Assembly: GCA_963698885.1 (NCBI GenBank)
Contig: CAVOSJ010000007.1
Span: 25,554-89,553, forward strand
Reading direction: 5' to 3'
Source: Nitrospirota bacterium
Lineage (GTDB): Bacteria > Nitrospirota > JACRHJ01
DNA length: 64,000 nucleotides
Part shown: piece by piece, positions 1 to 64,000 of the stretch
Layout of the letters: every line of letters starts with the position of its first letter
How positions within the stretch are numbered: the stretch's first letter is position 1
Position numbers and translations under genes: made by a program
Notes under the pieces: generated by a model
Told to the model about the DNA's origin: nothing
What the model saw: only the letters and a program-made list of their open reading frames with translations
The model's database searches: none

Positions 1-107
1 ACAGCAAATTTCCTCATTTAACCTCTTTTTCTCTTTATTTTCCCGTTAATTAATAAAGCAGGACCCCCGCCTCCCTGGAACCCTGCCGTAAATACCTCAA
101 AACCTTT

Positions 108-188
108 GTTACCTTTTTGTAAAAAGGTAACGCCAAAAACTTTTTAAACTATACTGTTAACTCTCCTTTCTGCCGAAAGAAGAGTGCC
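108..188. repeat. Bipartite hairpin/mirror (triplex-type) intergenic repeat, copy 1 (unit A plus degenerate unit B)
   Basis: GTTACCTTTTT-GT-AAAAAGGTAAC-GCCAAAAACTTT at 108-143, followed by a degenerate second hairpin ACTCTCCTTTC-TGCC-GAAAGAAGAGT; lies just downstream of the mfd stop. Confidence 0.85.
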
Positions 189-203
189 ACTATATATAAC
201 ACG

Positions 204-3200
204 CTAAGCCAGTGCTTTCAAGATGTTTTTTATCTCGGTAAACTGCGATTCCCACCCCCCGGAGGGTTTCCTGATGAATACCGTATATTCCGGCACGTAC
301 CGCGCCCGCCCCTTATTTTTACCGAGGTAATCTATTAATTTTTCGGACGATATGTTCGTCCTTCTGGTAAAGGTTATCTTTATCTCCGACGGCAGGAGCT
401 GTATGCCCGCCGCCGAGAGCCTCCTGGCCAGGACCTTGACCTCCATGACCTGAAGAAGCCTCTTGACCGGCCCGGTAAGCTCCCCGTACCGGTCCTTCAG
501 CTCTTCTTTCAGGTCCGCCAGCTCATCCTCGGATTTCGCGCCCGTCAGCCTTTTGTATATCCCCAGCCTGTGAGCGGTGTCCGGGACGTAGCTCTCCGGG
601 ATGAACGCCGATACCTTCAGGTCGAGCGCCGGGTCGGTCTCTTCCGTAACCTCCTCGCCTTTCAGTTCCTTTACTGCCTGCTCCAGCATATGGGTATAGA
701 GCTCGAAACCCACGGCGGTGATGTTCCCGGACTGCTCCGCGCCCAGGATATTCCCCGCGCCCCGGATCTCCAGGTCGTGCAGGGCGAGTTTAAAGCCCGC
801 GCCCAGCTCGGACAGCTCCGAGAGCACCCGCAGGCGTTTCTGGGCCGTCTCCGTAAGCGCGTCCTCGCCCGGCACCAGGAGGTATGCGTACGCCCGCTGG
901 CTTGAGCGGCCCACCCTCCCCCGCAGCTGGTAGAGGTCGGCCAGGCCGAAGCGGTCCGCCCTGTCGATGATTATGGTATTGGCGGCAGGGATGTCCAGGC
1001 CGGATTCCACTATGGAGGTGGAAAGCAGGACGTTATGCTCACCCTTGATGAACTTGCTCATAACCTCTTCCAGGGCGTCCTCGCGCATCCTTCCGTGGGC
1101 GACCCCGATCTTCGCCTCCGGCACAATCTCTTTAAGGACGTTTCCGATGGCGAAGATGCTGTCGATGCGGTTATGCACGAAGAACACCTGCCCGCCCCGC
1201 GCCAGCTCCCGGCGTATCGCCTCCCGTATCACCGTCCTGTCGAACCTCGTAACAACTGTCTTGATGGACTGGCGGTCGGGCGGCGGGGTCTCTATGATGG
1301 ATAAGTCGCGTATCCCCGTAATCGAGAGGTTCAGGGTGCGGGGTATCGGCGTGGCGGTCAAAGTCAGGACGTCAACGGATTTACGCAGGGCCTTAAGCCG
1401 CTCCTTATGGGCCACGCCGAAGCGGTGTTCCTCGTCCACCACCACCAGCCCCAGGTCGTGAAACTCCACGTCCTTTTGCAGGAGGCGGTGCGTGCCGATA
1501 ACGATATCGACCGTGCCTTCGGTTATGCCGTTTTTAATTTCTTTTATTTTTTCCTTCGGCGTGAACCGCGATAATACCTCCACCCTTACCGGAAAAGCGG
1601 CCAGCCTCTGGGAGAACGTCTCGTGGTGCTGGCCGGCCAGGAGCGTGGTAGGCACAAGTACCGCCGCCTGCTTGCCGTCCAGGACCACCTTGAACGCAGC
1701 CCGGATCGCGACTTCCGTTTTGCCGTATCCCACGTCGCCGCATACCAGCCGGTCCATCGGGTGCGGCTCCATCAGGTCGTTTTTTACGTCTTCTATCGCC
1801 CGCGCCTGGTCCGGCGTCTCTTCGTATTCGAACGACGCCTCCATCTCCCGATACAGGTGGTCGTCGGCGCTGTAGGCAAAACCGGGGGCGACGGCGCGCG
1901 CGGCATAGAGGTTTAAAAGCTCCATGGCCATCTCCTGGACGGCCTTTTTCGCCCTTGCCTTCGCCCGCTCCCAGCCCGCCCCGCCGAGCTTTTCAAGGGC
2001 AGGCGCCGCGCCTTCGGAGCCTATATATTTCTGTACCTTCTGCAGCTCGTCCACCGGGACGTACAGCCTGTCCGCGCTGGAGTAAACCACTTCCAGGAAA
2101 TCGCCCTCCACCCCCATCAGCGTCAGGCGCTTGAGCCCCATGTACCTGCCGATGCCGTGGTCGATGTGGACGACGTAGTCGCCTGTCTTAAGCTCGGAGA
2201 GCGAGGTCAAAAACCTCTCGACCTTAGCCCTCGGGGCGGGCGCGCGTTTGGGTTTTTCACCGAAGATCTCGGTGGAGGTTATAAACGCCAGGCCTGATGC
2301 CCGAGGCCGGTCTACCGGCTCCATAAGGAAACCGGACCCAAGGTTGCCCGGAGATATCCTCACCTGGCCCGCGTCTGATTCCAGGTGAAGCGCGGGCGGG
2401 CCCATCACCGCGGGTATTCCGTATTCGGCGAATATCTCCCTGAGCCGCTCGGCCTGGCCAGCCGTGGTAGGCACGACATTCACCGCCCGGCCTCTTAGAA
2501 GATTTTTTAAATTACGGCAGAAAATTGAAATCGGCGTCTTGGGCAGGTCTTCCGGCCAGGGAGTGGGCACGCTCTCCCGCAGCCTCAGGCCCTCGATGGA
2601 ACGGGTATGATATTCAAGCGGTATTACGTCCTTTGCGCGGGGCGCGAGCGGCAGGGACTCCGCATATACGAACGGCAGACGCCCGGTCAACCCCGCAAGC
2701 TCGTCCGCACTGAGGTAGATCGCCTCCGGACGCGGAATGGCCCGGACAGCCTCGGTTTTGTCCGCCTCCTCGTATGATAAAAAAACACGCCCCTCGAACT
2801 CCCGTGCGTGGGAGAATACCCGCTCCGGCTCGTCGATGAACAGCACGGGCGGCTCCGGGAAGTAATCGATAATGGTAGCCATCGGCGCCCGCCCCGGCCC
2901 TTCCGGCCTCCGTCTCCCTGGCAGGTATCGCTTCGATTTCTTCGAGTTCGGCGGTCGAACGCTGGGTGTCCGGGTCGAACTCCCGGACTGATTCTATGGT
3001 ATCCCCGAAAAACTCTACCCGTGCGGGCGCGCTGCTCCCCGGAGGGTAGAGGTCCATTATCCCGCCCCGGACAGAGAACTCTCCCGGCTCATATACCATC
3101 GACACCCGTGAATATCCGAGCTTCACCAGCGTTTCAAGAAGCGTCTCGCGCGGATAATCCCGGCCTTTGGCCAGGTGGAGGATTTTTTGCGGGGACAAAA

Positions 3201-3597
3201 GCGACGACGGCTTTGGAAGCCTCTGCATGATTGCCGCCGCCGGGGCGATTATCACGCGCGCATTGCCGGAATTAACGTCCCTCAATACGCGCAGTCTTTG
3301 GGCGACGCATTCAGGGTCCGGGTCCATAATGTCATAAGGCAGGACGTCCCAGGGAGGGAATAAAAAGGCGGCGGGGCCGTCCTGGGAGAGGTTATTGGCG
3401 AAATAGAGGTAGTCGGACAGGAGGCTGTCAGCCTCCTTGACGGTAGCCGCAAGCGCGAGGATAGGCTTCCCAAGCCCCCTTGCAAGCTCCCAAAGAAAGA
3501 GGGCCTTGGATGCGCCCCAAAGCCCGCCCGCCGCCGCCTTCCCCCCAGCGGTCAGCGCGTCTTGCGCCTGTTTAAAAATCGGGGAAGAATTATCCAT
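204..3597 (-). CDS. mfd: Transcription-repair coupling factor Mfd, split by a probable indel near 2880-2910
   Basis: ORF 2614..3672 gives the UvrB-like N-terminus (PGEFSVRGGIMD; probable ATG at 3597). ORF 204..2882 gives the RID domain (GDYVVHIDHGIG), helicase motifs (GDVGYGKT, DEEH, QLRGRVGR) and TRCF domain. Confidence 0.95.
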
Positions 3598-3642
3598 CAG
3601 GTTGTTTATTATGATACCCGGAACTCGGGACATTAAAAACTT

Positions 3643-3680
3643 GTTACCTTTTTGGTAAAAAGGTAACGCCAAAAACTTTT
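3643..3680. repeat. Triplex-type repeat, copy 2 (unit A only)
   Basis: GTTACCTTTTT-GGT-AAAAAGGTAAC-GCCAAAAACTTTT; the tail overlaps the inferred stop of the upstream minus-strand gene. Confidence 0.9.
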
Positions 3681-4231
3681 AGACGCTTATCGGGCCGTTC
3701 GCGTGCCACATCTGGAAGAGGTTCATAAATCCCGCCATGCCTATTATAATTATCAGCAGGGCCAGGACAAGGAAAACAAACAGCATCGGGAATATCACCA
3801 CCACTACAGACCTGGCCGTGGAGAGCTTGTGTACCCGCTCCGTTACGATTACCGCGACGGGTATCGTCCAGAGGCATTAAGATGGAGCCAAGGAAGGGCA
3901 CTATGGCGGCCCATGTCGGCATGCACCCGACGCCCAACGCGCCGTAATAGCTCCTGTAGCTCCCCGTCCCGCCCAGGATTTTCGCGATTATAAAAAATAT
4001 GAAGACGTGGACGAATGACATCAGGACGATGACTATCGGCCAGAATATTATCGCCGGAGCGCCAAAGCCGAAACTGTGAAACGTTACCCCGATGCCCCTG
4101 GCCAGCCCGGCGATGGCGACGAAAAGCATCCCGGCGTTGAAGGCGTCCGGGTCCTCGGCCAGCTCGTCCGCCGCCGGACGGGACAGCTTTATTAGTTCAA
4201 TCCCCTTTGCAAGATAGCCGCGAAAGTCCAT
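3679..4231 (-). CDS. Yip1-like multi-pass membrane protein, probable frameshift near 3875
   Basis: Hydrophobic helices with an AKILGGTGSY motif; the hydrophobic C-terminus continues in another frame and ends ...FMNLFQMWHANGPISV-stop at 3679. Confidence 0.6.
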
Positions 4232-4242
4232 TTAAACCCTTT

Positions 4243-4339
4243 GTTACTTTTCTTTCGGGAAAGAAAAGTAACCAAAAGAAAGCTGGGCCAAAGGCCAGTT
4301 TAAAAGTTTTTGGTGTTACCTTTTTCCCAAAAAGGTAAC
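4243..4339. repeat. Triplex-type repeat, copy 3 (unit B then inverted unit A)
   Basis: GTTACTTTTCTTTC-GG-GAAAGAAAAGTAAC-CAAAAGAAAGC ... AAAAGTTTTTGGT-GTTACCTTTTT-CCC-AAAAAGGTAAC. Confidence 0.9.
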
Positions 4340-4343
4340 GGTC

Positions 4344-4830
4344 TTACGCCTTCCCGTATTTTTCCAGTATGCGCTCGATAATGCCCGTCGTCGATGCGCC
4401 CTCTATGTACGGTATAGAGTATACCTTGCCGCCGCCGGTCTCGACAATGTCTCTGCCGACTATTTCCTCCACGGCCCAGTCCCCGCCCTTTACCAGTACG
4501 TCCGGCATAAGCTCGGCTATCACCCGGCCCGGGTCCCCCTCCTCGAATACCGTGACGTAGTCCACCACCGCGAGCGAGGCCAGCATCTCCGCGCGCTCCG
4601 CCTGCGGCATGATGGGGCGCTTATCTCCCTTTATCATCCTTACGGAGTCGTCGGAGTTCACCGCCACAATCAAGTATGTCCCCGTAGCTCTTCGCCATCT
4701 GGAGGTAGCGGGAGTGCCCGGTGTGCAGGATATCGAAGCAGCCGTTGGTGAAGACAATTTTCTTCCCCGCAGCCTTCAAGTCCTCGACTATCTCGCGCAG
4801 TTCGTCATGGTTTTTAACTTTTCGCATCAT
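4344..4830 (-). CDS. rfaE2: D-glycero-beta-D-manno-heptose 1-phosphate adenylyltransferase (RfaE domain II), frameshifted near 4680
   Basis: [16 protein letters not shown] in ORF 4621..4830; [22 protein letters not shown] and [11 protein letters not shown] in ORF 4344..4757. Confidence 0.9.
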
Positions 4831-4845
4831 GATGTGTACCTCAAA

Positions 4846-5151
4846 TTACGACCCGAAAAAGAACCGGTCCAGCGGCAGGTCGGGGCCGCTTAAGTATTCG
4901 TCGCGGCAGGCGCGGCAGAGGAAGAATATCATCTGGGTATGCACCTCCTGCTCCAACTCTGTCTCGTCTTTTCCCTCGATGACCTTCAGCAGGTGGTCAA
5001 GCTCCTTCTCCAGTTCCTCGACCGTCTCGATCTCGCCGTCGGTGGACGCATTCACGCGCACGTCCACCTTGTAGCGCACCGAGCCGTTCGGGAAAACAAC
5101 CCCGCATCTGTAGCAGCGGCCCGGGCCGCCCAGTTCAGCGCACATATTCAT
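4846..5151 (-). CDS. Small hypothetical protein with two CxxC pairs (putative Zn-binding)
   Basis: CYRC ... CRAC flanking an acidic helix; tightly packed in the operon. Confidence 0.65.
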   Translation of the reverse strand: MNMCAELGGPGRCYRCGVVFPNGSVRYKVDVRVNASTDGEIETVEELEKELDHLLKVIEGKDETELEQEVHTQMIFFLCRACRDEYLSGPDLPLDRFFFGS

Positions 5152-5154
5152 TCC

Positions 5155-6166
5155 TTAACCCCTCGCCTTCGGGAGAGGCGGGGTGTCCTCCAGCACCGCC
5201 CCGGCCAGCAGGGGGAACATTATCTCGTGGTGTCCGGTCAGGCTGTACCCCTTCCCGCCCTTCATGGTGGGCCGGCGGACGACGTTCGTGTTCGGGCGGT
5301 AAGACTGTATGAAGTCCATGTTCACAGTGGTGATTTTACTTAACGGGCTTCCCAGGTTCCGGGCGAGCGTCACGGCCTTCAGGAACGCTTCCGGGAGGAT
5401 AATGGCGGAGCCCAGGTTGATATACACCCCGCCCTCCATCGACGCCACCACGGAGCAGAATGTCCTGAAGTCCCGGAGGCTGCCTTCGCCTGTGGCCGCG
5501 CCGTCGCACGACGGATGCATGTGGATAATATCCGTCCCGATGGCGACATGCACCATTGCCGGGACTTTAAGCCTGTGGGCCGCCGCGAGCAGGCTCTTCT
5601 CCGGAAATTTGAAACTTATACCCCTGCCAGTCGCTCCCGAAGTGGCCTTCTCCGTAAGGGTGAATCCCTCCGCGATGGCCTTCCCGACCGACGCGCCGAG
5701 GCCAAGACCCTCAGCCGACTCCCTTGACGATGGCCGCGTTTATATAGCCGCCCGTCTCCTCGGCCATCCCGAAGGTGCCTGTGCCAATCTCGGCGTCAAC
5801 GTCCTCGGAAGTTTGACCCTGGTACGCCATCTCGAAGTCATGCACGAGGCAGGCCCCGTTCATGGCCAGCGCGTTGATGACTCCCTTCTCCATCAGGTCT
5901 ATTATAACAGGCGTGAGGCCAACCTTTATAACGTGCGCCCCCATCCCGAGGATTACCGTCTTCCCGCCGCGTTTCGCGTCGGCTATGGAACGCGCGACGG
6001 CCTTTAAATCCTTTGCCCCGAGTATCTCCGGCAGGCTGTCCAGGAAACCGGCAAAACTTATGCCGGGAGCGAGTGCTTTCGCGGAAAAAGACGCCTCCAC
6101 CTTGCTCTTCCGGCTGGAGAGGCTGTAGGTCTTTAGTCTCGTGAAATCGAGCGGTTTGAACTTCAA
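5155..6166 (-). CDS. Deoxyhypusine-synthase-like conserved protein, frameshifted near 5710
   Basis: ORF 5711..6166 (VILGMGAHVIKVG, AMNGACLVHDFE, GTFGMAEETG) and ORF 5155..5556 (VHVAIGTDIIHMHP, NLGSAIILPE, GHHEIMFPLL) read as halves of one protein. Confidence 0.65.
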
Positions 6167-6756
6167 TTGGCCCCCCGGCTGTTTCCGAAGAGGCGCTCGT
6201 CAACTAACTGGCAGATTACGTGCCCGAGCGTGATATGAGTCTCCTGTACCCTGGGCGTATCCGGCGTCGGAACCACGAATACCAGTTCCGCAACCGTGGC
6301 GAGCTTGCCGCCTTTGTTCTTCCCGCCGGTAAAGGCGATGGTCTTGATCCCCATGTCTTTGGCCGCGGATATGGCCTTGACTACATTGGGCGAGTTGCCG
6401 GAGGTGGATATCCCTATTGCCACGTCCCCCTCCTGGCCCAGCGCTTTTAACTGCTTCACGAATATCTCGGAGTAGTCGTAGTCGTTCGATATGCTGGTCA
6501 AAACGGCAATGTCGGTATTAAGCGCGATTGCGGGCAGGCCGGGGCGCTCCAGCAGGAAGCGGTTCACGAATTCCCCGGCGATATGGGAAGCGTCCGTCGC
6601 GCTGCCCCCGTTCCCGAACAGGAGCACCTTGTTCCCGCGCGTAAAGCACGCCGCGACCTGTTCCACCGCCTCCTGTATGGCCTCGACATTCTCGCTTGCG
6701 AACTTCATCTTTACCTTTGCCGATTCCTCGAAAATCCGCAGGATGTCTTCTTTCAT
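6163..6756 (-). CDS. gmhA: D-sedoheptulose-7-phosphate isomerase
   Basis: FGNGGSATDASH, SNDY, ISTSGNSPN, RVQETH motifs. Confidence 0.95.
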   Translation of the reverse strand: MKEDILRIFEESAKVKMKFASENVEAIQEAVEQVAACFTRGNKVLLFGNGGSATDASHIAGEFVNRFLLERPGLPAIALNTDIAVLTSISNDYDYSEIFVKQLKALGQEGDVAIGISTSGNSPNVVKAISAAKDMGIKTIAFTGGKNKGGKLATVAELVFVVPTPDTPRVQETHITLGHVICQLVDERLFGNSRGAN

Positions 6757-6882
6757 CGGACCCTCTTTAGGTTTATTGTAAAAAAACGCTTTAGTTTACT
6801 CCTGGTAGCCCTCGATTGTCAATGAAAACATAAGAATTTTCTTGCGTTACTAAGGACTTGCGCGTAAACTTTTAGTCCATAA

Positions 6883-7153
6883 ATGAGACTCGACATATTC
6901 CTTAAGATTAGTCGGCTGATAAAGCGCAGGAGCGTCGCCAAGGAGCTTTGCGACCGGGGAAGGGTAGAGGTCGGGGGCGCGCCCGCCAAGGCCGGGCGGG
7001 AGATTAAGGCCGGGGACGTACTTACGATTGCGCTGCCCAGGAGAAAGCTTACCGTCGAGGTAAGTGGAAATCCCTTCCGGCAACGTCGCCAAAGAGAAGG
7101 CGGCAGGGTTGTACATGGTAATCGAGGACTTGCGTGTAGAGGAGGAGTTTTAG
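6883..7153 (+). CDS. RNA-binding S4 domain protein (Hsp15/YabO-like), probable indel near 7068
   Basis: MRLDIFLKISRLIKRRSVAKELCDRGRV; after the shift it continues PSGNVAKEKAAGLY...EEEF-stop at 7153. Confidence 0.85.
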
Positions 7154-7156
7154 ATT

Positions 7157-8188
7157 ATGGAACTGGCCCTTAAAGAGCGGGACTCGCGTCCGCTTCTTGC
7201 AATTACGATGGGAGACCCGGCTGGCGTCGGCCCGGAGATAATACTGAAGGCCCTGAACGTGAAGGCGGTAGTCGACTGTTGCCGTCCGGTTATCGTGGGC
7301 AGCATGAAGGCGCTGGAGGAGGCAAAGACGCCGCTCCCGATGGGCACGCAGAGGGGGCTTCTTGCCGTTAGTGAACCGCTACATGAGGCGCCGTCCGGCG
7401 TCGTGGAAGTGGTGGACGTGGACTCGGACTTGAACTTGAACCTTCCGGCGCTCCCCCCTGGAAAGCCGACGGCTGAAGCTGGGCATATTTCCGTGGCCTG
7501 CATAAAAAAGGCTGTACAGTTGGCGCTTGATAAAAAAGTTGACGCCGTGGTTACCGCCCCCATAACTAAAGAGACCCTCAAAATGGCGGGATACCCGTAC
7601 CCGGGGCATACGGAACTCCTGGCGGAGCTGACCGGGGCGAAGGAATACTCCATGCTGCTGACTGGCGGGGGACTGCGGGTCGTCTTAGTGACGATACACG
7701 TGGCCCTGAGGGACGTGGCGGGCCTGATCAAAAAAGAGGGGGTATTAAGGGCCATTCGACACGCGGACAAGGCGTGCCGGATGATGGGCATATCGGAGCC
7801 GAAAGTGGCCGTCTGCGGACTGAACCCCCATGCCGGGGAGTCGGGGCTTTTCGGGGACGAGGAGATAAAGGAAATCAGCCCCGCCTGCCGGGAAGCCAGG
7901 GAGGCCGGCATAAAGGTATTCGGGCCGCTGCCCGCGGATACGCTCTTCCACCGCGCGCTGAACCACGATTTCGACGCGGTCGTGGCAATGTATCACGACC
8001 AGGGGCTGGGGCCGCTCAAGATGCTTGCGTTCGGCCACGCGGTGAACGTTACCCTGGGCCTCCCGATTATCAGGACGTCGGTAGACCACGGCACCGCGTA
8101 TGACATAGCGGGCAAGGGGATAGCCAATCCGGACAGCCTGGTCGAGGCTATAAAGCTCGCGGCGCTTATGGCGGGTAAGAGGGGATAA
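7157..8188 (+). CDS. pdxA: 4-hydroxythreonine-4-phosphate dehydrogenase
   Basis: ITMGDPAGVGPE, GHTE, GLNPHAGE, AMYHDQGL, RTSVDHGTA. Confidence 0.95.
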   Translation: MELALKERDSRPLLAITMGDPAGVGPEIILKALNVKAVVDCCRPVIVGSMKALEEAKTPLPMGTQRGLLAVSEPLHEAPSGVVEVVDVDSDLNLNLPALPPGKPTAEAGHISVACIKKAVQLALDKKVDAVVTAPITKETLKMAGYPYPGHTELLAELTGAKEYSMLLTGGGLRVVLVTIHVALRDVAGLIKKEGVLRAIRHADKACRMMGISEPKVAVCGLNPHAGESGLFGDEEIKEISPACREAREAGIKVFGPLPADTLFHRALNHDFDAVVAMYHDQGLGPLKMLAFGHAVNVTLGLPIIRTSVDHGTAYDIAGKGIANPDSLVEAIKLAALMAGKRG

Positions 8189-8194
8189 ACCTTT

Positions 8195-8294
8195 GTTACC
8201 TTTTTGGAAAAAGGTAACGCCAAAAACTTTTGGACGTTTTTAACCCCCGCTTTTCTTTGTGTTACTTTCTCTTTCTCGCGAAAGAGGAAGTAAC
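8195..8294. repeat. Triplex-type repeat, copy 4 (unit A then inverted unit B)
   Basis: GTTACCTTTTT-GG-AAAAAGGTAAC-GCCAAAAACTTTT ... GCTTTTCTTTGT-GTTACTTTCTCTTTC-TCGC-GAAAGAGGAAGTAAC; begins a few nt after the pdxA stop. Confidence 0.9.
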
Positions 8295-8321
8295 GGTTTA
8301 AGCACTTGGGAGGTTTTAGCC

Positions 8322-8736
8322 ATGCCGATAGAATGGACGCAGGACCTCGCGGTAGGTGTTAAAATTATCGACGAGCAGCACAAGGAGATATTCAGGCGGG
8401 TTGACGCGCTCCTGGAGGCGTGCAAGGCCGGGAAAGGGGAAGGACGCCGTCGGAGGGATGCTGACTTTTCTGGAAGACTACATCGTGGAGCATTTCGCGG
8501 CTGAAGAGGCCATCCAGATGCAGTACGCCTATCCAGGCTATAAGACGCATAAGCAGGAGCACGAGCGGTTTATCCAGTCCGTAGATGAACTGAAAAAGAA
8601 ATTCGAGAAGGAGGGGCCGTCGTTGATGACGGTTTTAGAGACGAACAGGACGGTGGTGGACTGGCTGGTGAAGCATATCAAAAAAGTCGACATGGACCTC
8701 GGGGCGTACCTGAAGCTCTCTAAAATGAAAGATTGA
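8322..8736 (+). CDS. Bacteriohemerythrin, frameshift near 8435
   Basis: MPIEWTQDLAVGVKIIDEQHK, then EHFAAEE, HKQEH and WLVKHIKKVD iron-ligand motifs; GGGAGG RBS. Confidence 0.9.
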
Positions 8737-8747
8737 CGGAGGTTGCC

Positions 8748-9134
8748 ATGACTTACCACATATCGAAAAAAATTAAGATATCTTACGAAGAAGCGCTCGC
8801 GAAGGTGGCCGAGGAGCTTAAGAAGGAAGGCTTCGGGATACTGACGGAGATAGACGTTAAAGAGACGCTGAAGAAGAAGCTGGACGTGGACTTCCACAGG
8901 TACAAAATACTGGGCGCGTGCAACCCGTCCTTTGCTTACAAGGCGCTCACGCTGGAGGACAAGATAGGGACCATGCTCCCCTGCAACGTTATCGTGCAGG
9001 AGCTGTCCGGCGGAGGAGTAGAGGTATCCGCGGTAGACCCTATAGCCTCGATGATGGCCATAGATAATCCGGCCCTGGGCGACGTGGCATTGGCGGTGCG
9101 GGATAAGCTGGCGAAGGTAATTGAAAATATATAA
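8748..9134 (+). CDS. DUF302 family protein
   Basis: GFGILTEIDV, YKILGACNP, IGTMLPCNV motifs; GGAGG RBS. Confidence 0.85.
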   Translation: MTYHISKKIKISYEEALAKVAEELKKEGFGILTEIDVKETLKKKLDVDFHRYKILGACNPSFAYKALTLEDKIGTMLPCNVIVQELSGGGVEVSAVDPIASMMAIDNPALGDVALAVRDKLAKVIENI

Positions 9135-9139
9135 TTTAA

Positions 9140-9961
9140 ATGCAGAATATAAATAAGATCCTTCCCAAAAAATCCCTCGGCCAGAACTTTTTAGTAGATG
9201 AGAATATCATCTCCCGCATTATCCAGGCCGCGCAGGCGACGAAGGACGACACGGTAATCGAGATAGGCCCCGGCATGGGCGCCATGACGAAAGACCTTGC
9301 CGATGCGGCGGGTAAAGTAATCGCGATCGAACTGGACGAGCGGCTTTTCCGCAAGCTTAAAGCAGAACTTAAAGATACGGGGAACCTCGACCTGGTCCTG
9401 GGAGACGCATTGACGTTCCCTTATGAGTCATTGCCCGGCCCGGTCAAGGTGGTAGCGAACCTCCCGTACTATATCTCCACGCCCATCATCACCAGGCTTA
9501 TAGAGGCGCGCGAGAAGATCTCGGAAATGGTCCTGATGCTTCAGAAAGAGGTCGCCCAGCGCATAACCGCATCGCCGGGCGGGAAGGAATACGGTTACCT
9601 GTCCGTGATGGTGCAGCTCTGGACGGAGGCCGTAAATTTATTTAACGTGCCCAAGGAGGCGTTTACGCCAGTCCCGAAGGTGGACTCGGCCGTGGTGCGC
9701 CTGAGGGTGCGAGAGACGCCCGCAGTGAGGGTTTCGGACCTGGTTTTTTTTGAAAAAGTGGTCAGCGCGGCCTTTTCCCAGCGCAGGAAGACGCTAAGAA
9801 ATTCGCTTAAAAATAGCAGGGTTACCGAGCCTTCGAGGTTCGAGGCCGCGATGGAGCTTGCCTATAAATCCGGAATAGACCCTATGCGGCGCGCGGAGAC
9901 TCTATCATTGTCCGAATTCGCCAGTTTAGCCGAAATTTTGTTTGAAAACCGGAGCTTATAA
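9140..9961 (+). CDS. rsmA: 16S rRNA m6,2A1518/1519 dimethyltransferase
   Basis: KKSLGQNFL, IEIGPGMG, VANLPY, QRRKTL. Confidence 0.95.
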   Translation: MQNINKILPKKSLGQNFLVDENIISRIIQAAQATKDDTVIEIGPGMGAMTKDLADAAGKVIAIELDERLFRKLKAELKDTGNLDLVLGDALTFPYESLPGPVKVVANLPYYISTPIITRLIEAREKISEMVLMLQKEVAQRITASPGGKEYGYLSVMVQLWTEAVNLFNVPKEAFTPVPKVDSAVVRLRVRETPAVRVSDLVFFEKVVSAAFSQRRKTLRNSLKNSRVTEPSRFEAAMELAYKSGIDPMRRAETLSLSEFASLAEILFENRSL

Positions 9962-10035
9962 TGCTATATTAAATTTATTGCTATGCAAGGCGGACGAAAG
10001 TCCGCTTTTTTTCATATTGGAGGACCCCGCCCGCC

Positions 10036-11754
10036 ATGGCCGATTTAATCTCAAATCAAGCCCCTTACGCATCCGGTACACCGGCCCCCGGTCCGGACGC
10101 TCCTGTTTTATCCGTCATCCCGCTCGGAGGAGTGGGGGAGATAGGTCTTAACTCGACCATCCTGGAGTATGGCGACGATATCGTCCTCATAGACTGCGGG
10201 CTGATGTTCCCTGACGACGAGATGCTGGGCGTGGACATCGTCATCCCGGACTTCGCATACTTAATCGAGAACCGGCACAAGCTCCGCGCGGTCGTCATCA
10301 CGCACGGGCACGAGGACCACACCGGCGCGCTTCCGTATCTCCTGAAAGAAATCAACGTCCCGGTGTATGGGACTCTCCTCACGCTCGGCCTGATAAAAGA
10401 GAAGCTCATCGAGCACGAGCTGGACCAGAAAGTGGAACTGATACCGGTGAAGCCCAGGGACGTGGTCGATATCGGCCCGTTCAAGATCCAGTTTATACGG
10501 GTCACGCACAGCATCGTGGACGGAGTCGGCCTGGGCATTACCACGCCGGTTGGAAGGATCGTACACACAGGCGATTTCAAGATAGACCCGACGCCGGTGG
10601 ACAACCAGCTCATGGACCTGGGCCTTTTCTCCCAGTACGGCATGGACGGGGTACTACTGCTTATGTCGGATTCCACTAATGCTACCGTAGGTGGGTTTAC
10701 GTTCTCCGAAAAAGAAGTCCGCCGCGCGTTCGAAGACATATTCGCCAAGACGAAGAAGCGCATAATCATCGCCTCGTTCGCCTCCAACATCCACCGCATC
10801 CAGCAGGCCGTGGACGTGGCCGAGATGTTCGGCAGGAAGATAATCTTAAACGGACGGAGCATGGTGGCGAACGCGCGGATCGCCGCCGATTTGGGTTACC
10901 TGAAGATCCCGGACGGGATGTCGCGGCGGTTGGAAGACCTGAAGGATTTAAAGGACGAGGAAGTGGTCATCATCACCACCGGGAGCCAGGGCGAGCCGAT
11001 GAGCGCGATGAGCCGCATCGCCATGAACGAGCACAAGCAGGTCAAAATAAGACCGGGCGATACCGTAATCATTTCGGCAAAGATTATCCCCGGCAACGAA
11101 AAGTCCATCAACAGGATAATCAACCACCTCTTCATGCGCGGTGCGGACGTGAAGTACGAGAAGACCTCGGAGATTCACGTCTCCGGCCACGCGAGCAAGG
11201 AAGAGCTGAAGCTGATGCTGAACATGATAAAGCCGCGCTACTTCATCCCGGTGCACGGCGAGTACCGCCACCTTATATCCCATGCCAATTTAGGCAGGAA
11301 GGTGGGCATCCCGGAAGAGAACATCTTCATACTTAAAGACGGCGACGTGATGGAGTTCGACGGGGAGAGCGCGAGGAAGGCCGGTTTCATCGCGGCAGGG
11401 CGGGTATTCATAGACGGCAAGGGCATAGGCGACGTTGGCGACGAGGTGCTGCGCGACAGGATGCGCCTCGCGCACGACGGAGTCGTGATATGCATTATCG
11501 GCCTGGAAAAGCTGACCGGCAAGGTGGTGACCGGCCCGGACATAATCTCGCGCGGTTTCATATTCGAGGATGCATCGTCTGAGCTTATGCTTGAGGTCAA
11601 GGACGTCGTGGACGACCTGCTGCTCACCATGACCCCGGAGATAAAGGCGGAGATGCAGCTTGTCCAGAACGCGGTACGAGGGGCGCTCAAGAAGTTCATA
11701 AAGAAGCGCATGAACCGCCTTCCGATGATTCTGCCGATTGTGATGGAGATATAG
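10036..11754 (+). CDS. rnj: Ribonuclease J
   Basis: PLGGVGEIG, THGHEDH, HTGDFK, HVSGH, PVHGE. Confidence 0.95.
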   Translation: MADLISNQAPYASGTPAPGPDAPVLSVIPLGGVGEIGLNSTILEYGDDIVLIDCGLMFPDDEMLGVDIVIPDFAYLIENRHKLRAVVITHGHEDHTGALPYLLKEINVPVYGTLLTLGLIKEKLIEHELDQKVELIPVKPRDVVDIGPFKIQFIRVTHSIVDGVGLGITTPVGRIVHTGDFKIDPTPVDNQLMDLGLFSQYGMDGVLLLMSDSTNATVGGFTFSEKEVRRAFEDIFAKTKKRIIIASFASNIHRIQQAVDVAEMFGRKIILNGRSMVANARIAADLGYLKIPDGMSRRLEDLKDLKDEEVVIITTGSQGEPMSAMSRIAMNEHKQVKIRPGDTVIISAKIIPGNEKSINRIINHLFMRGADVKYEKTSEIHVSGHASKEELKLMLNMIKPRYFIPVHGEYRHLISHANLGRKVGIPEENIFILKDGDVMEFDGESARKAGFIAAGRVFIDGKGIGDVGDEVLRDRMRLAHDGVVICIIGLEKLTGKVVTGPDIISRGFIFEDASSELMLEVKDVVDDLLLTMTPEIKAEMQLVQNAVRGALKKFIKKRMNRLPMILPIVMEI

Positions 11755-11758
11755 GGGC

Positions 11759-12269
11759 ATGAAAATATAAAATAGGCTTAATCGCTATCTTTTTATTAAT
11801 TTTTTCTGTTGGAAATACCCGTGCTCAAGATTTGACTTCGGAATCACCAGAGAATTTCATTCGCCGTATATATAAAGAACATCTGGATGTTCTTTATTCG
11901 GATTTTCGACAGGACAATGATTGTTTAAACAAAAAGAAGTATTCACAATATTTTGACCCCAATCTAACAATGCTGCTTATTCGTGATGATAAATACACGG
12001 AGAAACACCCTGGAGAAGTCGGTGACCTTGATTTTGACCCTATAATTGATGCACAAGATTTCGATGAGAAGCTTCCGGTCAGTGTAGTAGTGACGAAACT
12101 GGATTCTAAATTCCCAGTTCGCATCAAGGTCGTTTTTTCAAATATAAGTCCAAGGACAATTGTATTTGAGCTTAAACAGACAGAGCAAGGTTGGAGAATT
12201 AGCGACATCATTTATTCTGATGGTAGCTCATTGGTAAAGATATTGTCACAGCCAATTGATGATCAATAA
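11759..12269 (+). CDS. Low-GC secreted protein, DUF3828/YbjP-like; an extra A after the ATG interrupts the signal peptide
   Basis: Removing one A from ATGAAAATAT gives MKYKIGLIAIFLLIFSVGNTRAQ joined to ORF 11832..12269; motifs LDFDPIIDAQD and GWRISDI. Confidence 0.65.
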
Positions 12270-12288
12270 ATTTTATAAAGACATAGAC

Positions 12289-12318
12289 TTGCTTTAACCA
12301 TACTCAACCCTGTAGAAT
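12289..12318 (+). promoter_or_regulatory. Candidate sigma70 promoter for thiG-thiE-thiC
   Basis: TTGCTT-18 bp-TAGAAT upstream of a GGAGG RBS. Confidence 0.45.
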
Positions 12319-12351
12319 AATAGGTACATTAGGTAAGTAATGGAGGAATAG

Positions 12352-13125
12352 ATGGAAGACGTTTTAAATATTGCGGGAATCTCGTTTCGCTCCCGGCTCT
12401 GGATAGGTACGGGGAAGTATGCCTCGTTCGCCGAGACGAAGGAGGCGGTGGAGGCGTCCGGCGCGGACGTGGTGACGGTCGCTGTGCGGCGGACTAATAT
12501 CACGGACAGAAGCTCCGAGAACCTGCTCGACTATATCGACCCGAAGGTATATAAAATCCTGCCGAACACCGCCGGATGCTATACCGCCGAGGACGCCATG
12601 CGCTACGCTAGGCTTGCGCGCGCGGCGGGGATATCGGACATGGTGAAGCTTGAAGTCATCGGGGATGAGCGCACGCTTTTCCCGGACAACGAGGCGACTC
12701 TCTATGCCACGAGAGAGTTGGTGAAGGAGGGCTTCATCGTATTTCCGTACATCGGCGACGACCCGGTCATGTGCAAAAAACTCGAAGACGCGGGCGCGGC
12801 GGCGGTGATGCCCCTTGCGGCGCCGATAGGCTCCGGCCTTGGGATAAGAAACCCGTACAACATAAAAATAATCCTGGAGACGGTCAAGCTTCCGGTAATA
12901 GTGGACGCGGGTGTGGGGACGGCGTCGGACGCGGCTTTTGCGATGGAACTCGGCGTGGAGGCGGTGCTTTTAAATACCGCGGTCGCCGGTGCAAAGTACC
13001 CGGTAGTGATGGCAAGGGCGATGAAGCTCGCCGTGGAGGCGGGACGGCTGGCGTATAAAGCAGGGCGGATGCCCAAGAAACTTTACGCGACGGCCTCAAG
13101 CCCGATCGAGGGGATGATTTCGTAG
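12352..13125 (+). CDS. thiG: Thiazole synthase
   Basis: [39 protein letters not shown]. Confidence 0.97.
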
Positions 13126-13127
13126 TT

Positions 13128-13772
13128 ATGATGGAATTTTGTTTTTACCTCATAACTGACAGGAAAAGCCTGCCAAAAGGGAGGACCATCGAGCAGGTAC
13201 TGGAAACCGCGTTCGTGGCGGGGGTGAAGGGCGTGCTTCTCCGGGAGAAGGACCTTCCGGACAAGGAGCTTCTTCTTCTTGCCCAGCGGGTACGGGACCT
13301 GTCGCTTCGGCATGGCGTCAAAATGCTTGTCAGCACCCGCGCGGATATCGCGGTTGCTGTCGGGGCGGACGGTGTGCACCTGCCCTCTGAGGGAGTATCG
13401 CTGAAGGCGGCGCGTGAAGTGGTGGGGGTCGAGAGATATATAGCCGTCTCGACCCATTCACTGGCGCAGGCTCTTCAGGCGGAGGACGAGGGAGCTGATT
13501 TCCTGACTTTCGGCCCGGTGTACCGTACGAAGTCAAAAGAGAAGTTCGGCGAGCCGAAGGGCTTGGGTGCATTGGAAGAGGCATGCAAAAAAGTGCGGAT
13601 ACCGATATTCGCAATTGGCGGTATGAACCAGGAAAATGTGGCGGAAGCCCTTAACCGGGGTGCGTTCGGGATAGCGGCGATCTCCGCGGTGATGGCTGCT
13701 GAGGACCCGGCGCTCGCGGTGAAAGGGATAATGGATATTATTCGATCTTACAGGATGGGAAGGTGCGTCTAA
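13128..13772 (+). CDS. thiE: Thiamine-phosphate synthase (ThiE/TenI family)
   Basis: YLITDR, LREKD, ADGVHL, VSTHS, FGPVY.T.SK, AIGG. Confidence 0.8.
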   Translation: MMEFCFYLITDRKSLPKGRTIEQVLETAFVAGVKGVLLREKDLPDKELLLLAQRVRDLSLRHGVKMLVSTRADIAVAVGADGVHLPSEGVSLKAAREVVGVERYIAVSTHSLAQALQAEDEGADFLTFGPVYRTKSKEKFGEPKGLGALEEACKKVRIPIFAIGGMNQENVAEALNRGAFGIAAISAVMAAEDPALAVKGIMDIIRSYRMGRCV

Positions 13773-15070
13773 TGCTGACAAGGATGCCAACAAGAATGGA
13801 TGCCGCGAAAAGAGGAATTTTGACGCCGGAAGTCGAGGCGGCGGCGAAATCGGAAGGAGTTTCCCCGGATTTCCTGATGCAGGGGCTGGCGGAAGGGACG
13901 ATCGTGGTATGCCGCAATAAAGTCCATTCTGGCATTGCTCCGCTTGCGGTCGGGAAAGGGACGCGGACGAAGATAAACGCCAATATCGGCACCTCCAAAG
14001 ACAACTCGGATATAGATAACGAACTGGCGAAGCTCCGCGCGGCCGTATCTCTCGGCGCGGACGCGGTGATGGACCTCTCCACCGGAGGGCCGATAAAGGA
14101 AATCCGCCGGAGGCTGATGGAAGTCAGCACCGTCGCGGTCGGCACCGTGCCAATCTACCAGGCGGCGGTCGAGGCGGCGGCGAACAAAGGCTCGGTGGTG
14201 GACATGACGGCGGACGACATGTTCCGTTCCATCGAGGAGCAGGCCGCGCAGGGCGTGGACTTCGTGACCGTACACTGCGGCGTGACGCGGGAGTCCGTCG
14301 GGCGCATAAAAAAGGAAGGCCGAATCCTCGACGTGGTATCGCGCGGGGGCGCTTTCCTGGTCGAATGGATGGTGATTAACGGGAAAGAGAACCCGCTCTT
14401 CGAAGACTTTGGGCGACTGCTGGAGATTGCAAAAAAGTATGACGTCGTGCTGTCGCTTGGCGACGGGCTCCGGCCGGGGTGCATCGCCGACGCGACGGAC
14501 AGGGGGCAGATAACCGAGCTTGTGACGCTTGGCGAGCTTACCCAGGCGGCCTGGGCGGAGGGCGTGCAGGTCATTATAGAGGGGCCGGGGCATGTGCCCC
14601 TTCACGAGGTGGAGACGAACATAAAAATTCAGAAGGCGCTCTGCAAGGGCGCGCCGTTCTATGTCCTGGGGCCGCTGGTCACGGACATAGCTCCCGGATA
14701 CGACCACATCACCTCGGCTATCGGCGGCGCGGTCGCGGGCATGGCCGGCGCGGATTTCCTGTGCTACGTGACGCCATCTGAACACCTGAGACTCCCGGAT
14801 TTAGACGACGTGAAAGAAGGCGTCGTGGCGGCGAAGATCGCGGCGCACGCGGCGGACGTTGCCAAAGGTCTGCCGGGCGCGATAGATAAGGACATCGCGA
14901 TGGCGAAAGCGCGCAAGGCGCTGGACTGGGAGGGGCAGATCGCGCTCTCGGTGAACCCGGAGAAGGCGCGCGCGTTCCATACCCCCGGCGAGGGCGAAGG
15001 CGCCGACGCCTGCACGATGTGCGGGGAGTTCTGCTCGATAAAGCACGTGCAGGAGTACTTTAAAAAATAA
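13772..15070 (+). CDS. thiC: Phosphomethylpyrimidine synthase, short form
   Basis: KINANIGTS, MDLSTGG, VSRGG, LGDGLRPG, EGPGH, C-terminal CTMCGEFC; thi operon context. Confidence 0.92.
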   Translation: MLTRMPTRMDAAKRGILTPEVEAAAKSEGVSPDFLMQGLAEGTIVVCRNKVHSGIAPLAVGKGTRTKINANIGTSKDNSDIDNELAKLRAAVSLGADAVMDLSTGGPIKEIRRRLMEVSTVAVGTVPIYQAAVEAAANKGSVVDMTADDMFRSIEEQAAQGVDFVTVHCGVTRESVGRIKKEGRILDVVSRGGAFLVEWMVINGKENPLFEDFGRLLEIAKKYDVVLSLGDGLRPGCIADATDRGQITELVTLGELTQAAWAEGVQVIIEGPGHVPLHEVETNIKIQKALCKGAPFYVLGPLVTDIAPGYDHITSAIGGAVAGMAGADFLCYVTPSEHLRLPDLDDVKEGVVAAKIAAHAADVAKGLPGAIDKDIAMAKARKALDWEGQIALSVNPEKARAFHTPGEGEGADACTMCGEFCSIKHVQEYFKK

Positions 15071-15074
15071 TACC

Positions 15075-15111
15075 TTCCACCTTTCTTGAAAGAAAGTTGG
15101 AGCCAAAGAAC
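15075..15111. repeat. Triplex-type repeat, copy 5 (variant unit A)
   Basis: TTCCACCTTTCTT-GA-AAGAAAGTTGGAG-CCAAAGAAC between the thiC stop and the lolA start. Confidence 0.7.
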
Positions 15112-15117
15112 ATTAAA

Positions 15118-15768
15118 ATGAAAAAAATAAAACTGTTTACGGTGTTAATTTTACTATTTCTTGCCGCCCCCGCCTTTGCCATGACGGCGGACCAGCTGGC
15201 CGGGAAATTACAGAATAGCTACGACAAAACGCATGACCTGAAGGCGGACTTCAGGCAGGTATCGGTCGTGAAATCCATGAACATGACGAAGGAGGCGTCC
15301 GGGACGCTGCTGATAAAGAAGCCGGGGATGCTGAGATATACCTACGACAAACCCGAGAAGCAGGAGATGATCGTCAAGGGCGACGACCTCATCATGTATA
15401 TCCCGTCGCAAAACCAGGTGATAAAGAAGACGCTCTCCCGCGAACTGATGGACAAGACGCCGACTACATTTTTGGGTGGACTTGGGAAAATCACGGACTC
15501 GTTCAACACGAAAATCCCCGCGGCCGGGGAGAAGGACAAGGAGGGGCGCTACATCCTTGTGCTTATCCCCAAGGGGGATAAAATGGGCGTGGAGGAAATC
15601 ACCCTCGCGCTCGACCCGAAGACTTTCGATATACGCGAGTTCTCTTTCAAGGAAACCTCCGGCAACGTGAACACTATCTCGCTTAGTAACATAAAGATAA
15701 ACAAGGCCGTGAAGGACAGCGCGTTCAATTTCAAAATGCCGAAAGGGGCGTCGTTAATATCAGAATAA
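15118..15768 (+). CDS. lolA: Outer-membrane lipoprotein carrier protein LolA
   Basis: Signal peptide, LKADFRQ, GTLLIKKPGMLRYTYDKP, C-terminal FNFKMPKGA. Confidence 0.85.
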   Translation: MKKIKLFTVLILLFLAAPAFAMTADQLAGKLQNSYDKTHDLKADFRQVSVVKSMNMTKEASGTLLIKKPGMLRYTYDKPEKQEMIVKGDDLIMYIPSQNQVIKKTLSRELMDKTPTTFLGGLGKITDSFNTKIPAAGEKDKEGRYILVLIPKGDKMGVEEITLALDPKTFDIREFSFKETSGNVNTISLSNIKINKAVKDSAFNFKMPKGASLISE

Positions 15769-15787
15769 TTCACGTTTTTTCAGCCCA

Positions 15788-15883
15788 GCTTTTCTTTGTG
15801 ATACTTCCACCTTACGGAGGCGAAGGCTCCGAAGATGAAAAAATGCGCGGCGCCTTAGCCGCTTTTCCCGAAAAGAAAGTATC
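15788..15883. repeat. Triplex-type repeat, copy 6 (unit B with an internal insertion)
   Basis: GCTTTTCTTTGT-GATACTT[~55-nt insert]CTTTTC-CC-GAAAAGAAAGTATC; compensatory GATAC/GTATC replaces GTTAC/GTAAC. Confidence 0.7.
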
Positions 15884-15902
15884 GGACCTTTAGGAGGCAT
15901 AG

Positions 15903-16400
15903 ATGGCAGCGGAAAGTTCTTTCGACATAGTTTGCAAAATAGACATGCAGGAGCTGGACAACGCGGTCAACCAGACGATGAAGGAGATCGCGCAGCGGTT
16001 CGATTTCAAGGGCAGCAAAAGCGAGATCCTCCTGGACAAGCTGAAGGGGACGCTGACCATTTCCACGGAGGACGATTTCCGCCTGACGAACGTCAACGAC
16101 ATCCTCCAGTCGAAGGTGATAAAACGCGGGATCTCGCTTAAGGCCCTTTCTTACGGCAAGGTGGAACCGGCGGCGGGCAGCACTGTCCGGCAGGTGGTCA
16201 CGCTCCAGCAGGGGATACCGCAGGAGAAGGCGAAAGAGATAGTGAAGCTGATTAAGAACACGAAGATGAAGGTGAACGCCTCGATACAGCAGGACCAGGT
16301 CCGAGTCGCCGGCAAGAACAGGGACGACCTGCAGGAGATCATAAGGATCCTCAAAACCCAGGACCTGGATATAGACATGCAGTTCATAAACTACCGGTAG
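15903..16400 (+). CDS. yajQ: YajQ family nucleotide/c-di-GMP-binding protein
   Basis: [34 protein letters not shown]. Confidence 0.93.
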
Positions 16401-16404
16401 CTTG

Positions 16405-17832
16405 ATGCCGCAAAAAAAAATCCTCGTCGTTGACGACGACCCGGACATCCAGGGCGTCCTCATAGCCGCCCTGAGCCAGGAGGGCAGGACCTTTATCACC
16501 GCGTCCAACGGGATAGAGGCGGTGGAGAAGGCTCTCTCGGACCTACCCGACCTGATAATACTGGACATCATGATGCCCAAGATGGACGGATATCAGGTGT
16601 GCAGGCTGCTGAAGAACGAGCAGCTCACGTGGGAAATACCCATCATAATGCTCTCCGCGAATTACAGGGAAAAAGACCGGCTCTACGGCATTTCCGTCGG
16701 CGCGGACGACTATATCGTCAAGCCTTTCCAGACGGAAGAGCTGATGGAGAAGGCGGCGCACCTGCTGGCAAAGCATCCTAAAGAGGACAAGGCATGCCCC
16801 GTCACGCTGCCCGGCCTGGTCGACGAGGCGAGCCTCCTGTCCCGCGTGAACACCCTCCTGGACAGGAAGCTGCAGGAGATGACCTTCCTCCAGTACATGA
16901 CGAAGGCGATAGTCGGCACCTTCGACGAGGACAGGATCCTGCGCACGGTCCTGCAGGGGATAAAGACGGAGGTGGGCTACCGCCGCTGCGCCCTGTTCAT
17001 GTTCGACGACGGCCAACTGAAGGAGCGGCTTTCCCTGGGATATTCAGCCGCCGAGAAACCGGTCGCGGATATCGCCCTTGAATTTCTCTATCAGCGCAAG
17101 GAGGCCGCCGTGCTCCCGAGGCGTGGGGGGCCGTTCGCACAGCAGTGCGTCATCCCGATACCGTACCGGGACGAACTCAAGGGGATGGTGCTTCTGGAAA
17201 GGGGGCCGGACGAGCCGCCTTTTTCGGAGGACCGGTTAAACCTTCTCTCCACGCTCGCGGGCCAGCTCGGCATGGCGCTGGAGAACGCAAGCATGTACCG
17301 CAACACGCTCCACCTCTCCATCACCGACGGGTTGACAGGGTTGTACAACGCGCGCTACCTCTACGAGCGGCTCGAGACCGAGATCACCCGCTCAAAGCGT
17401 TACGGGCACCCGCTCTCGCTCTTCATGCTGGACATCGACTTTTTCAAGAAATTCAACGACAGCTATGGGCATCTAAGCGGAGACGAGGCCCTGAGGATGG
17501 TCGCGCTGGTGCTCCGGGAGAACTCCCGCGAGACGGACACCGTCGCCCGTTACGGCGGGGAAGAGTTCTGCGTGATACTGCCGGAGACGGACGACCAGAG
17601 CGCGGAGGTAATCGCCGAACGTGTCAGGAGGGCCATGGAGTTGCGCGCGGTGACAATCGGCCCGAAAGAGGCGGAAGCCGCAGGGAGGGCGGAGGTAAAC
17701 CTCACCGTCAGCATCGGGATTGCCCAGATGCCCTCCGGCCTGAAATTCGCCGAGGAACTCGTGCGCCTCGCGGACAAGGCGCTCTACCAGGCCAAGGACG
17801 CGGGTCGAAATACCGTCCGGACATACAGATAA
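16405..17832 (+). CDS. REC-GAF-GGDEF diguanylate cyclase
   Basis: N-terminal receiver (ILVVDDD, LDIMMP, KPF), GAF-like middle, DGLTGLYN, I-site RETD, RYGGEEF. Confidence 0.92.
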   Translation: MPQKKILVVDDDPDIQGVLIAALSQEGRTFITASNGIEAVEKALSDLPDLIILDIMMPKMDGYQVCRLLKNEQLTWEIPIIMLSANYREKDRLYGISVGADDYIVKPFQTEELMEKAAHLLAKHPKEDKACPVTLPGLVDEASLLSRVNTLLDRKLQEMTFLQYMTKAIVGTFDEDRILRTVLQGIKTEVGYRRCALFMFDDGQLKERLSLGYSAAEKPVADIALEFLYQRKEAAVLPRRGGPFAQQCVIPIPYRDELKGMVLLERGPDEPPFSEDRLNLLSTLAGQLGMALENASMYRNTLHLSITDGLTGLYNARYLYERLETEITRSKRYGHPLSLFMLDIDFFKKFNDSYGHLSGDEALRMVALVLRENSRETDTVARYGGEEFCVILPETDDQSAEVIAERVRRAMELRAVTIGPKEAEAAGRAEVNLTVSIGIAQMPSGLKFAEELVRLADKALYQAKDAGRNTVRTYR

Positions 17833-17947
17833 TTTCCCCCATACTTCCCATCCCTCTCCAAAAAAATGCAGATTGGCCCACGGCGACATAGCGTTAAAGC
17901 CCAGCGCCGAGTGCCTCTCATCGCGGGGTTAATATACTGTTTAAATA

Positions 17948-17986
17948 AATGAAAGCCCGTCCATTCAATTTGGGCGGGCTTTCATT
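17948..17986. terminator. Intrinsic terminator-like hairpin after the diguanylate cyclase
   Basis: AATGAAAGCCCGTCCA / TGGGCGGGCTTTCATT inverted repeat. Confidence 0.6.
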
Positions 17987-17996
17987 GAATTTCTTC

Positions 17997-18025
17997 TTGC
18001 CTCGCCTTAGTTTTCGATATATAAT
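17997..18025 (+). promoter_or_regulatory. Candidate sigma70 promoter of the aconitase gene
   Basis: TTGCCT-17 bp-TATAAT. Confidence 0.6.
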
Positions 18026-18089
18026 CCTTCTTTGGCAGTCAATCCCGGCCCGGCAGGCACGCGGGTCATTTCTTTTATAAGGGGTAAAA

Positions 18090-20016
18090 ATGGGCTTAAA
18101 CGTAACGCAGAAGATAATCAAGGCGCACATGACTTGCAGGCAAGATGAAGGCGGGCGCGCCGATTGCCATCCGCATCGACCAGACGCTTACGCAGGACGC
18201 GACAGGCACGATGGCATACCTCCAGTTCGAGGCCATGGGAGTTGACCGGGTAAAGACGGACCTCTCGGTCTCCTACGTGGACCACAACATGCTCCAGACA
18301 GGTTACGAGAACCCGGACGACCATGCGTTCCTGCAGTCAATCGCCGCGCGCTACGGCCTGTACTTCTCACGCCCCGGCAACGGCATCTGCCACCAGGTGC
18401 ACCTTGAGCGCTTCGGAGCGCCGGGCACGACGCTACTGGGCTCCGACTCGCACACCCCCACCGGCGGCGGCATAGGCCAGCTCGCGATGGGCGCGGGCGG
18501 CCTGGACGTTGCGCTCGCGATGGCGGGCCAGCCGTTCTTTTTAAAAATGCCGAAAGTCATAGGAGTGAAATTAACCGGAGCCCTCCAGCCGTTTGTATCC
18601 GCCAAAGACGTTATCTTGGAGGTACTGAGGATAAAGACGGTAAAGGGCGGCGTGGGATGCGTGTTCGAATATTTCGGGCCGGGCGTGCAGACGCTGGACG
18701 TCCCTTCGCGCGCGACCATTACCAACATGGGCGCGGAGCTTGGCGCGACGACGTCGGTCTTCCCCTCCGACAAGGTAACGAAGGACTTCATGAAGGCGCA
18801 GGGGCGTGACGACTCATGGAAAAGGCTGGTCGCCGACAAGACCGCGAGTTACGACGAAATAATCGAAATCGATTTATCGAGCCTTGAGCCGATGGTGGCT
18901 ATGCCGCACATGCCGGACAAGGTGAAAAAAGTCTCCGAGATCGCGGGTATGCAAGTCCAGCAGGTGGCGATAGGCTCCTGCACGAACAGCTCTTATAAGG
19001 ACCTTTCTACCGTCGCCGCGATGCTGCACGGAAGGACGGTCGCGCCCACTGTCTCGCTCGGCATCTCGCCCGGTTCCCGGCAGGTGCTGTCCATGATAAC
19101 CGAGTCCGGCGGGCTATCGTCCATGATAAAGGCGGGCGCCCGGATACTCGAATCCGGCTGCGGGCCATGCATCGGCATGGGGTTTGCTCCGCCGACCGGC
19201 GGCGTGACCGTGCGCTCGTTCAACAGGAACTTCGAGGGCCGCTCCGGCACGAAGTCCGCGAGCGTCATCCTGGCGTCTCCCGAGACCTGCGCCGCCGCCG
19301 CGATAAGCGGGACAATCACCGACCCCCGCAAGCTGAATATTCCGCCGGTCAAGGTGAAGATGCCGAAGAGATACAACTCGGATGATATCTGATGATTATA
19401 GCCTCTACCGCCGGCAGAAGAGGCCCAAAAGGTATCCATCGTGCGCGGGCCGAATATCGCGCCGCTTGCGAGGGCGCCAAAGCCTGGCACGGAGATTTCC
19501 GGGCGCGTGCTCCTGAAGACCGGCGACAACATCACCACGGACCATATTATGCCCGCCGGGGCAAAAGTCCTGCCGCTTCGGTCGAACCTGCCTAAGATAT
19601 CGGAGTTCGTGTTCGAGGCGGTGGACCCGGAATTCCCGAAGCGCGCCAAGGAGTGGGGCGGCGGGTTCGTAATAGGCGGGGAGAACTACGGCCAGGGAAG
19701 CTCCCGCGAGCATGCCGCGCTTGCCCCGATGTACCTGGGCGTGAAGGCGGTTATAACCAAGTCCTTCGCGCGCATCCACCTTGCGAACCTCATCAACTTC
19801 GGTATCCTTCCGCTCACGTTCAAGGACCCGTCCGACTACGACAAAATCGAGCAGGGCGACGAACTTGCGCTGGACATTTCCAACATAGACAAGCCGAGGC
19901 TGGAAGACAGGACAAAGGGTCTGAATATAGCGGTGGTCGCCCAGCTGAGTTCCGAGCGCGACCGCGAGCTTATCCTCGCGGGCGGGGCGCTGAACCTGGC
20001 CAGCGGAAAGGGCTAA
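18090..20016 (+). CDS. Aconitate hydratase (single-chain, ~640 aa type); indels near 18130 and 19390-19405
   Basis: DQTLTQDATG, GNGICHQVH, GSDSHT, IGSCTN, CGPCIG, then swivel domain DNITTDHI and YGQGSSREHA. Confidence 0.88.
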
Positions 20017-20020
20017 GACC

Positions 20021-20123
20021 GTACTTTTCTTTCAGGTGAAAGAAAAGTACCAAAAGAAAGCCGGACTGGGCGGAGCCAAATTTAAAAGTTCTTTGGTGCT
20101 ACCTTTCTTTCAAGAAAGGTAGC
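20021..20123. repeat. Triplex-type repeat, copy 7 (unit B then inverted variant unit A)
   Basis: GTACTTTTCTTTC-AGGT-GAAAGAAAAGTAC-CAAAAGAAAGC ... AAAAGTTCTTTGGT-GCTACCTTTCTT-TC-AAGAAAGGTAGC; starts 4 nt after the aconitase stop. Confidence 0.88.
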
Positions 20124-20143
20124 GAATTTAAAGGGGGCTATCG

Positions 20144-20701
20144 GTGATTGTTCGTAAAAAATTCCTTCTGCTGTTTTTCGCTTTCATCGTCATCCCCTCC
20201 CTCGCCTTCGCGGATTTCACCGGCCTTTGCACGGCCGTCAAGGACGGGGACACCATCGTTGTCCTTATCGATAACCACATACCTGTCAAGGTGCGCCTCC
20301 ATGGGATAGACGCGCCGGAGATGAAGCAGCCGTTCGGCAAGGCGGCCAAGAGATACGCATCAACGCTTGTTTATCATAGAATAGTTACCGTGCGCGAGGA
20401 GGGGACGGACAAGTACGGCCGGACGCTGGGAGAGGTGACGCTCCCGGACGGGCGGGATTTTTCCGAGGAAATGCTCCGGGAGGGCTATGCCTGGCACTAT
20501 AAGCAGTACGACCAATCCCAAAAGCTCGCCGACTTAGAGACCGAAGCGCACGACGCACAGCGCGGCCTATGGGCGGACCTGGACCCGACGCCCCCCTGGG
20601 AGTTCAGGCACATGGAAAATTCGGATAACGAACAGACAAAATTCCGCCACCGCGAGCGCCGACCCCGAGGCGCCAGGGGCTTTCTGGATAACTCAGAGTA
20701 A
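20144..20701 (+). CDS. Secreted thermonuclease (SNase family)
   Basis: Signal peptide, VKDGDT, VRLHGIDAPE, DKYGRTL, QRGLW, PPWEFR. Confidence 0.92.
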   Translation: MIVRKKFLLLFFAFIVIPSLAFADFTGLCTAVKDGDTIVVLIDNHIPVKVRLHGIDAPEMKQPFGKAAKRYASTLVYHRIVTVREEGTDKYGRTLGEVTLPDGRDFSEEMLREGYAWHYKQYDQSQKLADLETEAHDAQRGLWADLDPTPPWEFRHMENSDNEQTKFRHRERRPRGARGFLDNSE

Positions 20702-20801
20702 ATGCCCTTGAAAATGCCGGAGTTTTTTGAGAGTAAAATGGGGCAAAATAGCTTGACAGGGCGGGGACGGCTGTGGTAAAAATGCAGGGTCGTACCAACA
20801 T

Positions 20802-20877
20802 TCCCCGGTAGCTCAGTTGGTAGAGCAGGTGGCTGTTAACCACCTTGTCGCTGGTTCGAGTCCGGCCCGGGGAGCCA
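20802..20877 (+). tRNA. tRNA-Asn(GTT)
   Basis: 76-nt cloverleaf TCCCCGG...CCGGGGAGCCA, anticodon loop CTGTTAA, T-loop TTCGAGT, encoded CCA; TTGACA at 20753 upstream. Confidence 0.97.
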
Positions 20878-20886
20878 GTTAACTCC

Positions 20887-20921
20887 AAATATGGGCACTC
20901 CTGAAAGGGTGCCCATATTTT
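20887..20921 (+). terminator. Intrinsic terminator after tRNA-Asn
   Basis: AAATATGGGCACTC-CTGAAA-GGGTGCCCATATTTT. Confidence 0.8.
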
Positions 20922-21061
20922 GTTGCGAAACTGCACCTGCCAATGCTGAAAAATCTTTTCAGATACAGCCTCTAAAATTTTACCATGTGAATTCGGGGGC
21001 CCTTTCGCCTCCCTCAGCTATACAACTTGACGCATCCTGGGTAGGCTATCAGCCGTGCCAC

Positions 21062-21346
21062 TTATTTTTTGCCATCCACCAGTTCCTTCAGCTCTTTACC
21101 TGCCTTAAAGAAAGGCACTAGTTTTGCGGGGATCAACACTGGAGTTCCGGTCTTGAAATTCCTGCCCTCGCGCTCTTTTCTGAGGCGCATTTTGAAACTG
21201 CCGAACCCGCGCACTTCAACTTTGTTATTTGAAGCAAGGGCGTCTTTAATGCTATCAAAAAAGGTATCGACGATAATCTCAATTTCTTTTTTGGTAATGC
21301 CCGCCACTCGATCAGTCAGTTTATTTACGAGTTTTTCCTTTGTCAT
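21062..21346 (-). CDS. HU/IHF-beta family DNA-binding protein
   Basis: MTKEKL, KVEVRGFGSF, GRN(F)KTG, PFFKAGKELKE. Confidence 0.92.
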   Translation of the reverse strand: MTKEKLVNKLTDRVAGITKKEIEIIVDTFFDSIKDALASNNKVEVRGFGSFKMRLRKEREGRNFKTGTPVLIPAKLVPFFKAGKELKELVDGKK

Positions 21347-22301
21347 ATGCCTTCAGCCCTTGAAATAATTATCACCCTTCCCAGAAGGTAATTTTGCCGG
21401 ACGCACGAAAAATCACCTTTTCAGAGGCGGGCCTTGCTGATAGCTCCGCCAACTTCAGCCCACGCTTACTCAGGCACTACGACGTAAAGCTTGCAGTTTA
21501 GCCAATATAGGAAATACTTATATCATTAATGCCGGAAAATAAAAAGCTGGGAATTATACCAGGGGTTAGATTAAAATTTGTCTTTCTGGACGGATACGCC
21601 GCCCATTTTTCAGGCGTTTGAAACACACGAAACAGGCAGCTTCAACTGTTGATTTTTTTTGCATGTTCCGTTGCGCCCTTTCCAGACTCATCATCCCCTA
21701 ATGTTTTCTACTATACAATAGTCTTTTAAATTCACTTGCGGGAGCGTGACTTGCCCTCATTGATAGGAAGTTGTCCTATCTATGAGTTTTGCGTAATGGC
21801 GCATATCGAGCTATATTATGAATATTATTTATTTGTGAATAATATTAAAATAATTATTTTATCATCGGTAATGTTCACAGTTTGCCACATCACTGACACG
21901 AATATACTTCGACTTATAGATAAGAAATCGTGTACAAAGCTTCACGTAGTTGAGGGGCGATAGCGAAGCAAGCGTAACGGGAGCGCTATCATGCAAAACC
22001 TGAGAATAATCCCTAAATGCCTTATTTTGAGTTTCCCGCCCGGTTCCTGCATATTCGTCCGAAATAGATGACGTAAACTCTCCCATCGGGTCCAAAGGGG
22101 CTTGCTGGAAGGGCAGGAGAAACGTCCATGACCGCCCTTTTTCAAGAAGAACGTATTAGGCGCCGCGACATCCCAGGCAATCCGCTGCCGGCGGGGCGGA
22201 GAAAAAAAATTGAAGCCGCGCCCGCTTCCTCACCCCGCCGCGCTGAAATACCTACAAAATATCAGGAGAAGATTAATTCTGACAAAAGGAGGGTGCCTAC
22301 A

Positions 22302-25300
22302 ATGAAGAACGCAAAAATATCCGCACTTGCTATTTTCATGGTATTTATCTGGTTTTTCCCCGCGTATGCTTCAGAGCTTGACGATATAAACGCTGCTATC
22401 CGGGCGAAGGGTGCCCTCTGGACGGCCGCCAATACCTCAATGAGCGTGTTGCCGCCGGCGGAGCGGGCGTCAAAAATGGGACTACTGACCGCGCCGCCGC
22501 CTTTGGGCAAGGCTAGACCTATGATGATGCGTCCCCTCCTCTCCGCGCCACTGCCGGTATCACTTGACTGGAGAAACAATAACGGCAACTATGTGACCGG
22601 CGTTCGCGACCAGGGAAATTGCGGAAGTTGCTGGGCGTTTGCCTCGACCGCCGCGCTCGAAGCCGCCACGATTATAAAAGATAAAACTCCGGGCACTGAC
22701 CTTGACCTCTCGGAACAGGTCGCCGTATCCTGCAGCGGTGAGGGAAGCTGCGACGGCGGATATCTGATCGACGATTTTTTTGTGACAAGCGGTCTCCCGC
22801 TTGAATCCTGCTACCCTTATACTGGCGGTAACGGCTCCTGCTCCAGCGCCTGCGCGAATTGGCAAAACGATGCCTATAAAGTATCAAGCTATACCTGGGT
22901 AGTCCCTTATGGGAGCCAGCAGACCGCCGATGTTTTAAAGAACGCCCTCAACAGCTATGGTCCCGTAGCCGTGACAATGGCCATTTATAGCGATTTTTAT
23001 TACTACAGCAGCGGAATCTACAGCAATGTAACCGGCTATCTGGAGGGGTACCATGCGATACTGCTGGTCGGCTATGACGACGTCAACGGTTGCTTCATCG
23101 TAAAGAACAGTTGGGGGAGCGGATGGGGAGAGAACGGCTATTTCAGGATCGCATACAGCGAGCTGACCGATGCCGTCGATTTTGGATACGAAGCTCTGGC
23201 TTACAGCATTAATCCCGATTCCCCTCAAGCCAAGCTGAACCTCACAATAAATCCCGACGGCAGCGGGTCCATAACCGCCAAGCCGTCAAGCCCAAAGGGG
23301 CTCTACAATTTCGGCGATACCGTGCAGCTTACGGCTGTTCCTTTAAGCTGCAGCGCCTTCCAGGGCTGGAGCGGTGATGCTTCGGGTTTATCAAACCCCG
23401 TCAGTATCACTATGGATGTGGACAAAACTGTGACGGCAAGTTTTGCGACTAATAAAGTCAACTTAACGACCGCGGTGAATGATCCGCAAGGAGGGGCAGT
23501 GACGAGCGGCGGCTCGTATGATTGCGGCAGCACGGTGCAAGTAGCCGCGTCATCCAACACGGGCCATTTCTTTGCGGGCTGGAGCGGGGACGCCTCCGGC
23601 ACGACAAACCCGCTTCCCGTCATTATGGACAAAGAAAAGTCCGTAACAGCCAACTTTTCGACGGGCGGCATAGCCCTGTCATCTTCGCTTAACGGCACTT
23701 CAGTAACTCTCACTGCCGCAATGTCGTACAACAATGTCGCCGCTGCCGGGCAAACCCTTATTTTTTATGTAGATAATAAGCTCCAAACCCAAGCGGTTAC
23801 GGACGTCGGCGGCACTGCCGTGGTTACGTTCACTTGCAGTCCCGGTGAGCATTCGGCCTATGCAGTGTTCACCGCAAGCGGCGGCATGCCGACTATGAAG
23901 TCGAATACAATAGAATTTAATATAGTATTAGTTTCGTTTACAATAACGGTTACATCGGGGCCTAATGGCGGTATAACGCCTGGTACCATCGATGTGGTGT
24001 GGGGTACCAGCCAGACCTTCGTGATTGCACCCGCATCCGGCTATGCAATCGGGAACGTGACGGTTGACGGGGTTTCCACGGGAGTTATGACCGTCTGGAC
24101 CTTCCTCAACGTCCAGGCTACTCACACGATAGCCGCGACCTTCATCCCGACCATCACGGCCACATCTGGCGCTGGCGGCGGCATCTCTCCTTCCGGTACG
24201 ACAAGAGTTGCCAGCGGGGCGAGCCAGACCTATACAGTTAAGGCCAATGCCGGCTACCATGTAGCGGACGTGCTTGTTGACGGCTCTTCCGTTGGCGCTG
24301 TGGGTACGTACACCTTCAGCAATGTAACCGCGCCTCACACGATATCGGCGAGCTTCGCGCAGAACCCGTCTTTTACCATAACGGTGACGCCTGGCGCCAA
24401 CGGCAGCATAACGCCGGGGACAATCGCCGTGGTGCAGGGCACCAGCCAGACCTTCGCTATTGCACCCGCATCCGGCTATGCCATCGGGAGCGTGACGGTT
24501 GACGGGGGTTCCATAGGGGTAATGACCAGCTGGACATTCTCCAGCGTACAGTCTGCGCACACTATAGCCGCGACGTTCATCCCGACTATCGCGGCCACAG
24601 CGGGCGCTGGCGGAAGCATTTCTCCTTCCGGCACGGCAAGAGTTGCCAGCGGGGCGAGCCAGACCTATACCATTAAGGCCAATGCCGGCTATCATGTAGG
24701 GGACGTGCTCGTCGACGGCTCTTCCGTGGGCGCTGTGGGTACGTACACCTTCAGCAATGTAACTGCGCCTCACACGATATCGGCGAGCTTCGCCCAGAAC
24801 CCGTCTTTTACCATAACGGTTACGCCGGGCGCCAACGGCAGCATAACGCCGGGGACAACCGCCGTGGTGCAGGGCACCAGCCAGACCTTCGCTATTGCAC
24901 CCGCATCCGGCTATGCAATCGGGAACGTGACGGTTGACGGGGGTTCCATAGGGGTAATGACCAGCTGGACATTCTCCAACGTCCAGGCTGCCCACACGAT
25001 AGCCGCGACGTTCATCCCGACTATCACGGCCACAGCGGGCGCAAACGGAAGCATTTCTCCTTCCGGTACGGCAAGAGTTGCCAGCGGTGCGAACCAGACC
25101 TATACCATTAAGGCCAATGCCGGCTACCATGTAGCGGACGTGCTCGTCGACGGCTCTTCCGTTGGCGCCGTGGGTACGTACACCTTCAGCAATGTAACTG
25201 CGCCTCACACGATATCGGCGAGCTTCGCCCAGAACCCGTCTTTTACCATAACGGTTACGCCTGGCGCCAACGGCAGCATAACGCCGGGGACAACCGCCGT

Positions 25301-26108
25301 GGTGCAGGGCACCAGCCAGACCTTCGCTATTGCACCCGCATCCGGCTATGCCATCGGGAGCGTGACGGTTGACGGGGGTTCCATAGGGGTAATGACCAGC
25401 TGGACATTCTCCAACGTCCAGGCTGCCCACACGATAGCCGCGACGTTCATCCCGACTATCACGGCCACAGCGGGCGCAAACGGCGGCATCTCTCCTTCCG
25501 GCACGGCAAGAGTTGCCATCGGTGCGAACCAGACATACACAATCGCACCAAACGCAGGTTATCATGTGGCGGACGTACTTGTCGATGGCTCTTCCGTTGG
25601 CGCCGTGGGTACGTACACCTTCAACAATGTAACTGCGCCTCATACTATATCGGCGAGCTTCGCCCAGAACCCGTCTTTTACCATAACGGTTACGCCGGGC
25701 TCAAACGGCAGCATAACGCCGGGGACCACCGCCGTGGTGCAGGGCACCAGCCAGACCTTCGCTATTGCACCCGCATCCGGCTATGCTATCGGGAACGTGA
25801 CGGTTGACGGGGGTTCCATAGGGGTAATGACCAGCTGGACATTCACCAACGTCCAGGCTGCGCACACGATAGCCGCGACGTTCATCCCGACTATCACGGC
25901 CACGGCGGGCGCAAACGGCAGCATTTCTCCTTCCGGTACGGCAAGAGTTGCCAGCGGTGCGAACCAGACCTATACCATTAAGGCCAATGCCGGCTATCAT
26001 ATAGCGGCCGTGCTTGTCGACGGCTCTTCCGTTGGCGCTGTGGGTACGTACACCTTCAGCAATGTAACTGCGCCTCACACGATATCGGCGAGCTTCGCTT
26101 CAAATTAA
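22302..26108 (+). CDS. Secreted papain-family (C1A) cysteine peptidase with a stalk of beta-rich repeat domains
   Basis: AAGGAGG RBS and signal peptide at 22302; QGNCGSCWAF, GYHAILLVGY and IVKNSWG catalytic motifs; two InlB-B-like repeats (F.GWSGDASG), an Ig-like domain, then ten repeat domains. Confidence 0.9.
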   Translation: MKNAKISALAIFMVFIWFFPAYASELDDINAAIRAKGALWTAANTSMSVLPPAERASKMGLLTAPPPLGKARPMMMRPLLSAPLPVSLDWRNNNGNYVTGVRDQGNCGSCWAFASTAALEAATIIKDKTPGTDLDLSEQVAVSCSGEGSCDGGYLIDDFFVTSGLPLESCYPYTGGNGSCSSACANWQNDAYKVSSYTWVVPYGSQQTADVLKNALNSYGPVAVTMAIYSDFYYYSSGIYSNVTGYLEGYHAILLVGYDDVNGCFIVKNSWGSGWGENGYFRIAYSELTDAVDFGYEALAYSINPDSPQAKLNLTINPDGSGSITAKPSSPKGLYNFGDTVQLTAVPLSCSAFQGWSGDASGLSNPVSITMDVDKTVTASFATNKVNLTTAVNDPQGGAVTSGGSYDCGSTVQVAASSNTGHFFAGWSGDASGTTNPLPVIMDKEKSVTANFSTGGIALSSSLNGTSVTLTAAMSYNNVAAAGQTLIFYVDNKLQTQAVTDVGGTAVVTFTCSPGEHSAYAVFTASGGMPTMKSNTIEFNIVLVSFTITVTSGPNGGITPGTIDVVWGTSQTFVIAPASGYAIGNVTVDGVSTGVMTVWTFLNVQATHTIAATFIPTITATSGAGGGISPSGTTRVASGASQTYTVKANAGYHVADVLVDGSSVGAVGTYTFSNVTAPHTISASFAQNPSFTITVTPGANGSITPGTIAVVQGTSQTFAIAPASGYAIGSVTVDGGSIGVMTSWTFSSVQSAHTIAATFIPTIAATAGAGGSISPSGTARVASGASQTYTIKANAGYHVGDVLVDGSSVGAVGTYTFSNVTAPHTISASFAQNPSFTITVTPGANGSITPGTTAVVQGTSQTFAIAPASGYAIGNVTVDGGSIGVMTSWTFSNVQAAHTIAATFIPTITATAGANGSISPSGTARVASGANQTYTIKANAGYHVADVLVDGSSVGAVGTYTFSNVTAPHTISASFAQNPSFTITVTPGANGSITPGTTAVVQGTSQTFAIAPASGYAIGSVTVDGGSIGVMTSWTFSNVQAAHTIAATFIPTITATAGANGGISPSGTARVAIGANQTYTIAPNAGYHVADVLVDGSSVGAVGTYTFNNVTAPHTISASFAQNPSFTITVTPGSNGSITPGTTAVVQGTSQTFAIAPASGYAIGNVTVDGGSIGVMTSWTFTNVQAAHTIAATFIPTITATAGANGSISPSGTARVASGANQTYTIKANAGYHIAAVLVDGSSVGAVGTYTFSNVTAPHTISASFASN
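23931..26105 (+). repeat. Five tandem 435-bp intragenic repeats (145 aa, two alternating domains each)
   Basis: CCGTCTTTTACCATAACGG recurs at 24366, 24801, 25236 and 25671 (period 435); a more diverged first copy starts at 23931. Confidence 0.95.
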
Positions 26109-26125
26109 CCAACCGAGGTATAGAT

Positions 26126-26166
26126 AAAAATAAGGGGTTGCAACTTTCGCAGCCCCTTATTTTTTT
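26126..26166. terminator. Bidirectional intrinsic terminator between convergent genes
   Basis: AAAAATAAGGGGTTGC / GCAGCCCCTTATTTTTTT. Confidence 0.8.
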
Positions 26167-26200
26167 AATTAAAAATTCGGGGTCATGAAGATTCTCCCCA

Positions 26201-27664
26201 TCAGTCGGAAAGTGCGGCAGTCGGCAGGGACCAGCCGAAGACGGCGTCGGTGTACTCGAATCTTCCTTTGTTGAACGGGACCAGCACAAGCTCGCAGGCC
26301 AGCGTCTCCACCTTAGCCGTCTGGACGAATTTCACGAGCCGCCGGTTCTCCTTGGGCGCAAGCGAAAATAGGATGAGTGGGGCAATAAGCAGAGAATCCT
26401 CCGGCGAGAACACGCACCCTCGCATGCAGGTCGTGGGTTCGGTTTCTTTAAAGACGGGTTGTTGCCTTGTAAAACCGGATGCCAGGCGGGACAGGACCTT
26501 CAGGTTCCTGATGCCGAACGCCGGAATAAAAAAACGCAGCGGCACCGATTTGTCCTCTGCCCGCGGTTGAATTAAAGTACCCGGAGAGAATGCTTCGAGA
26601 TCGAATTTATTCGAAAGTTCCCGCCCCTCTCCCGTAATCTTCACCTTGACCAGCCAGAAAGGAAGGAACCCTGCCTTCTCAACTGCTTGCAGCTGCGGCG
26701 TCGCGGCGCTGTAATGTACTTCCGTAAAATTGCTCTCCGAAATGTACCACGCCTTCAGGCAGGAAGGGCAGAAAAATACAAGGTCGCCCGGCCGGACGGG
26801 CAGGTCCGCATCGCAGTCCGGACATTTAAGCGGCCTGAGCGATGCCGTCTCGAATTCCTGCTTTCCCGCCTGGTCGATAAGCTCGTCCAGCAAAGAGAGA
26901 GGGGCCTTTGCATTTAAGACCGCGCCGCTTATCCCGTCAATGACGGTTAGAGCGCCCTCGGCTCCGTCCGCCACTTCTATAATCCAGAAAGGGGAGTAAA
27001 TTATCGATTCAGCCTTCCCGAACACCCCTCTTTCAGCAGTCGCGCCGTCCCCGGTATCCGCGTATCCCGTTCCCCGGAACTCCTCGATGTTCTTCCCGAG
27101 AGGCGCCAGCCTCCCGCGTCCCAGGACCTCTTCGCGCTCGAAAAGTTTCAGCTTCAGGACCTCCGGACGAAGCCCCAGGGACGGTGAATCAAGTTCCGGA
27201 GCGCTTATCGCCAGGAGCGTGCGGTCTATATGCCTTGCGGTAAGCTCGAACCGCCGCTCTAATATTGCTGAAGACGGCTCTTCGAGGACGGAATATGAAT
27301 TGCCTTGCGTGTCGCTCATAAGGCTTCCCAGGAAGCCCCCGCCGCCGTAAGCATGGCCGCCGGCTATATTTACTTCCTCGGAATCCCACCTCAGTTCGCT
27401 TGCCTCAAAATGATAGTACGGGACGAAAAAAAGTTCGGCTTCCCGTGCCATCCAGGCGCCGCCGGCTATATTCAAAGCGCCTAGGGCGGCGGAAACGGCC
27501 TGTTTTGCGGTTATTTTTTCGGGGAAATAATAGCTCAGGATGCGGCCGCGGCCGGTAACGACGTGCGCGGAGCCGCAGTAAGAGCATTTGACTGCGTTGC
27601 TCCCCGCCTGGTACTCTAATCCGGCCCCGCAGGAAGGACAGCGGGTGGAGACTGTAAAGGGCAT
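26201..27664 (-). CDS. Zinc-ribbon protein with two CxxC-CxxC modules, hypothetical
   Basis: CPSCGA...CSYCG at the N-terminus, CPDCDA...CPSC internally, each followed by a PYY/PFW-type motif; starts 1 nt after the SPFH gene stop. Confidence 0.75.
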   Translation of the reverse strand: MPFTVSTRCPSCGAGLEYQAGSNAVKCSYCGSAHVVTGRGRILSYYFPEKITAKQAVSAALGALNIAGGAWMAREAELFFVPYYHFEASELRWDSEEVNIAGGHAYGGGGFLGSLMSDTQGNSYSVLEEPSSAILERRFELTARHIDRTLLAISAPELDSPSLGLRPEVLKLKLFEREEVLGRGRLAPLGKNIEEFRGTGYADTGDGATAERGVFGKAESIIYSPFWIIEVADGAEGALTVIDGISGAVLNAKAPLSLLDELIDQAGKQEFETASLRPLKCPDCDADLPVRPGDLVFFCPSCLKAWYISESNFTEVHYSAATPQLQAVEKAGFLPFWLVKVKITGEGRELSNKFDLEAFSPGTLIQPRAEDKSVPLRFFIPAFGIRNLKVLSRLASGFTRQQPVFKETEPTTCMRGCVFSPEDSLLIAPLILFSLAPKENRRLVKFVQTAKVETLACELVLVPFNKGRFEYTDAVFGWSLPTAALSD

Positions 27665-27665
27665 A

Positions 27666-28679
27666 TCAGCCCATTGCTGCGCCGCACGACGGGCAGAACT
27701 TCGACCCCTGCGGAAGCGCGGCTTCGCACTTCACGCAGTGCGCCTCGGTGGAGAGAGGCTTTCCGCACGAAGGGCAGAAATGGGCCGAAGGCGGGACCTG
27801 GGCTCCGCATGAGGTGCAATGAGCGGCAGGCTGCGCGTTCGACTGCCCCATCAGCATACCGGGTATGAGCATTCCCAGGCCCGCTCCTGCGCCGAGGCCA
27901 AGGCCCGTGCCCATGCCGCCCTGGTTGTTTGCGGCGTCCCCAACCGCCATTGCGGTTCTGAACTTCATGAAGCTGTCCAAATCCCCCGCCGCGCCCATGC
28001 CGGAACGCTGGTCGATTACCTTCTGGACTTCTTCGGGCGGAGTAATCGAATTTATATAGAAGTCTCTGAGTTCCAGCCCGTAACGTAAAAAATCCTGCTC
28101 CACACGCGCCTTTACGGATGACGCCATCTCGTCGTATTTCTGGGGGAGGTCCAGGATGGAATCCAGGTTCTCTCCGAGGTAATCGTTCAGGCGCGATACC
28201 GTGACGTCGCGGAGGTAGTCCTTTATCGCATCGGTTGTGAAGACGCCCTGCGTGCCGACGAGCGAGTTTATAAAAAGGAGCGGGTCGCTGACTTGGAACG
28301 TGTACGCCCCGAAAGCCCGGAGACGGACCATTCCAAGCTTGCTGTCCTTGAACGCCACCGGGTCTCTCGTCCCCCACCTGAGGCTTGTGAATATCTTTCG
28401 GCTGACGAAATAAACTTCGGCTTTGAAAAAGCTCTCGAACCCCCAGGGGAGCATGAGCAACTTCGTCAGGATTGGCAGGTTTTGTGTCGAAAGCGAGTGC
28501 CTTCCCGGCCCCAGCACGTCGGTGCCGCGTCCGTCCTGAAAGAACACAGCCGCCTGCGAGTCCCGCACGATACACTGCGCGCCGAACTTCGTCTCGCCGG
28601 AGCCTTCGGCAGGTACCCTGTGGACCATCTGCTCGCCGGTCGGGTCAAGGAACTCTAATACTTCAAGAAACTGGGACAT
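27666..28679 (-). CDS. SPFH (band 7-like, YdjI-type) protein with C-terminal double zinc ribbon
   Basis: CIVRDSQAAVF, LGPGRH.L.T.NLP, RWGT.DP, VRLRAFG; CTSCG-FCPSCG-CVKC-FCPSCG. Confidence 0.85.
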   Translation of the reverse strand: MSQFLEVLEFLDPTGEQMVHRVPAEGSGETKFGAQCIVRDSQAAVFFQDGRGTDVLGPGRHSLSTQNLPILTKLLMLPWGFESFFKAEVYFVSRKIFTSLRWGTRDPVAFKDSKLGMVRLRAFGAYTFQVSDPLLFINSLVGTQGVFTTDAIKDYLRDVTVSRLNDYLGENLDSILDLPQKYDEMASSVKARVEQDFLRYGLELRDFYINSITPPEEVQKVIDQRSGMGAAGDLDSFMKFRTAMAVGDAANNQGGMGTGLGLGAGAGLGMLIPGMLMGQSNAQPAAHCTSCGAQVPPSAHFCPSCGKPLSTEAHCVKCEAALPQGSKFCPSCGAAMG

Positions 28680-28769
28680 GGCCACCTCTTTTGTTTTATG
28701 CCTTTCGGTATTTTAGAGAAAGAAAAGGGCAAAGTAAATGGGAAAAATGATAGGATTAAATCGATTTAA

Positions 28770-30989
28770 CTAATGCTCCGTCGGCAGGTATATTTTAAAA
28801 GTGCTTCCCTTTTCCGGTTCGCTTTGCAGCTCCACCTTCCCGCCGTGCGCCTCGGCGACCGCTTTGACGATTGCGAGACCTAGGCCGCTGCCCTTAATCC
28901 ACGCGGTCTTCGGGGAGCGGTAGTATTTTTCGAAAACAGATTCATGTTCTTCGGCGGGTATTCCTTTTCCGGTATCCGCTACCGAAATCAATATAAATTC
29001 ATTCCCCTTTTCATTAATTGGCTCTGCTTTCAACGTTATTTTCCCACCGGCCGGGGTATAATTGAAAGCGTTCTGGAGCAGGTTGGCCACCGCCCGCTGG
29101 ACAAGCTGTTTGTCCATCAGCACCTTAGCCGGCAGCCCTTCCGCTATTTCCACGTTAAAGGTAATCCCTTTCTTTTTGATGGCCTTTTCCAGGCCCCTGA
29201 ACGACTCCTGCAAGGTCTCGGATATGTCGGACGGGAAGAGTCTCGGGATGAGCTTTCCAGACTCCATCTCCGAAAAAGTCAAAAAGCTGTCAACAAGCTT
29301 ATGGATTTTTTCGCCGCTGGTTTTGACGGCGGCTATCATCTCATTCGTGTCCGAGTCAAACTTGCCGGCCATTTCAGAAAGCAGCTCCATGCTGCCTAAA
29401 ATGGCGGTTAGCGGCGCTTTTATATCGTGCGAGACCATTGCGTAAAAATCGGCCCTCCGCTGCTCTAAAAGCTTGCTCTCCGTGACATCAATTGCGGTGC
29501 CTATTATGACGGGCTCCCCTTTATACATTGTAGATGAACCAATCGCATGGAGATAAAGGATGCTTCCGTCTTTCTTTACTATACGGAGCGGGTAATTAAC
29601 CGACTTTACATCGCCTTCGACGCGTTTGCGTATATTTTCCATGACAAGCTGCCGGTCATCGGGATGTACTACTTCAAGTACATTTTTAAAACTTAGAAGT
29701 TCTTCCCTTGAATATCCCCACATTTCGGCGGCCTTTTGATTCATATATACATAACGGCCGTCACGAATCATATATACACCGACGAGCGCCTCCTCCGCGA
29801 GACATCTGAACATTGCCTCGGATTCCTCAAGCGCGTTCGCGGCCCTTTTCTGTTCCGTAATATCGCGGGTTATGCCCAGCAGGGCGGTAACCCTTCCCTT
29901 TTCGTCATGAAGCGGGACGGCGTTGGTCTCCAACCTGCGGAGCCTGCCCTTTAGCCCCACCACGTCAAACTCCAGTTTTCCGGTGCCTCCCTGAAAGACC
30001 TTCGTGTTGAGCGCCTTGAATGCCCTGCGGTATTCGGGGGTGACCATGTCCACAATGTTTTTCCCCTGCACCTGGTCGGGAAAATCCGCCTGTATCATGT
30101 CCAGTCCCGCACGGTTCATCATCAGAAGGGACCCGTCAGAGCTTAATATCTTGACGCACTCAGGTTCGTTGTCAATTATGGATTTCAGAAACTCCTGGCT
30201 GGCTCGCAGCGCGTCCTCCATCTGCCTGCGCTCGGTGATATCCTGGATCGTCCCAAGCATCTTCAACGCGTTTCCGTCCCGGTCGAAGACCAGTTCACCA
30301 AGGCCGTATACCCACCGCTGGGCACCGTCATTCTGCCGGATGATCCTGTATTCGGTTTCAAAGCGTTTCTTCTGGGCAAGCACTTCAGCGAAATATTGCG
30401 CCATCCTGTCACGTTCATCCGGGTGGATGAGCGAAAGCCAGCCCTGGAGGGATTTATCATAATCCTTGCCGATACCTAAGATCTCATTGAGTATTTCCGA
30501 ACTCGTCCATCGGTTGGCCGATATATCCAGGACATACGATCCGAGACGCGCTACCTTTTGCGATTCATTTATCCAGAAGTCCCGTTCCTTTACCGCTTTT
30601 TCCGCAGCCCTTTGCTTAACCGCCTGCTCCACGGAATTTATTATCCGGGCAAAATGAGCGAACCCGACTTCTTTCGTGAAGTAGTCATACGCCCCGTTTT
30701 TGAACGCCTCCCTTGCCACCTCCTCGCTGCCCTGGCCGGTAACAAAAATAACCGGCACGTCGCTGCCCTGTCCCTTCATGGCAAGGAGCAGCTCCATGCC
30801 GTTCATCCCGGGCATCTGGTAATCGCTGAGAACGCAGTCAACGGTATGGGTTTTCAGGTAATCAAGGCATTCTGGGCCGCTTTCGACAAACGCAATCGAA
30901 AAATGCGGGGCCTCTATGGAAAGCTTCAGCTTTATGAACATACCGATGTCGGCGTCGTCGTCAACCAGAAGTATGTTCAAAATTTCCAT
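28770..30989 (-). CDS. REC-PAS(3)-histidine kinase
   Basis: Receiver (LLVDDD, SDYQMP), three PAS/PAC domains, H-box SHDIKAPL, NLLQNA, DTGKG, GSGLGL. Confidence 0.92.
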   Translation of the reverse strand: MEILNILLVDDDADIGMFIKLKLSIEAPHFSIAFVESGPECLDYLKTHTVDCVLSDYQMPGMNGMELLLAMKGQGSDVPVIFVTGQGSEEVAREAFKNGAYDYFTKEVGFAHFARIINSVEQAVKQRAAEKAVKERDFWINESQKVARLGSYVLDISANRWTSSEILNEILGIGKDYDKSLQGWLSLIHPDERDRMAQYFAEVLAQKKRFETEYRIIRQNDGAQRWVYGLGELVFDRDGNALKMLGTIQDITERRQMEDALRASQEFLKSIIDNEPECVKILSSDGSLLMMNRAGLDMIQADFPDQVQGKNIVDMVTPEYRRAFKALNTKVFQGGTGKLEFDVVGLKGRLRRLETNAVPLHDEKGRVTALLGITRDITEQKRAANALEESEAMFRCLAEEALVGVYMIRDGRYVYMNQKAAEMWGYSREELLSFKNVLEVVHPDDRQLVMENIRKRVEGDVKSVNYPLRIVKKDGSILYLHAIGSSTMYKGEPVIIGTAIDVTESKLLEQRRADFYAMVSHDIKAPLTAILGSMELLSEMAGKFDSDTNEMIAAVKTSGEKIHKLVDSFLTFSEMESGKLIPRLFPSDISETLQESFRGLEKAIKKKGITFNVEIAEGLPAKVLMDKQLVQRAVANLLQNAFNYTPAGGKITLKAEPINEKGNEFILISVADTGKGIPAEEHESVFEKYYRSPKTAWIKGSGLGLAIVKAVAEAHGGKVELQSEPEKGSTFKIYLPTEH

Positions 30990-31220
30990 CGCGCAGCCGA
31001 CCTCAAGGCAATGTTATTCAAGGATATAGCGCAAAATATGCATTATTATACATCATTGGCAGGTGAAAATAAACAACGTCTTAACAGTTGAAAAGCTTGC
31101 CGAAACCAGTGCTCGGGCTTTTGGTTCCGGAAATGGAACATGTTTCGGGTTGGACGCCCACTTCGGGCGAATTTCTTATTTCTTTGGATTTGCTTTATAA
31201 TTAAAGCAGGGAGCGTGGTT

Positions 31221-33578
31221 ATGGAACCTTTATCCATAGTGATAGTGGACGACGAGCCGGATATAGCCAACCTGATGCGGCTTATGCTGCAAAAGGAAGC
31301 GCCGGACCTGAATATCCACATAGCCGGAAGCGGCCAGGATTGCCTTGAATATATAAAGGAAAATCCGGTCGATTGCATACTGTCCGACTACCAGATGCCC
31401 TGCATGGACGGGATGGAGCTGCTGATAGCCCTGAGGGGGCAGGGCAGCGACATCCCGTTTATTTTCGTGACCGGCCAGGGTAATGAGGAGATCGCGAGGA
31501 ACGCTTTTAAAAACGGCGCGAACGATTACTTCACCAAGGACCTGGGCGGCTTTGCCCACTTCGCCCGAATAATTAACTCCATCGGGCAGGCGGTGAGGCA
31601 GAGGAAGGCGGAGGCGGCGAAAAAGGAAGAACTCGTTTTCCGTCAGGCTATCGAGACCGAGCGCAAAAAGACCGAGGAAGCGCTGAGGGAATCCGAATCC
31701 AAGTTCAAAAAGCTGGCTGACGAATCGGTCGCGGGCATATGGATATCCCAGGACTTGCGGCTTGTATACGTCAATCCGAGTATAGCTGAAATGGCGGGCT
31801 ATACGGTGGAAGAGCTGCTTGAGAGGGAGACGTGGTTTGATCTCGTACATCCTGAAGACTTGCAGAAAGCCATGGAAGCCGTGGCAAGCGTCCAGCCCGG
31901 CATGAGCGTCCATGTCGAACTCCGCGCCGTAAAAAAAGACGGGAGCGTCATCGACATAGAAAGCAGGTCCGCATATACGCTTTATAACGGACGGCCCGCA
32001 GTCATGGGCATAGCGATCGACATTACGGAAAGGAAGCGCGCGGAGAAGGAGCTGGTGGAGGAGCGGAACAGGGCGCGGAAATGTTTCAATTTTGCAAGGT
32101 CCATGATGGTTGTGATCGCCCCTGACGAGACGGTCGTGAAGATAAACCAGAAAGGCTGCGAGGTCCTGGGATATGCCGAAGAGGAAGTCGTCGGGAAGAA
32201 CTGGTTCGATAATTTTATCCCGGCGAGCCATCGGGACGAGGCGAGGGGCGTTTTCAATCAAATGATGGACGGGGAGGCCGTCCTTGTCGAATATTATGAA
32301 TACCCCGTCTTGACTAAAGACGGCCAGGAGAGGCTTATAGATTGGCGCAACTCGGCATTCTACGACGAAAAAGAAAAGGACTTCTTCGGCTTAAGCTCCG
32401 GAGAGGACGTAACCGAGAGGAAAAAGGCCGAAGAGGCGTTGCTGAAGTCCGAAGCGCGGTACAGGGCCTTCATAGCAAACAGCTCGGAGGGCATCTGGCG
32501 CTATGAGCTGGAAGAGCCGGTCCCGACCTCCCTGCCGGAGGGCGAACAGATAGAGCTGTTTTATAAGCATGCATATCTGGCCGAGTGCAACGACGCCATG
32601 GCGCGGATGTACGGCTTTGAGAAGGCCGGCGATATGATAGGCGTCCGGTTATCCGAGACCATGCCGCGCTCCGACCCTCGAAACATCAACTACCTCCGCG
32701 ACCTGATACGCTCCGGATACCGGCTCGAGAAGGAAGAGACATATGAAAAAGACGTGCGCGGCAATATCCATGTTTTTTTAAACAATTATATCGGCGTGGT
32801 GGAAGACGGCTTTTTAGTGCGGGCATGGGGAGTGCAGCGCGACATTACCGCCAAAAAACTGGCGGAACACCAGAAAGAGGATTTCTATGCCATGGTGACG
32901 CACGACCTGAAATCCCCCCTGACGGCCATAATGGGCTACGCGGAACTGCTCACGACAAAGTTATCCGGAGGCGACCGGGATATATTCGAGATGGCGAAAG
33001 GGATAACCAGCAGCGGGGAAAGGCTGGGCGCCCTGCTGGAAAATTTCCTTACCATCTCGAAAACAGAGGCCGGAAAGCTGATAGTCTATCCCTCTCCCAG
33101 CAATATGGCGACGGTCTTGCAGGAAGCATGCTCGGGACTGGAAAAAGAAATGATGGAAAAGAACCTCACCTTCCATGCGGAGATAGCAAAGGACCTGCCG
33201 AAGGTGCTCTCGATAGACCGTAAGCTCGTCCGGCGCGCAGTATCCAACCTCCTTCAAAACGCCATAAATTATACCCCGGCGGGAGGGAGTATCTCGCTTA
33301 AAACGCAGTGCGCCTCCGGGGCCAAATGCGACTTTTTTGTGATCTCGGTGGCCGACACCGGCCCGGGCATAGCGGAGGCGGAACTGGAAACCATCTTCAA
33401 TAAATATTACCGCTCCCAGAGGACTGCGGGGACCAGCGGAACCGGCCTGGGGCTTGCGATTGTCAAGGCGGTAGCCGAAGCGCACGGGGGCCGCGTGGAA
33501 GTAGAAAGCGAACCGGGACGAGGCAGCGTATTCAGGTTATATCTCCCCACGGACTTAAAGATGGATAAAGCCGCGTAG
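31221..33578 (+). CDS. REC-PAS(3)-histidine kinase, divergent paralog
   Basis: Probable ATG at 31221 after GGGAG; receiver, PAS domains, THDLKSPL, DTGPG, GTGLGL. Confidence 0.92.
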   Translation: MEPLSIVIVDDEPDIANLMRLMLQKEAPDLNIHIAGSGQDCLEYIKENPVDCILSDYQMPCMDGMELLIALRGQGSDIPFIFVTGQGNEEIARNAFKNGANDYFTKDLGGFAHFARIINSIGQAVRQRKAEAAKKEELVFRQAIETERKKTEEALRESESKFKKLADESVAGIWISQDLRLVYVNPSIAEMAGYTVEELLERETWFDLVHPEDLQKAMEAVASVQPGMSVHVELRAVKKDGSVIDIESRSAYTLYNGRPAVMGIAIDITERKRAEKELVEERNRARKCFNFARSMMVVIAPDETVVKINQKGCEVLGYAEEEVVGKNWFDNFIPASHRDEARGVFNQMMDGEAVLVEYYEYPVLTKDGQERLIDWRNSAFYDEKEKDFFGLSSGEDVTERKKAEEALLKSEARYRAFIANSSEGIWRYELEEPVPTSLPEGEQIELFYKHAYLAECNDAMARMYGFEKAGDMIGVRLSETMPRSDPRNINYLRDLIRSGYRLEKEETYEKDVRGNIHVFLNNYIGVVEDGFLVRAWGVQRDITAKKLAEHQKEDFYAMVTHDLKSPLTAIMGYAELLTTKLSGGDRDIFEMAKGITSSGERLGALLENFLTISKTEAGKLIVYPSPSNMATVLQEACSGLEKEMMEKNLTFHAEIAKDLPKVLSIDRKLVRRAVSNLLQNAINYTPAGGSISLKTQCASGAKCDFFVISVADTGPGIAEAELETIFNKYYRSQRTAGTSGTGLGLAIVKAVAEAHGGRVEVESEPGRGSVFRLYLPTDLKMDKAA

Positions 33579-33688
33579 GGCCCCGGACTTTATTTTAAAC
33601 GGCTTATCTGGTAAAATTATATCAATAAAGTAACATGGATGTTTTTTGGGGAGCGCTCACGCTTCCCATGCAGGAAAGGAGCTAAAGT

Positions 33689-34024
33689 ATGCCTAAGTCA
33701 GCAGCAAAGAGAAAACCCATAGAGGGATTTGACGACCCGGTGGAACTCGACCCAAAACACTACAAGGCCGAGTTTGAAAACGATACCGTGCGGGTACTCC
33801 GGATAAAGCTTGGCGCGAAGGAGAAGTCCGTAATGCACGACCACCCGGCGGGCGTGGGCATTTTCTTGACGGACCAGCACGTTAAGTTCACTTATCCCGA
33901 CGGCAACACGAAGGAAATCGAGGTAAAGGCCGGCGAAACCAAATGGCTCGACGCATTCACTCACCTGCCGGAGAACTTAAGCGACAAGCCTATGGAGATG
34001 ATACTTGTGGAGATCAAGGAATAG
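33689..34024 (+). CDS. Cupin-fold protein
   Basis: FENDTVRVL, MHDHP, H.PEN motifs; AGGAG RBS. Confidence 0.75.
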   Translation: MPKSAAKRKPIEGFDDPVELDPKHYKAEFENDTVRVLRIKLGAKEKSVMHDHPAGVGIFLTDQHVKFTYPDGNTKEIEVKAGETKWLDAFTHLPENLSDKPMEMILVEIKE

Positions 34025-34042
34025 TCCCGGCAAGGAAAGTTC

Positions 34043-34076
34043 AAGGCCGTTTACGTGAACGTAAGCGGCCTTTTTT
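34043..34076 (+). terminator. Intrinsic terminator
   Basis: AAGGCCGTTTACG-TGAA-CGTAAGCGGCCTTTTTT. Confidence 0.75.
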
Positions 34077-34114
34077 ATTGGCGCTTTATTAATTTATTAA
34101 CTATACTGTATGGC

Positions 34115-35221
34115 ATGTCCTTCACCCTCTTTATTGCCATCGCCACCGGCCTCCTCTTAGGTATCACTTATTTCTGCTATTACTCGTTCGCCAGTTTCTT
34201 CGGGATAACCGCCCCGGCAAGCAGGCTTATCACCCTCGCCCTTTTCATATTTTTCTCCCTGAGCTTCATCTTCGCCACGCTTTTATCCCATTGGCGGGAA
34301 AACATATTTACACGCTTTTATTATGCCGCTTCGGGCTTCTGGCTGGGCCTTCTCGTGAACCTGTTAATGGCATCCCTGGCCGGCTGGATTGTAATTTCAA
34401 TCGCCGGATTCAGCGGCCATAAAGCCGGTTCCAACGTCATCGGAGTGTTATTTTTCGGTATCGCGTTCATATATTCCGTATACGGCGTCTGGAACGCGTT
34501 CAATCCGCAGGTGAAGGAGGTCTCGGTCAGGATTAAGAACCTGCCGCCCGGGTGGGAGGGGAAGACAATCGTCCAGCTCTCGGACGTCCACCTGGGGCAT
34601 ATCTACAAAGCGGATTTTCTTCGCAAAGTAGTAAGGACGGTGAACGGCCTGAAGCCCGACATGGTCGTCATCACGGGCGACCTGTTCGACGGGATGGACG
34701 GGTCGCTGCCCAGCCTGGTAACCCCGTTAAACGACCTTATCGCGCCGGACGGGGTATATTTCATCACCGGGAACCACGAGACCTATCTCGGAGTGGGCAA
34801 GGCGTTTTCCATACTTGAGAAAACCAAGGTAAAAATCTTAAACGACGAGGTCCGGGACATCCGGGGCCTCCAGTTGATCGGCATAAGCTATCCCCAGAGG
34901 GGAGAGAGAAAGAGCATAATCAACACCATCAGGAATATGCCCGGCTTCATCCCCGGAAAGCCCACGGTACTGCTCTACCACGCCCCGGTAAGGATAGCGG
35001 AGGCCAGGGCGGCGGGCGTAAATCTTCAGCTCTCCGGACACACGCACAAGGGGCAGATATTCCCAGTCAATTTCATCACCCACGCAGTCTATAAAGGCTA
35101 TGATTACGGCCTGTACACCATGGGCGATTACTCGCTTTACACCACGGACGGCGTGGGCACCTGGGGGCCGCCCATGCGGACTGGCAATACCCCTGAGATC
35201 GTGGACATAAAACTTCATTAG
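34115..35221 (+). CDS. Membrane-anchored metallophosphoesterase (YkuE-like)
   Basis: N-terminal TM helices; SDVHLG, TGDLFD, TGNHE, LSGHTHKGQ. Confidence 0.9.
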   Translation: MSFTLFIAIATGLLLGITYFCYYSFASFFGITAPASRLITLALFIFFSLSFIFATLLSHWRENIFTRFYYAASGFWLGLLVNLLMASLAGWIVISIAGFSGHKAGSNVIGVLFFGIAFIYSVYGVWNAFNPQVKEVSVRIKNLPPGWEGKTIVQLSDVHLGHIYKADFLRKVVRTVNGLKPDMVVITGDLFDGMDGSLPSLVTPLNDLIAPDGVYFITGNHETYLGVGKAFSILEKTKVKILNDEVRDIRGLQLIGISYPQRGERKSIINTIRNMPGFIPGKPTVLLYHAPVRIAEARAAGVNLQLSGHTHKGQIFPVNFITHAVYKGYDYGLYTMGDYSLYTTDGVGTWGPPMRTGNTPEIVDIKLH

Positions 35222-35259
35222 CCCTGTTTCCATAATAGTTCACCGTCACTTAAAAAACC

Positions 35260-37821
35260 TTGACCGACAAATCAGGCATAAACGCAATCTCCGGGCTTTC
35301 CGAGGCCCAGGCCGCTGAAAGGTTAAACGAAGAGGGATATAATGAACTTCCCTTCGAGCGGAGCCGCGGCGTATTGGCCATCATTTTCAAGATAGTGCGC
35401 GAGCCGATGTTCTTGCTGTTAATCGCCGGCGGGATACTCTATCTCCTGCTGGGAGACATACGGGAAGCGCTGATGCTCCTGGCCTTTGTTTTTGTCGTGA
35501 TAGGGATCACGTTCTACCAGGAGCGAAAGACCGAACGGACGCTGGAGGCTCTTCGCGGCCTCTCCAGCCCGCGCGCCCTTGTAATCCGGGACGGATCGGA
35601 AAAGCGCATTGCGGGCCGTGAAGTCGTAAGGGGCGACATATTGGTGTTAAAGGAAGGCGACCGCGTCCCGGCGGACGCGAGGGTGCTCTCCTGCATAAAT
35701 CTTTCGGCGGACGAATCCCTGTTGACGGGCGAATCGATACCCGTGCGGCAAAGCCGCCCAGGAAGGAGAAATGGAAATATGCCCCCCCGGCGGAGACGGC
35801 CTGCCTTTCGTTTATTCCGGCACGTTGATAGTACGCGGCAGCGGCATCGCGGAGGTAAGGGCTACCGGTATTAAATCCGAGATAGGAAAAATCGGCAAGG
35901 CGCTGCAGGCGGTCGGAGTCGAAGAGACGTCGCTCCAAAAAGAGACAAGCCGCATAGTGAAGGTACTCGCCGTGGCCGGTCTGTCTTTGTGCGCGGTCGT
36001 GATAACCGTCTACGGGGTTACGCGCGGGAACTGGCTGAGTGGGCTTCTGGCGGGCATAACCCTGGCCATGTCCATCCTGCCGGAGGAACTCCCGGTTATC
36101 CTGGTCATATTCCTGGCCCTGGGCGCGTGGCGGATATCGCAAAAGCATGTGCTGGCACGGCGTACCCAGGCGATAGAGACGCTCGGCTCGGCCACCGTAT
36201 TATGCGTTGACAAGACAGGGACGATTACGCAAAACCGCATGACGGTCAGCGGGATATACGCCGGGGGCGAATTTTATAGCCTGGACGGCAAAAGCCCCCT
36301 GCCGGAGAAGTTCCACGAGCTGGTCGAGTTCGGCATCCTCGCCAGCCAGACGGACCCGTTCGACCCCATGGAAAAGGCCATACGGCGGCTTGGCGAAACC
36401 AGCCTGGCAAAAACCGAACACCTCCACGGGGACTGGACGCTGGTGCAGGAATATCCCCTGTCGGAGGAGATGCTTTCCCTGTCGCATGTATGGAAATCCC
36501 CTGACGGAACGGACTTTATCATTGCAGCCAAGGGCGCGCCCGAATCCATAGCCGACCTGTGCCATTTTACAAAAGGGCAGATGATGGACCTGCTTTTGAA
36601 TATCGACAAGATGACCGGCAAAGGGCTTCGAGTCATCGGTGTCGCAAAAGCGAGTTTCCGGCAAGCCGTCCTGCCCGTCCGGCAGCATGATTTCGGTTTC
36701 GAGTTCATAGGCCTGATAGGACTGACCGACCCGGTAAGGCCTATGGTCGCCGAAGCGGTAAAAAACTGCTACGGCGCGGGCATCCGCGTGGTAATGATTA
36801 CCGGCGATTATCCCGGCACCGCCCGGAACATAGCCAGTGAAATAGGTCTTATCCGGTTGGACTGCATAACCGGGCCCGAACTCGATGGAATGACCGAGCG
36901 GCGAGCTTAGGGACGCGGATAAAGACGGCTGACATCTTCGCCAGGGTCGTGCCTGAGCAGAAGCTCCGCCTGGTGAATGCGCTGAAGGCGAACGGCGAGA
37001 TAGTCGCGATGACCGGAGACGGGGTAAACGACGCACCCGCCTTGAAATCGGCTCACATCGGCATCGCCATGGGCGAAAGGGGTACCGATGTGGCGCGCGA
37101 ATCCGCCGATTTAGTCCTGCTCGATGACGATTTTTCATCAATCGTGAAGGCGGTGAGGCTGGGCCGGAGGATATTCGACAATATAAAAAAAGCGGTCTCT
37201 TATGCCTCTGCCGTCCACGTGCCGATTGCAGGCATGGTATTGATACCAGTGCTCCTGAAATGGCCACTGGTCCTCTTGCCAGTGCATATCCTGTTCCTTG
37301 AGCTCATCATCGACCCGGCCTGTTCAATCGTTTTCGAGGCGGAACCTGAAGAGTCGGGCATCATGGACCGGCCGCCGAGGCGCCAGAACGAACACCTCTT
37401 CGGTAAGAAGGCAGTTTTATTAAGCGCCCTTCAGGGCTTAAGCGTGCTGGCTATCGTCTTCGGCGCCTTCTATTTCGCCATGGTGAATAACCGGGGTGAA
37501 GACGAGGCGCGCGCCCTGTCATTCACGACCTTGATTGTCGCCAACCTGGCCCTTATCCTTACGAACCGCTCGTGGTCGAGGACGGTTTTCAAGACGCTCC
37601 GCACGCCAAACGCCGCGCTCTGGTGGGTGTTAAGCGGGGCGATAAGCTTCCTGGCGCTGGTTTTAAGCGTGCCCTTCCTGCGCGGGATATTTAAATTTGA
37701 CGCACTCGGTCCGGCGGATTTATTAATCTGCTTCGCGGCAGGGATGTTAAGCATAGCCTGGTTCGAAGCGCTTAAGTTTTTTGGGTTTATATCTCCCGGC
37801 AATAAAAAAATTAGAAGTTGA
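35260..37821 (+). CDS. Cation-transporting P-type ATPase (P2-like); indels near 35745 and 36900
   Basis: LTGES, PEELP, DKTGT, KGAPE, TGD, GDGVNDAP distributed over three consecutive ORFs. Confidence 0.9.
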
Positions 37822-38000
37822 AGCAGGCCAACATATCGTTTGACCGGGCTGTAGATTAAGTTTATGATTATTAAACAGAAATAAATTTTCGGGCGGGGAA
37901 ACTTGAAGGGTTTTTTATACTTGACAAAATTAATTTAGTTATTGATTTTCTTTACTTGACTTATGATATAATCAATTCAAGGGAACTCTAGGAGAATCCG

Positions 38001-39872
38001 ATGGAAAAGGCGGACGTGCCCGAACAGAAAAAGGGAACGGAAAAGGTCGAGGGCGGGCTCTTCGAAAGCGAGGTCAACCGCGCCATCCTCAACACCGTCC
38101 TTGATGGCATTATAACTATAAACTCTGACGCAACCGTCGTCAGTTTCAACCCCTCCGCGGAAAGAATCTTCGGCTACAGCAAATCGGAAGTCATAGGCAA
38201 GAACGTCAACATGCTGATGCCGGAGCCTTACCACTCCGAACATAATTCGTACCTGAACAACTACCTGACAACCGGCGTAAAAAAAGTCATAGGCCTGGGC
38301 CGCGAGGTCAGGGGCCGGAAGAAGGACGGAAGCGAGTTTCCGCTCGACCTGGCCGTTTCGGAGATGCTGGTGGACGGCAGGAGGATGTTCACGGGGATAA
38401 TACGCGATATTACCGAGAAAAAGAAGGCGGAAGAAGCTGTTTCGAGGCTGGCCGCCATAGTGGAGTCCTCGACCGACGCGATAATCGGCAAGACCCTGGA
38501 GGGTAACATATTCAGCTGGAATGCGGGCGCTGAGAGGATGTACGGCTACAAGGCCGAGGAGGTCATAGGCAGGCATATCTCCGTCATAGTGCCGCCGGAG
38601 CGGATGGGCGAGCTGAACAGGAACTTAGACGCCCTGCGCCGCGGTGAGAGTGTCGGAAGCTATGAGACGGTGCGCGTCCGAAAAGACGGGAGCCTTCTGA
38701 GTATTTCACTTACGATATCCCCCCTGAAAGACCCGGCTGGCAGGGTAACCGGCTTCTCCGCAATCGCCCGCGATGTTACCGAAAATAAGAGGGTCGAGGC
38801 CGGGCTTCGGGAGTCGGAGGCCAAGTTCAGGACCCTCTCAGAGGGGGCCCTGATCGGAATATACCTTATCCAGGACATGCGCTATGTCTACGTAAACCCG
38901 GAGTTTGCCGACATGCTCGGTTATTCGAGGGCCGAGCTGACCGGGATGGAGAACATGCTGGAATGCGTTTACCCGGAGCAAAGAGAGCCTGCCAGGCAGG
39001 GGATAGAGAAAATCCTTAACGGCCAGGAGAGCATAGGATATCAGGGCAGTTGGCTCAGGAAGGACGGCGACTCGGTCGAGGTCGAGGGTAAAGCCGCCTT
39101 TACGATTTTCAACGGCAGGCCGGCCATTATCGGCACCGCCCTGGACGTAAGCCAGAGGAAATACCTCGAGAAGCAGAGGGCGGATTTCCTCGCCATGATA
39201 ACGCACGATTTTAAATCTCCGCTGACAAGTATCCTTGGCAATGCGGAACTGATATCTATGATGAAGCAAGGCTCCGCGGACCAGGAGACCGCAGACATGG
39301 CGGCGAATATCGTGCGAAACGGCGACAGGCTCCGGAGCCTGGTGGATGACTTCCTCGTCCATTCCAGGCTGGACTCGGCGGTGCTTACGTCCGAGCTCAC
39401 CTCCGCCGACGTGCGCGAGATATTAAGGGACGTGGTAAAGGATTTTGAAAACCAGGCTACGAAAAAGGGCCAGGCGCTGAATACGGAATTCGCCCAGGAC
39501 GTCCCGGCGCTTAACATGGACGTAACGCTCGTCCAGCGCGCGGTCTCAAACCTGCTCCAGAACGCCGTGAACTATACCCCGGAAGGGGGCCGGATATCAC
39601 TGAAAACACAAAAGGCCATCAATGGTGGCAGGGCTTTTCTGGTGATCTCCGTGAAGGATAGCGGCATCGGGATACCCGCCGCGGAACAGTCGAAAATCTT
39701 TCAGAAATATTACCGGATGTCCAGGACCTCACGCACGGGCGGGACCGGCCTTGGGCTTGCGATAGTCAAGGCCGTCGCGGACGCGCATAACGGCCGGGTC
39801 GAGCTAACAAGCGAGGAAGGAGCCGGGAGCACTTTTAAGTTATTTATACCTGAAGACTTAAAGAAAGATTAG
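38001..39872 (+). CDS. PAS(3)-histidine kinase with a FixL-like first PAS domain
   Basis: NVNMLMPEPYHSEHNSYL...VIGLGREVRGRKKDGSEFP; THDFKSPL, GTGLGL. Confidence 0.9.
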   Translation: MEKADVPEQKKGTEKVEGGLFESEVNRAILNTVLDGIITINSDATVVSFNPSAERIFGYSKSEVIGKNVNMLMPEPYHSEHNSYLNNYLTTGVKKVIGLGREVRGRKKDGSEFPLDLAVSEMLVDGRRMFTGIIRDITEKKKAEEAVSRLAAIVESSTDAIIGKTLEGNIFSWNAGAERMYGYKAEEVIGRHISVIVPPERMGELNRNLDALRRGESVGSYETVRVRKDGSLLSISLTISPLKDPAGRVTGFSAIARDVTENKRVEAGLRESEAKFRTLSEGALIGIYLIQDMRYVYVNPEFADMLGYSRAELTGMENMLECVYPEQREPARQGIEKILNGQESIGYQGSWLRKDGDSVEVEGKAAFTIFNGRPAIIGTALDVSQRKYLEKQRADFLAMITHDFKSPLTSILGNAELISMMKQGSADQETADMAANIVRNGDRLRSLVDDFLVHSRLDSAVLTSELTSADVREILRDVVKDFENQATKKGQALNTEFAQDVPALNMDVTLVQRAVSNLLQNAVNYTPEGGRISLKTQKAINGGRAFLVISVKDSGIGIPAAEQSKIFQKYYRMSRTSRTGGTGLGLAIVKAVADAHNGRVELTSEEGAGSTFKLFIPEDLKKD

Positions 39873-39952
39873 GTTGGTTGACAGGAATTAATTCAGATGC
39901 TTCACTTACAAAGCTTTCTGCTAAATATCTTTAATCGATCAAGGAGAAATGT

Positions 39953-40342
39953 ATGAAGAAATATCTATTGCTGCTGGTTGCTTTTTCGTTCGTTTTAACA
40001 ACCGGCGCCGCCCTAAGCGCGGGCGCCGCGGATAGCAAAACTTCTCACAAAAAGGTAAGCATGGTGGGCTATATCATAGATAGGGCCTGCGCCATTCCAA
40101 ACAAGGACAACCTGGCCGAGTATGTAAAAACTCATCCAAAGGAATGCGCCCTCGCGCCGAACTGCCAGGCCAGCGGCTACATGTTTTACTCGGATGGGAA
40201 ACTCTACAGTCTTGACGAAGGGACCAATAAGAAGGTAATCAAGTTCCTGACGAAGCCGGAGAGCAAGCTCCACGTGAAGGCACAGGCCATTTACGGCAAA
40301 GGTGATAATTTGAAGATAACGGCACTGTCAAACGCAGAGTAA
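39953..40342 (+). CDS. Secreted hypothetical protein with a Cys/His cluster
   Basis: Signal peptide; DRAC...HPKEC...C..SGY; AAGGAG RBS. Confidence 0.75.
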   Translation: MKKYLLLLVAFSFVLTTGAALSAGAADSKTSHKKVSMVGYIIDRACAIPNKDNLAEYVKTHPKECALAPNCQASGYMFYSDGKLYSLDEGTNKKVIKFLTKPESKLHVKAQAIYGKGDNLKITALSNAE

Positions 40343-40355
40343 ATCTTTTGCATAT

Positions 40356-40387
40356 AAAAGCGGCTGGTTATTCCAGCCGCTCTTTTT
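40356..40387. terminator. Bidirectional terminator
   Basis: AAAAGCGGCTGG / CCAGCCGCTCTTTT between convergent genes. Confidence 0.75.
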
Positions 40388-41630
40388 ATTTGTTGCCCGC
40401 CGCGCTCTCGCCCGCGAGATGCCCGGTGCTCCATGCCGCCTGAAGGTTATACCCGCCGGAAGGACCGTCGATGTCGATTACCTCTCCCGCCAAATACAGG
40501 TTTTTATAAAGCCTTGACCGCATGGTCAGATGGTCTATTTCCCCTAGCGATACTCCGCCGCTCGTGACATACGCCCGTTCAAAACCCTGAGTGCCTTTGA
40601 CCGTCAGGGAAAGGGCCTTTATGGTTCCTGTCAAGACCCGCCGGTCATTTTTCGATAACGTGTTCAACCGTCTGTCCTCTTCCAGCCCGGCAAGCATGAG
40701 GAGCGTCCCGGAGAGCTTCGGAGGTACGAGGGAAGTAACGACGTTTTTAACCAGCCTGTTCGGGTGTTCGTTCAAAGACCGGAGAAGCTCATCCTGAAGC
40801 TCTTCACTGCTCACGTCCGGGATAAGGTCGAGCAGGAGATTGACCTCGCCCTCTTTTATCAGTTCCCGGACTTTGCGGCTTGCGCTCAGGATTGCCGGAC
40901 CGCTCAGGCCGTTGGCCGTGACTACCGCATCCCCACGGATTACCGCCTTCTTCTTCCCGGATTGGAGCAGGGTAATGTTAACGGAGTTCAAGGTCGCCCC
41001 TTCCATCTTCCGTATCCAGTCTTCTTGCACTGTTATCGGGACGAGCGCGGGGGCGGGCGGAACGATTTCGTGCCCGAGAGATCGAAGCCAATGGAACGCC
41101 TCGCCGGTCGAACCGGTCTTCGGGAACGATTTCCCTCCCGTGCAGAGGATAAAGTTTTTTGCGTGAATAAGTCCGCCGTTGACAATCACGCCTTTTATAT
41201 CGCCCGTGCCCGCCTCAAGACCTTCCACCGGCGCGCTGGTAATAATGTCAGCCTTCTTTGCATAGTCCCAGAGGACCCGCAGGACGTCCGCCGCGCGCTC
41301 CGACGCCGGGAATATCCTGCCGCCCTCCTCCTCCATCGTGGGAAGCCCCCTTTTATTGAAAAAATCTATCGTTTCCGGCACGCCGAATAACGAGAAGGCG
41401 TGGTAGAGGAACCTCCCGTTCCTGCCGTATCTTTCAACCAAGTCCCGAAGGCTTTTGACGTTATTGGTCAGGTTGCACCGGCCGTTACCAGTGAGGAGGA
41501 GTTTTTTCCCCAGGCTGGCGTTCTTCTCCAGTAACACGGTTTTCGCGCCAAGCTCCGCCGCGCGGCCTGCGGCGATAAGCCCCGCCGGCCCGCCGCCGAT
41601 TACAACGACGTCATATGTGGTTGTATCCAT
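40386..41630 (-). CDS. HI0933/BaiN family NAD(P)/FAD-dependent oxidoreductase
   Basis: VIGGGPAG, GKKLLLTGNGRCNLTN, TGGKSFP, VTSGGV, GGYNLQ. Confidence 0.92.
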   Translation of the reverse strand: MDTTTYDVVVIGGGPAGLIAAGRAAELGAKTVLLEKNASLGKKLLLTGNGRCNLTNNVKSLRDLVERYGRNGRFLYHAFSLFGVPETIDFFNKRGLPTMEEEGGRIFPASERAADVLRVLWDYAKKADIITSAPVEGLEAGTGDIKGVIVNGGLIHAKNFILCTGGKSFPKTGSTGEAFHWLRSLGHEIVPPAPALVPITVQEDWIRKMEGATLNSVNITLLQSGKKKAVIRGDAVVTANGLSGPAILSASRKVRELIKEGEVNLLLDLIPDVSSEELQDELLRSLNEHPNRLVKNVVTSLVPPKLSGTLLMLAGLEEDRRLNTLSKNDRRVLTGTIKALSLTVKGTQGFERAYVTSGGVSLGEIDHLTMRSRLYKNLYLAGEVIDIDGPSGGYNLQAAWSTGHLAGESAAGNK

Positions 41631-41702
41631 AAAGGGTATTATAGATGAATAGAGTGAAAGAGGAAAGAGAGTGCACCAAGGCGGAGGAGGCTTCCTATCC
41701 AA

Positions 41703-41820
41703 CATAGCTTTGGAGAGGGAGCATTCTCTCCGAAAAATTATTATTCACAATTACGCGTCATAGGCTATATTTCCGTTTTACGTTCAAGATAATTTTTCTC
41801 CGAGAATACTACCTCCCGCA
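41703..41820 (-). repeat. Second repeat family: ~110-nt long-hairpin element, copy 1 (candidate structured RNA or MITE)
   Basis: Its reverse complement aligns with 60606-60720 (shared GAAAAATTATC, TTGAACGTAAAA, ATTGTGAATAATAATTTTTCGGA, AGAATGCTCC). Confidence 0.8.
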
Positions 41821-41832
41821 CTTGAAACTTTT

Positions 41833-42354
41833 TCATTTTGTCACCCGTCCTATAACGTCCATGATGCCCTGCATTATAGCCGCGGGGTTTGGGGGGCATC
41901 CCGGTATGTATCCGTCAACCGGCACGACTGAACCGGCCCCGTCGAGGACGCCGTAAGCCCCTTTATAGACGCCGCCGTCTTTCGCGCAGCTTCCGCAGGC
42001 TATCACTATCTTCGGCTCCGGCATGGCGAGCCAGGTCTTTTTCAGCGCCTCGGCCATCGGAAGGGATACGGGCCCGGTGACCAGCAGGACGTCCGCGTGC
42101 CTGGGCGACGCCACAAAATCTATGCCGAAACGGGAGACGTCGTAGACCGGGTTCCCGAGCGCCGTGCACTCCCATTCGCAGGCGTTGCACGAGCCCGCGT
42201 CCACCTGCCTTATGCGTATGGATTTCTTAAATACCGCATCCAGCTGTCGGGGCGTTTCCGTGATTTCCGCCGCCTCTTTTGACTGCCGGGAAATCTCGTC
42301 TCGCCCGATGGCGGGTTTTTTACGGAACAGATTTGATATTACGTCTTTTAACAT
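41833..42354 (-). CDS. Ehr/Hyf-type small Fe-S subunit (HyfI/NuoB-like)
   Basis: DAGSCNACE, VASPRHADVL, GSC, IPGCPP. Confidence 0.9.
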   Translation of the reverse strand: MLKDVISNLFRKKPAIGRDEISRQSKEAAEITETPRQLDAVFKKSIRIRQVDAGSCNACEWECTALGNPVYDVSRFGIDFVASPRHADVLLVTGPVSLPMAEALKKTWLAMPEPKIVIACGSCAKDGGVYKGAYGVLDGAGSVVPVDGYIPGCPPNPAAIMQGIMDVIGRVTK

Positions 42355-42361
42355 ATAGGAC

Positions 42362-43885
42362 CTATAGGTCGCAGCCCGAGTAAGAGAGGTTGAAGCTCTT
42401 GTTCACCAGCGGGAAGTCCGGCACGATATTCCCGTGAATGGCGTAAGACATGAGCGGCCAGTTGCAAAATGACGCGGAGCGCACTTTTACCCGTAACGGC
42501 CGCCCGCCGCTTGCGGCCATTACCCAGTAAAAGATGGAACCCCGCGGCCCTTCCACGTACCCAAGCGCACGGCTTCCCGCTGAATATTTTCCGGCGGGCA
42601 CCGCGAGGCCTCCTTCGTGGCGCTGCTCCAGGAGAGAGTCGATTATCGAAAAAGAACATTCCGCCTCGTCCGCCCGGACCATCATCCTGGAGTACACGTC
42701 GCCTTTCCGGTACGTATTCGCCTCGAATACGAGGCTGCCGTACGTGAGGTTGGGGTGGGCGCGCCTTATGTCGTCCGAGATCCCGGAGGCCCTCGCCGCC
42801 GGCCCCGTCGCGCCCATTTTGACAGCTATATCCTTCGCAAGTACGCCCGCGCCTTCCATTCTCTCGATGTGAGAGATGGAGTCCTGAAGGAAGGCCATAA
42901 ACTGCTTGAAGCCGGTTTTTACCCCGTCCAGGGTGGAGATGATTTCATCGGCGTCCTTGAAAATATCCCGCGTCACCCCGCCGACAGCGTTTATCCCCCT
43001 TAAATACCTGCTGCCCGTAAGCTTGTTGTTCAGCGCCATGAGTGCCTCTTTTAACAAAGCCCCCTTCGCGTAGCCGACGGCGAAGCCCGTCCCGGCGCAG
43101 AGGTTCCCGATGTCGCCGATATGGTTATACAGCCGCTCCAGTTCTATTAAAAGCGTCCTCACGGCCTTCGCGAGCGGCGTTATCTCAATTTCAGCCATGC
43201 GCTCAACGGCTATGCAGTAGGCCGAGGAATGCGAAAAAGACGAGACCCCGGATATCCTTTCGGAGAGTTCGACGCCCTCATCGAAGCTTCGTGACTCGAA
43301 TAGTTTTTCCGTGCCCTTATGCGTATAGAAAAGCCTCGGGTCAAGGTGATATATCGTCTCGCCCACCGCGCTGAAGCGGAAATGGCCCGGCTCGATTATA
43401 CCCGCATGGACCGGGCCGACAGGTATCTCATAAACTCCCTGGCCCAGCATTTTCATGTACGAATAGTTATCCTCCCTCAAGAGGTCTGTCGAGCGCTTTA
43501 TCCCGTCAACCGTGACATCCCGCCTGAGCGGATAAACGTTCTGGCCGTACATCCCGTGCAGGCAGAGCGGCCTTAAGTCCGGGTGTCCTTCAGGGACTAT
43601 CCCGAACATATCGTGCATCTCGCGTTCGTACCAGTGCGCGGCCGGGACCAGGGGGGTAATGCTTTTATATGAAAGGTCATATTCCTTAAGCTTCAGGGTC
43701 AGGATTTCGAATATGTCCTCGCCCGCCGGGGAGAAGACTGCATAGACCTTGAAATGCCCGTCCTGAGCGCGCTCGTCCGCCGCGAACATCGTCCGGAAGA
43801 AATATTTGCCGGCGAAATATTCCGCGCATTTCGAGGGGAACTCGTCCCGGCCTATCTCTATGTATCTCTCGTTTACCGGATGCAT
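42362..43885 (-). CDS. Ehr large subunit (HyfG/NuoCD-like) lacking Ni-binding cysteines
   Basis: WYERE, GPVHAGIIEPGHFRF; ERISGVSS in place of RxCxxC; C-terminal NKSFNLSYSGCDL in place of DPCxxC. Confidence 0.9.
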   Translation of the reverse strand: MHPVNERYIEIGRDEFPSKCAEYFAGKYFFRTMFAADERAQDGHFKVYAVFSPAGEDIFEILTLKLKEYDLSYKSITPLVPAAHWYEREMHDMFGIVPEGHPDLRPLCLHGMYGQNVYPLRRDVTVDGIKRSTDLLREDNYSYMKMLGQGVYEIPVGPVHAGIIEPGHFRFSAVGETIYHLDPRLFYTHKGTEKLFESRSFDEGVELSERISGVSSFSHSSAYCIAVERMAEIEITPLAKAVRTLLIELERLYNHIGDIGNLCAGTGFAVGYAKGALLKEALMALNNKLTGSRYLRGINAVGGVTRDIFKDADEIISTLDGVKTGFKQFMAFLQDSISHIERMEGAGVLAKDIAVKMGATGPAARASGISDDIRRAHPNLTYGSLVFEANTYRKGDVYSRMMVRADEAECSFSIIDSLLEQRHEGGLAVPAGKYSAGSRALGYVEGPRGSIFYWVMAASGGRPLRVKVRSASFCNWPLMSYAIHGNIVPDFPLVNKSFNLSYSGCDL

Positions 43886-43888
43886 ATC

Positions 43889-45385
43889 CTATCCGCCTAT
43901 AATCCCGGCCGAGAGCGTTATCAGCCTGTCCAGGGGCCCCGGGATATAGAGGCCCAGCAAAAGAAGGGCACCCGCCATGCCGAGCATCATGAAGCCCGTC
44001 GGCCATGAGCTGCGGGGCCTGAATACGTCCGCGCCTACCGGCATGGGGTGCGGGGTATTCAAGGGGGCCGACGGCGCGCCAAGGAACATACCGCCAAAAC
44101 TGCGGAGCAGGCCGTAGAAAACCATTCCCCCGGCCGCAAGAAAGGCTGCCATGATAAACCAGTGGCTTCCCGCCGCCATGCCCTTAAGCATCAGGAACTC
44201 GCTTATGAACATGCCGAAAGGCGGAGCGCCCGCGAGCGCCATTATTCCGACAAAACCGGCGACGCCGACCAGCGGCATGGTCTTCATGACGCCTGAGACC
44301 TGCTCGGACTCCACGGTATTGTAGAAGCTCTTGATGCGGCCGGTCACGAAGAACATGAGCGGCTTTCCGATCGCGTGGTTTAGGATGTGCAAGAGCGCCG
44401 CGTAAAATCCAAACGGCCCGCCCACGCCGAAAGAGAGGGCGATGATACCCATGTGCTCGATGCTGCTGTACGCAAGCAGCCTTTTGGAGTTCCTCTGGAT
44501 GAGCATGAATATGGAGGCCACGGCGACTGAGGATATGCCGAACAGGAACATCATATCCCGGACGAAGGGGTAGCCAAGGCTTGCCCTTGCGATAACGGCG
44601 AAGCGAAGTATGCCGTAGAACGCGCAGTTAAGGAGTATCCCGGAAAGGAGCGCGCTTATAGGGGTAGGGGCCTCGCTGTGCGCGTCCGGGAGCCAGTTAT
44701 GCACGGGAGCGAGCCCGGCCTTAGTGCCGTATCCCACGAGGATTAATATGAAACCGAGCCTTACAGTCGCCGGGTTCAGTCTTGGCGCCATCGCCATGAG
44801 AGCCGTCCACTCCAGCACGCCTCTGCCCTGCCCTACCGCCCCGGAAGAGGCGTAATAGATGATGAAGGTGCCGAGCAGGGCGAAGGTGATGCCGACGGTG
44901 CAGAGGATGATATATTTCCATGCGGCCTCGACGGACTCGCGCTTCCTGTACGTCCCGACTAAAAGCGCGGAGACGAGCGTGGTGCCCTCGATAGCCATCC
45001 AGAGGACAGCCAGGTTGTTGGCGATGGGTACCAGGGCCATTGTTAAAACGAAAAGGTTGTACAGGAGGTAGTAGTAGCGGTGCGCCTTCTTGTCTATGTG
45101 GCCGAAGTCAAGCTCGTTCCCCATGTACCAGGCCGAGTATATGGCCGTCGCGAACGAGAGCAGCGTTATTATCATCAGCATGAACGCCGAGAGCGGGTCC
45201 GCGTATATGATTCCGCCGGGGACCTTTATTATCTCGCCGCCGAGCGCGCCGCCGACAATGAAAAAAGATATGACGCTCATACCGGCGGTGGCGCAGATAG
45301 TCGCGTATTCATAGACGCGCCGGTCGCCTACCAACAGACATATAAGGGCGGCCGCGGCCGGTATCAATATAAGCGGGAGAAGCAT
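43889..45385 (-). CDS. Ehr/HyfF-like antiporter-type membrane subunit
   Basis: EAAWKY, GYGTKAGLAP.H.WLPDAHSEAP, KRLLAYSSIEH. Confidence 0.9.
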   Translation of the reverse strand: MLLPLILIPAAAALICLLVGDRRVYEYATICATAGMSVISFFIVGGALGGEIIKVPGGIIYADPLSAFMLMIITLLSFATAIYSAWYMGNELDFGHIDKKAHRYYYLLYNLFVLTMALVPIANNLAVLWMAIEGTTLVSALLVGTYRKRESVEAAWKYIILCTVGITFALLGTFIIYYASSGAVGQGRGVLEWTALMAMAPRLNPATVRLGFILILVGYGTKAGLAPVHNWLPDAHSEAPTPISALLSGILLNCAFYGILRFAVIARASLGYPFVRDMMFLFGISSVAVASIFMLIQRNSKRLLAYSSIEHMGIIALSFGVGGPFGFYAALLHILNHAIGKPLMFFVTGRIKSFYNTVESEQVSGVMKTMPLVGVAGFVGIMALAGAPPFGMFISEFLMLKGMAAGSHWFIMAAFLAAGGMVFYGLLRSFGGMFLGAPSAPLNTPHPMPVGADVFRPRSSWPTGFMMLGMAGALLLLGLYIPGPLDRLITLSAGIIGG

Positions 45386-45387
45386 CT

Positions 45388-46050
45388 CTATCCCTTCAAG
45401 GTGTTCAGCTTGTCCAAGTCCACAGTGACGAACGCCTTCTTTATCTGACTAAGAAAAACGCCCAGTATTATCACGCCCATCAGTACGTCGAAAACCACTC
45501 CAAGCTCGATTATAGTGGACATCCCGTACGTCAGCGAAAAACCGGCCAGGAACAGGCCGTTCTCCATGAGCAGAAGCCCGATTACCTGGGTAATGGCCTT
45601 CTTCCTGGTTATCATAATGAAAAGGCTTATGAGGATTATGGAGATGGAGACCTTGAGGGTGTTCTCGGTGAAGCCCCCTATGAAAATTCCCTTGGAGAGG
45701 GAGGAGTAAACTACCACTACCAGGACGGACGATATGACCAGCGAGAGCGGGGTATTGATGTTCGGCTCCACCTCGTGGGTTATCTTGAGCGAGCGCACGA
45801 CCTTCCTTAAGAGAAGCGGTATCGCGATTCCTTTGGAGGCAAGGGTGAACGCGGCGGCTATATAAAGATGCGCGAGACCTAAATAGAAGGCGCTGATGGC
45901 CATGAGCAGGGCCAGCAGGAGCGAGTTCAGGGTGTACGCCTGAAGGCAGGTCTCTATCCTCCTCAGCGAGTTCATCGCCACGACCGTCAGGAGCATCCCG
46001 ATAGTTATGAAATCCGTTATGGAATAGACTACCACCCACTGCCTTGGCAT
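45388..46050 (-). CDS. Ehr/HyfE-like membrane subunit
   Basis: Hydrophobic; MENG, IIELGVVFD, C-terminal LKG. Confidence 0.85.
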   Translation of the reverse strand: MPRQWVVVYSITDFITIGMLLTVVAMNSLRRIETCLQAYTLNSLLLALLMAISAFYLGLAHLYIAAAFTLASKGIAIPLLLRKVVRSLKITHEVEPNINTPLSLVISSVLVVVVYSSLSKGIFIGGFTENTLKVSISIILISLFIMITRKKAITQVIGLLLMENGLFLAGFSLTYGMSTIIELGVVFDVLMGVIILGVFLSQIKKAFVTVDLDKLNTLKG

Positions 46051-46051
46051 A

Positions 46052-46969
46052 TTACTTTCCAGTCATTATAAAAGTTATTATGGAGAGCGCCGAGAGCACG
46101 AACGCCGCGCCCAGAAGCGACGGGAGCTGGAAGAACCGCATCTTAGCCCTCGTGGACTCCGCAAACGCCATCACAAGGCATAAAATCAATATCTTTAATG
46201 CATAATACCCAAGCGCTTCCAACGCACTGAAGCCCAGCCCAGTACTCGCCATGCCGTATGGGAAGAACAGGTCCGCCGCCAGGGTGAAAAGGAGCATCTG
46301 TTTCATGTAATGCGCCCACTCCATCAGGGCCAGGTACTTTCCGGAATACTCCAGCAGCATCCCCTCATGGATCATCGTAAGCTCCAGGTGGGTGTCCGGG
46401 TTGTCCACCGGTATCCTGCCCGTTTCCGCGACAACCGCCACGAAAAACGCGGCCAACGCCAGGACATGCGCGGGCGAGTAGAAGACGCTCCCGGACTTAG
46501 CGATTGCGGCAAGGCTTGTGGAGCCGCTCGCCACCGCCGCCGTAAATATCGCCAGCATCATGCTTGGTTCGACCAGTATCGCCACGGTCATCTCGCGGCT
46601 GGAGCCCTCGCCTCCGAACGCCGTCCCGGCGTCAAGCCCGGCAAGCGCCAGGAAGAACCTGCCCAGCGCCAGCGTATAGATTACGGCGATGACGTCGCCC
46701 ATCCTGAAAACCGCGCCCTGGGCGGAGAATACTGGCACGAGCATGGACGCCGCGAGGACGGACGCAAAAACGATATAAGGCGCGGCATGGAATATCCAGG
46801 AGGTGGTGCGGGCGATTACCATGTCCTTCTTAAAAAGCCTCGCCAGGTCGTAGTACGGCTGCAGTACCGGGCTTCCGACCCTCCCCTGAAGCAGGCACTT
46901 CACCTTCTTTATTATCCCCTGCGCCAAAGGCGACAGGATAAGTATCAGTATGAACTGAAAGTTATCCAT
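46052..46969 (-). CDS. Ehr/HyfC (NuoH-like) membrane subunit
   Basis: QGRVG, QPYYDL, GSSRE, ETGRIPVD, ELTMIHE. Confidence 0.9.
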   Translation of the reverse strand: MDNFQFILILILSPLAQGIIKKVKCLLQGRVGSPVLQPYYDLARLFKKDMVIARTTSWIFHAAPYIVFASVLAASMLVPVFSAQGAVFRMGDVIAVIYTLALGRFFLALAGLDAGTAFGGEGSSREMTVAILVEPSMMLAIFTAAVASGSTSLAAIAKSGSVFYSPAHVLALAAFFVAVVAETGRIPVDNPDTHLELTMIHEGMLLEYSGKYLALMEWAHYMKQMLLFTLAADLFFPYGMASTGLGFSALEALGYYALKILILCLVMAFAESTRAKMRFFQLPSLLGAAFVLSALSIITFIMTGK

Positions 46970-48940
46970 TATCCCCAGACCACCAATAAAACGACGAGCG
47001 TCACCAGTATGTACCCCAAGTAGAGCTGGAGGTTACCCGACTGAAGCTTTTTCGCGGAATGCGCCAGACTGTTCACCGTACGGGTCAGCGGTATGTAGAG
47101 ATACATATCGAAGAAAGGCGTTATCTCCGAGCGGTACTCTATCTCGCGGGTGAAAAACGGCTTCACGATATACTCTATCCGCACTTCCTTCCGCGGCTTG
47201 TATATTTTTTTGAATATCCGGCGGAGCGGATGGGTAAACGCCGTAGCCGTATATTGCATGCTGGGGGTGAGCCTCCTGAGGCCGCAGTCCCAGGGGTCGG
47301 CCTCGAGTTATCTTCCGCCTGCCGCCGTAAAGCCTTGGGAAGATATAAACGGCCCCGGCCCCGGCAACCATTGCTATAAGGATTGCGGCAGGCATGACCC
47401 CGGCTGAGCCGCCGCCGGCTAGGGTAAAGATACCCGGGGCGAACTGCGGCAGGTTTGCCAGCCCGGGCAGGGGGACGGTCGAGATGAGCTTCAGGACGTA
47501 TCCGGGGAAGATACCCAGGAGCAGGCACAAAATGGACAAAAAGCCCATCCCGGACAGCATCGAAATAGACGCCTCATGGGCATCTTCGGCCTCCCGGCTT
47601 CTTGGGACCCCCAGGAAGGATATCCCGAACGCCTTGACGAAGCTCGACGCGGCAAGCGCCCCGGTCAGGGCGAGCGCGGCCCCGGCAAGGAGCATGAATG
47701 TCTTCGTAAGGACGACAGAGGTCTTGATACCCAGGACGAGGGACTGGAACGTGAGCCATTCGCTCACGAACCCGTTGAACGGCGGAAGCGCGCATATCGC
47801 CACTGAACCGGTCAGGAAGAAAAGCGCGGTCCACGGCATCCGCTTTATCAGCCCGCCCATCTTCTCCATGTTCTTGGTACCCATCGCATGGACGGCGGAG
47901 CCCGCTCCCATAAAGAGCAGCCCCTTGAATACGGCGTGGTTTAACGTGTGGTACAGAGCCGCGGCAAGGGACAAGCCAGCCAGCGCGGGTAGGCCATTGG
48001 CGGAAAAAATAATTGACCCGCCAATTCCCAGAAGGATAATGCCGATGTTCTCCACGCTGCTGTATGCCAGAAGCCTCTTTATATCGCGCTCCATCAGGGC
48101 ATACATGATCCCCATTACCGACGAGACCGCCCCCGCGCAAAGCACGACTACCCCCCACCAGAGGCTTCCGCCTCCGCCAAGCCCGCCAAGGATATCCAGC
48201 GAGACAAAAAGGATGCCGTATATGCCGGACTTTATCATCACGCCGGACATGAGAGCGGAGACGTTGGACGGCGCCGCGGGATGCGCCCTCGGGAGCCAGC
48301 TGTGCAGAGGGATTATTCCTGCCTTCGTCCCGAACCCGATGAGCGAGAGGACGAAGATGACCGACCTCAAGGTGCCGGAGCCCTGGAGACCGGCCTTGAT
48401 GGCGGCGAACTCAAGCGAGCCGGTGGCAAAATACATGACCAGGAACGCGCCTATGATGAACGCCGTGCCGACATGGGTCATGACGCCGTAGAAGAGCCCG
48501 GCGCGCGCCGCTTCCTGGTTTTCCGTATCCGAGACGACCAGGAAATAGCTCGCCAGGGACATCGTCTCCCATGAGATGAGAAACGCCGGGATATTCGCCG
48601 AAAAGAACACGGCATACATGGAGGCCAGAAAGATTCCGAAAAGAAAGACGGAGGTCCAGGGGGATTTAAAGTGCCTGGAGTAGCCGGCCGAATAGACGGA
48701 GACGGCAAAACCCAGGACGGAGAGTATAAGGGCGAAGTATGTCGAAAGCCCTCCCCCCTTGAAGCTCAGGGCCATGACGCTGGACAGGGGGACCGCAAAA
48801 GTCCAGACATATCCACCGACAAGGTCCCTGAGGGAGAGAACTCCCAGGACCAGGCATCCGGCGGCATAGAGGAGGTAGCAGGCGCTGGAAATTTTCCGGG
48901 TGCTTTTTGGCGAGACTATTTCAGGGCTTTCCGTTTCCAT
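46969..48940 (-). CDS. Ehr/HyfB-like antiporter-type membrane subunit; indel near 47305; start uncertain
   Basis: KAGIIPLHSWLPRAHPAAPS, KRLLAYSSVEN, LPPFNGFVSEW; C-terminal MQYTATAF...LQSGNLQLY in ORF 46969..47259. Confidence 0.88.
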
Positions 48941-49088
48941 CTCAGGCTTAAGGCACAGGTTTCCATAGAACGAAAAATAACTGCGGAAGTTTATATCCTC
49001 GGGCCGGGGCATGTCAATAAAAATTAATCCCAAACTTCTTGCTTTGAAACATTTTTGGACTTAAAATAGCTTATAAAGGCGGGAAAAG

Positions 49089-50081
49089 ATGATGCTCGAC
49101 AGGGTTAACCGGAAGATAGACTACCTCCGCATCTCCATCACGGACAGGTGCAACCTCCGCTGTGTCTATTGCATGCCTTCGGCTGGCGTGCCCAGGCTGC
49201 CCCACGAGGCGATCCTCCGGTACGAGGAGATACTCCGGATAGTAAAGGTGGCGGCGGAGCGAGGTATAAAAAAAGTGCGTCTGACGGGGGGCGAGCCTCT
49301 CGTCAGGAAAGGCGTAGCAAGCCTGGTGCGGGAGATTTCCGCCATACCGGGGATAGAGGACCTCTCCCTTACGACCAACGGGCTCCTGCTCGGGCGGATG
49401 GCCAGGGAACTGGCGGATGCCGGACTTAAGAGGATAAACGTAAGCCTCGACTCGCTGGACCCGGACAGGTTCCGGGAACTCACCAGGGGCGGAGAGCTTA
49501 AAGACGTCCTGGAAGGGATACATCAGGCGGAAGAGGCGGGTTTTGACCCAATAAAGATAAACGTCGTGGCGATCAAGGGCTTTAACGGTGAAGAAGTCCA
49601 GGAGTTCGCACGCCTGACTCTCCTGAAACCCTACCAGGTCCGGTTCATCGAGTTCATGCCCATCGGCCACCGCGCGATATGGGAAGAATCCAAGGTGATG
49701 ACTGAGGGCGAGATAATGGAGAAAATCTCTACCCTGGGCGAGCTTATCCCCGTGGAGCGGGGGGGGCAAGGGGCGCAGGCGGGCCCCGCGAGGCTTTACC
49801 GGCTCCCCGGCGCGAAGGGGATATTAGGCTTCATCAGCCCGCTCTCCAACCACTTCTGCGGAAGTTGCAACAGGCTGAGGCTGACGGCCGACGGGAAAAT
49901 TCGTCCCTGTCTGTTTTCGGAGACGGAGATAGACCTGAAGACCCCGCTCAGGACGGGATGCGACGATGCGGAGCTTTCACGTCTTATATCGATTGCGCTG
50001 TCCGTGAAGCCGGAAGGCCATTCCATAGCCGACGGCGTAAAAGGTAAATACCGCCGCACCATGAGCAGGATCGGGGGGTAA
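49089..50081 (+). CDS. moaA: GTP 3',8-cyclase
   Basis: [30 protein letters not shown]-terminal IGG. Confidence 0.97.
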
Positions 50082-50082
50082 A

Positions 50083-50571
50083 ATGGCCGAGCTGACTCAT
50101 TTCGACGAAAAGGGGGCCTCGCGGATGGTGGACGTGTCCGGGAAGGACGTGACGGAGCGGGTTGCCGTGGCAGTGGGCCGGGTGCTGATGGCGGCGGATA
50201 CCTTCAGGCTGATAATGGACAAAGGGGCCGCGAAGGGAGACGTCCTGGAGGTCGCGCGTATTGCGGGTATTATGGCGGCAAAAAAGACGGCCGGGCTGAT
50301 ACCGCTCTGCCACCCCCTGCCGCTGGAGAAGGTAGTAATCGACTTTCAGCTGGACGAGAATGCCAGCGCGGTGGAGATACGGGCGGAGGCTAAGGTGACG
50401 GCCAGGACCGGCGTGGAGATGGAGGCCCTGACGGCGGTAACAGTCGCGGCCCTTACAATATACGACATGTGCAAGGCCGTGGACCGGGGGATGGAGATTA
50501 CGGGTATATGCCTGGTGGAGAAGTCCGGCGGGCGCTCCGGACATTTTACCCGGGCAGGAAAGAACTCTTGA
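50083..50571 (+). CDS. moaC: Cyclic pyranopterin monophosphate synthase
   Basis: [35 protein letters not shown]. Confidence 0.97.
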
Positions 50572-50612
50572 TTCAAAAGCATTTTTCCGTTAATATTCTC
50601 TTTTAGAATACC

Positions 50613-50719
50613 GTTACCTTTTTGGAAAAAGGTAACGCCAAAAACTTTTGGACTTGTACAGCTAAAACAATTCACGATTTTCTTTTGGTTACTTTTCTTT
50701 TTTCCAAAAGAAAAGTAAC
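50613..50719. repeat. Triplex-type repeat, copy 8 (unit A then inverted unit B)
   Basis: GTTACCTTTTT-GG-AAAAAGGTAAC-GCCAAAAACTTTT ... TTTTCTTTT-GGTTAC-TTTTCTTTT-TTCC-AAAAGAAAAGTAAC. Confidence 0.9.
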
Positions 50720-50746
50720 GAATTTTTTTTAAAGGAGCTATTAAAC

Positions 50747-51469
50747 ATGATTGAGCTTATCCACCGGTACCCGGTGCTTATCAAGGTGCTTCTCGCGGTC
50801 GTCACCCTCACGTTCGTCGTTACGGGCGGATGGATGATGGGGAAAGAAGATGTAGCGGACTACGCCGCGAAGGTCGGGAAGGATAAAATAACGATGGTCC
50901 AGTACCAGGAAGCCCTGGACCGGATGCAGGAGTTCTACCGGAACCTGTACAAGGGGAATATCCCCGAGGACGTCCTGAAAAGGCTGGATTTAAACAAAAG
51001 GACGATCCAGGCCCTTGTGGACCAGAAGCTCGTAGTGGATGAGGCGCAGAAACAAGGTCTTACCGCAACGGACCAGGAAATTTCCGATGCCGTTACGCAG
51101 AATAAATCTTTTCAGGACGAGAGCGGGAGATTTGACCGCGCTCGCTATGCCCAGGTGCTCCAGGCAAACGGGATGACACCGGTATTATACGAGCACCAGC
51201 TCAGGGACGAGATGCTTGCGGAAAAGTTCCGCAATATGGTGAAGGATTCGGTTTACGTTACCGACAGCGAACTGAGGGATTTTTATAAGTCCCACCTTGC
51301 AAGCCAGAAGAAAGAGTTCGACGAAAAAGAGTTCCAGGCCCAGAAGGATAACTTAAGGAGGATGCTTACCGCGGTCATGCAGGAAAAGGCGGTGGCGTCC
51401 TTCACGGAAGACCTGAGGAAGAGCAACAAGGTAGAGATAAGCCCGTCGATACTGAATACAAATTCTTAA
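50747..51469 (+). CDS. SurA N-terminal domain (PpiD-like) periplasmic chaperone, no PPIase domain
   Basis: N-terminal TM, AAKVG..I, FQDESGRFD..Y, VYVTDSEL. Confidence 0.8.
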   Translation: MIELIHRYPVLIKVLLAVVTLTFVVTGGWMMGKEDVADYAAKVGKDKITMVQYQEALDRMQEFYRNLYKGNIPEDVLKRLDLNKRTIQALVDQKLVVDEAQKQGLTATDQEISDAVTQNKSFQDESGRFDRARYAQVLQANGMTPVLYEHQLRDEMLAEKFRNMVKDSVYVTDSELRDFYKSHLASQKKEFDEKEFQAQKDNLRRMLTAVMQEKAVASFTEDLRKSNKVEISPSILNTNS

Positions 51470-51514
51470 AGCCGCCGGGTTCCCGCTTTCTTATTTAACG
51501 AAATTTCCTGAAAG

Positions 51515-51549
51515 ACTAAAAATGCCCGCAAAAAGCGGGCATTTTCAGT
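51515..51549. terminator. Bidirectional terminator
   Basis: ACTAAAAATGCCCGC / GCGGGCATTTTCAGT between convergent genes. Confidence 0.7.
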
Positions 51550-51583
51550 TTCATTTATCGGCGCGCCACAGGGCGCCCGCGCT

Positions 51584-53764
51584 TTAGGCTAATTTAAGGT
51601 TTGCCGCCTTCGCAAGGAGCTTCTTCTTGCCGACGCTTGCAAAAAGCACAGTCAATTTCTGACATTCTCCCCTGCCCTCGGACTTCTCGATTACGCCGCA
51701 TCCCCACATTGGATGGCGCACCTGACAGCCGCTCTTGAACGGGCTGGCTACATGCCTCTCTTCAGCGACGCAAGGCATTACCGCGACCGCACGGGCCGAA
51801 AACGTGTGGGTTTCCACGTTTTTCCTCGCGGATGCGCCCATCTTGCGGCATTGGATCAGTTCAGCCGGTATCTCGTCCAGGAACCGCGATGGCCTGTTAG
51901 ACTGGGTCAACCCGGCCAGCCTCCTCGTCACGGATGAAAACAGGTAGAGCTTTTTCTTCGCCCGTGTCATCCCCACGTAAAGGAGCCTCCGTTCCTCTTC
52001 CATCTCCCGCTCGTCGCACTTCGACTGGGCGTGCGGGATAAGCCCTTCCTCCATACCCGCGATGAAAACCACCGGGAATTCGAGGCCCTTGCTAAGGTGC
52101 AGGGTCATAAGCGTTACGGCCTGGCTTGACGCCTTGGCGTTGTCCCAGTCCGTGATGAGCGAGACCTGCGAAAGATAAGCCTCCAGGGAGGGGTCTTGCG
52201 ATTCCTCCTCGAACTGCTTGATTGACGACAGGACCTCTTTTATGTTGTCGATCTTACCCTGGGATTCGGCGCCCAGGCTCTCACGCAGGTGCTCCAGGTA
52301 TCTCGTTTTGACCAGGACTTTATCAAGCAGGTACGCCGGGCCGTGCTCCGCCTTCATCTCAGCCAGTTCGGAGAGGATCGTCAGGAAGTCGCTTATCCTT
52401 CGCCTGGGGCCCGTGCCCATGCCCTCGTCCTGAACGAGCCGGTGCAGGTTATCGATAAGCGGCAGGCTCTGATAAGCGCCGGACTCCATAGCCTTCTTCA
52501 TGGTCGCCTCGCCGATGCCCCTTGGCGGGGTGTTTATAATCCGCTTCAAGCTGACGGAGTCTTTCGGGTTGGAGACCACTTTCAGGTAAGTTATAAGGTC
52601 CTTGACTTCCTTGCGGTCATAGAACTTCATCCCGCCGACGACGACGTAAGGGATCCCCTCCCTGCGGAACGCCTCTTCTATGGTGCGGGACTGGGTGTTC
52701 GTGCGGTACAGGACGGCGAAATCCTTTAGCGAGCGGCCTTCCTTTATCTGCTTGGAAATCTCTTTCGCGATACTGGACGCCTCCGCTTCCTCGTCCATCA
52801 CCCGGACGTGCTCCGCTTTATCGCCGCGGCCAAGTTCCGTCCACAGTTTCTTCGGCCGCCGTCCCGGGTTATTGCAGACCAGGGACCACGCCGCGTCCAG
52901 TATCCCCTGGGTGGAGCGGTAGTTCTGCTCCAGCTTTATGACCTTCGCGTCGGGATAGTCTTTCTCGAAATCCAGGATATTCCGGATGTCCGCGCCGCGC
53001 CAGCCGTATATGGACTGGTCGTCGTCCCCGACCACGCAGATGTTCCTGTTCTTCCCGGCGAGGAGCTTTATCATCTTGTATTGGGCGGTATTGGTGTCCT
53101 GGTACTCGTCCACCATGATATATCTGAAAGTGTCTTGGTACTTGTTCAGGATCTTGCGGTGCCCCTTGAGGAGCTGCACGGTAAGCATCAGGAGGTCGTC
53201 GAAATCCAGTACCCCGGAGTTCTTCATTCGTTCCTGGTAGAGCGGGTAAATCTTGGCCACCTTGGACTCGAAACCAAACTGTTGCGCCGCGCCGGCGAAA
53301 TCCTCCGGGGTGGCGATGGCGGTCTTCAGCGAGCTTATTTTGGCCGCTACCTGGCGGGGGGAGAAAAGCCTGTCGCTTATCCCCAGGTCGTTCATGCAGG
53401 ATTTCAGGAGCGCCAGCGAATCCGCCGCGTCAGCGATCGTGAAGTTTTTCGGATAGCCCAGCAGGCCAATGTCCTCGCGGAGTATCCTTGCGCACGCGGA
53501 ATGGAACGTGGATACCCACATTCCGCGGGCGGAACGGCCAAGAAGCTCCTCCACCCTCGCCAGCATCTCTCTGGCCGCCTTGTTCGTGAAAGTGACCGCG
53601 AACACCTCCCCCGGCTGCACACCGATTTTCTTAATCAGATATGCGATCCTGTAGGTAATGGTCCTGGTCTTGCCGCTTCCGGCGCCCGCTAAAATCAGCA
53701 GGGGTCCTTCACATTGGGTTACTGCTTCCCTCTGCTCTTTGTTTAGGTCGCCCAAAGCCTTCAT
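51584..53764 (-). CDS. pcrA: UvrD/PcrA ATP-dependent DNA helicase
   Basis: AGAGSGKT, TFTNKAA, VDEYQD, VGDDDQSIY, KGLEF, EERRLLYV; C-terminal Tudor-like domain. Confidence 0.92.
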   Translation of the reverse strand: MKALGDLNKEQREAVTQCEGPLLILAGAGSGKTRTITYRIAYLIKKIGVQPGEVFAVTFTNKAAREMLARVEELLGRSARGMWVSTFHSACARILREDIGLLGYPKNFTIADAADSLALLKSCMNDLGISDRLFSPRQVAAKISSLKTAIATPEDFAGAAQQFGFESKVAKIYPLYQERMKNSGVLDFDDLLMLTVQLLKGHRKILNKYQDTFRYIMVDEYQDTNTAQYKMIKLLAGKNRNICVVGDDDQSIYGWRGADIRNILDFEKDYPDAKVIKLEQNYRSTQGILDAAWSLVCNNPGRRPKKLWTELGRGDKAEHVRVMDEEAEASSIAKEISKQIKEGRSLKDFAVLYRTNTQSRTIEEAFRREGIPYVVVGGMKFYDRKEVKDLITYLKVVSNPKDSVSLKRIINTPPRGIGEATMKKAMESGAYQSLPLIDNLHRLVQDEGMGTGPRRRISDFLTILSELAEMKAEHGPAYLLDKVLVKTRYLEHLRESLGAESQGKIDNIKEVLSSIKQFEEESQDPSLEAYLSQVSLITDWDNAKASSQAVTLMTLHLSKGLEFPVVFIAGMEEGLIPHAQSKCDEREMEEERRLLYVGMTRAKKKLYLFSSVTRRLAGLTQSNRPSRFLDEIPAELIQCRKMGASARKNVETHTFSARAVAVMPCVAEERHVASPFKSGCQVRHPMWGCGVIEKSEGRGECQKLTVLFASVGKKKLLAKAANLKLA

Positions 53765-53804
53765 ATACTGCCGCCTTCCTGAAAAGCCAATAAAAAAAAC
53801 CTTT

Positions 53805-53900
53805 GTTACCTTTTTGGGAAAAAGGTAACACCAAAAACTTTTGAACTTAAAACCCCGCTTTTCTTTGTGTTACTTTCTTTTCCCGTGAAAAGAAAGTAAC
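53805..53900. repeat. Triplex-type repeat, copy 9 (unit A then inverted unit B)
   Basis: GTTACCTTTTT-GGG-AAAAAGGTAAC-ACCAAAAACTTTT ... GCTTTTCTTTGT-GTTACTTTCTTTTC-CCGT-GAAAAGAAAGTAAC; 4 nt from the glmS stop. Confidence 0.9.
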
Positions 53901-53904
53901 GGTT

Positions 53905-55737
53905 TTACTCCACGGTCACGCTCTTAGCAAGATTCCTTGGCTGGTCCACGTCGCTTCCCCGCAGCACCGCGATATGGTACGCCAACAGCTGGAGAGGTAT
54001 CGTCATCAGTATAGGAGAGAGGCAGGGAAGCGTCTCCGGCACGCAAAACAGGTAGTCCGCCTTCGTGTTCAGACACTTGTCGCCGTCCGTGACGAATGCG
54101 ATTACCCGCCCGCCGCGAGAGCGCACCTCCTCGATATTGGAAGACACCTTCTCGTATACCGGGTCCTTAGGCGCGAGCACCACCACGGGCATCGTCTCGT
54201 CTATCAGCGCTATCGGCCCATGCTTCATCTCTCCAGCGGGATAGCCCTCCGCATGGATATACGAAATTTCTTTCAGCTTGAGCGCGCCCTCCAAAGCCAC
54301 CGGATAGCTGTACCCGCGCCCGAGGTAAAGGAAATCGGTATTCCTGAAAAATTCCTTGGCCAGCTTTTTTATCCCCTCTTCCGTATCTAAAAGGAGCTTC
54401 TCCGCCTTAGAGGGTATCTTCACCAGTTCGTCCAGGTACATCTTCATCTGCTCATCGCTCAAGTTGCCGCGCGACTTGCCGAAATGAAGCGCGAGCAGGA
54501 AGAGCGCGGTCAGTTGGGCGGTGAAAGCCTTGGTGGACGCCACGCCGATTTCCGGCCCGGCATGGGTATATACTACGCCGTCGGCTTCCCTTGCCGCAGT
54601 GCTGCCGACGACATTGCATATCGCGACACTTTTGACACCCCTTTTGGCGGCTTCCCTCATCGCGGCCAGCGTGTCCGCCGTCTCGCCGGACTGAGTAATC
54701 GCGACAAGCAGGGTGGACTTATCTATTATCGGCTGACGGTAGCGGAATTCGCTTGCGATATCCACCTCGCAAGGTATCCGGGCCAGTTCCTCCAGCATGG
54801 TCTTGCCGATGAGGCAGGCATGCCATGAGGTCCCGCATGCCACAAGGGTTACCTTCTTTATTTTTTTCAGCTGGGCCTCGGAAATACCCATCTCATCGAG
54901 GTAAACGCTCCCCGTCTCCGGAGATATCCTGCCGCGGAAGGTGTCCGTAATCGCCCTTGGCTGCTCGTAAATCTCCTTCAGCATGAAGTGCTTGTACCCG
55001 CCCTTCTCCGCCATCACCGGGTTCCAGAGCACCCTTGATATCTCTTTCTCTTTGTGCCTGCCTTTAAGGTCCGTCACCTGCACGCCCTCGCGGGAGAGGA
55101 CCGCCATCTCGAAGTCGTCCAGGAATATCGCTTCTTTCGTATAGTTCAGGATCGGCGGGAGGTCCGACGCTATGAAATATTCCTGCCTGCCCATGCCTAT
55201 CACTAAAGGACAGCCCGCCCGCGCCGCGACAAGGATATCCGGCTCGTCCTCGGCCACCACGCCTATGGCGTACGCCCCTTTAAGCTCGGAGAGCGCCTTC
55301 CGGGTCGCCTTTACCAGGTCTCCGCCTTTCTTGGCGTGCTCCTCGATAAGGTGGGCTATCACCTCTGTATCCGTCTCCGACGTAAAGATATGCCCCTTTT
55401 CCGCGAGCTTTTCTTTAAGCTGCACGTAGTTTTCGATGATGCCGTTATGCACCACGACGAACTTCCCGGACCTGTGCGGGTGGGCGTTCTCCTCACTGGG
55501 CCTGCCATGGGTCGCCCAGCGGGTGTGGCCGATGCCGAGGTTCGAGTATAAAAGCTCGCCTTGTATAGCCGCCTCAAGGTTCCTGAGCTTCCCGACGCTC
55601 CTGCGTACGCCAAGCTTGCCGTCCTGAAAGAAGGCGATGCCGGCGGAGTCGTATCCCCGGTACTCAAGCCTCTTGAGGCCGTCAATCAGTATGGGGACCG
55701 CGTTCTGCCCGCCTATGTATCCGACAATTCCGCACAT
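53905..55737 (-). CDS. glmS: Glutamine-fructose-6-phosphate transaminase
   Basis: MCGIVG, GHTRWATHG, QSGETADT, PRNLAKSVTVE. Confidence 0.98.
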   Translation of the reverse strand: MCGIVGYIGGQNAVPILIDGLKRLEYRGYDSAGIAFFQDGKLGVRRSVGKLRNLEAAIQGELLYSNLGIGHTRWATHGRPSEENAHPHRSGKFVVVHNGIIENYVQLKEKLAEKGHIFTSETDTEVIAHLIEEHAKKGGDLVKATRKALSELKGAYAIGVVAEDEPDILVAARAGCPLVIGMGRQEYFIASDLPPILNYTKEAIFLDDFEMAVLSREGVQVTDLKGRHKEKEISRVLWNPVMAEKGGYKHFMLKEIYEQPRAITDTFRGRISPETGSVYLDEMGISEAQLKKIKKVTLVACGTSWHACLIGKTMLEELARIPCEVDIASEFRYRQPIIDKSTLLVAITQSGETADTLAAMREAAKRGVKSVAICNVVGSTAAREADGVVYTHAGPEIGVASTKAFTAQLTALFLLALHFGKSRGNLSDEQMKMYLDELVKIPSKAEKLLLDTEEGIKKLAKEFFRNTDFLYLGRGYSYPVALEGALKLKEISYIHAEGYPAGEMKHGPIALIDETMPVVVLAPKDPVYEKVSSNIEEVRSRGGRVIAFVTDGDKCLNTKADYLFCVPETLPCLSPILMTIPLQLLAYHIAVLRGSDVDQPRNLAKSVTVE

Positions 55738-55745
55738 AAAATTCT

Positions 55746-57180
55746 TCAGCTTTTCTTTTTTATTTTTCTGTTTCTGTTCTCTTTCGCCCAGTTTTCCCGG
55801 TTCATCTGCGGCGCGCGGGAAAGCGCCAGGGCGTTGTCAGGCACGTCTTTGGTTATCGTGCTGCCAGCCGCGATGAGCGCCCCGTTGCCGATATTCACCG
55901 GGGCGATGAACTGGGTGTCGCTTCCCACGAACACGTCGTCGCCTATGACCGTCTTGAACTTGGAAAATCCGTCGTAGTTGCAGGTGATGGTCCCGGCGCC
56001 TATGTTTACGTTCCTGCCGATAACCGCGTCGCCCAGGTACGTCAGGTGCGACGCCTTCGTCCCCTGTCCGATCTCAGCCTTTTTAAGCTCCACGAAATTG
56101 CCCACGCGCGCCTCGGCCCCGACGACGCTTCCGGGCCGGAGGTGCGCGAACGGACCCACTTCAGCCCTTTCGGAGATCCTGGAATCCTCGATGACCGAAT
56201 AGCCCTTGACCTTTACTCCCCCGCCGATTACGCTCCCGGAGATAATATTCCCCGGCATCAGGATGCACCCTGGGCCGATCGAAGTACTGCCCGTGATATG
56301 GTTGCCGGGATGGATTATGGTGTCCGGTCCTATTTTTACCTCGGCGGAAATGTAAGTGTTTTCCGGGTCTGTCATCGTTACGCCGGAGGCCATGAGGCGC
56401 TGGTTTATCCGTTTCCTTATTTCCTTCTCGGCCATGGCCAGTTCCGTCCGCGAGTTCACCCCCATGGCGACCATCGGGTCGTCCACCGGGAGCCCCGCCA
56501 CACTGCCGCCGTTTTTTTGCACTATCTCTATCACGTCGGTCAGGTAGAACTCCCCCTGGGCGTTTTCGGACGCGAACTTCACTGAGCGCTTTTTTAAGGC
56601 TTGCGATATCGAAGCAGTACGTGCCGGAGTTTATCTCGCCTATCTCCCGCTCGGAAGGTGTCGCGTCCTTCTGCTCGACGATCCTTTTTACTATCCCGTC
56701 TTCCCGCACTATCCTGCCGTAGCCCGTGGGGTCGTCGAGGTACGCGGTGAGGACGGTAATATCCGCCTTTTTTCGTTTATGGTATGAGATCAGTCCCTTC
56801 AGCGTCTCGTGGCCCAAGAGCGGGGTGTCGCCGGACACCAGAAGGAGCGTGTCCCCTGCCCCCCCTTTGGTCCCCTTATTGACTCCCCCCTTTGCCCCAC
56901 TGGCCGCGCCGAGCCTGCCAAGGCCGACAGAGGCCGCGTGAGCCGTACCCTTCTGCTCCTTCTGGAAGGCCGGGACAACGCCCGGCGGCAAGAGCGCCTT
57001 TACCTTATCCGCCTGGTGTCCCACTACAACCGCAGTCTTTACGGGCTTAAGCGCGAGGACGTTGTCCAGCGTGTACATCAGCATGGGACGGCCGGCCACC
57101 GGGTGCAGGACCTTCGCAAGCGATGACTTCATCCTCGTCCCGAGCCCCGCGGCCAGGATTACGCAGTAGAGGTCCTTCAC
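55746..57180 (-). CDS. glmU: Bifunctional UDP-GlcNAc pyrophosphorylase/acetyltransferase; indel near 56580
   Basis: LAAGLGTRMKS, GYGRIVR, NAQGEFYLTD, GNFVE.K, TCNYDG. Confidence 0.95.
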
Positions 57181-57914
57181 TCGGTTTCCCCCTTAAGGAC
57201 GGCCGGGGCCGGTCCGATGGCGGGAGTAACGGAAGGCTGCGTTTCGGGTACCTCAGGGGCGGGGGATGCGGAGGGCGCTTTTATAATATGGGTTATATGA
57301 TTCATATCTTCCCGGATAATGAGGCTCGGAGCCGCTATCCCAGCCGAAAGCAATATCTTTATCCCCTCTTCGATGCTGATGTCCGTCAGGATTACCTGGT
57401 CCTTTTTAAATAGCCTGACGTCCCCTAAGTAGAGGTTGTTGGTGGGGATATAGACCGTATAGTGGCATTCCTTTTCCCCGTCGCTGTTCAGGATGCTGCA
57501 CTCTTTCGTGAGGAAGCCGAACGAGTGCACCCCCTCGCGCGGATATTGCACGATGACGAACTTCTTGAACGCGGAGCGGTTCTCCGGCGAAAACGCATCG
57601 CCTAACTGCTTGAATGTGCTGTAGAAGCTTTTGAAAACCGGCAGGCGGAGCATGAAACGCTCGAACCTGTCCAGTATCTTTTTTCCAAGGACGGTGGTGG
57701 CTAAGGTACCGAAGGTATAGATGACCAGGAGCGAAAGGATAAGCCCCAGTCCGGGGTACTCGCGCCCCAGCAGTTTGTAAATCTCTCCTCCGAGTATGCC
57801 GTCTAAAATCTTGAAAAGCCAGACCACGGCGAGTACGCTTAGCACCAGCGGGAAGGTCACGAAGAGCCCCGCGAGCATCTTCTTCTTTATGGAACTTTTA
57901 TAGTCGTCAGCCAT
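57177..57914 (-). CDS. DUF502 family membrane protein
   Basis: LAGLFV..PL, RLPVFKSFY...KQ, YPREG, VYIPT, SAG. Confidence 0.85.
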   Translation of the reverse strand: MADDYKSSIKKKMLAGLFVTFPLVLSVLAVVWLFKILDGILGGEIYKLLGREYPGLGLILSLLVIYTFGTLATTVLGKKILDRFERFMLRLPVFKSFYSTFKQLGDAFSPENRSAFKKFVIVQYPREGVHSFGFLTKECSILNSDGEKECHYTVYIPTNNLYLGDVRLFKKDQVILTDISIEEGIKILLSAGIAAPSLIIREDMNHITHIIKAPSASPAPEVPETQPSVTPAIGPAPAVLKGETE

Positions 57915-58084
57915 CTTTAGTAATTACTCCTGCACTGCTTATAAAAATCGAGATTCCGCCTTTCATAATAAGCCTTTTCACTTTTAATCTCAAGTCTTTT
58001 CTTATTGCAACGCACCCTTTTTTATAGTATCATTCCCACTTCAAATACTTATCATCCTTTGGTTTTTTCAGTTTGCGAGGGGGT

Positions 58085-60604
58085 TTGGATAAAATAGGTT
58101 TTATCAATGCGTTAGGGGGCACTTCAGGCCGTATTTTAGTCCTTGACGGCGCGATGGGGACCATGCTCCAGGAATCCGGGCTTAAGCCCGGGGCGTGCCC
58201 GGAGTCTATGAACCTGGAACGCCCGGATATCGTTACGAAAATTCATCTGCAGTACGCCATGGCCGGGGCGGATATCCTGACCACCAACACCTTCGGCGGG
58301 AGCCGGATAAAGCTTTCCGAGTACGGCCTTGGCGATAAGGTAGCCGAAGTGTCACGCGCGGCGGTAAGTGCGGCCAGGGACGCGGCTGATTCATATCGCA
58401 GGGAGCGAGGCCCCGGCGCCGCGCCGGTATTCATCGCGGGCGACATGGGGCCGACGGGTAAGTTCCTCGCGCCGGTGGGCGAGCTGTCCTTCGACGACGC
58501 CTACGCCAATTTCTACGAGCAGGCAAAGGCGCTGGCCGAGGCCGGGGCGGACTTACTGCTTATTGAGACTATGTCCGATTTAAAAGAGGCCAGGTGCGCC
58601 GTGATAGCGGCGAAGGCGGCATCGTCTGAGGCCGGTCACCGGCTTCCGGTCGCCATCACTATGACATTCCAGCAGGACCTGCGGACGCTTCTGGGGACGC
58701 CGCCGGATGTCGCGGTTGCCGTGCTGGAAGCGGCCGGGGCGGACTTCGTAGGCGCAAACTGCTCCCTTGGGCCGGAAGGAATATACGAGGCGGCAAAGAT
58801 AATGGCCGCCGCCGCAACGGTGGACCTGCTGTTTCAGCCGAACGCGGGGCTTCCGAAGCTTGTGGACGGCAAGACCATATACCCGGCGTCACCCGGTGAG
58901 CTTGGCGAATGGGCCGGGAAATTCGTAGGCCTCGGAGTAAAATTGATCGGCTCCTGCTGCGGCTCCACTCCCGCCCATACTAAGGCCATAGCGGACGCCG
59001 TCAGGGAAAAAGGCGGTCTCGGCGCGCCGAGGGCGTACTGACGAAGCCGGCTACGGCGGTACCCGCCTGACCAGCCGGACGAGGCTCGTATCCGTCGGGA
59101 CGGGCTTCATGCCAGCGGTAATCGGCGAACGGATAAACCCGACCGGCAGGAAGGCGCTCTCCGAAGAGCTTTCAAATGGAGTTTTCAATATCGTGAAGCG
59201 CGAGGCCAGGGAGCAGACGCAATCCGGCGCGGCGCTGATAGATATTAACGTCGGCCTGCCCGGCGCGGACGAGGAAGCGCTAATGGCGAGTGTCGTGCGC
59301 GCGGCTGAAGGGGCGACGGACCTGCCGCTGGTCATTGATTCCACGGACCCGAAGGCGATAGAAGCCGCCTTGAAGGAAATCGGCGGAAAATGCCTCGTGA
59401 ACTCCGTGACCGGCGACAAGGAAAGATTAGAATCAATACTTCCGTTGGTTAAAAAATACGGGGCGGCGGTGGTGGGCCTTACGATTGACGACTCCGGCAT
59501 CCCGCAGACAGCCGAAGAACGGCTGAGAATCGCGGAGAAGATTCTGGATGCCTGCGTTGCCCACGGGATTCCGAAGGAAGACCTGGTGATCGACTGCCTC
59601 GTTATGACCGCATCCGCGGAGCAGGACCAGGGTCTTGAAACTTTGAAAGCGGTCTCGCTCATCAAAGACAAACTGGGACTGACCACTTCGCTTGGTATCA
59701 GCAATGTCTCCTTCGGGCTCCCGGAGAGGCCGCTGATCAATGCGACCTATCTGGCGATGGCGCTTGGGCATGGCCTGGACGCGGCGATGGTGAATCCTTA
59801 TGGTCATTGGATGAATGACGTTATTTCCAGTAGCGCGGTGCTTACTGGCCGGGATAAGGGAGCAGGGAGTTATATAAAAGGGCATAAAGGAGTTACTGTA
59901 AGATATTCTTGGAACATCCGCCTTGAAGGAAGTATAGTTGCACACTGTTCGGCGCAAAGTACGTTAACGGTCGTTACCTTAGATGACAAAATTCGCCAAG
60001 CAGTTATTGACGGCGACAAGGATAATATTGTAGCTCTTGTGGAGGAAGTCCTCGCAAAGGCATGGAGCCGATGGAAGTCGGCAATACCTGCCTCATTCCC
60101 GCACTGGAAGAAGTAGGTAAACTCTACGAATCCGGCGAGATATTCCTCCCGCAGGTGATGCAGTCCGCGGAGACGATGAAGGCGGCGTTCGCGCGGCTTA
60201 AGGTCGAGATGAAGGGGCAGTCCCGCAATGCCGGGAAGGTGCTCCTGGCGACCGTTTACGGCGACGTGCACGACATCGGGAAGAACATCCTGGCCACACT
60301 GCTTGAGAACCACGGCCTGGAAGTAATCGACCTGGGCAAGAACGTGCCTGTCGAGAGCGTCCTGAACGAGGCGGAGAAACATAAGCCCGACGTTATAGGC
60401 CTCTCCGCGCTTATGACCACCACCATGACGCAGATGGGCGCGGTGATAAAGGAACGGGACAGGCGCGGCCTGAATATACCGGTAGTCCTTGGCGGCGCGG
60501 TGGTTACGGAGAGCTACGCGAAGTCCATCGGCGCGGCGGCGTTCTCCCGCGACGCGATGGAGGCGGTAGAGATATTCAAGCGGATAATCAAGGAACGGAA
60601 ATAA
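58085..60604 (+). CDS. metH: Cobalamin-dependent methionine synthase without the C-terminal reactivation domain; indels near 59035 and 60060
   Basis: LDGAMGT, GANCS, GSCCG (Hcy domain); IGERINPTG, SNVSFGLP (pterin domain); GDVHDIGKN, SALMTTT (B12 domain). Confidence 0.88.
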
Positions 60605-60605
60605 C

Positions 60606-60720
60606 TGAGGGTGGAGCGTTCTTGTAGAAAAATTATCGTTGAACGTAAAATGGAACGACTGCCGTTCACGCATTATTGTGAATAATAATTTTTCGGAAAG
60701 AATGCTCCACGCGAAGCAAT
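60606..60720 (+). repeat. Second repeat family: ~110-nt long-hairpin element, copy 2
   Basis: GTGGAGCGTTCTT(60611-23) pairs with AAGAATGCTCCAC(60698-710); GAAAAATTAT pairs with ATAATTTTTC; homologous to 41703-41820. Confidence 0.8.
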
Positions 60721-60740
60721 AATTTAGGGAGCGAGGACAT

Positions 60741-61388
60741 ATGTCCAAAGGTTTTTTCATCACATTAGAAGGCATTGAGGGCTGCGGGAAGACCACCCAG
60801 GCGAAGCTTCTGGGCGAGTACCTGAAGGGGGAGGGCCGCGAAGTCGTTTCTACACGCGAGCCGGGCGGGACGGCCATCGGCAAAAGGATTCGGGAAATCC
60901 TGCTGGACCCGAAAAGCGCCGGGATGGACAGAAGCGCCGAGCTTCTGCTCTACTTCGCCGACCGCGCACAGCACGTCGCCGAAGTGATAGAGCCCGCGCT
61001 GACGAGAGGCGCGGTCGTGATATGCGACCGGTTCGTCGATGCCACCGCCGCGTACCAGGGCTTCGGCAGAGGTCTTGACATGGATACTATCGCCGACCTG
61101 ACGGAGGCGGCGACGCACGGCCTGACGCCGGATTTGACGCTTCTCCTCGACCTGCCGGTCGGGCAGGGCCTGAAGCGCGCCAGGAAGCGTAACGGCGATA
61201 ACGGGCAGGGGCAAGAAGGCCGGTTCGAGGAAGAGCCGGACGAGTTCCATGAGAAGGTGCGCCAGGGGTATCTGACCATCGCCTCCTGCGAGACGGACAG
61301 GTTTAGAATTATCGACGCTTCCGGCACGGTTGAAGAGATACAGGCGGCGATACGGAAAGTAGTAACGCCCCTTCTGTCCTCCTCTTAA
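60741..61388 (+). CDS. tmk: Thymidylate kinase
   Basis: EGIEGCGKTTQ, TREPGG, CDRF, AYQG. Confidence 0.97.
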   Translation: MSKGFFITLEGIEGCGKTTQAKLLGEYLKGEGREVVSTREPGGTAIGKRIREILLDPKSAGMDRSAELLLYFADRAQHVAEVIEPALTRGAVVICDRFVDATAAYQGFGRGLDMDTIADLTEAATHGLTPDLTLLLDLPVGQGLKRARKRNGDNGQGQEGRFEEEPDEFHEKVRQGYLTIASCETDRFRIIDASGTVEEIQAAIRKVVTPLLSSS

Positions 61389-61401
61389 CGGTAAATATAA
61401 A

Positions 61402-62418
61402 TTGAACTTTTCATCGATTTTAGGCCATGAGCGGCAGTTGGAGGTAATCCGGAGGAACTTATCCACCGGACAGCTCCCGCCGGCCTATCTCTTTTTCGGA
61501 GAGGAAGGGGTCGGCAAAAGGCTCGTCGCGCTCGCGCTTGCGAAGGCCCTGAACTGTTCGAACCCCACTCTTGACGGCGACTCGTGCGGGGTCTGCCAGA
61601 GCTGCCGGAATATAAATTCCGGCTGCCACCCGAATATCATGGCGGTGGGGCTGGAGCCGAACCCGGACACGGGGAAGATGCGCCAGGCGATAGTCATCGC
61701 GCAGGTCCGTGCGGCGCAGGAGTTCATATCGCTTAAGTCCGTCGGCGGCGGCAAGAAAGCGCTGATAGTTGACGGCGCGCACCTGATGAACGAGGAGGCG
61801 ATGAGCGCCTTCCTGAAGACACTGGAGGAGCCGCCGGCTGAAAGCCACATAGTGCTGGTGACATCGAGGCCGGACAGCCTTCTAACGACGGTATTATCCA
61901 GATGCCGGGCAGTCGGGTTCTCCTGCTTAAGCGAGGAGGCGCTGGCGCGCCTTTTGATGGAGAAGAAGGGGCTTCCGCACGAGGACGCGCTGATTGTCGC
62001 GCGCCTGACCGGCGGGAGGCCGGGTGAGGCGCTGGGAGTTGATCCTTCCGACCTGCTGGAGCGAAGGCGGGACGTCATAAAATTCATGAACAAGCTGCCG
62101 GAAAAAACTCTCCCGCAGGTTTTGAAAGCGGCGGAAAAGATGGCCGCCGATGAGGGCGTTCTCGAAGACCTCGTGGTGTTCGGGAGCGCATGGTTTAGAG
62201 ACATAATGATATTAAGCGCGGGCGCAAAAGAGTCGCTCGCAATCAACCGGGACTTAACTTCCGAGTTAAGGATATGGGTTGGGAGGATAGGCGGATGGAG
62301 GTCGGAGGAGGCGATTTCGCTCCTGGGGCAGACGGGCAGGGCGCTGGAGAGGACATTCAACAGGAGGTTGATGGCGGAGGACCTGTTCCTGAGGCTGAAG
62401 CGGGAAGTCCTGATCTGA
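61402..62418 (+). CDS. holB: DNA polymerase III delta-prime subunit
   Basis: ILGHE, AYLF.G..GVGK, CGVCQSC, LKTLEEP, SRC. Confidence 0.93.
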   Translation: MNFSSILGHERQLEVIRRNLSTGQLPPAYLFFGEEGVGKRLVALALAKALNCSNPTLDGDSCGVCQSCRNINSGCHPNIMAVGLEPNPDTGKMRQAIVIAQVRAAQEFISLKSVGGGKKALIVDGAHLMNEEAMSAFLKTLEEPPAESHIVLVTSRPDSLLTTVLSRCRAVGFSCLSEEALARLLMEKKGLPHEDALIVARLTGGRPGEALGVDPSDLLERRRDVIKFMNKLPEKTLPQVLKAAEKMAADEGVLEDLVVFGSAWFRDIMILSAGAKESLAINRDLTSELRIWVGRIGGWRSEEAISLLGQTGRALERTFNRRLMAEDLFLRLKREVLI

Positions 62419-63436
62419 GTCAGTCCGTGCCAGGGTTGCCAAAAGCGGAAGGGAAAGGGGCCGGGACGTTCAACGTCGTCGGCGTTAGGTACCGCGAAGG
62501 CTGCAAGGTATATAACTTCGACGCGGGGACGCTGTCTCTTTCCGTCGGAGATACGGTAATAGTTGACTCCGAGCAGGGGCTTGGCGTCGCGACCGTGGTG
62601 GGCGAGGTGCGCCCGGAAGAGCGCGGGCCGGCGGACAAACCGCTGAAAAGGGTCCTGCGCAAAGCAAGCGACGACGATAAAAGAAGGATAGAGAGAAACC
62701 GCGAGCTGGAGGACGAGGCGTTCAAGGTATGCCAGCAGAGGGTCTTCGAGCGAGAGATGGTGATGAAGCTCGTCCGGGTGGAATGGTCCTTCGACAACTC
62801 GAAGGCGACATTTTATTTTACCGCGGACGGCAGGGTGGATTTCCGCGACCTGGTAAAGGACCTCGCGCACAGGTTCCGCATAAGGATCGAGATGCGCCAG
62901 ATCGGAGTCCGGGACGAGGCGAAGATGCTTGGCGGCTTCGGGCCGTGCGGGCGGTCTCTTTGCTGCTCGACATTCCTCCGGGACTTCGAGCCTGTATCGA
63001 TCCGGATGGCGAAGAAGCAGGACCTCGTGCTGAACCCGGCGAAGATATCAGGCATCTGCGGCAGGCTGATGTGCTGCCTGGGCTACGAGTACAGCCTCTA
63101 CGATGACGCCAAAAAGACAGAGCGAAAGAGGTGCTGTCAGGACCGCCCCTGCGGCAAGAACGAGGCCGGGGTGGAAGAGGTGACGGTCCCGGCGGTTAAG
63201 GCGGCTCCGCAGCCGAAGCCGCGGGAAAATTCCAGCGGCGCGAGGCCCGCTACGGCGCAAGGGGGTCAAGGGACGCAAGGGGGTCAAGAGGGACAGGGGA
63301 CGCAAGAAGGGCAAAAAAGAAGAGGCGCAACGCCTGGCGCAAGCGCCGCAAGAAAAAACCCGGCGAAGGCGGCGGCGCACCGGAAGGCGGGGGCGGTGGC
63401 ACAGGAGCACCGGAAGGCGGAGGCGCTAGCGCGTGA
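62415..63436 (+). CDS. PSP1/RicT (YaaT) family protein with a Gly/Gln-rich tail; start approximate; indel near 63315
   Basis: FYFTADGRVDFRDLV, RIEMRQIGVRDE, GPCGR.LCC, ISGICGRLMCCL; the corrected tail ends at a TGA overlapping the metG GTG. Confidence 0.88.
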
Positions 63437-64000
63437 AGAACACGTTCTACATAACCACCCCGATCTACTACGTAAACGACGTCCCGCACATAGGCCACGC
63501 ATACACCACCGTCGCCGCGGACACCATGGCGCGGTACAAACGCCTCATCGGCGAGGACGTTTATTTCCTCACCGGGACGGACGAGCACGGCCAGAAGGTG
63601 GAGAAGACCGCCGCCGACAAGGGGCTTCAACCCCAGGAATTCGTGGACTCCATCGTTCCCCGATACAAGGAACTCTGGAAGCTGCTTAACATCTCCAACG
63701 ACGACTTCATCCGCACGACCGAAGACCGGCACAAAAAAGCAGTCCAGCACTTATTCAAGACCCTCCAGGATAAAGGCGACATCTACAAGGGCGAGTACGA
63801 GGACTGGTACTGCATCCCATGCGAGAGCTTCTGGACCGCCCTTCAATTAAAAGAGGGCAATAAATGCCCCGACTGCGGCCGGCCCGTGGAGAAGCTCAAA
63901 GAGGAGAGCTATTTCTTCCGGATGTCGAAATACGAAAAGCCGCTCCTTGAACATATCGAGGCGCATCCGGAGTTTATAGAGCCGGAGTCCCGCAGAAACG
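63433..64000 (+). CDS. metG: Methionyl-tRNA synthetase, 5' part (runs off the window)
   Basis: GTG start, then KNTFYITTPIYYVNDVPHIGH, LTGTDEHGQK, DFIRTT and a CxxC knuckle. Confidence 0.95.
   Translation, partial: MKNTFYITTPIYYVNDVPHIGHAYTTVAADTMARYKRLIGEDVYFLTGTDEHGQKVEKTAADKGLQPQEFVDSIVPRYKELWKLLNISNDDFIRTTEDRHKKAVQHLFKTLQDKGDIYKGEYEDWYCIPCESFWTALQLKEGNKCPDCGRPVEKLKEESYFFRMSKYEKPLLEHIEAHPEFIEPESRRN

Follow-up and report, generated by a model that had tools for sequence, protein, structure and literature searches.

A dispersed intergenic repeat family with a third tract that mirrors its hairpin arms, a candidate intrastrand triple helix

The hairpin repeats found in the window, by which we mean the whole 64-kb stretch of Nitrospirota DNA analysed here, carry a third tract beside the hairpin, and a mirror (parallel-complement) relation between this tract and the hairpin arms is supported as a rule that holds genome-wide and across the taxonomic family. 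The reading that we prefer, and that the tract sequences make somewhat probable, is a REP/BIME-like repeat whose leader strand would form a class IV pyrimidine-motif intrastrand triplex, either as RNA or as single-stranded DNA. For earlier bacterial intrastrand-triplex repeats, the third-strand evidence described in the text of PMC4666352 is biophysical and concerns one G/C-rich motif. The present family amounts to a natural mutational series, in which the three tracts of the subfamilies differ together and rule-breakers never multiply, and selection on the triplex itself is therefore directly testable.

Unit architecture in the window

Read along the pyrimidine strand, each unit presents in order a pyrimidine leader (a pyrimidine run, then one or two G), a linker of 0-2 nt, a clamp, a pyrimidine arm, a loop, a purine arm and the second clamp strand. 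The clamp is a stem of mixed sequence, 3-5 bp long, that separates the leader from the hairpin arms; the hairpin loop spans 2-6 nt, and the second spacer, most of which is one strand of the base-paired clamp, spans 5-9 nt. The tracts are T/A-rich with isolated C/G and share a common core, TTTCTTT. At its foot the hairpin reads G(T)TAC, preceded by G or GT/GC, and the clamp stems covary (GTTAC, GTAC, GCTAC, GATAC, GTCC/GGAC and CCAC/GTGG). The leader matches the purine run of the 3' arm along its full length in parallel register: T faces A, an isolated C faces G, and G faces the terminal G. By sequence, the leader and the two arms have the order and polarity of a class IV triplex, and the opposite strand would read as class II.

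We distinguished A units from several types of B unit (Table 1). The A hairpin follows the pattern GTTACC TTTTT loop AAAAA GGTAAC, then gcc AAAAA (loci 108 and 3643), which matched six times in the window, where 100 shuffles gave an expectation of 0.00, and 77 times per strand genome-wide against none for a reversed control pattern. The third tract of A units is a T5 homopolymer and trivially symmetric. All nine loci of the original prediction (108, 3643, 4243, 8195, 15075, 15788, 20021, 50613 and 53805) exist as it described them, its tracts at 4243/20021, 53805, 50613 and 15075/20098 and its closing-stem variants are correct, and it rightly noted the imperfect fit of copy 4 (8261-8294), whose leader mismatches its arms. 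Two-unit, head-to-head pairs occupy the loci at 4243, 8195, 20021, 50613 and 53805.

Table 1. Repeat units in the window, in window coordinates. G001 is the genome compared at orthologous sites; G000 is the window's own genome.
Unit	Position	Strand	Hairpin	Third tract and flanks	Orthologous G001 site
Solo A	99..149	-	108-131	TTTTTGG (- strand), + 133-139; 3' flank AAAGGTTTT, + 99-107	
Solo A	3635..3685	-	3643-3667	+ 3669-3675	Has an extra B unit
B type 1	4235..4283	-	4243-4272 (GTTAC TTTTCTTTC ggg.. GAAAGAAAA GTAAC)	Linker 4273; purine tail 4274-4282, leader CTTTCTTTT on - strand	Absent, as is its partner
A, head-to-head with B unit at 4243	4300..4346	+	4315-4339	Leader TTTTT 4307-4311; GG 4312-4313; linker T 4314	Absent, as is its partner
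A, directly 3' of pdxA stop codon	8186..8226	-	8195-8218	+ 8220-8226	Absent, as is its partner
B, just upstream of ribosome-binding site	8239..8302	+	8261-8294; arms TTTCTCTTTC/GAAAGAGGAA, one U.G wobble on + strand	Leader CTTTTCTTT 8250-8258, mismatching the arms (exception); G 8259; T 8260	Absent, as is its partner
A-like variant	15077..15110	-	15077-15100 (CCACC TTTCTT ga AAGAAA GTTGG, 1 mismatch)	Tail AAAGAA 15105-15110, leader TTCTTT on - strand	Unrelated insertion of ~0.9 kb
B type 2, GATAC/GTATC clamp	15789..15883	+	Purine arm GAAAAGAAA 15870-15878; 5' arm interrupted by nested insertion of ~55-60 nt	Leader CTTTTCTTT 15789-15797	Whole unit absent
B type 1, 4-bp GTAC clamp	20021..20060	-	20021-20050	Linker 20051; tail AAAAGAAAG 20052-20060	Kept; clamp with G.U wobble on leader strand
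A variant, non-self-mirror state obeying the mirror rule	20080..20129	+	20098-20123 (GCTACC TTTCTT tc AAGAAA GGTAGC)	Leader TTCTTT 20089-20094; GG 20095-20096; T 20097	
A	50604..50649	-	50613-50636		Degenerate
B type 3	50666..50727	+	50688-50719	Leader TTTTCTTTT 50678-50686; G 50687; ribosome-binding site and ATG follow the hairpin	Absent
A	53796..53842	-	53805-53829		GCTACC/GGTAGC instead of GTTACC/GGTAAC
B type 2	53847..53908	+	53869-53900 (GTTAC TTTCTTTTC ccgt GAAAAGAAA GTAAC)	Leader CTTTTCTTT 53858-53866; G 53867; T 53868; GGTTTT follows the hairpin	Absent

The mirror rule across the genome

The pattern search for further genomic copies that had been suggested at the outset was productive: the 2.54-Mb genome holds about 190 hairpin repeats (187 loci by one regex, 195 by a broader one), and 187 of the 195 loci have a matching upstream third tract. 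The mirror relation was assessed in 82 B-type hairpins selected blind to their flanks. In 77 of the 82 the leader mirrored the pyrimidine arm exactly, and in 80 it did so with at most one mismatch; it was an exact direct repeat in 11 and an exact reverse complement in none, and an exact mirror never occurred on the other flank (0/82). Shuffling the flanks among units in 2000 trials gave a mean of 29.7 mirrors and a maximum of 45, compared with the 77 observed.

An ordinary REP/BIME- or MITE-like hairpin repeat with no triple helix would account for these tracts differently. The T-rich leader would then be a copied spacer or a U-tract of the protein/ribosomal-protein S1/Hfq type, and the mirror a by-product of low complexity (one C in a T run) and of few founder subfamilies, in keeping with the TTTCTTT core in all tracts and the homopolymeric A tract. 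Such an origin sits poorly with the units whose arms are not self-mirrors, where the leader was a mirror in 67 of 72 cases and direct in one, with every non-self-mirror multi-copy state mirrored and never direct. It also sits poorly with the exact tracking of arm length by leader length: in the 77 mirror units, the longest uninterrupted stretch of pyrimidines coincides exactly with the mirror sequence and equals the arm in length.

The states that obey the rule, given as leader/arm, are CTTTCTTTT/TTTTCTTTC (n=37), CTTTTCTTT/TTTCTTTTC (n=19), TTTTCTTT/TTTCTTTT (n=10), TTTTCTTTT (n=9), TTTTTCTTT/TTTCTTTTT (n=1), TTTCTTT (n=1) and the A variants TTCTTT/TTTCTT. A further state, TTTCTCTTT/TTTCTCTTT, is present in three other genomes (G002, G005 and G007), and its extra C shows up in all three tracts, a change of base identity that again argues against a repeat with no triplex. 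So does the count of G residues, since in 186 of 187 units as many G follow the leader as close the purine arm (one and one in 87, two and two in 99, a single unit discordant), as scored at 187 of the 195 loci with five B units bearing a GTACC clamp included. It is at these clamp-proximal G.C pairs that the strict mirror fails, the leader having G and not C.

The rule has exceptions, namely the window unit at 8250-8294, the genomic loci C4:180072, C4:252003 and C6:402341, about 7 of about 55 leader-side rows in G002 (counted by eye), and single-base leader changes in G004 and G010. All multi-copy subfamilies obey the mirror rule, and non-matching combinations occur as single copies only, a further point against an ordinary repeat.

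Distribution and turnover

At E<=0.01, a covariance model of the B unit matched every one of the 12 genomes in the taxonomic family. At E<=1e-6 it matched 10 of the 11 other family genomes, and none of 129 genomes drawn from 20 further families in the phylum. Units have been gained, lost or swapped between species that are ~91% identical, and at orthologous sites whole B elements are replaced, not mutated in place. The insertion nested in the 15788 unit was missing from metagenome contigs of related strains (four DNA runs against window 1-20000), contigs of limited length that frequently break off close to repeats. The best-matching metagenomes are labelled peat, with shares of only 0.22-0.29, and we draw no habitat claim from them. 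For window 1-10000, no RNA data set was among those matched.

There are about seven states, of which four or five are informative, and the same types recur across genera. Because these states are subfamilies spread by copying, they represent few independent events, and because units turn over by gain, loss and swapping between close species, the covariation lies at the level of subfamilies. It is covariation between a few copy-spread subfamilies of a fast-turnover REP/BIME-like repeat, so that the claim that the three tracts change together holds between subfamilies and falls as a claim of site-by-site compensation. The small number of states and their recurrence across genera, the replacement of whole elements, and REP/BIME-like turnover and position are what a hairpin repeat with no triplex would lead one to expect; weighed against the mirrored, length-matched and G-matched leaders, they leave that explanation unlikely in our estimation.

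Pairing and placement

Among 174 units we counted 56 pairs and 62 solo units, 18 of the solo units being B units. All 56 pairs are head-to-head, 48 combining A with B and eight combining two B units, all heterotypic; there are no A-A pairs, and two identical units are never joined. Pairs end in inverted flanks, AAAACC ... GGTTTT. The units are intergenic and adjoin ribosome-binding sites and stop codons. Some run with the neighbouring genes and others against them, which makes an RNA-level role impossible for all of them at once. That the family is not an ordinary REP, as had been proposed, is true of the third tract only; in its head-to-head pairs, intergenic position, and presence or absence between close species, it is otherwise REP/BIME-like.

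The B-B pairs bear on a possible Watson-Crick switch, in which the leader would form a competing hairpin with the purine arm of its own unit or of the partner. Types 1 and 2 are mutual mirror images, and in heterotypic B-B pairs the type 1 leader is therefore complementary to the type 2 purine arm, and vice versa. Cross-pairing is perfect in five of the eight B-B pairs (types 1+2) and in two more (types 1+4), and the leader core TTTCTTT is always able to pair with AAAGAAA. However, B-B pairs make up only 8 of the 56, 18 B units stand alone, and in the other 48 pairs the A-unit partner offers no such complementarity. Pairing with the unit's own arm predicts a direct repeat, seen in 1 of 72 informative units, and the dominant fold by RNAfold, which predicts the hairpin only, is the plain hairpin. 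A switch of this kind seems to us very improbable.

Searches for a mobiliser, RNA family, terminator or promoter

The window's own genome (G000; 95% complete, 8 contigs) gave no match to the RAYT/IS200 Y1 transposase (PF01797), a search that was positive as a control in 6 of 14 reference genomes, and none to a reverse transcriptase, the TnpB zinc-ribbon domain or an IS110 transposase. We considered a RAYT-like gene flanked by units; 10 of 21 short inter-unit intervals were tested, and all held housekeeping genes (NuoK, an EPSP-synthase-family enzyme, HisB, MreB, DapB and others). Comparison of empty and filled sites at four loci gave no consistent target-site duplication, one of them (L080) showing a possible 7-bp repeat with one mismatch.

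An Rfam check, also suggested originally, assigned the units to no family: at gathering thresholds just a tRNA passes in the window, and at E<=10 all matches were far below threshold, the best, at a pair, scoring 26 bits against a threshold of 87. The expectation that the units would not be terminators was borne out. As a general role, intrinsic termination was rejected on finding 23 terminator-like sites in window 1-20000 against 22.0 in shuffles; two of the 23 touch units, at the unit hairpin 3667-3643 and at a stem, 4280-4301, in the spacer of the 4243 pair. The unit stems are A/T-rich and flanked by GGTTTTA, in contrast to the G+C-rich stem and direct T run of a terminator. A general promoter role was likewise rejected, as a scan of window 1-20000 placed no promoter-like site consistently at units.

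Active strand and proposed triple helix

The original prediction had cast the 3' purine tail as the third strand. Tract composition, linker geometry and a G.T wobble bias instead favour the opposite strand, with its 5' pyrimidine leader and class IV order. In the B stems of 100 units, 15 positions were not Watson-Crick on the leader strand, among them 11 G.T against two C.A, a leader-strand C.A being a G.T on the other strand; six of the 11 wobbles are a single GTTAC/GTGAC position. More leader-strand wobbles occur at orthologous units in G001 and in G009. Stem mismatches in A units have no strand bias, with three G.T on the leader strand and three that are G.T on the other. The pyrimidine motif can form in RNA and the purine motif cannot, according to the text of PMC4666352, and T-rich tracts with isolated C would therefore suit the pyrimidine motif.

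These features also weigh on explanations at the level of duplex DNA, in which the leader and pyrimidine arm, as a mirror repeat, extrude H-DNA under supercoiling, or a protein, nucleoid-associated or otherwise, recognises the minor groove or the shape of A-tracts, with the inverted repeat separately a cruciform or hairpin. Mirror halves separated by 6-9 nt are classical H-DNA geometry, and the loci are unstable between species, as are TMECO loci in E. coli (both as described in PMC4666352). Pair orientation is biased with GC skew (34:12, the A leader strand being mostly the C-rich strand, and 41:19), and a reading of A-tracts or the minor groove cannot tell a mirror from a palindrome. Several observations fit a duplex poorly, however. 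Half-sites of nine bases are short for H-DNA, and the purine arm, for which H-DNA has no need, is strictly conserved; tolerance of G.T on one strand more than on the other (11 against 2) is meaningless in a duplex, and clamp-stem covariation is as expected of a folded single strand. We regard a duplex-level explanation as improbable.

To our knowledge, base triples are the sole base-specific physical code that fits a parallel complement. In the class IV reading that we favour, the leader strand, once single-stranded, would fold into the hairpin, and the leader would then occupy the major groove of the A/T-rich upper stem, forming T/U.A-T/U triples and C+.G-C triples, the latter requiring protonation. 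By analogy with A-form geometry and with loop 1 of H-type pseudoknots, a linker of 0-2 nt could cross a clamp of 3-5 bp. We infer the fold itself, the active strand, and the choice between RNA and single-stranded DNA, with RNA appearing somewhat ahead of DNA as the active form. The triplex fold may be required for the propagation or retention of the element. Tentatively, its structure could insulate cistrons from one another or stand as a barrier between them, or it could be what a copying machinery recognises.

A more specific version, possible though doubtful, is that the units are RNA triple-helix modules in operon mRNAs. Each hairpin, with its 3-5 bp clamp, would take up its U-rich leader in the deep groove through U.A-U and C+.G-C triples. 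Sitting immediately before a ribosome-binding site or behind a stop codon, the resulting block would resist nucleases, as an ENE/MALAT1 counterpart in hundreds of copies. If true, the subfamilies would be the first case of a dispersed bacterial repeat in which evolutionary covariation speaks for Hoogsteen triples.

Comparison with known systems

The REP/BIME/REPIN elements of proteobacteria are short palindromic intergenic units, present in hundreds and marked by a GTAG-type 5' tetranucleotide. The present family resembles them in having two unit types in inverted head-to-head pairs, in lying just after stop codons and inside operons, and in its presence/absence polymorphism. It differs in lacking the GTAG-type tetranucleotide and a RAYT/Y1 transposase gene and in possessing the extra parallel-complement tract; because paired units are never alike, no long REPIN hairpin is possible. 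MITE/PATE elements of the IS200/IS605 family are likewise small non-coding hairpin units with rapid gain and loss and inverted pair flanks, whereas here the four empty sites that were compared gave no clear target-site duplication and the genome has neither Y1 transposase nor TnpB.

Major-groove U.A-U triples occur in RNA in ENE/MALAT1-type stability elements and in loop 1 of H-type pseudoknots (telomerase RNA, SAM-II and preQ1-II). Should the present units act as RNA, they would share with these a U-rich strand that runs along the deep groove in parallel with the purine strand, occasional C+.G-C and a very short groove-crossing connector. Those RNAs, however, are single-copy and have an A-rich tail or a second stem, whereas the present units have no second stem and occur in hundreds of copies in both orientations.

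The closest known counterparts are the E. coli PIT elements, BoxC/TMECO, which other bacteria also carry (Hoyne/Maher 2000, as cited in Holder et al. 2015, PMC4666352). This last paper was the only relevant literature found, its supplementary tables, which may hold similar A/T-rich motifs from other genomes, aside, and with the same reservation its text contains no occurrence of 'covari'. It gives the TMECO consensus as CCCTCNCCC N3-6 GGGNGAGGG N3 GGGNGAGGG, a G/C-rich sequence read as a class II purine motif, with the third strand coming after the 3-nt loop; it defines triplex classes I-IV, and its ITxF search allows loops of 1-6 nt, a limit that many of the present units would reach or exceed. 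Like those elements as that text describes them, the present units are dispersed intergenic repeats with three consecutive tracts (pyrimidine, purine and third strand) on one strand in triplex polarity, with one triplex class per strand, loops less conserved than stems, and loci rearranged between close relatives. Compared with TMECO as described there, the present tracts are A/T-rich with isolated C/G and do not match its consensus, and several subfamilies differ in all three tracts. The likely active strand here is class IV, an unusual architecture that puts the Hoogsteen strand 5'-most and sets a mixed-sequence Watson-Crick clamp of 3-5 bp between it and the triplex tract, in a form compatible with RNA. 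On its tracts, the family reads as a new variant among the known intrastrand-triplex repeats (BoxC/TMECO), and if the fold is real, it would be a new kind of structured repeat in the REP/BIME world, one that may explain the fast turnover of its loci.

The third tract mirrors the hairpin arm throughout the genome

All nine repeat loci of the original prediction are present in the window with the sequences described, and they are made up of two kinds of hairpin unit. The A unit reads GTTACC-TTTTT-loop-AAAAA-GGTAAC; the B unit consists of GTTAC, a pyrimidine arm of 8-9 nt with one internal C, a loop of 2-6 nt, the complementary purine arm and GTAAC. On one side of every hairpin lies a third tract, which is a 3' purine tail on one strand and a 5' pyrimidine leader on the other, next to the short mixed-sequence stem that we call the clamp. 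The A hairpin pattern matched six times in the window (0.00 expected from shuffles). The remainder of the window is unremarkable bacterial chromosomal DNA carrying mfd, pdxA, RNase J, thiC, lolA and an aconitase-family gene. A 30-kb stretch (20200-50600) is devoid of hairpin units, and contig C6 of the same genome is especially dense in them. The sole Rfam match in the window is a tRNA gene at 20802-20874, some 0.7 kb downstream from the 20021-20123 pair. At 23934-25973 a 435-nt unit is repeated five times in tandem, its copies 83-85% identical to the first; this is probably a gene for a repeat-domain protein, unrelated to the hairpin family.

The genome as a whole (2.54 Mb in eight contigs, 55% G+C) contains 187 hairpin loci by one regular expression and 195 by a broader one; 174 units (92 A and 82 B) passed our criteria. 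We defined the 82 B hairpins blind to their flanks and then tested the leader 1-4 nt upstream of the clamp. The leader was an exact mirror of the pyrimidine arm in 77 of the 82, extending the predicted mirror relation far past the original nine loci, and allowing one mismatch raises the count to 80; of the five misses, three arose because a clamp C had been counted into the arm. An exact direct repeat occurred in 11 of 82 (the self-mirror types); the leader was never the exact reverse complement of the arm, nor was the opposite flank ever an exact mirror (0/82). Among arms that are not self-mirrors, 67 of 72 had a mirror leader and one a direct leader. When flanks were shuffled among the B units, 2000 trials produced on average 29.7 exact mirrors and never more than 45, against the 77 observed. 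In all 77 exact units the maximal upstream pyrimidine run equals the mirrored arm in both sequence and length, and every mismatching leader/arm combination is single-copy.

The number of G residues following the leader also equals the number ending the purine arm: among 187 units, 87 were (1,1), 99 were (2,2), among them five B units whose clamp is GTACC, and only one was discordant. The leader and the G residues after it therefore correspond, in parallel register, to the entire purine run of the 3' arm, with T falling on A, isolated C on G, and G on the terminal G.

Leader/arm states and locations of unit variants (G000, the window's own genome; C3, C4 and C7, contigs of G000; G001, a close relative with ~91% identical flanks)
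Feature	Leader/arm	Units	Location
B state	CTTTCTTTT/TTTTCTTTC	37	G000
B state	CTTTTCTTT/TTTCTTTTC	19	G000
B state	TTTTCTTT/TTTCTTTT	10	G000
B state	TTTTCTTTT	9	G000
B state	TTTTTCTTT/TTTCTTTTT	1	G000
B state	TTTCTTT	1	G000
A variant	TTCTTT/TTTCTT		window 20089-20123
A variant	TTCTTT/TTTCTT		window 15077-15110
Long-loop B			G000 C4:293561-293700
Long-loop B			G000 C4:522160
Long-loop B			G000 C3:46892-47002
Long-loop B			G000 C7:6626-6747
Long-loop B			G000 C7:156610
Long-loop B			G001 opposite window 55740

Units pair head-to-head and lie close to genes

The genome contains 56 unit pairs (48 A-B and 8 B-B), and in every one the units stand head-to-head and the leaders lie on the inner side. 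A units never pair with each other, and the two members of a B-B pair always differ in type (8 of 8; types being subfamilies by tract sequence); the missing homotypic pairs may reflect avoidance of long perfect palindromes. Hairpins within a pair are 30-54 nt apart, with a single exception at 103 nt; the solo units comprise 44 of kind A and 18 of kind B. B types 1 and 2 are mirror images of each other, such that the leader of one is the clamp C plus the arm of the other.

By crude ORF calls, a co-oriented downstream gene starts a median of 22-24 nt from the unit, usually with a visible ribosome-binding site, and a convergent downstream gene has its stop codon a median of 5-9 nt away. Some units lie within housekeeping operons, for example A units on both sides of nuoK.

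Two variants alter the B hairpin itself. The unit at window 15788 carries a nested insertion of ~55-60 nt in its 5' arm (15805-15862); in metagenome contigs from related strains the insertion is missing, 15806 being joined to 15862 or 15892, and the hairpin is intact. Part of the insertion recurs at C2:24837-24885 of the window's own genome (82% over 49 nt). A multi-copy "long-loop" subfamily, whose copies in this genome lie outside the window, has a 33-nt insert in the loop, itself a small stem-loop (CTGTC...GACAG), and a GTTC/GAAC or CTTC/GAAG clamp; the tail mirrors the purine arm in both copies read.

Whole elements are replaced between close species

Exact matches to the A hairpin are found almost only in the genus: its three genomes have 77, 35 and 65 per strand, two other genera have one each, and 36 other genomes searched have none. 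A B-unit covariance model matched all 12 family genomes at E<=0.01 (8 to ~150 matches each); at E<=1e-6 it matched 10 of the 11 other family genomes and none of the 129 genomes searched across 20 further families in the phylum. The other five genera have the same unit types plus TTTCTCTTT/TTTCTCTTT (leader/arm), with new clamp stems (GTCC/GGAC, CCAC/GTGG, GCTAC/GTAG), and a few of their units deviate by a single base, either in the leader or in one of the arms. Among the matches listed for another genome of the family, ~45 of ~55 leader-side rows obey the mirror rule by eye.

We compared the genome with G001 at ten window loci and at nineteen loci drawn from the best B matches in G001. Of the window loci, only 108 and the 20021 pair agreed with G001 in content, and a pair or B unit was present in one genome only at 4243, 8195, 15788, 3643, 50613, 53805 and 55740. 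Opposite the variant unit at 15075-15110, G001 has an unrelated A/T-rich insertion of ~0.9 kb, in which an ORF starts with a Cys-rich CPCGS..KYK.CCG motif, SEC-C-like by eye. At the nineteen loci the B type was the same at 4 and different at 10; the remainder comprised one-genome-only units at 3, one inverted pair and one eroded unit. At one orthologous intergenic site the order is A then B here (C1:14763-15063) and B then A in G001, through either inversion or independent replacement, and the B type and A clamp (CTCCACC/GGTGGA) differ there as well.

At the 10 type-differing loci the three tracts, loop and spacer have all changed beside matching flanks and a matching neighbouring A unit, so whole B elements of ~70 nt have been replaced, often beside the AAAAACTTTT flank of the A unit. 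The predicted covariation thus holds in that the three tracts differ together, but it is a property of propagating subfamilies and not of compensatory change in place. Searches of the genome for RAYT/Y1, reverse transcriptase, TnpB and IS110 genes gave no match. An intrastrand triplex is the best available explanation of the strict parallel-complement rule; judging from sequence and from few independent events, we would give it slightly better than an even chance. The subfamilies offer a clean natural series in which selection for base triples in bacterial repeats could be tested.

The pyrimidine-leader strand is favoured as the active strand

The original prediction put a purine tail on the 3' side of the hairpin, and for one strand this is correct; mismatches, composition and geometry favour the opposite, pyrimidine-leader strand as the active one. 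Non-Watson-Crick positions in B stems, read on the leader strand, are 11 G.T against 2 C.A (6 of the 11 at one recurrent position), and orthologous units carry extra leader-strand wobbles; A-unit mismatches show no strand bias. A-rich purine-motif triplexes are weak, and the T-rich tracts with isolated C would suit the pyrimidine motif. In H-type RNA pseudoknots loop 1 crosses the deep groove, a crossing that the connector of 0-2 nt over a 3-5 bp clamp would match by analogy. Purine-motif triplexes do not form in RNA, according to PMC4666352.

Between RNA and single-stranded DNA, we would put RNA somewhat ahead. Units occur in both orientations relative to genes, which counts against a purely RNA role. 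In A-B pairs the leader of the A unit usually lies on the C-rich strand (34:12); that of the B unit is usually on the G-rich one (41:19, a count that takes in the B-B pairs). Pairs whose A unit borders a stop codon and whose B unit borders a start codon are preferred only modestly (19 vs 10 clear cases). RNAfold predicts a stable plain hairpin for a B unit (-17 kcal/mol, z = -4.7), and for a whole pair the outer flanks AAAACC/GGUUUU close as well.

Relation to known repeats

No Rfam family matches the hairpin units, which in a scan of window positions 1-20000 fit neither a terminator nor a sigma-70 promoter of the typical kind. Identity with RAYT-associated REPs was ruled out, as no RAYT gene was found in the genome, and the units resemble REP/BIME elements in behaviour. 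They are not members of the G/C-rich TMECO/BoxC sequence family of Holder et al. (PMC4666352). The closest described systems are the intrastrand-triplex repeats reported by Hoyne/Maher and by Holder et al., whose scheme would put one strand of the units in class IV and the opposite strand in class II; our literature searches yielded nothing closer, the comparison covering the abstract and passages of the latter paper. Compared with those repeats, ours are A/T-rich, have the proposed Hoogsteen strand set apart from the triplex tract by a Watson-Crick clamp, form several subfamilies between which all three tracts change, and are limited to one uncultured-looking bacterial family.
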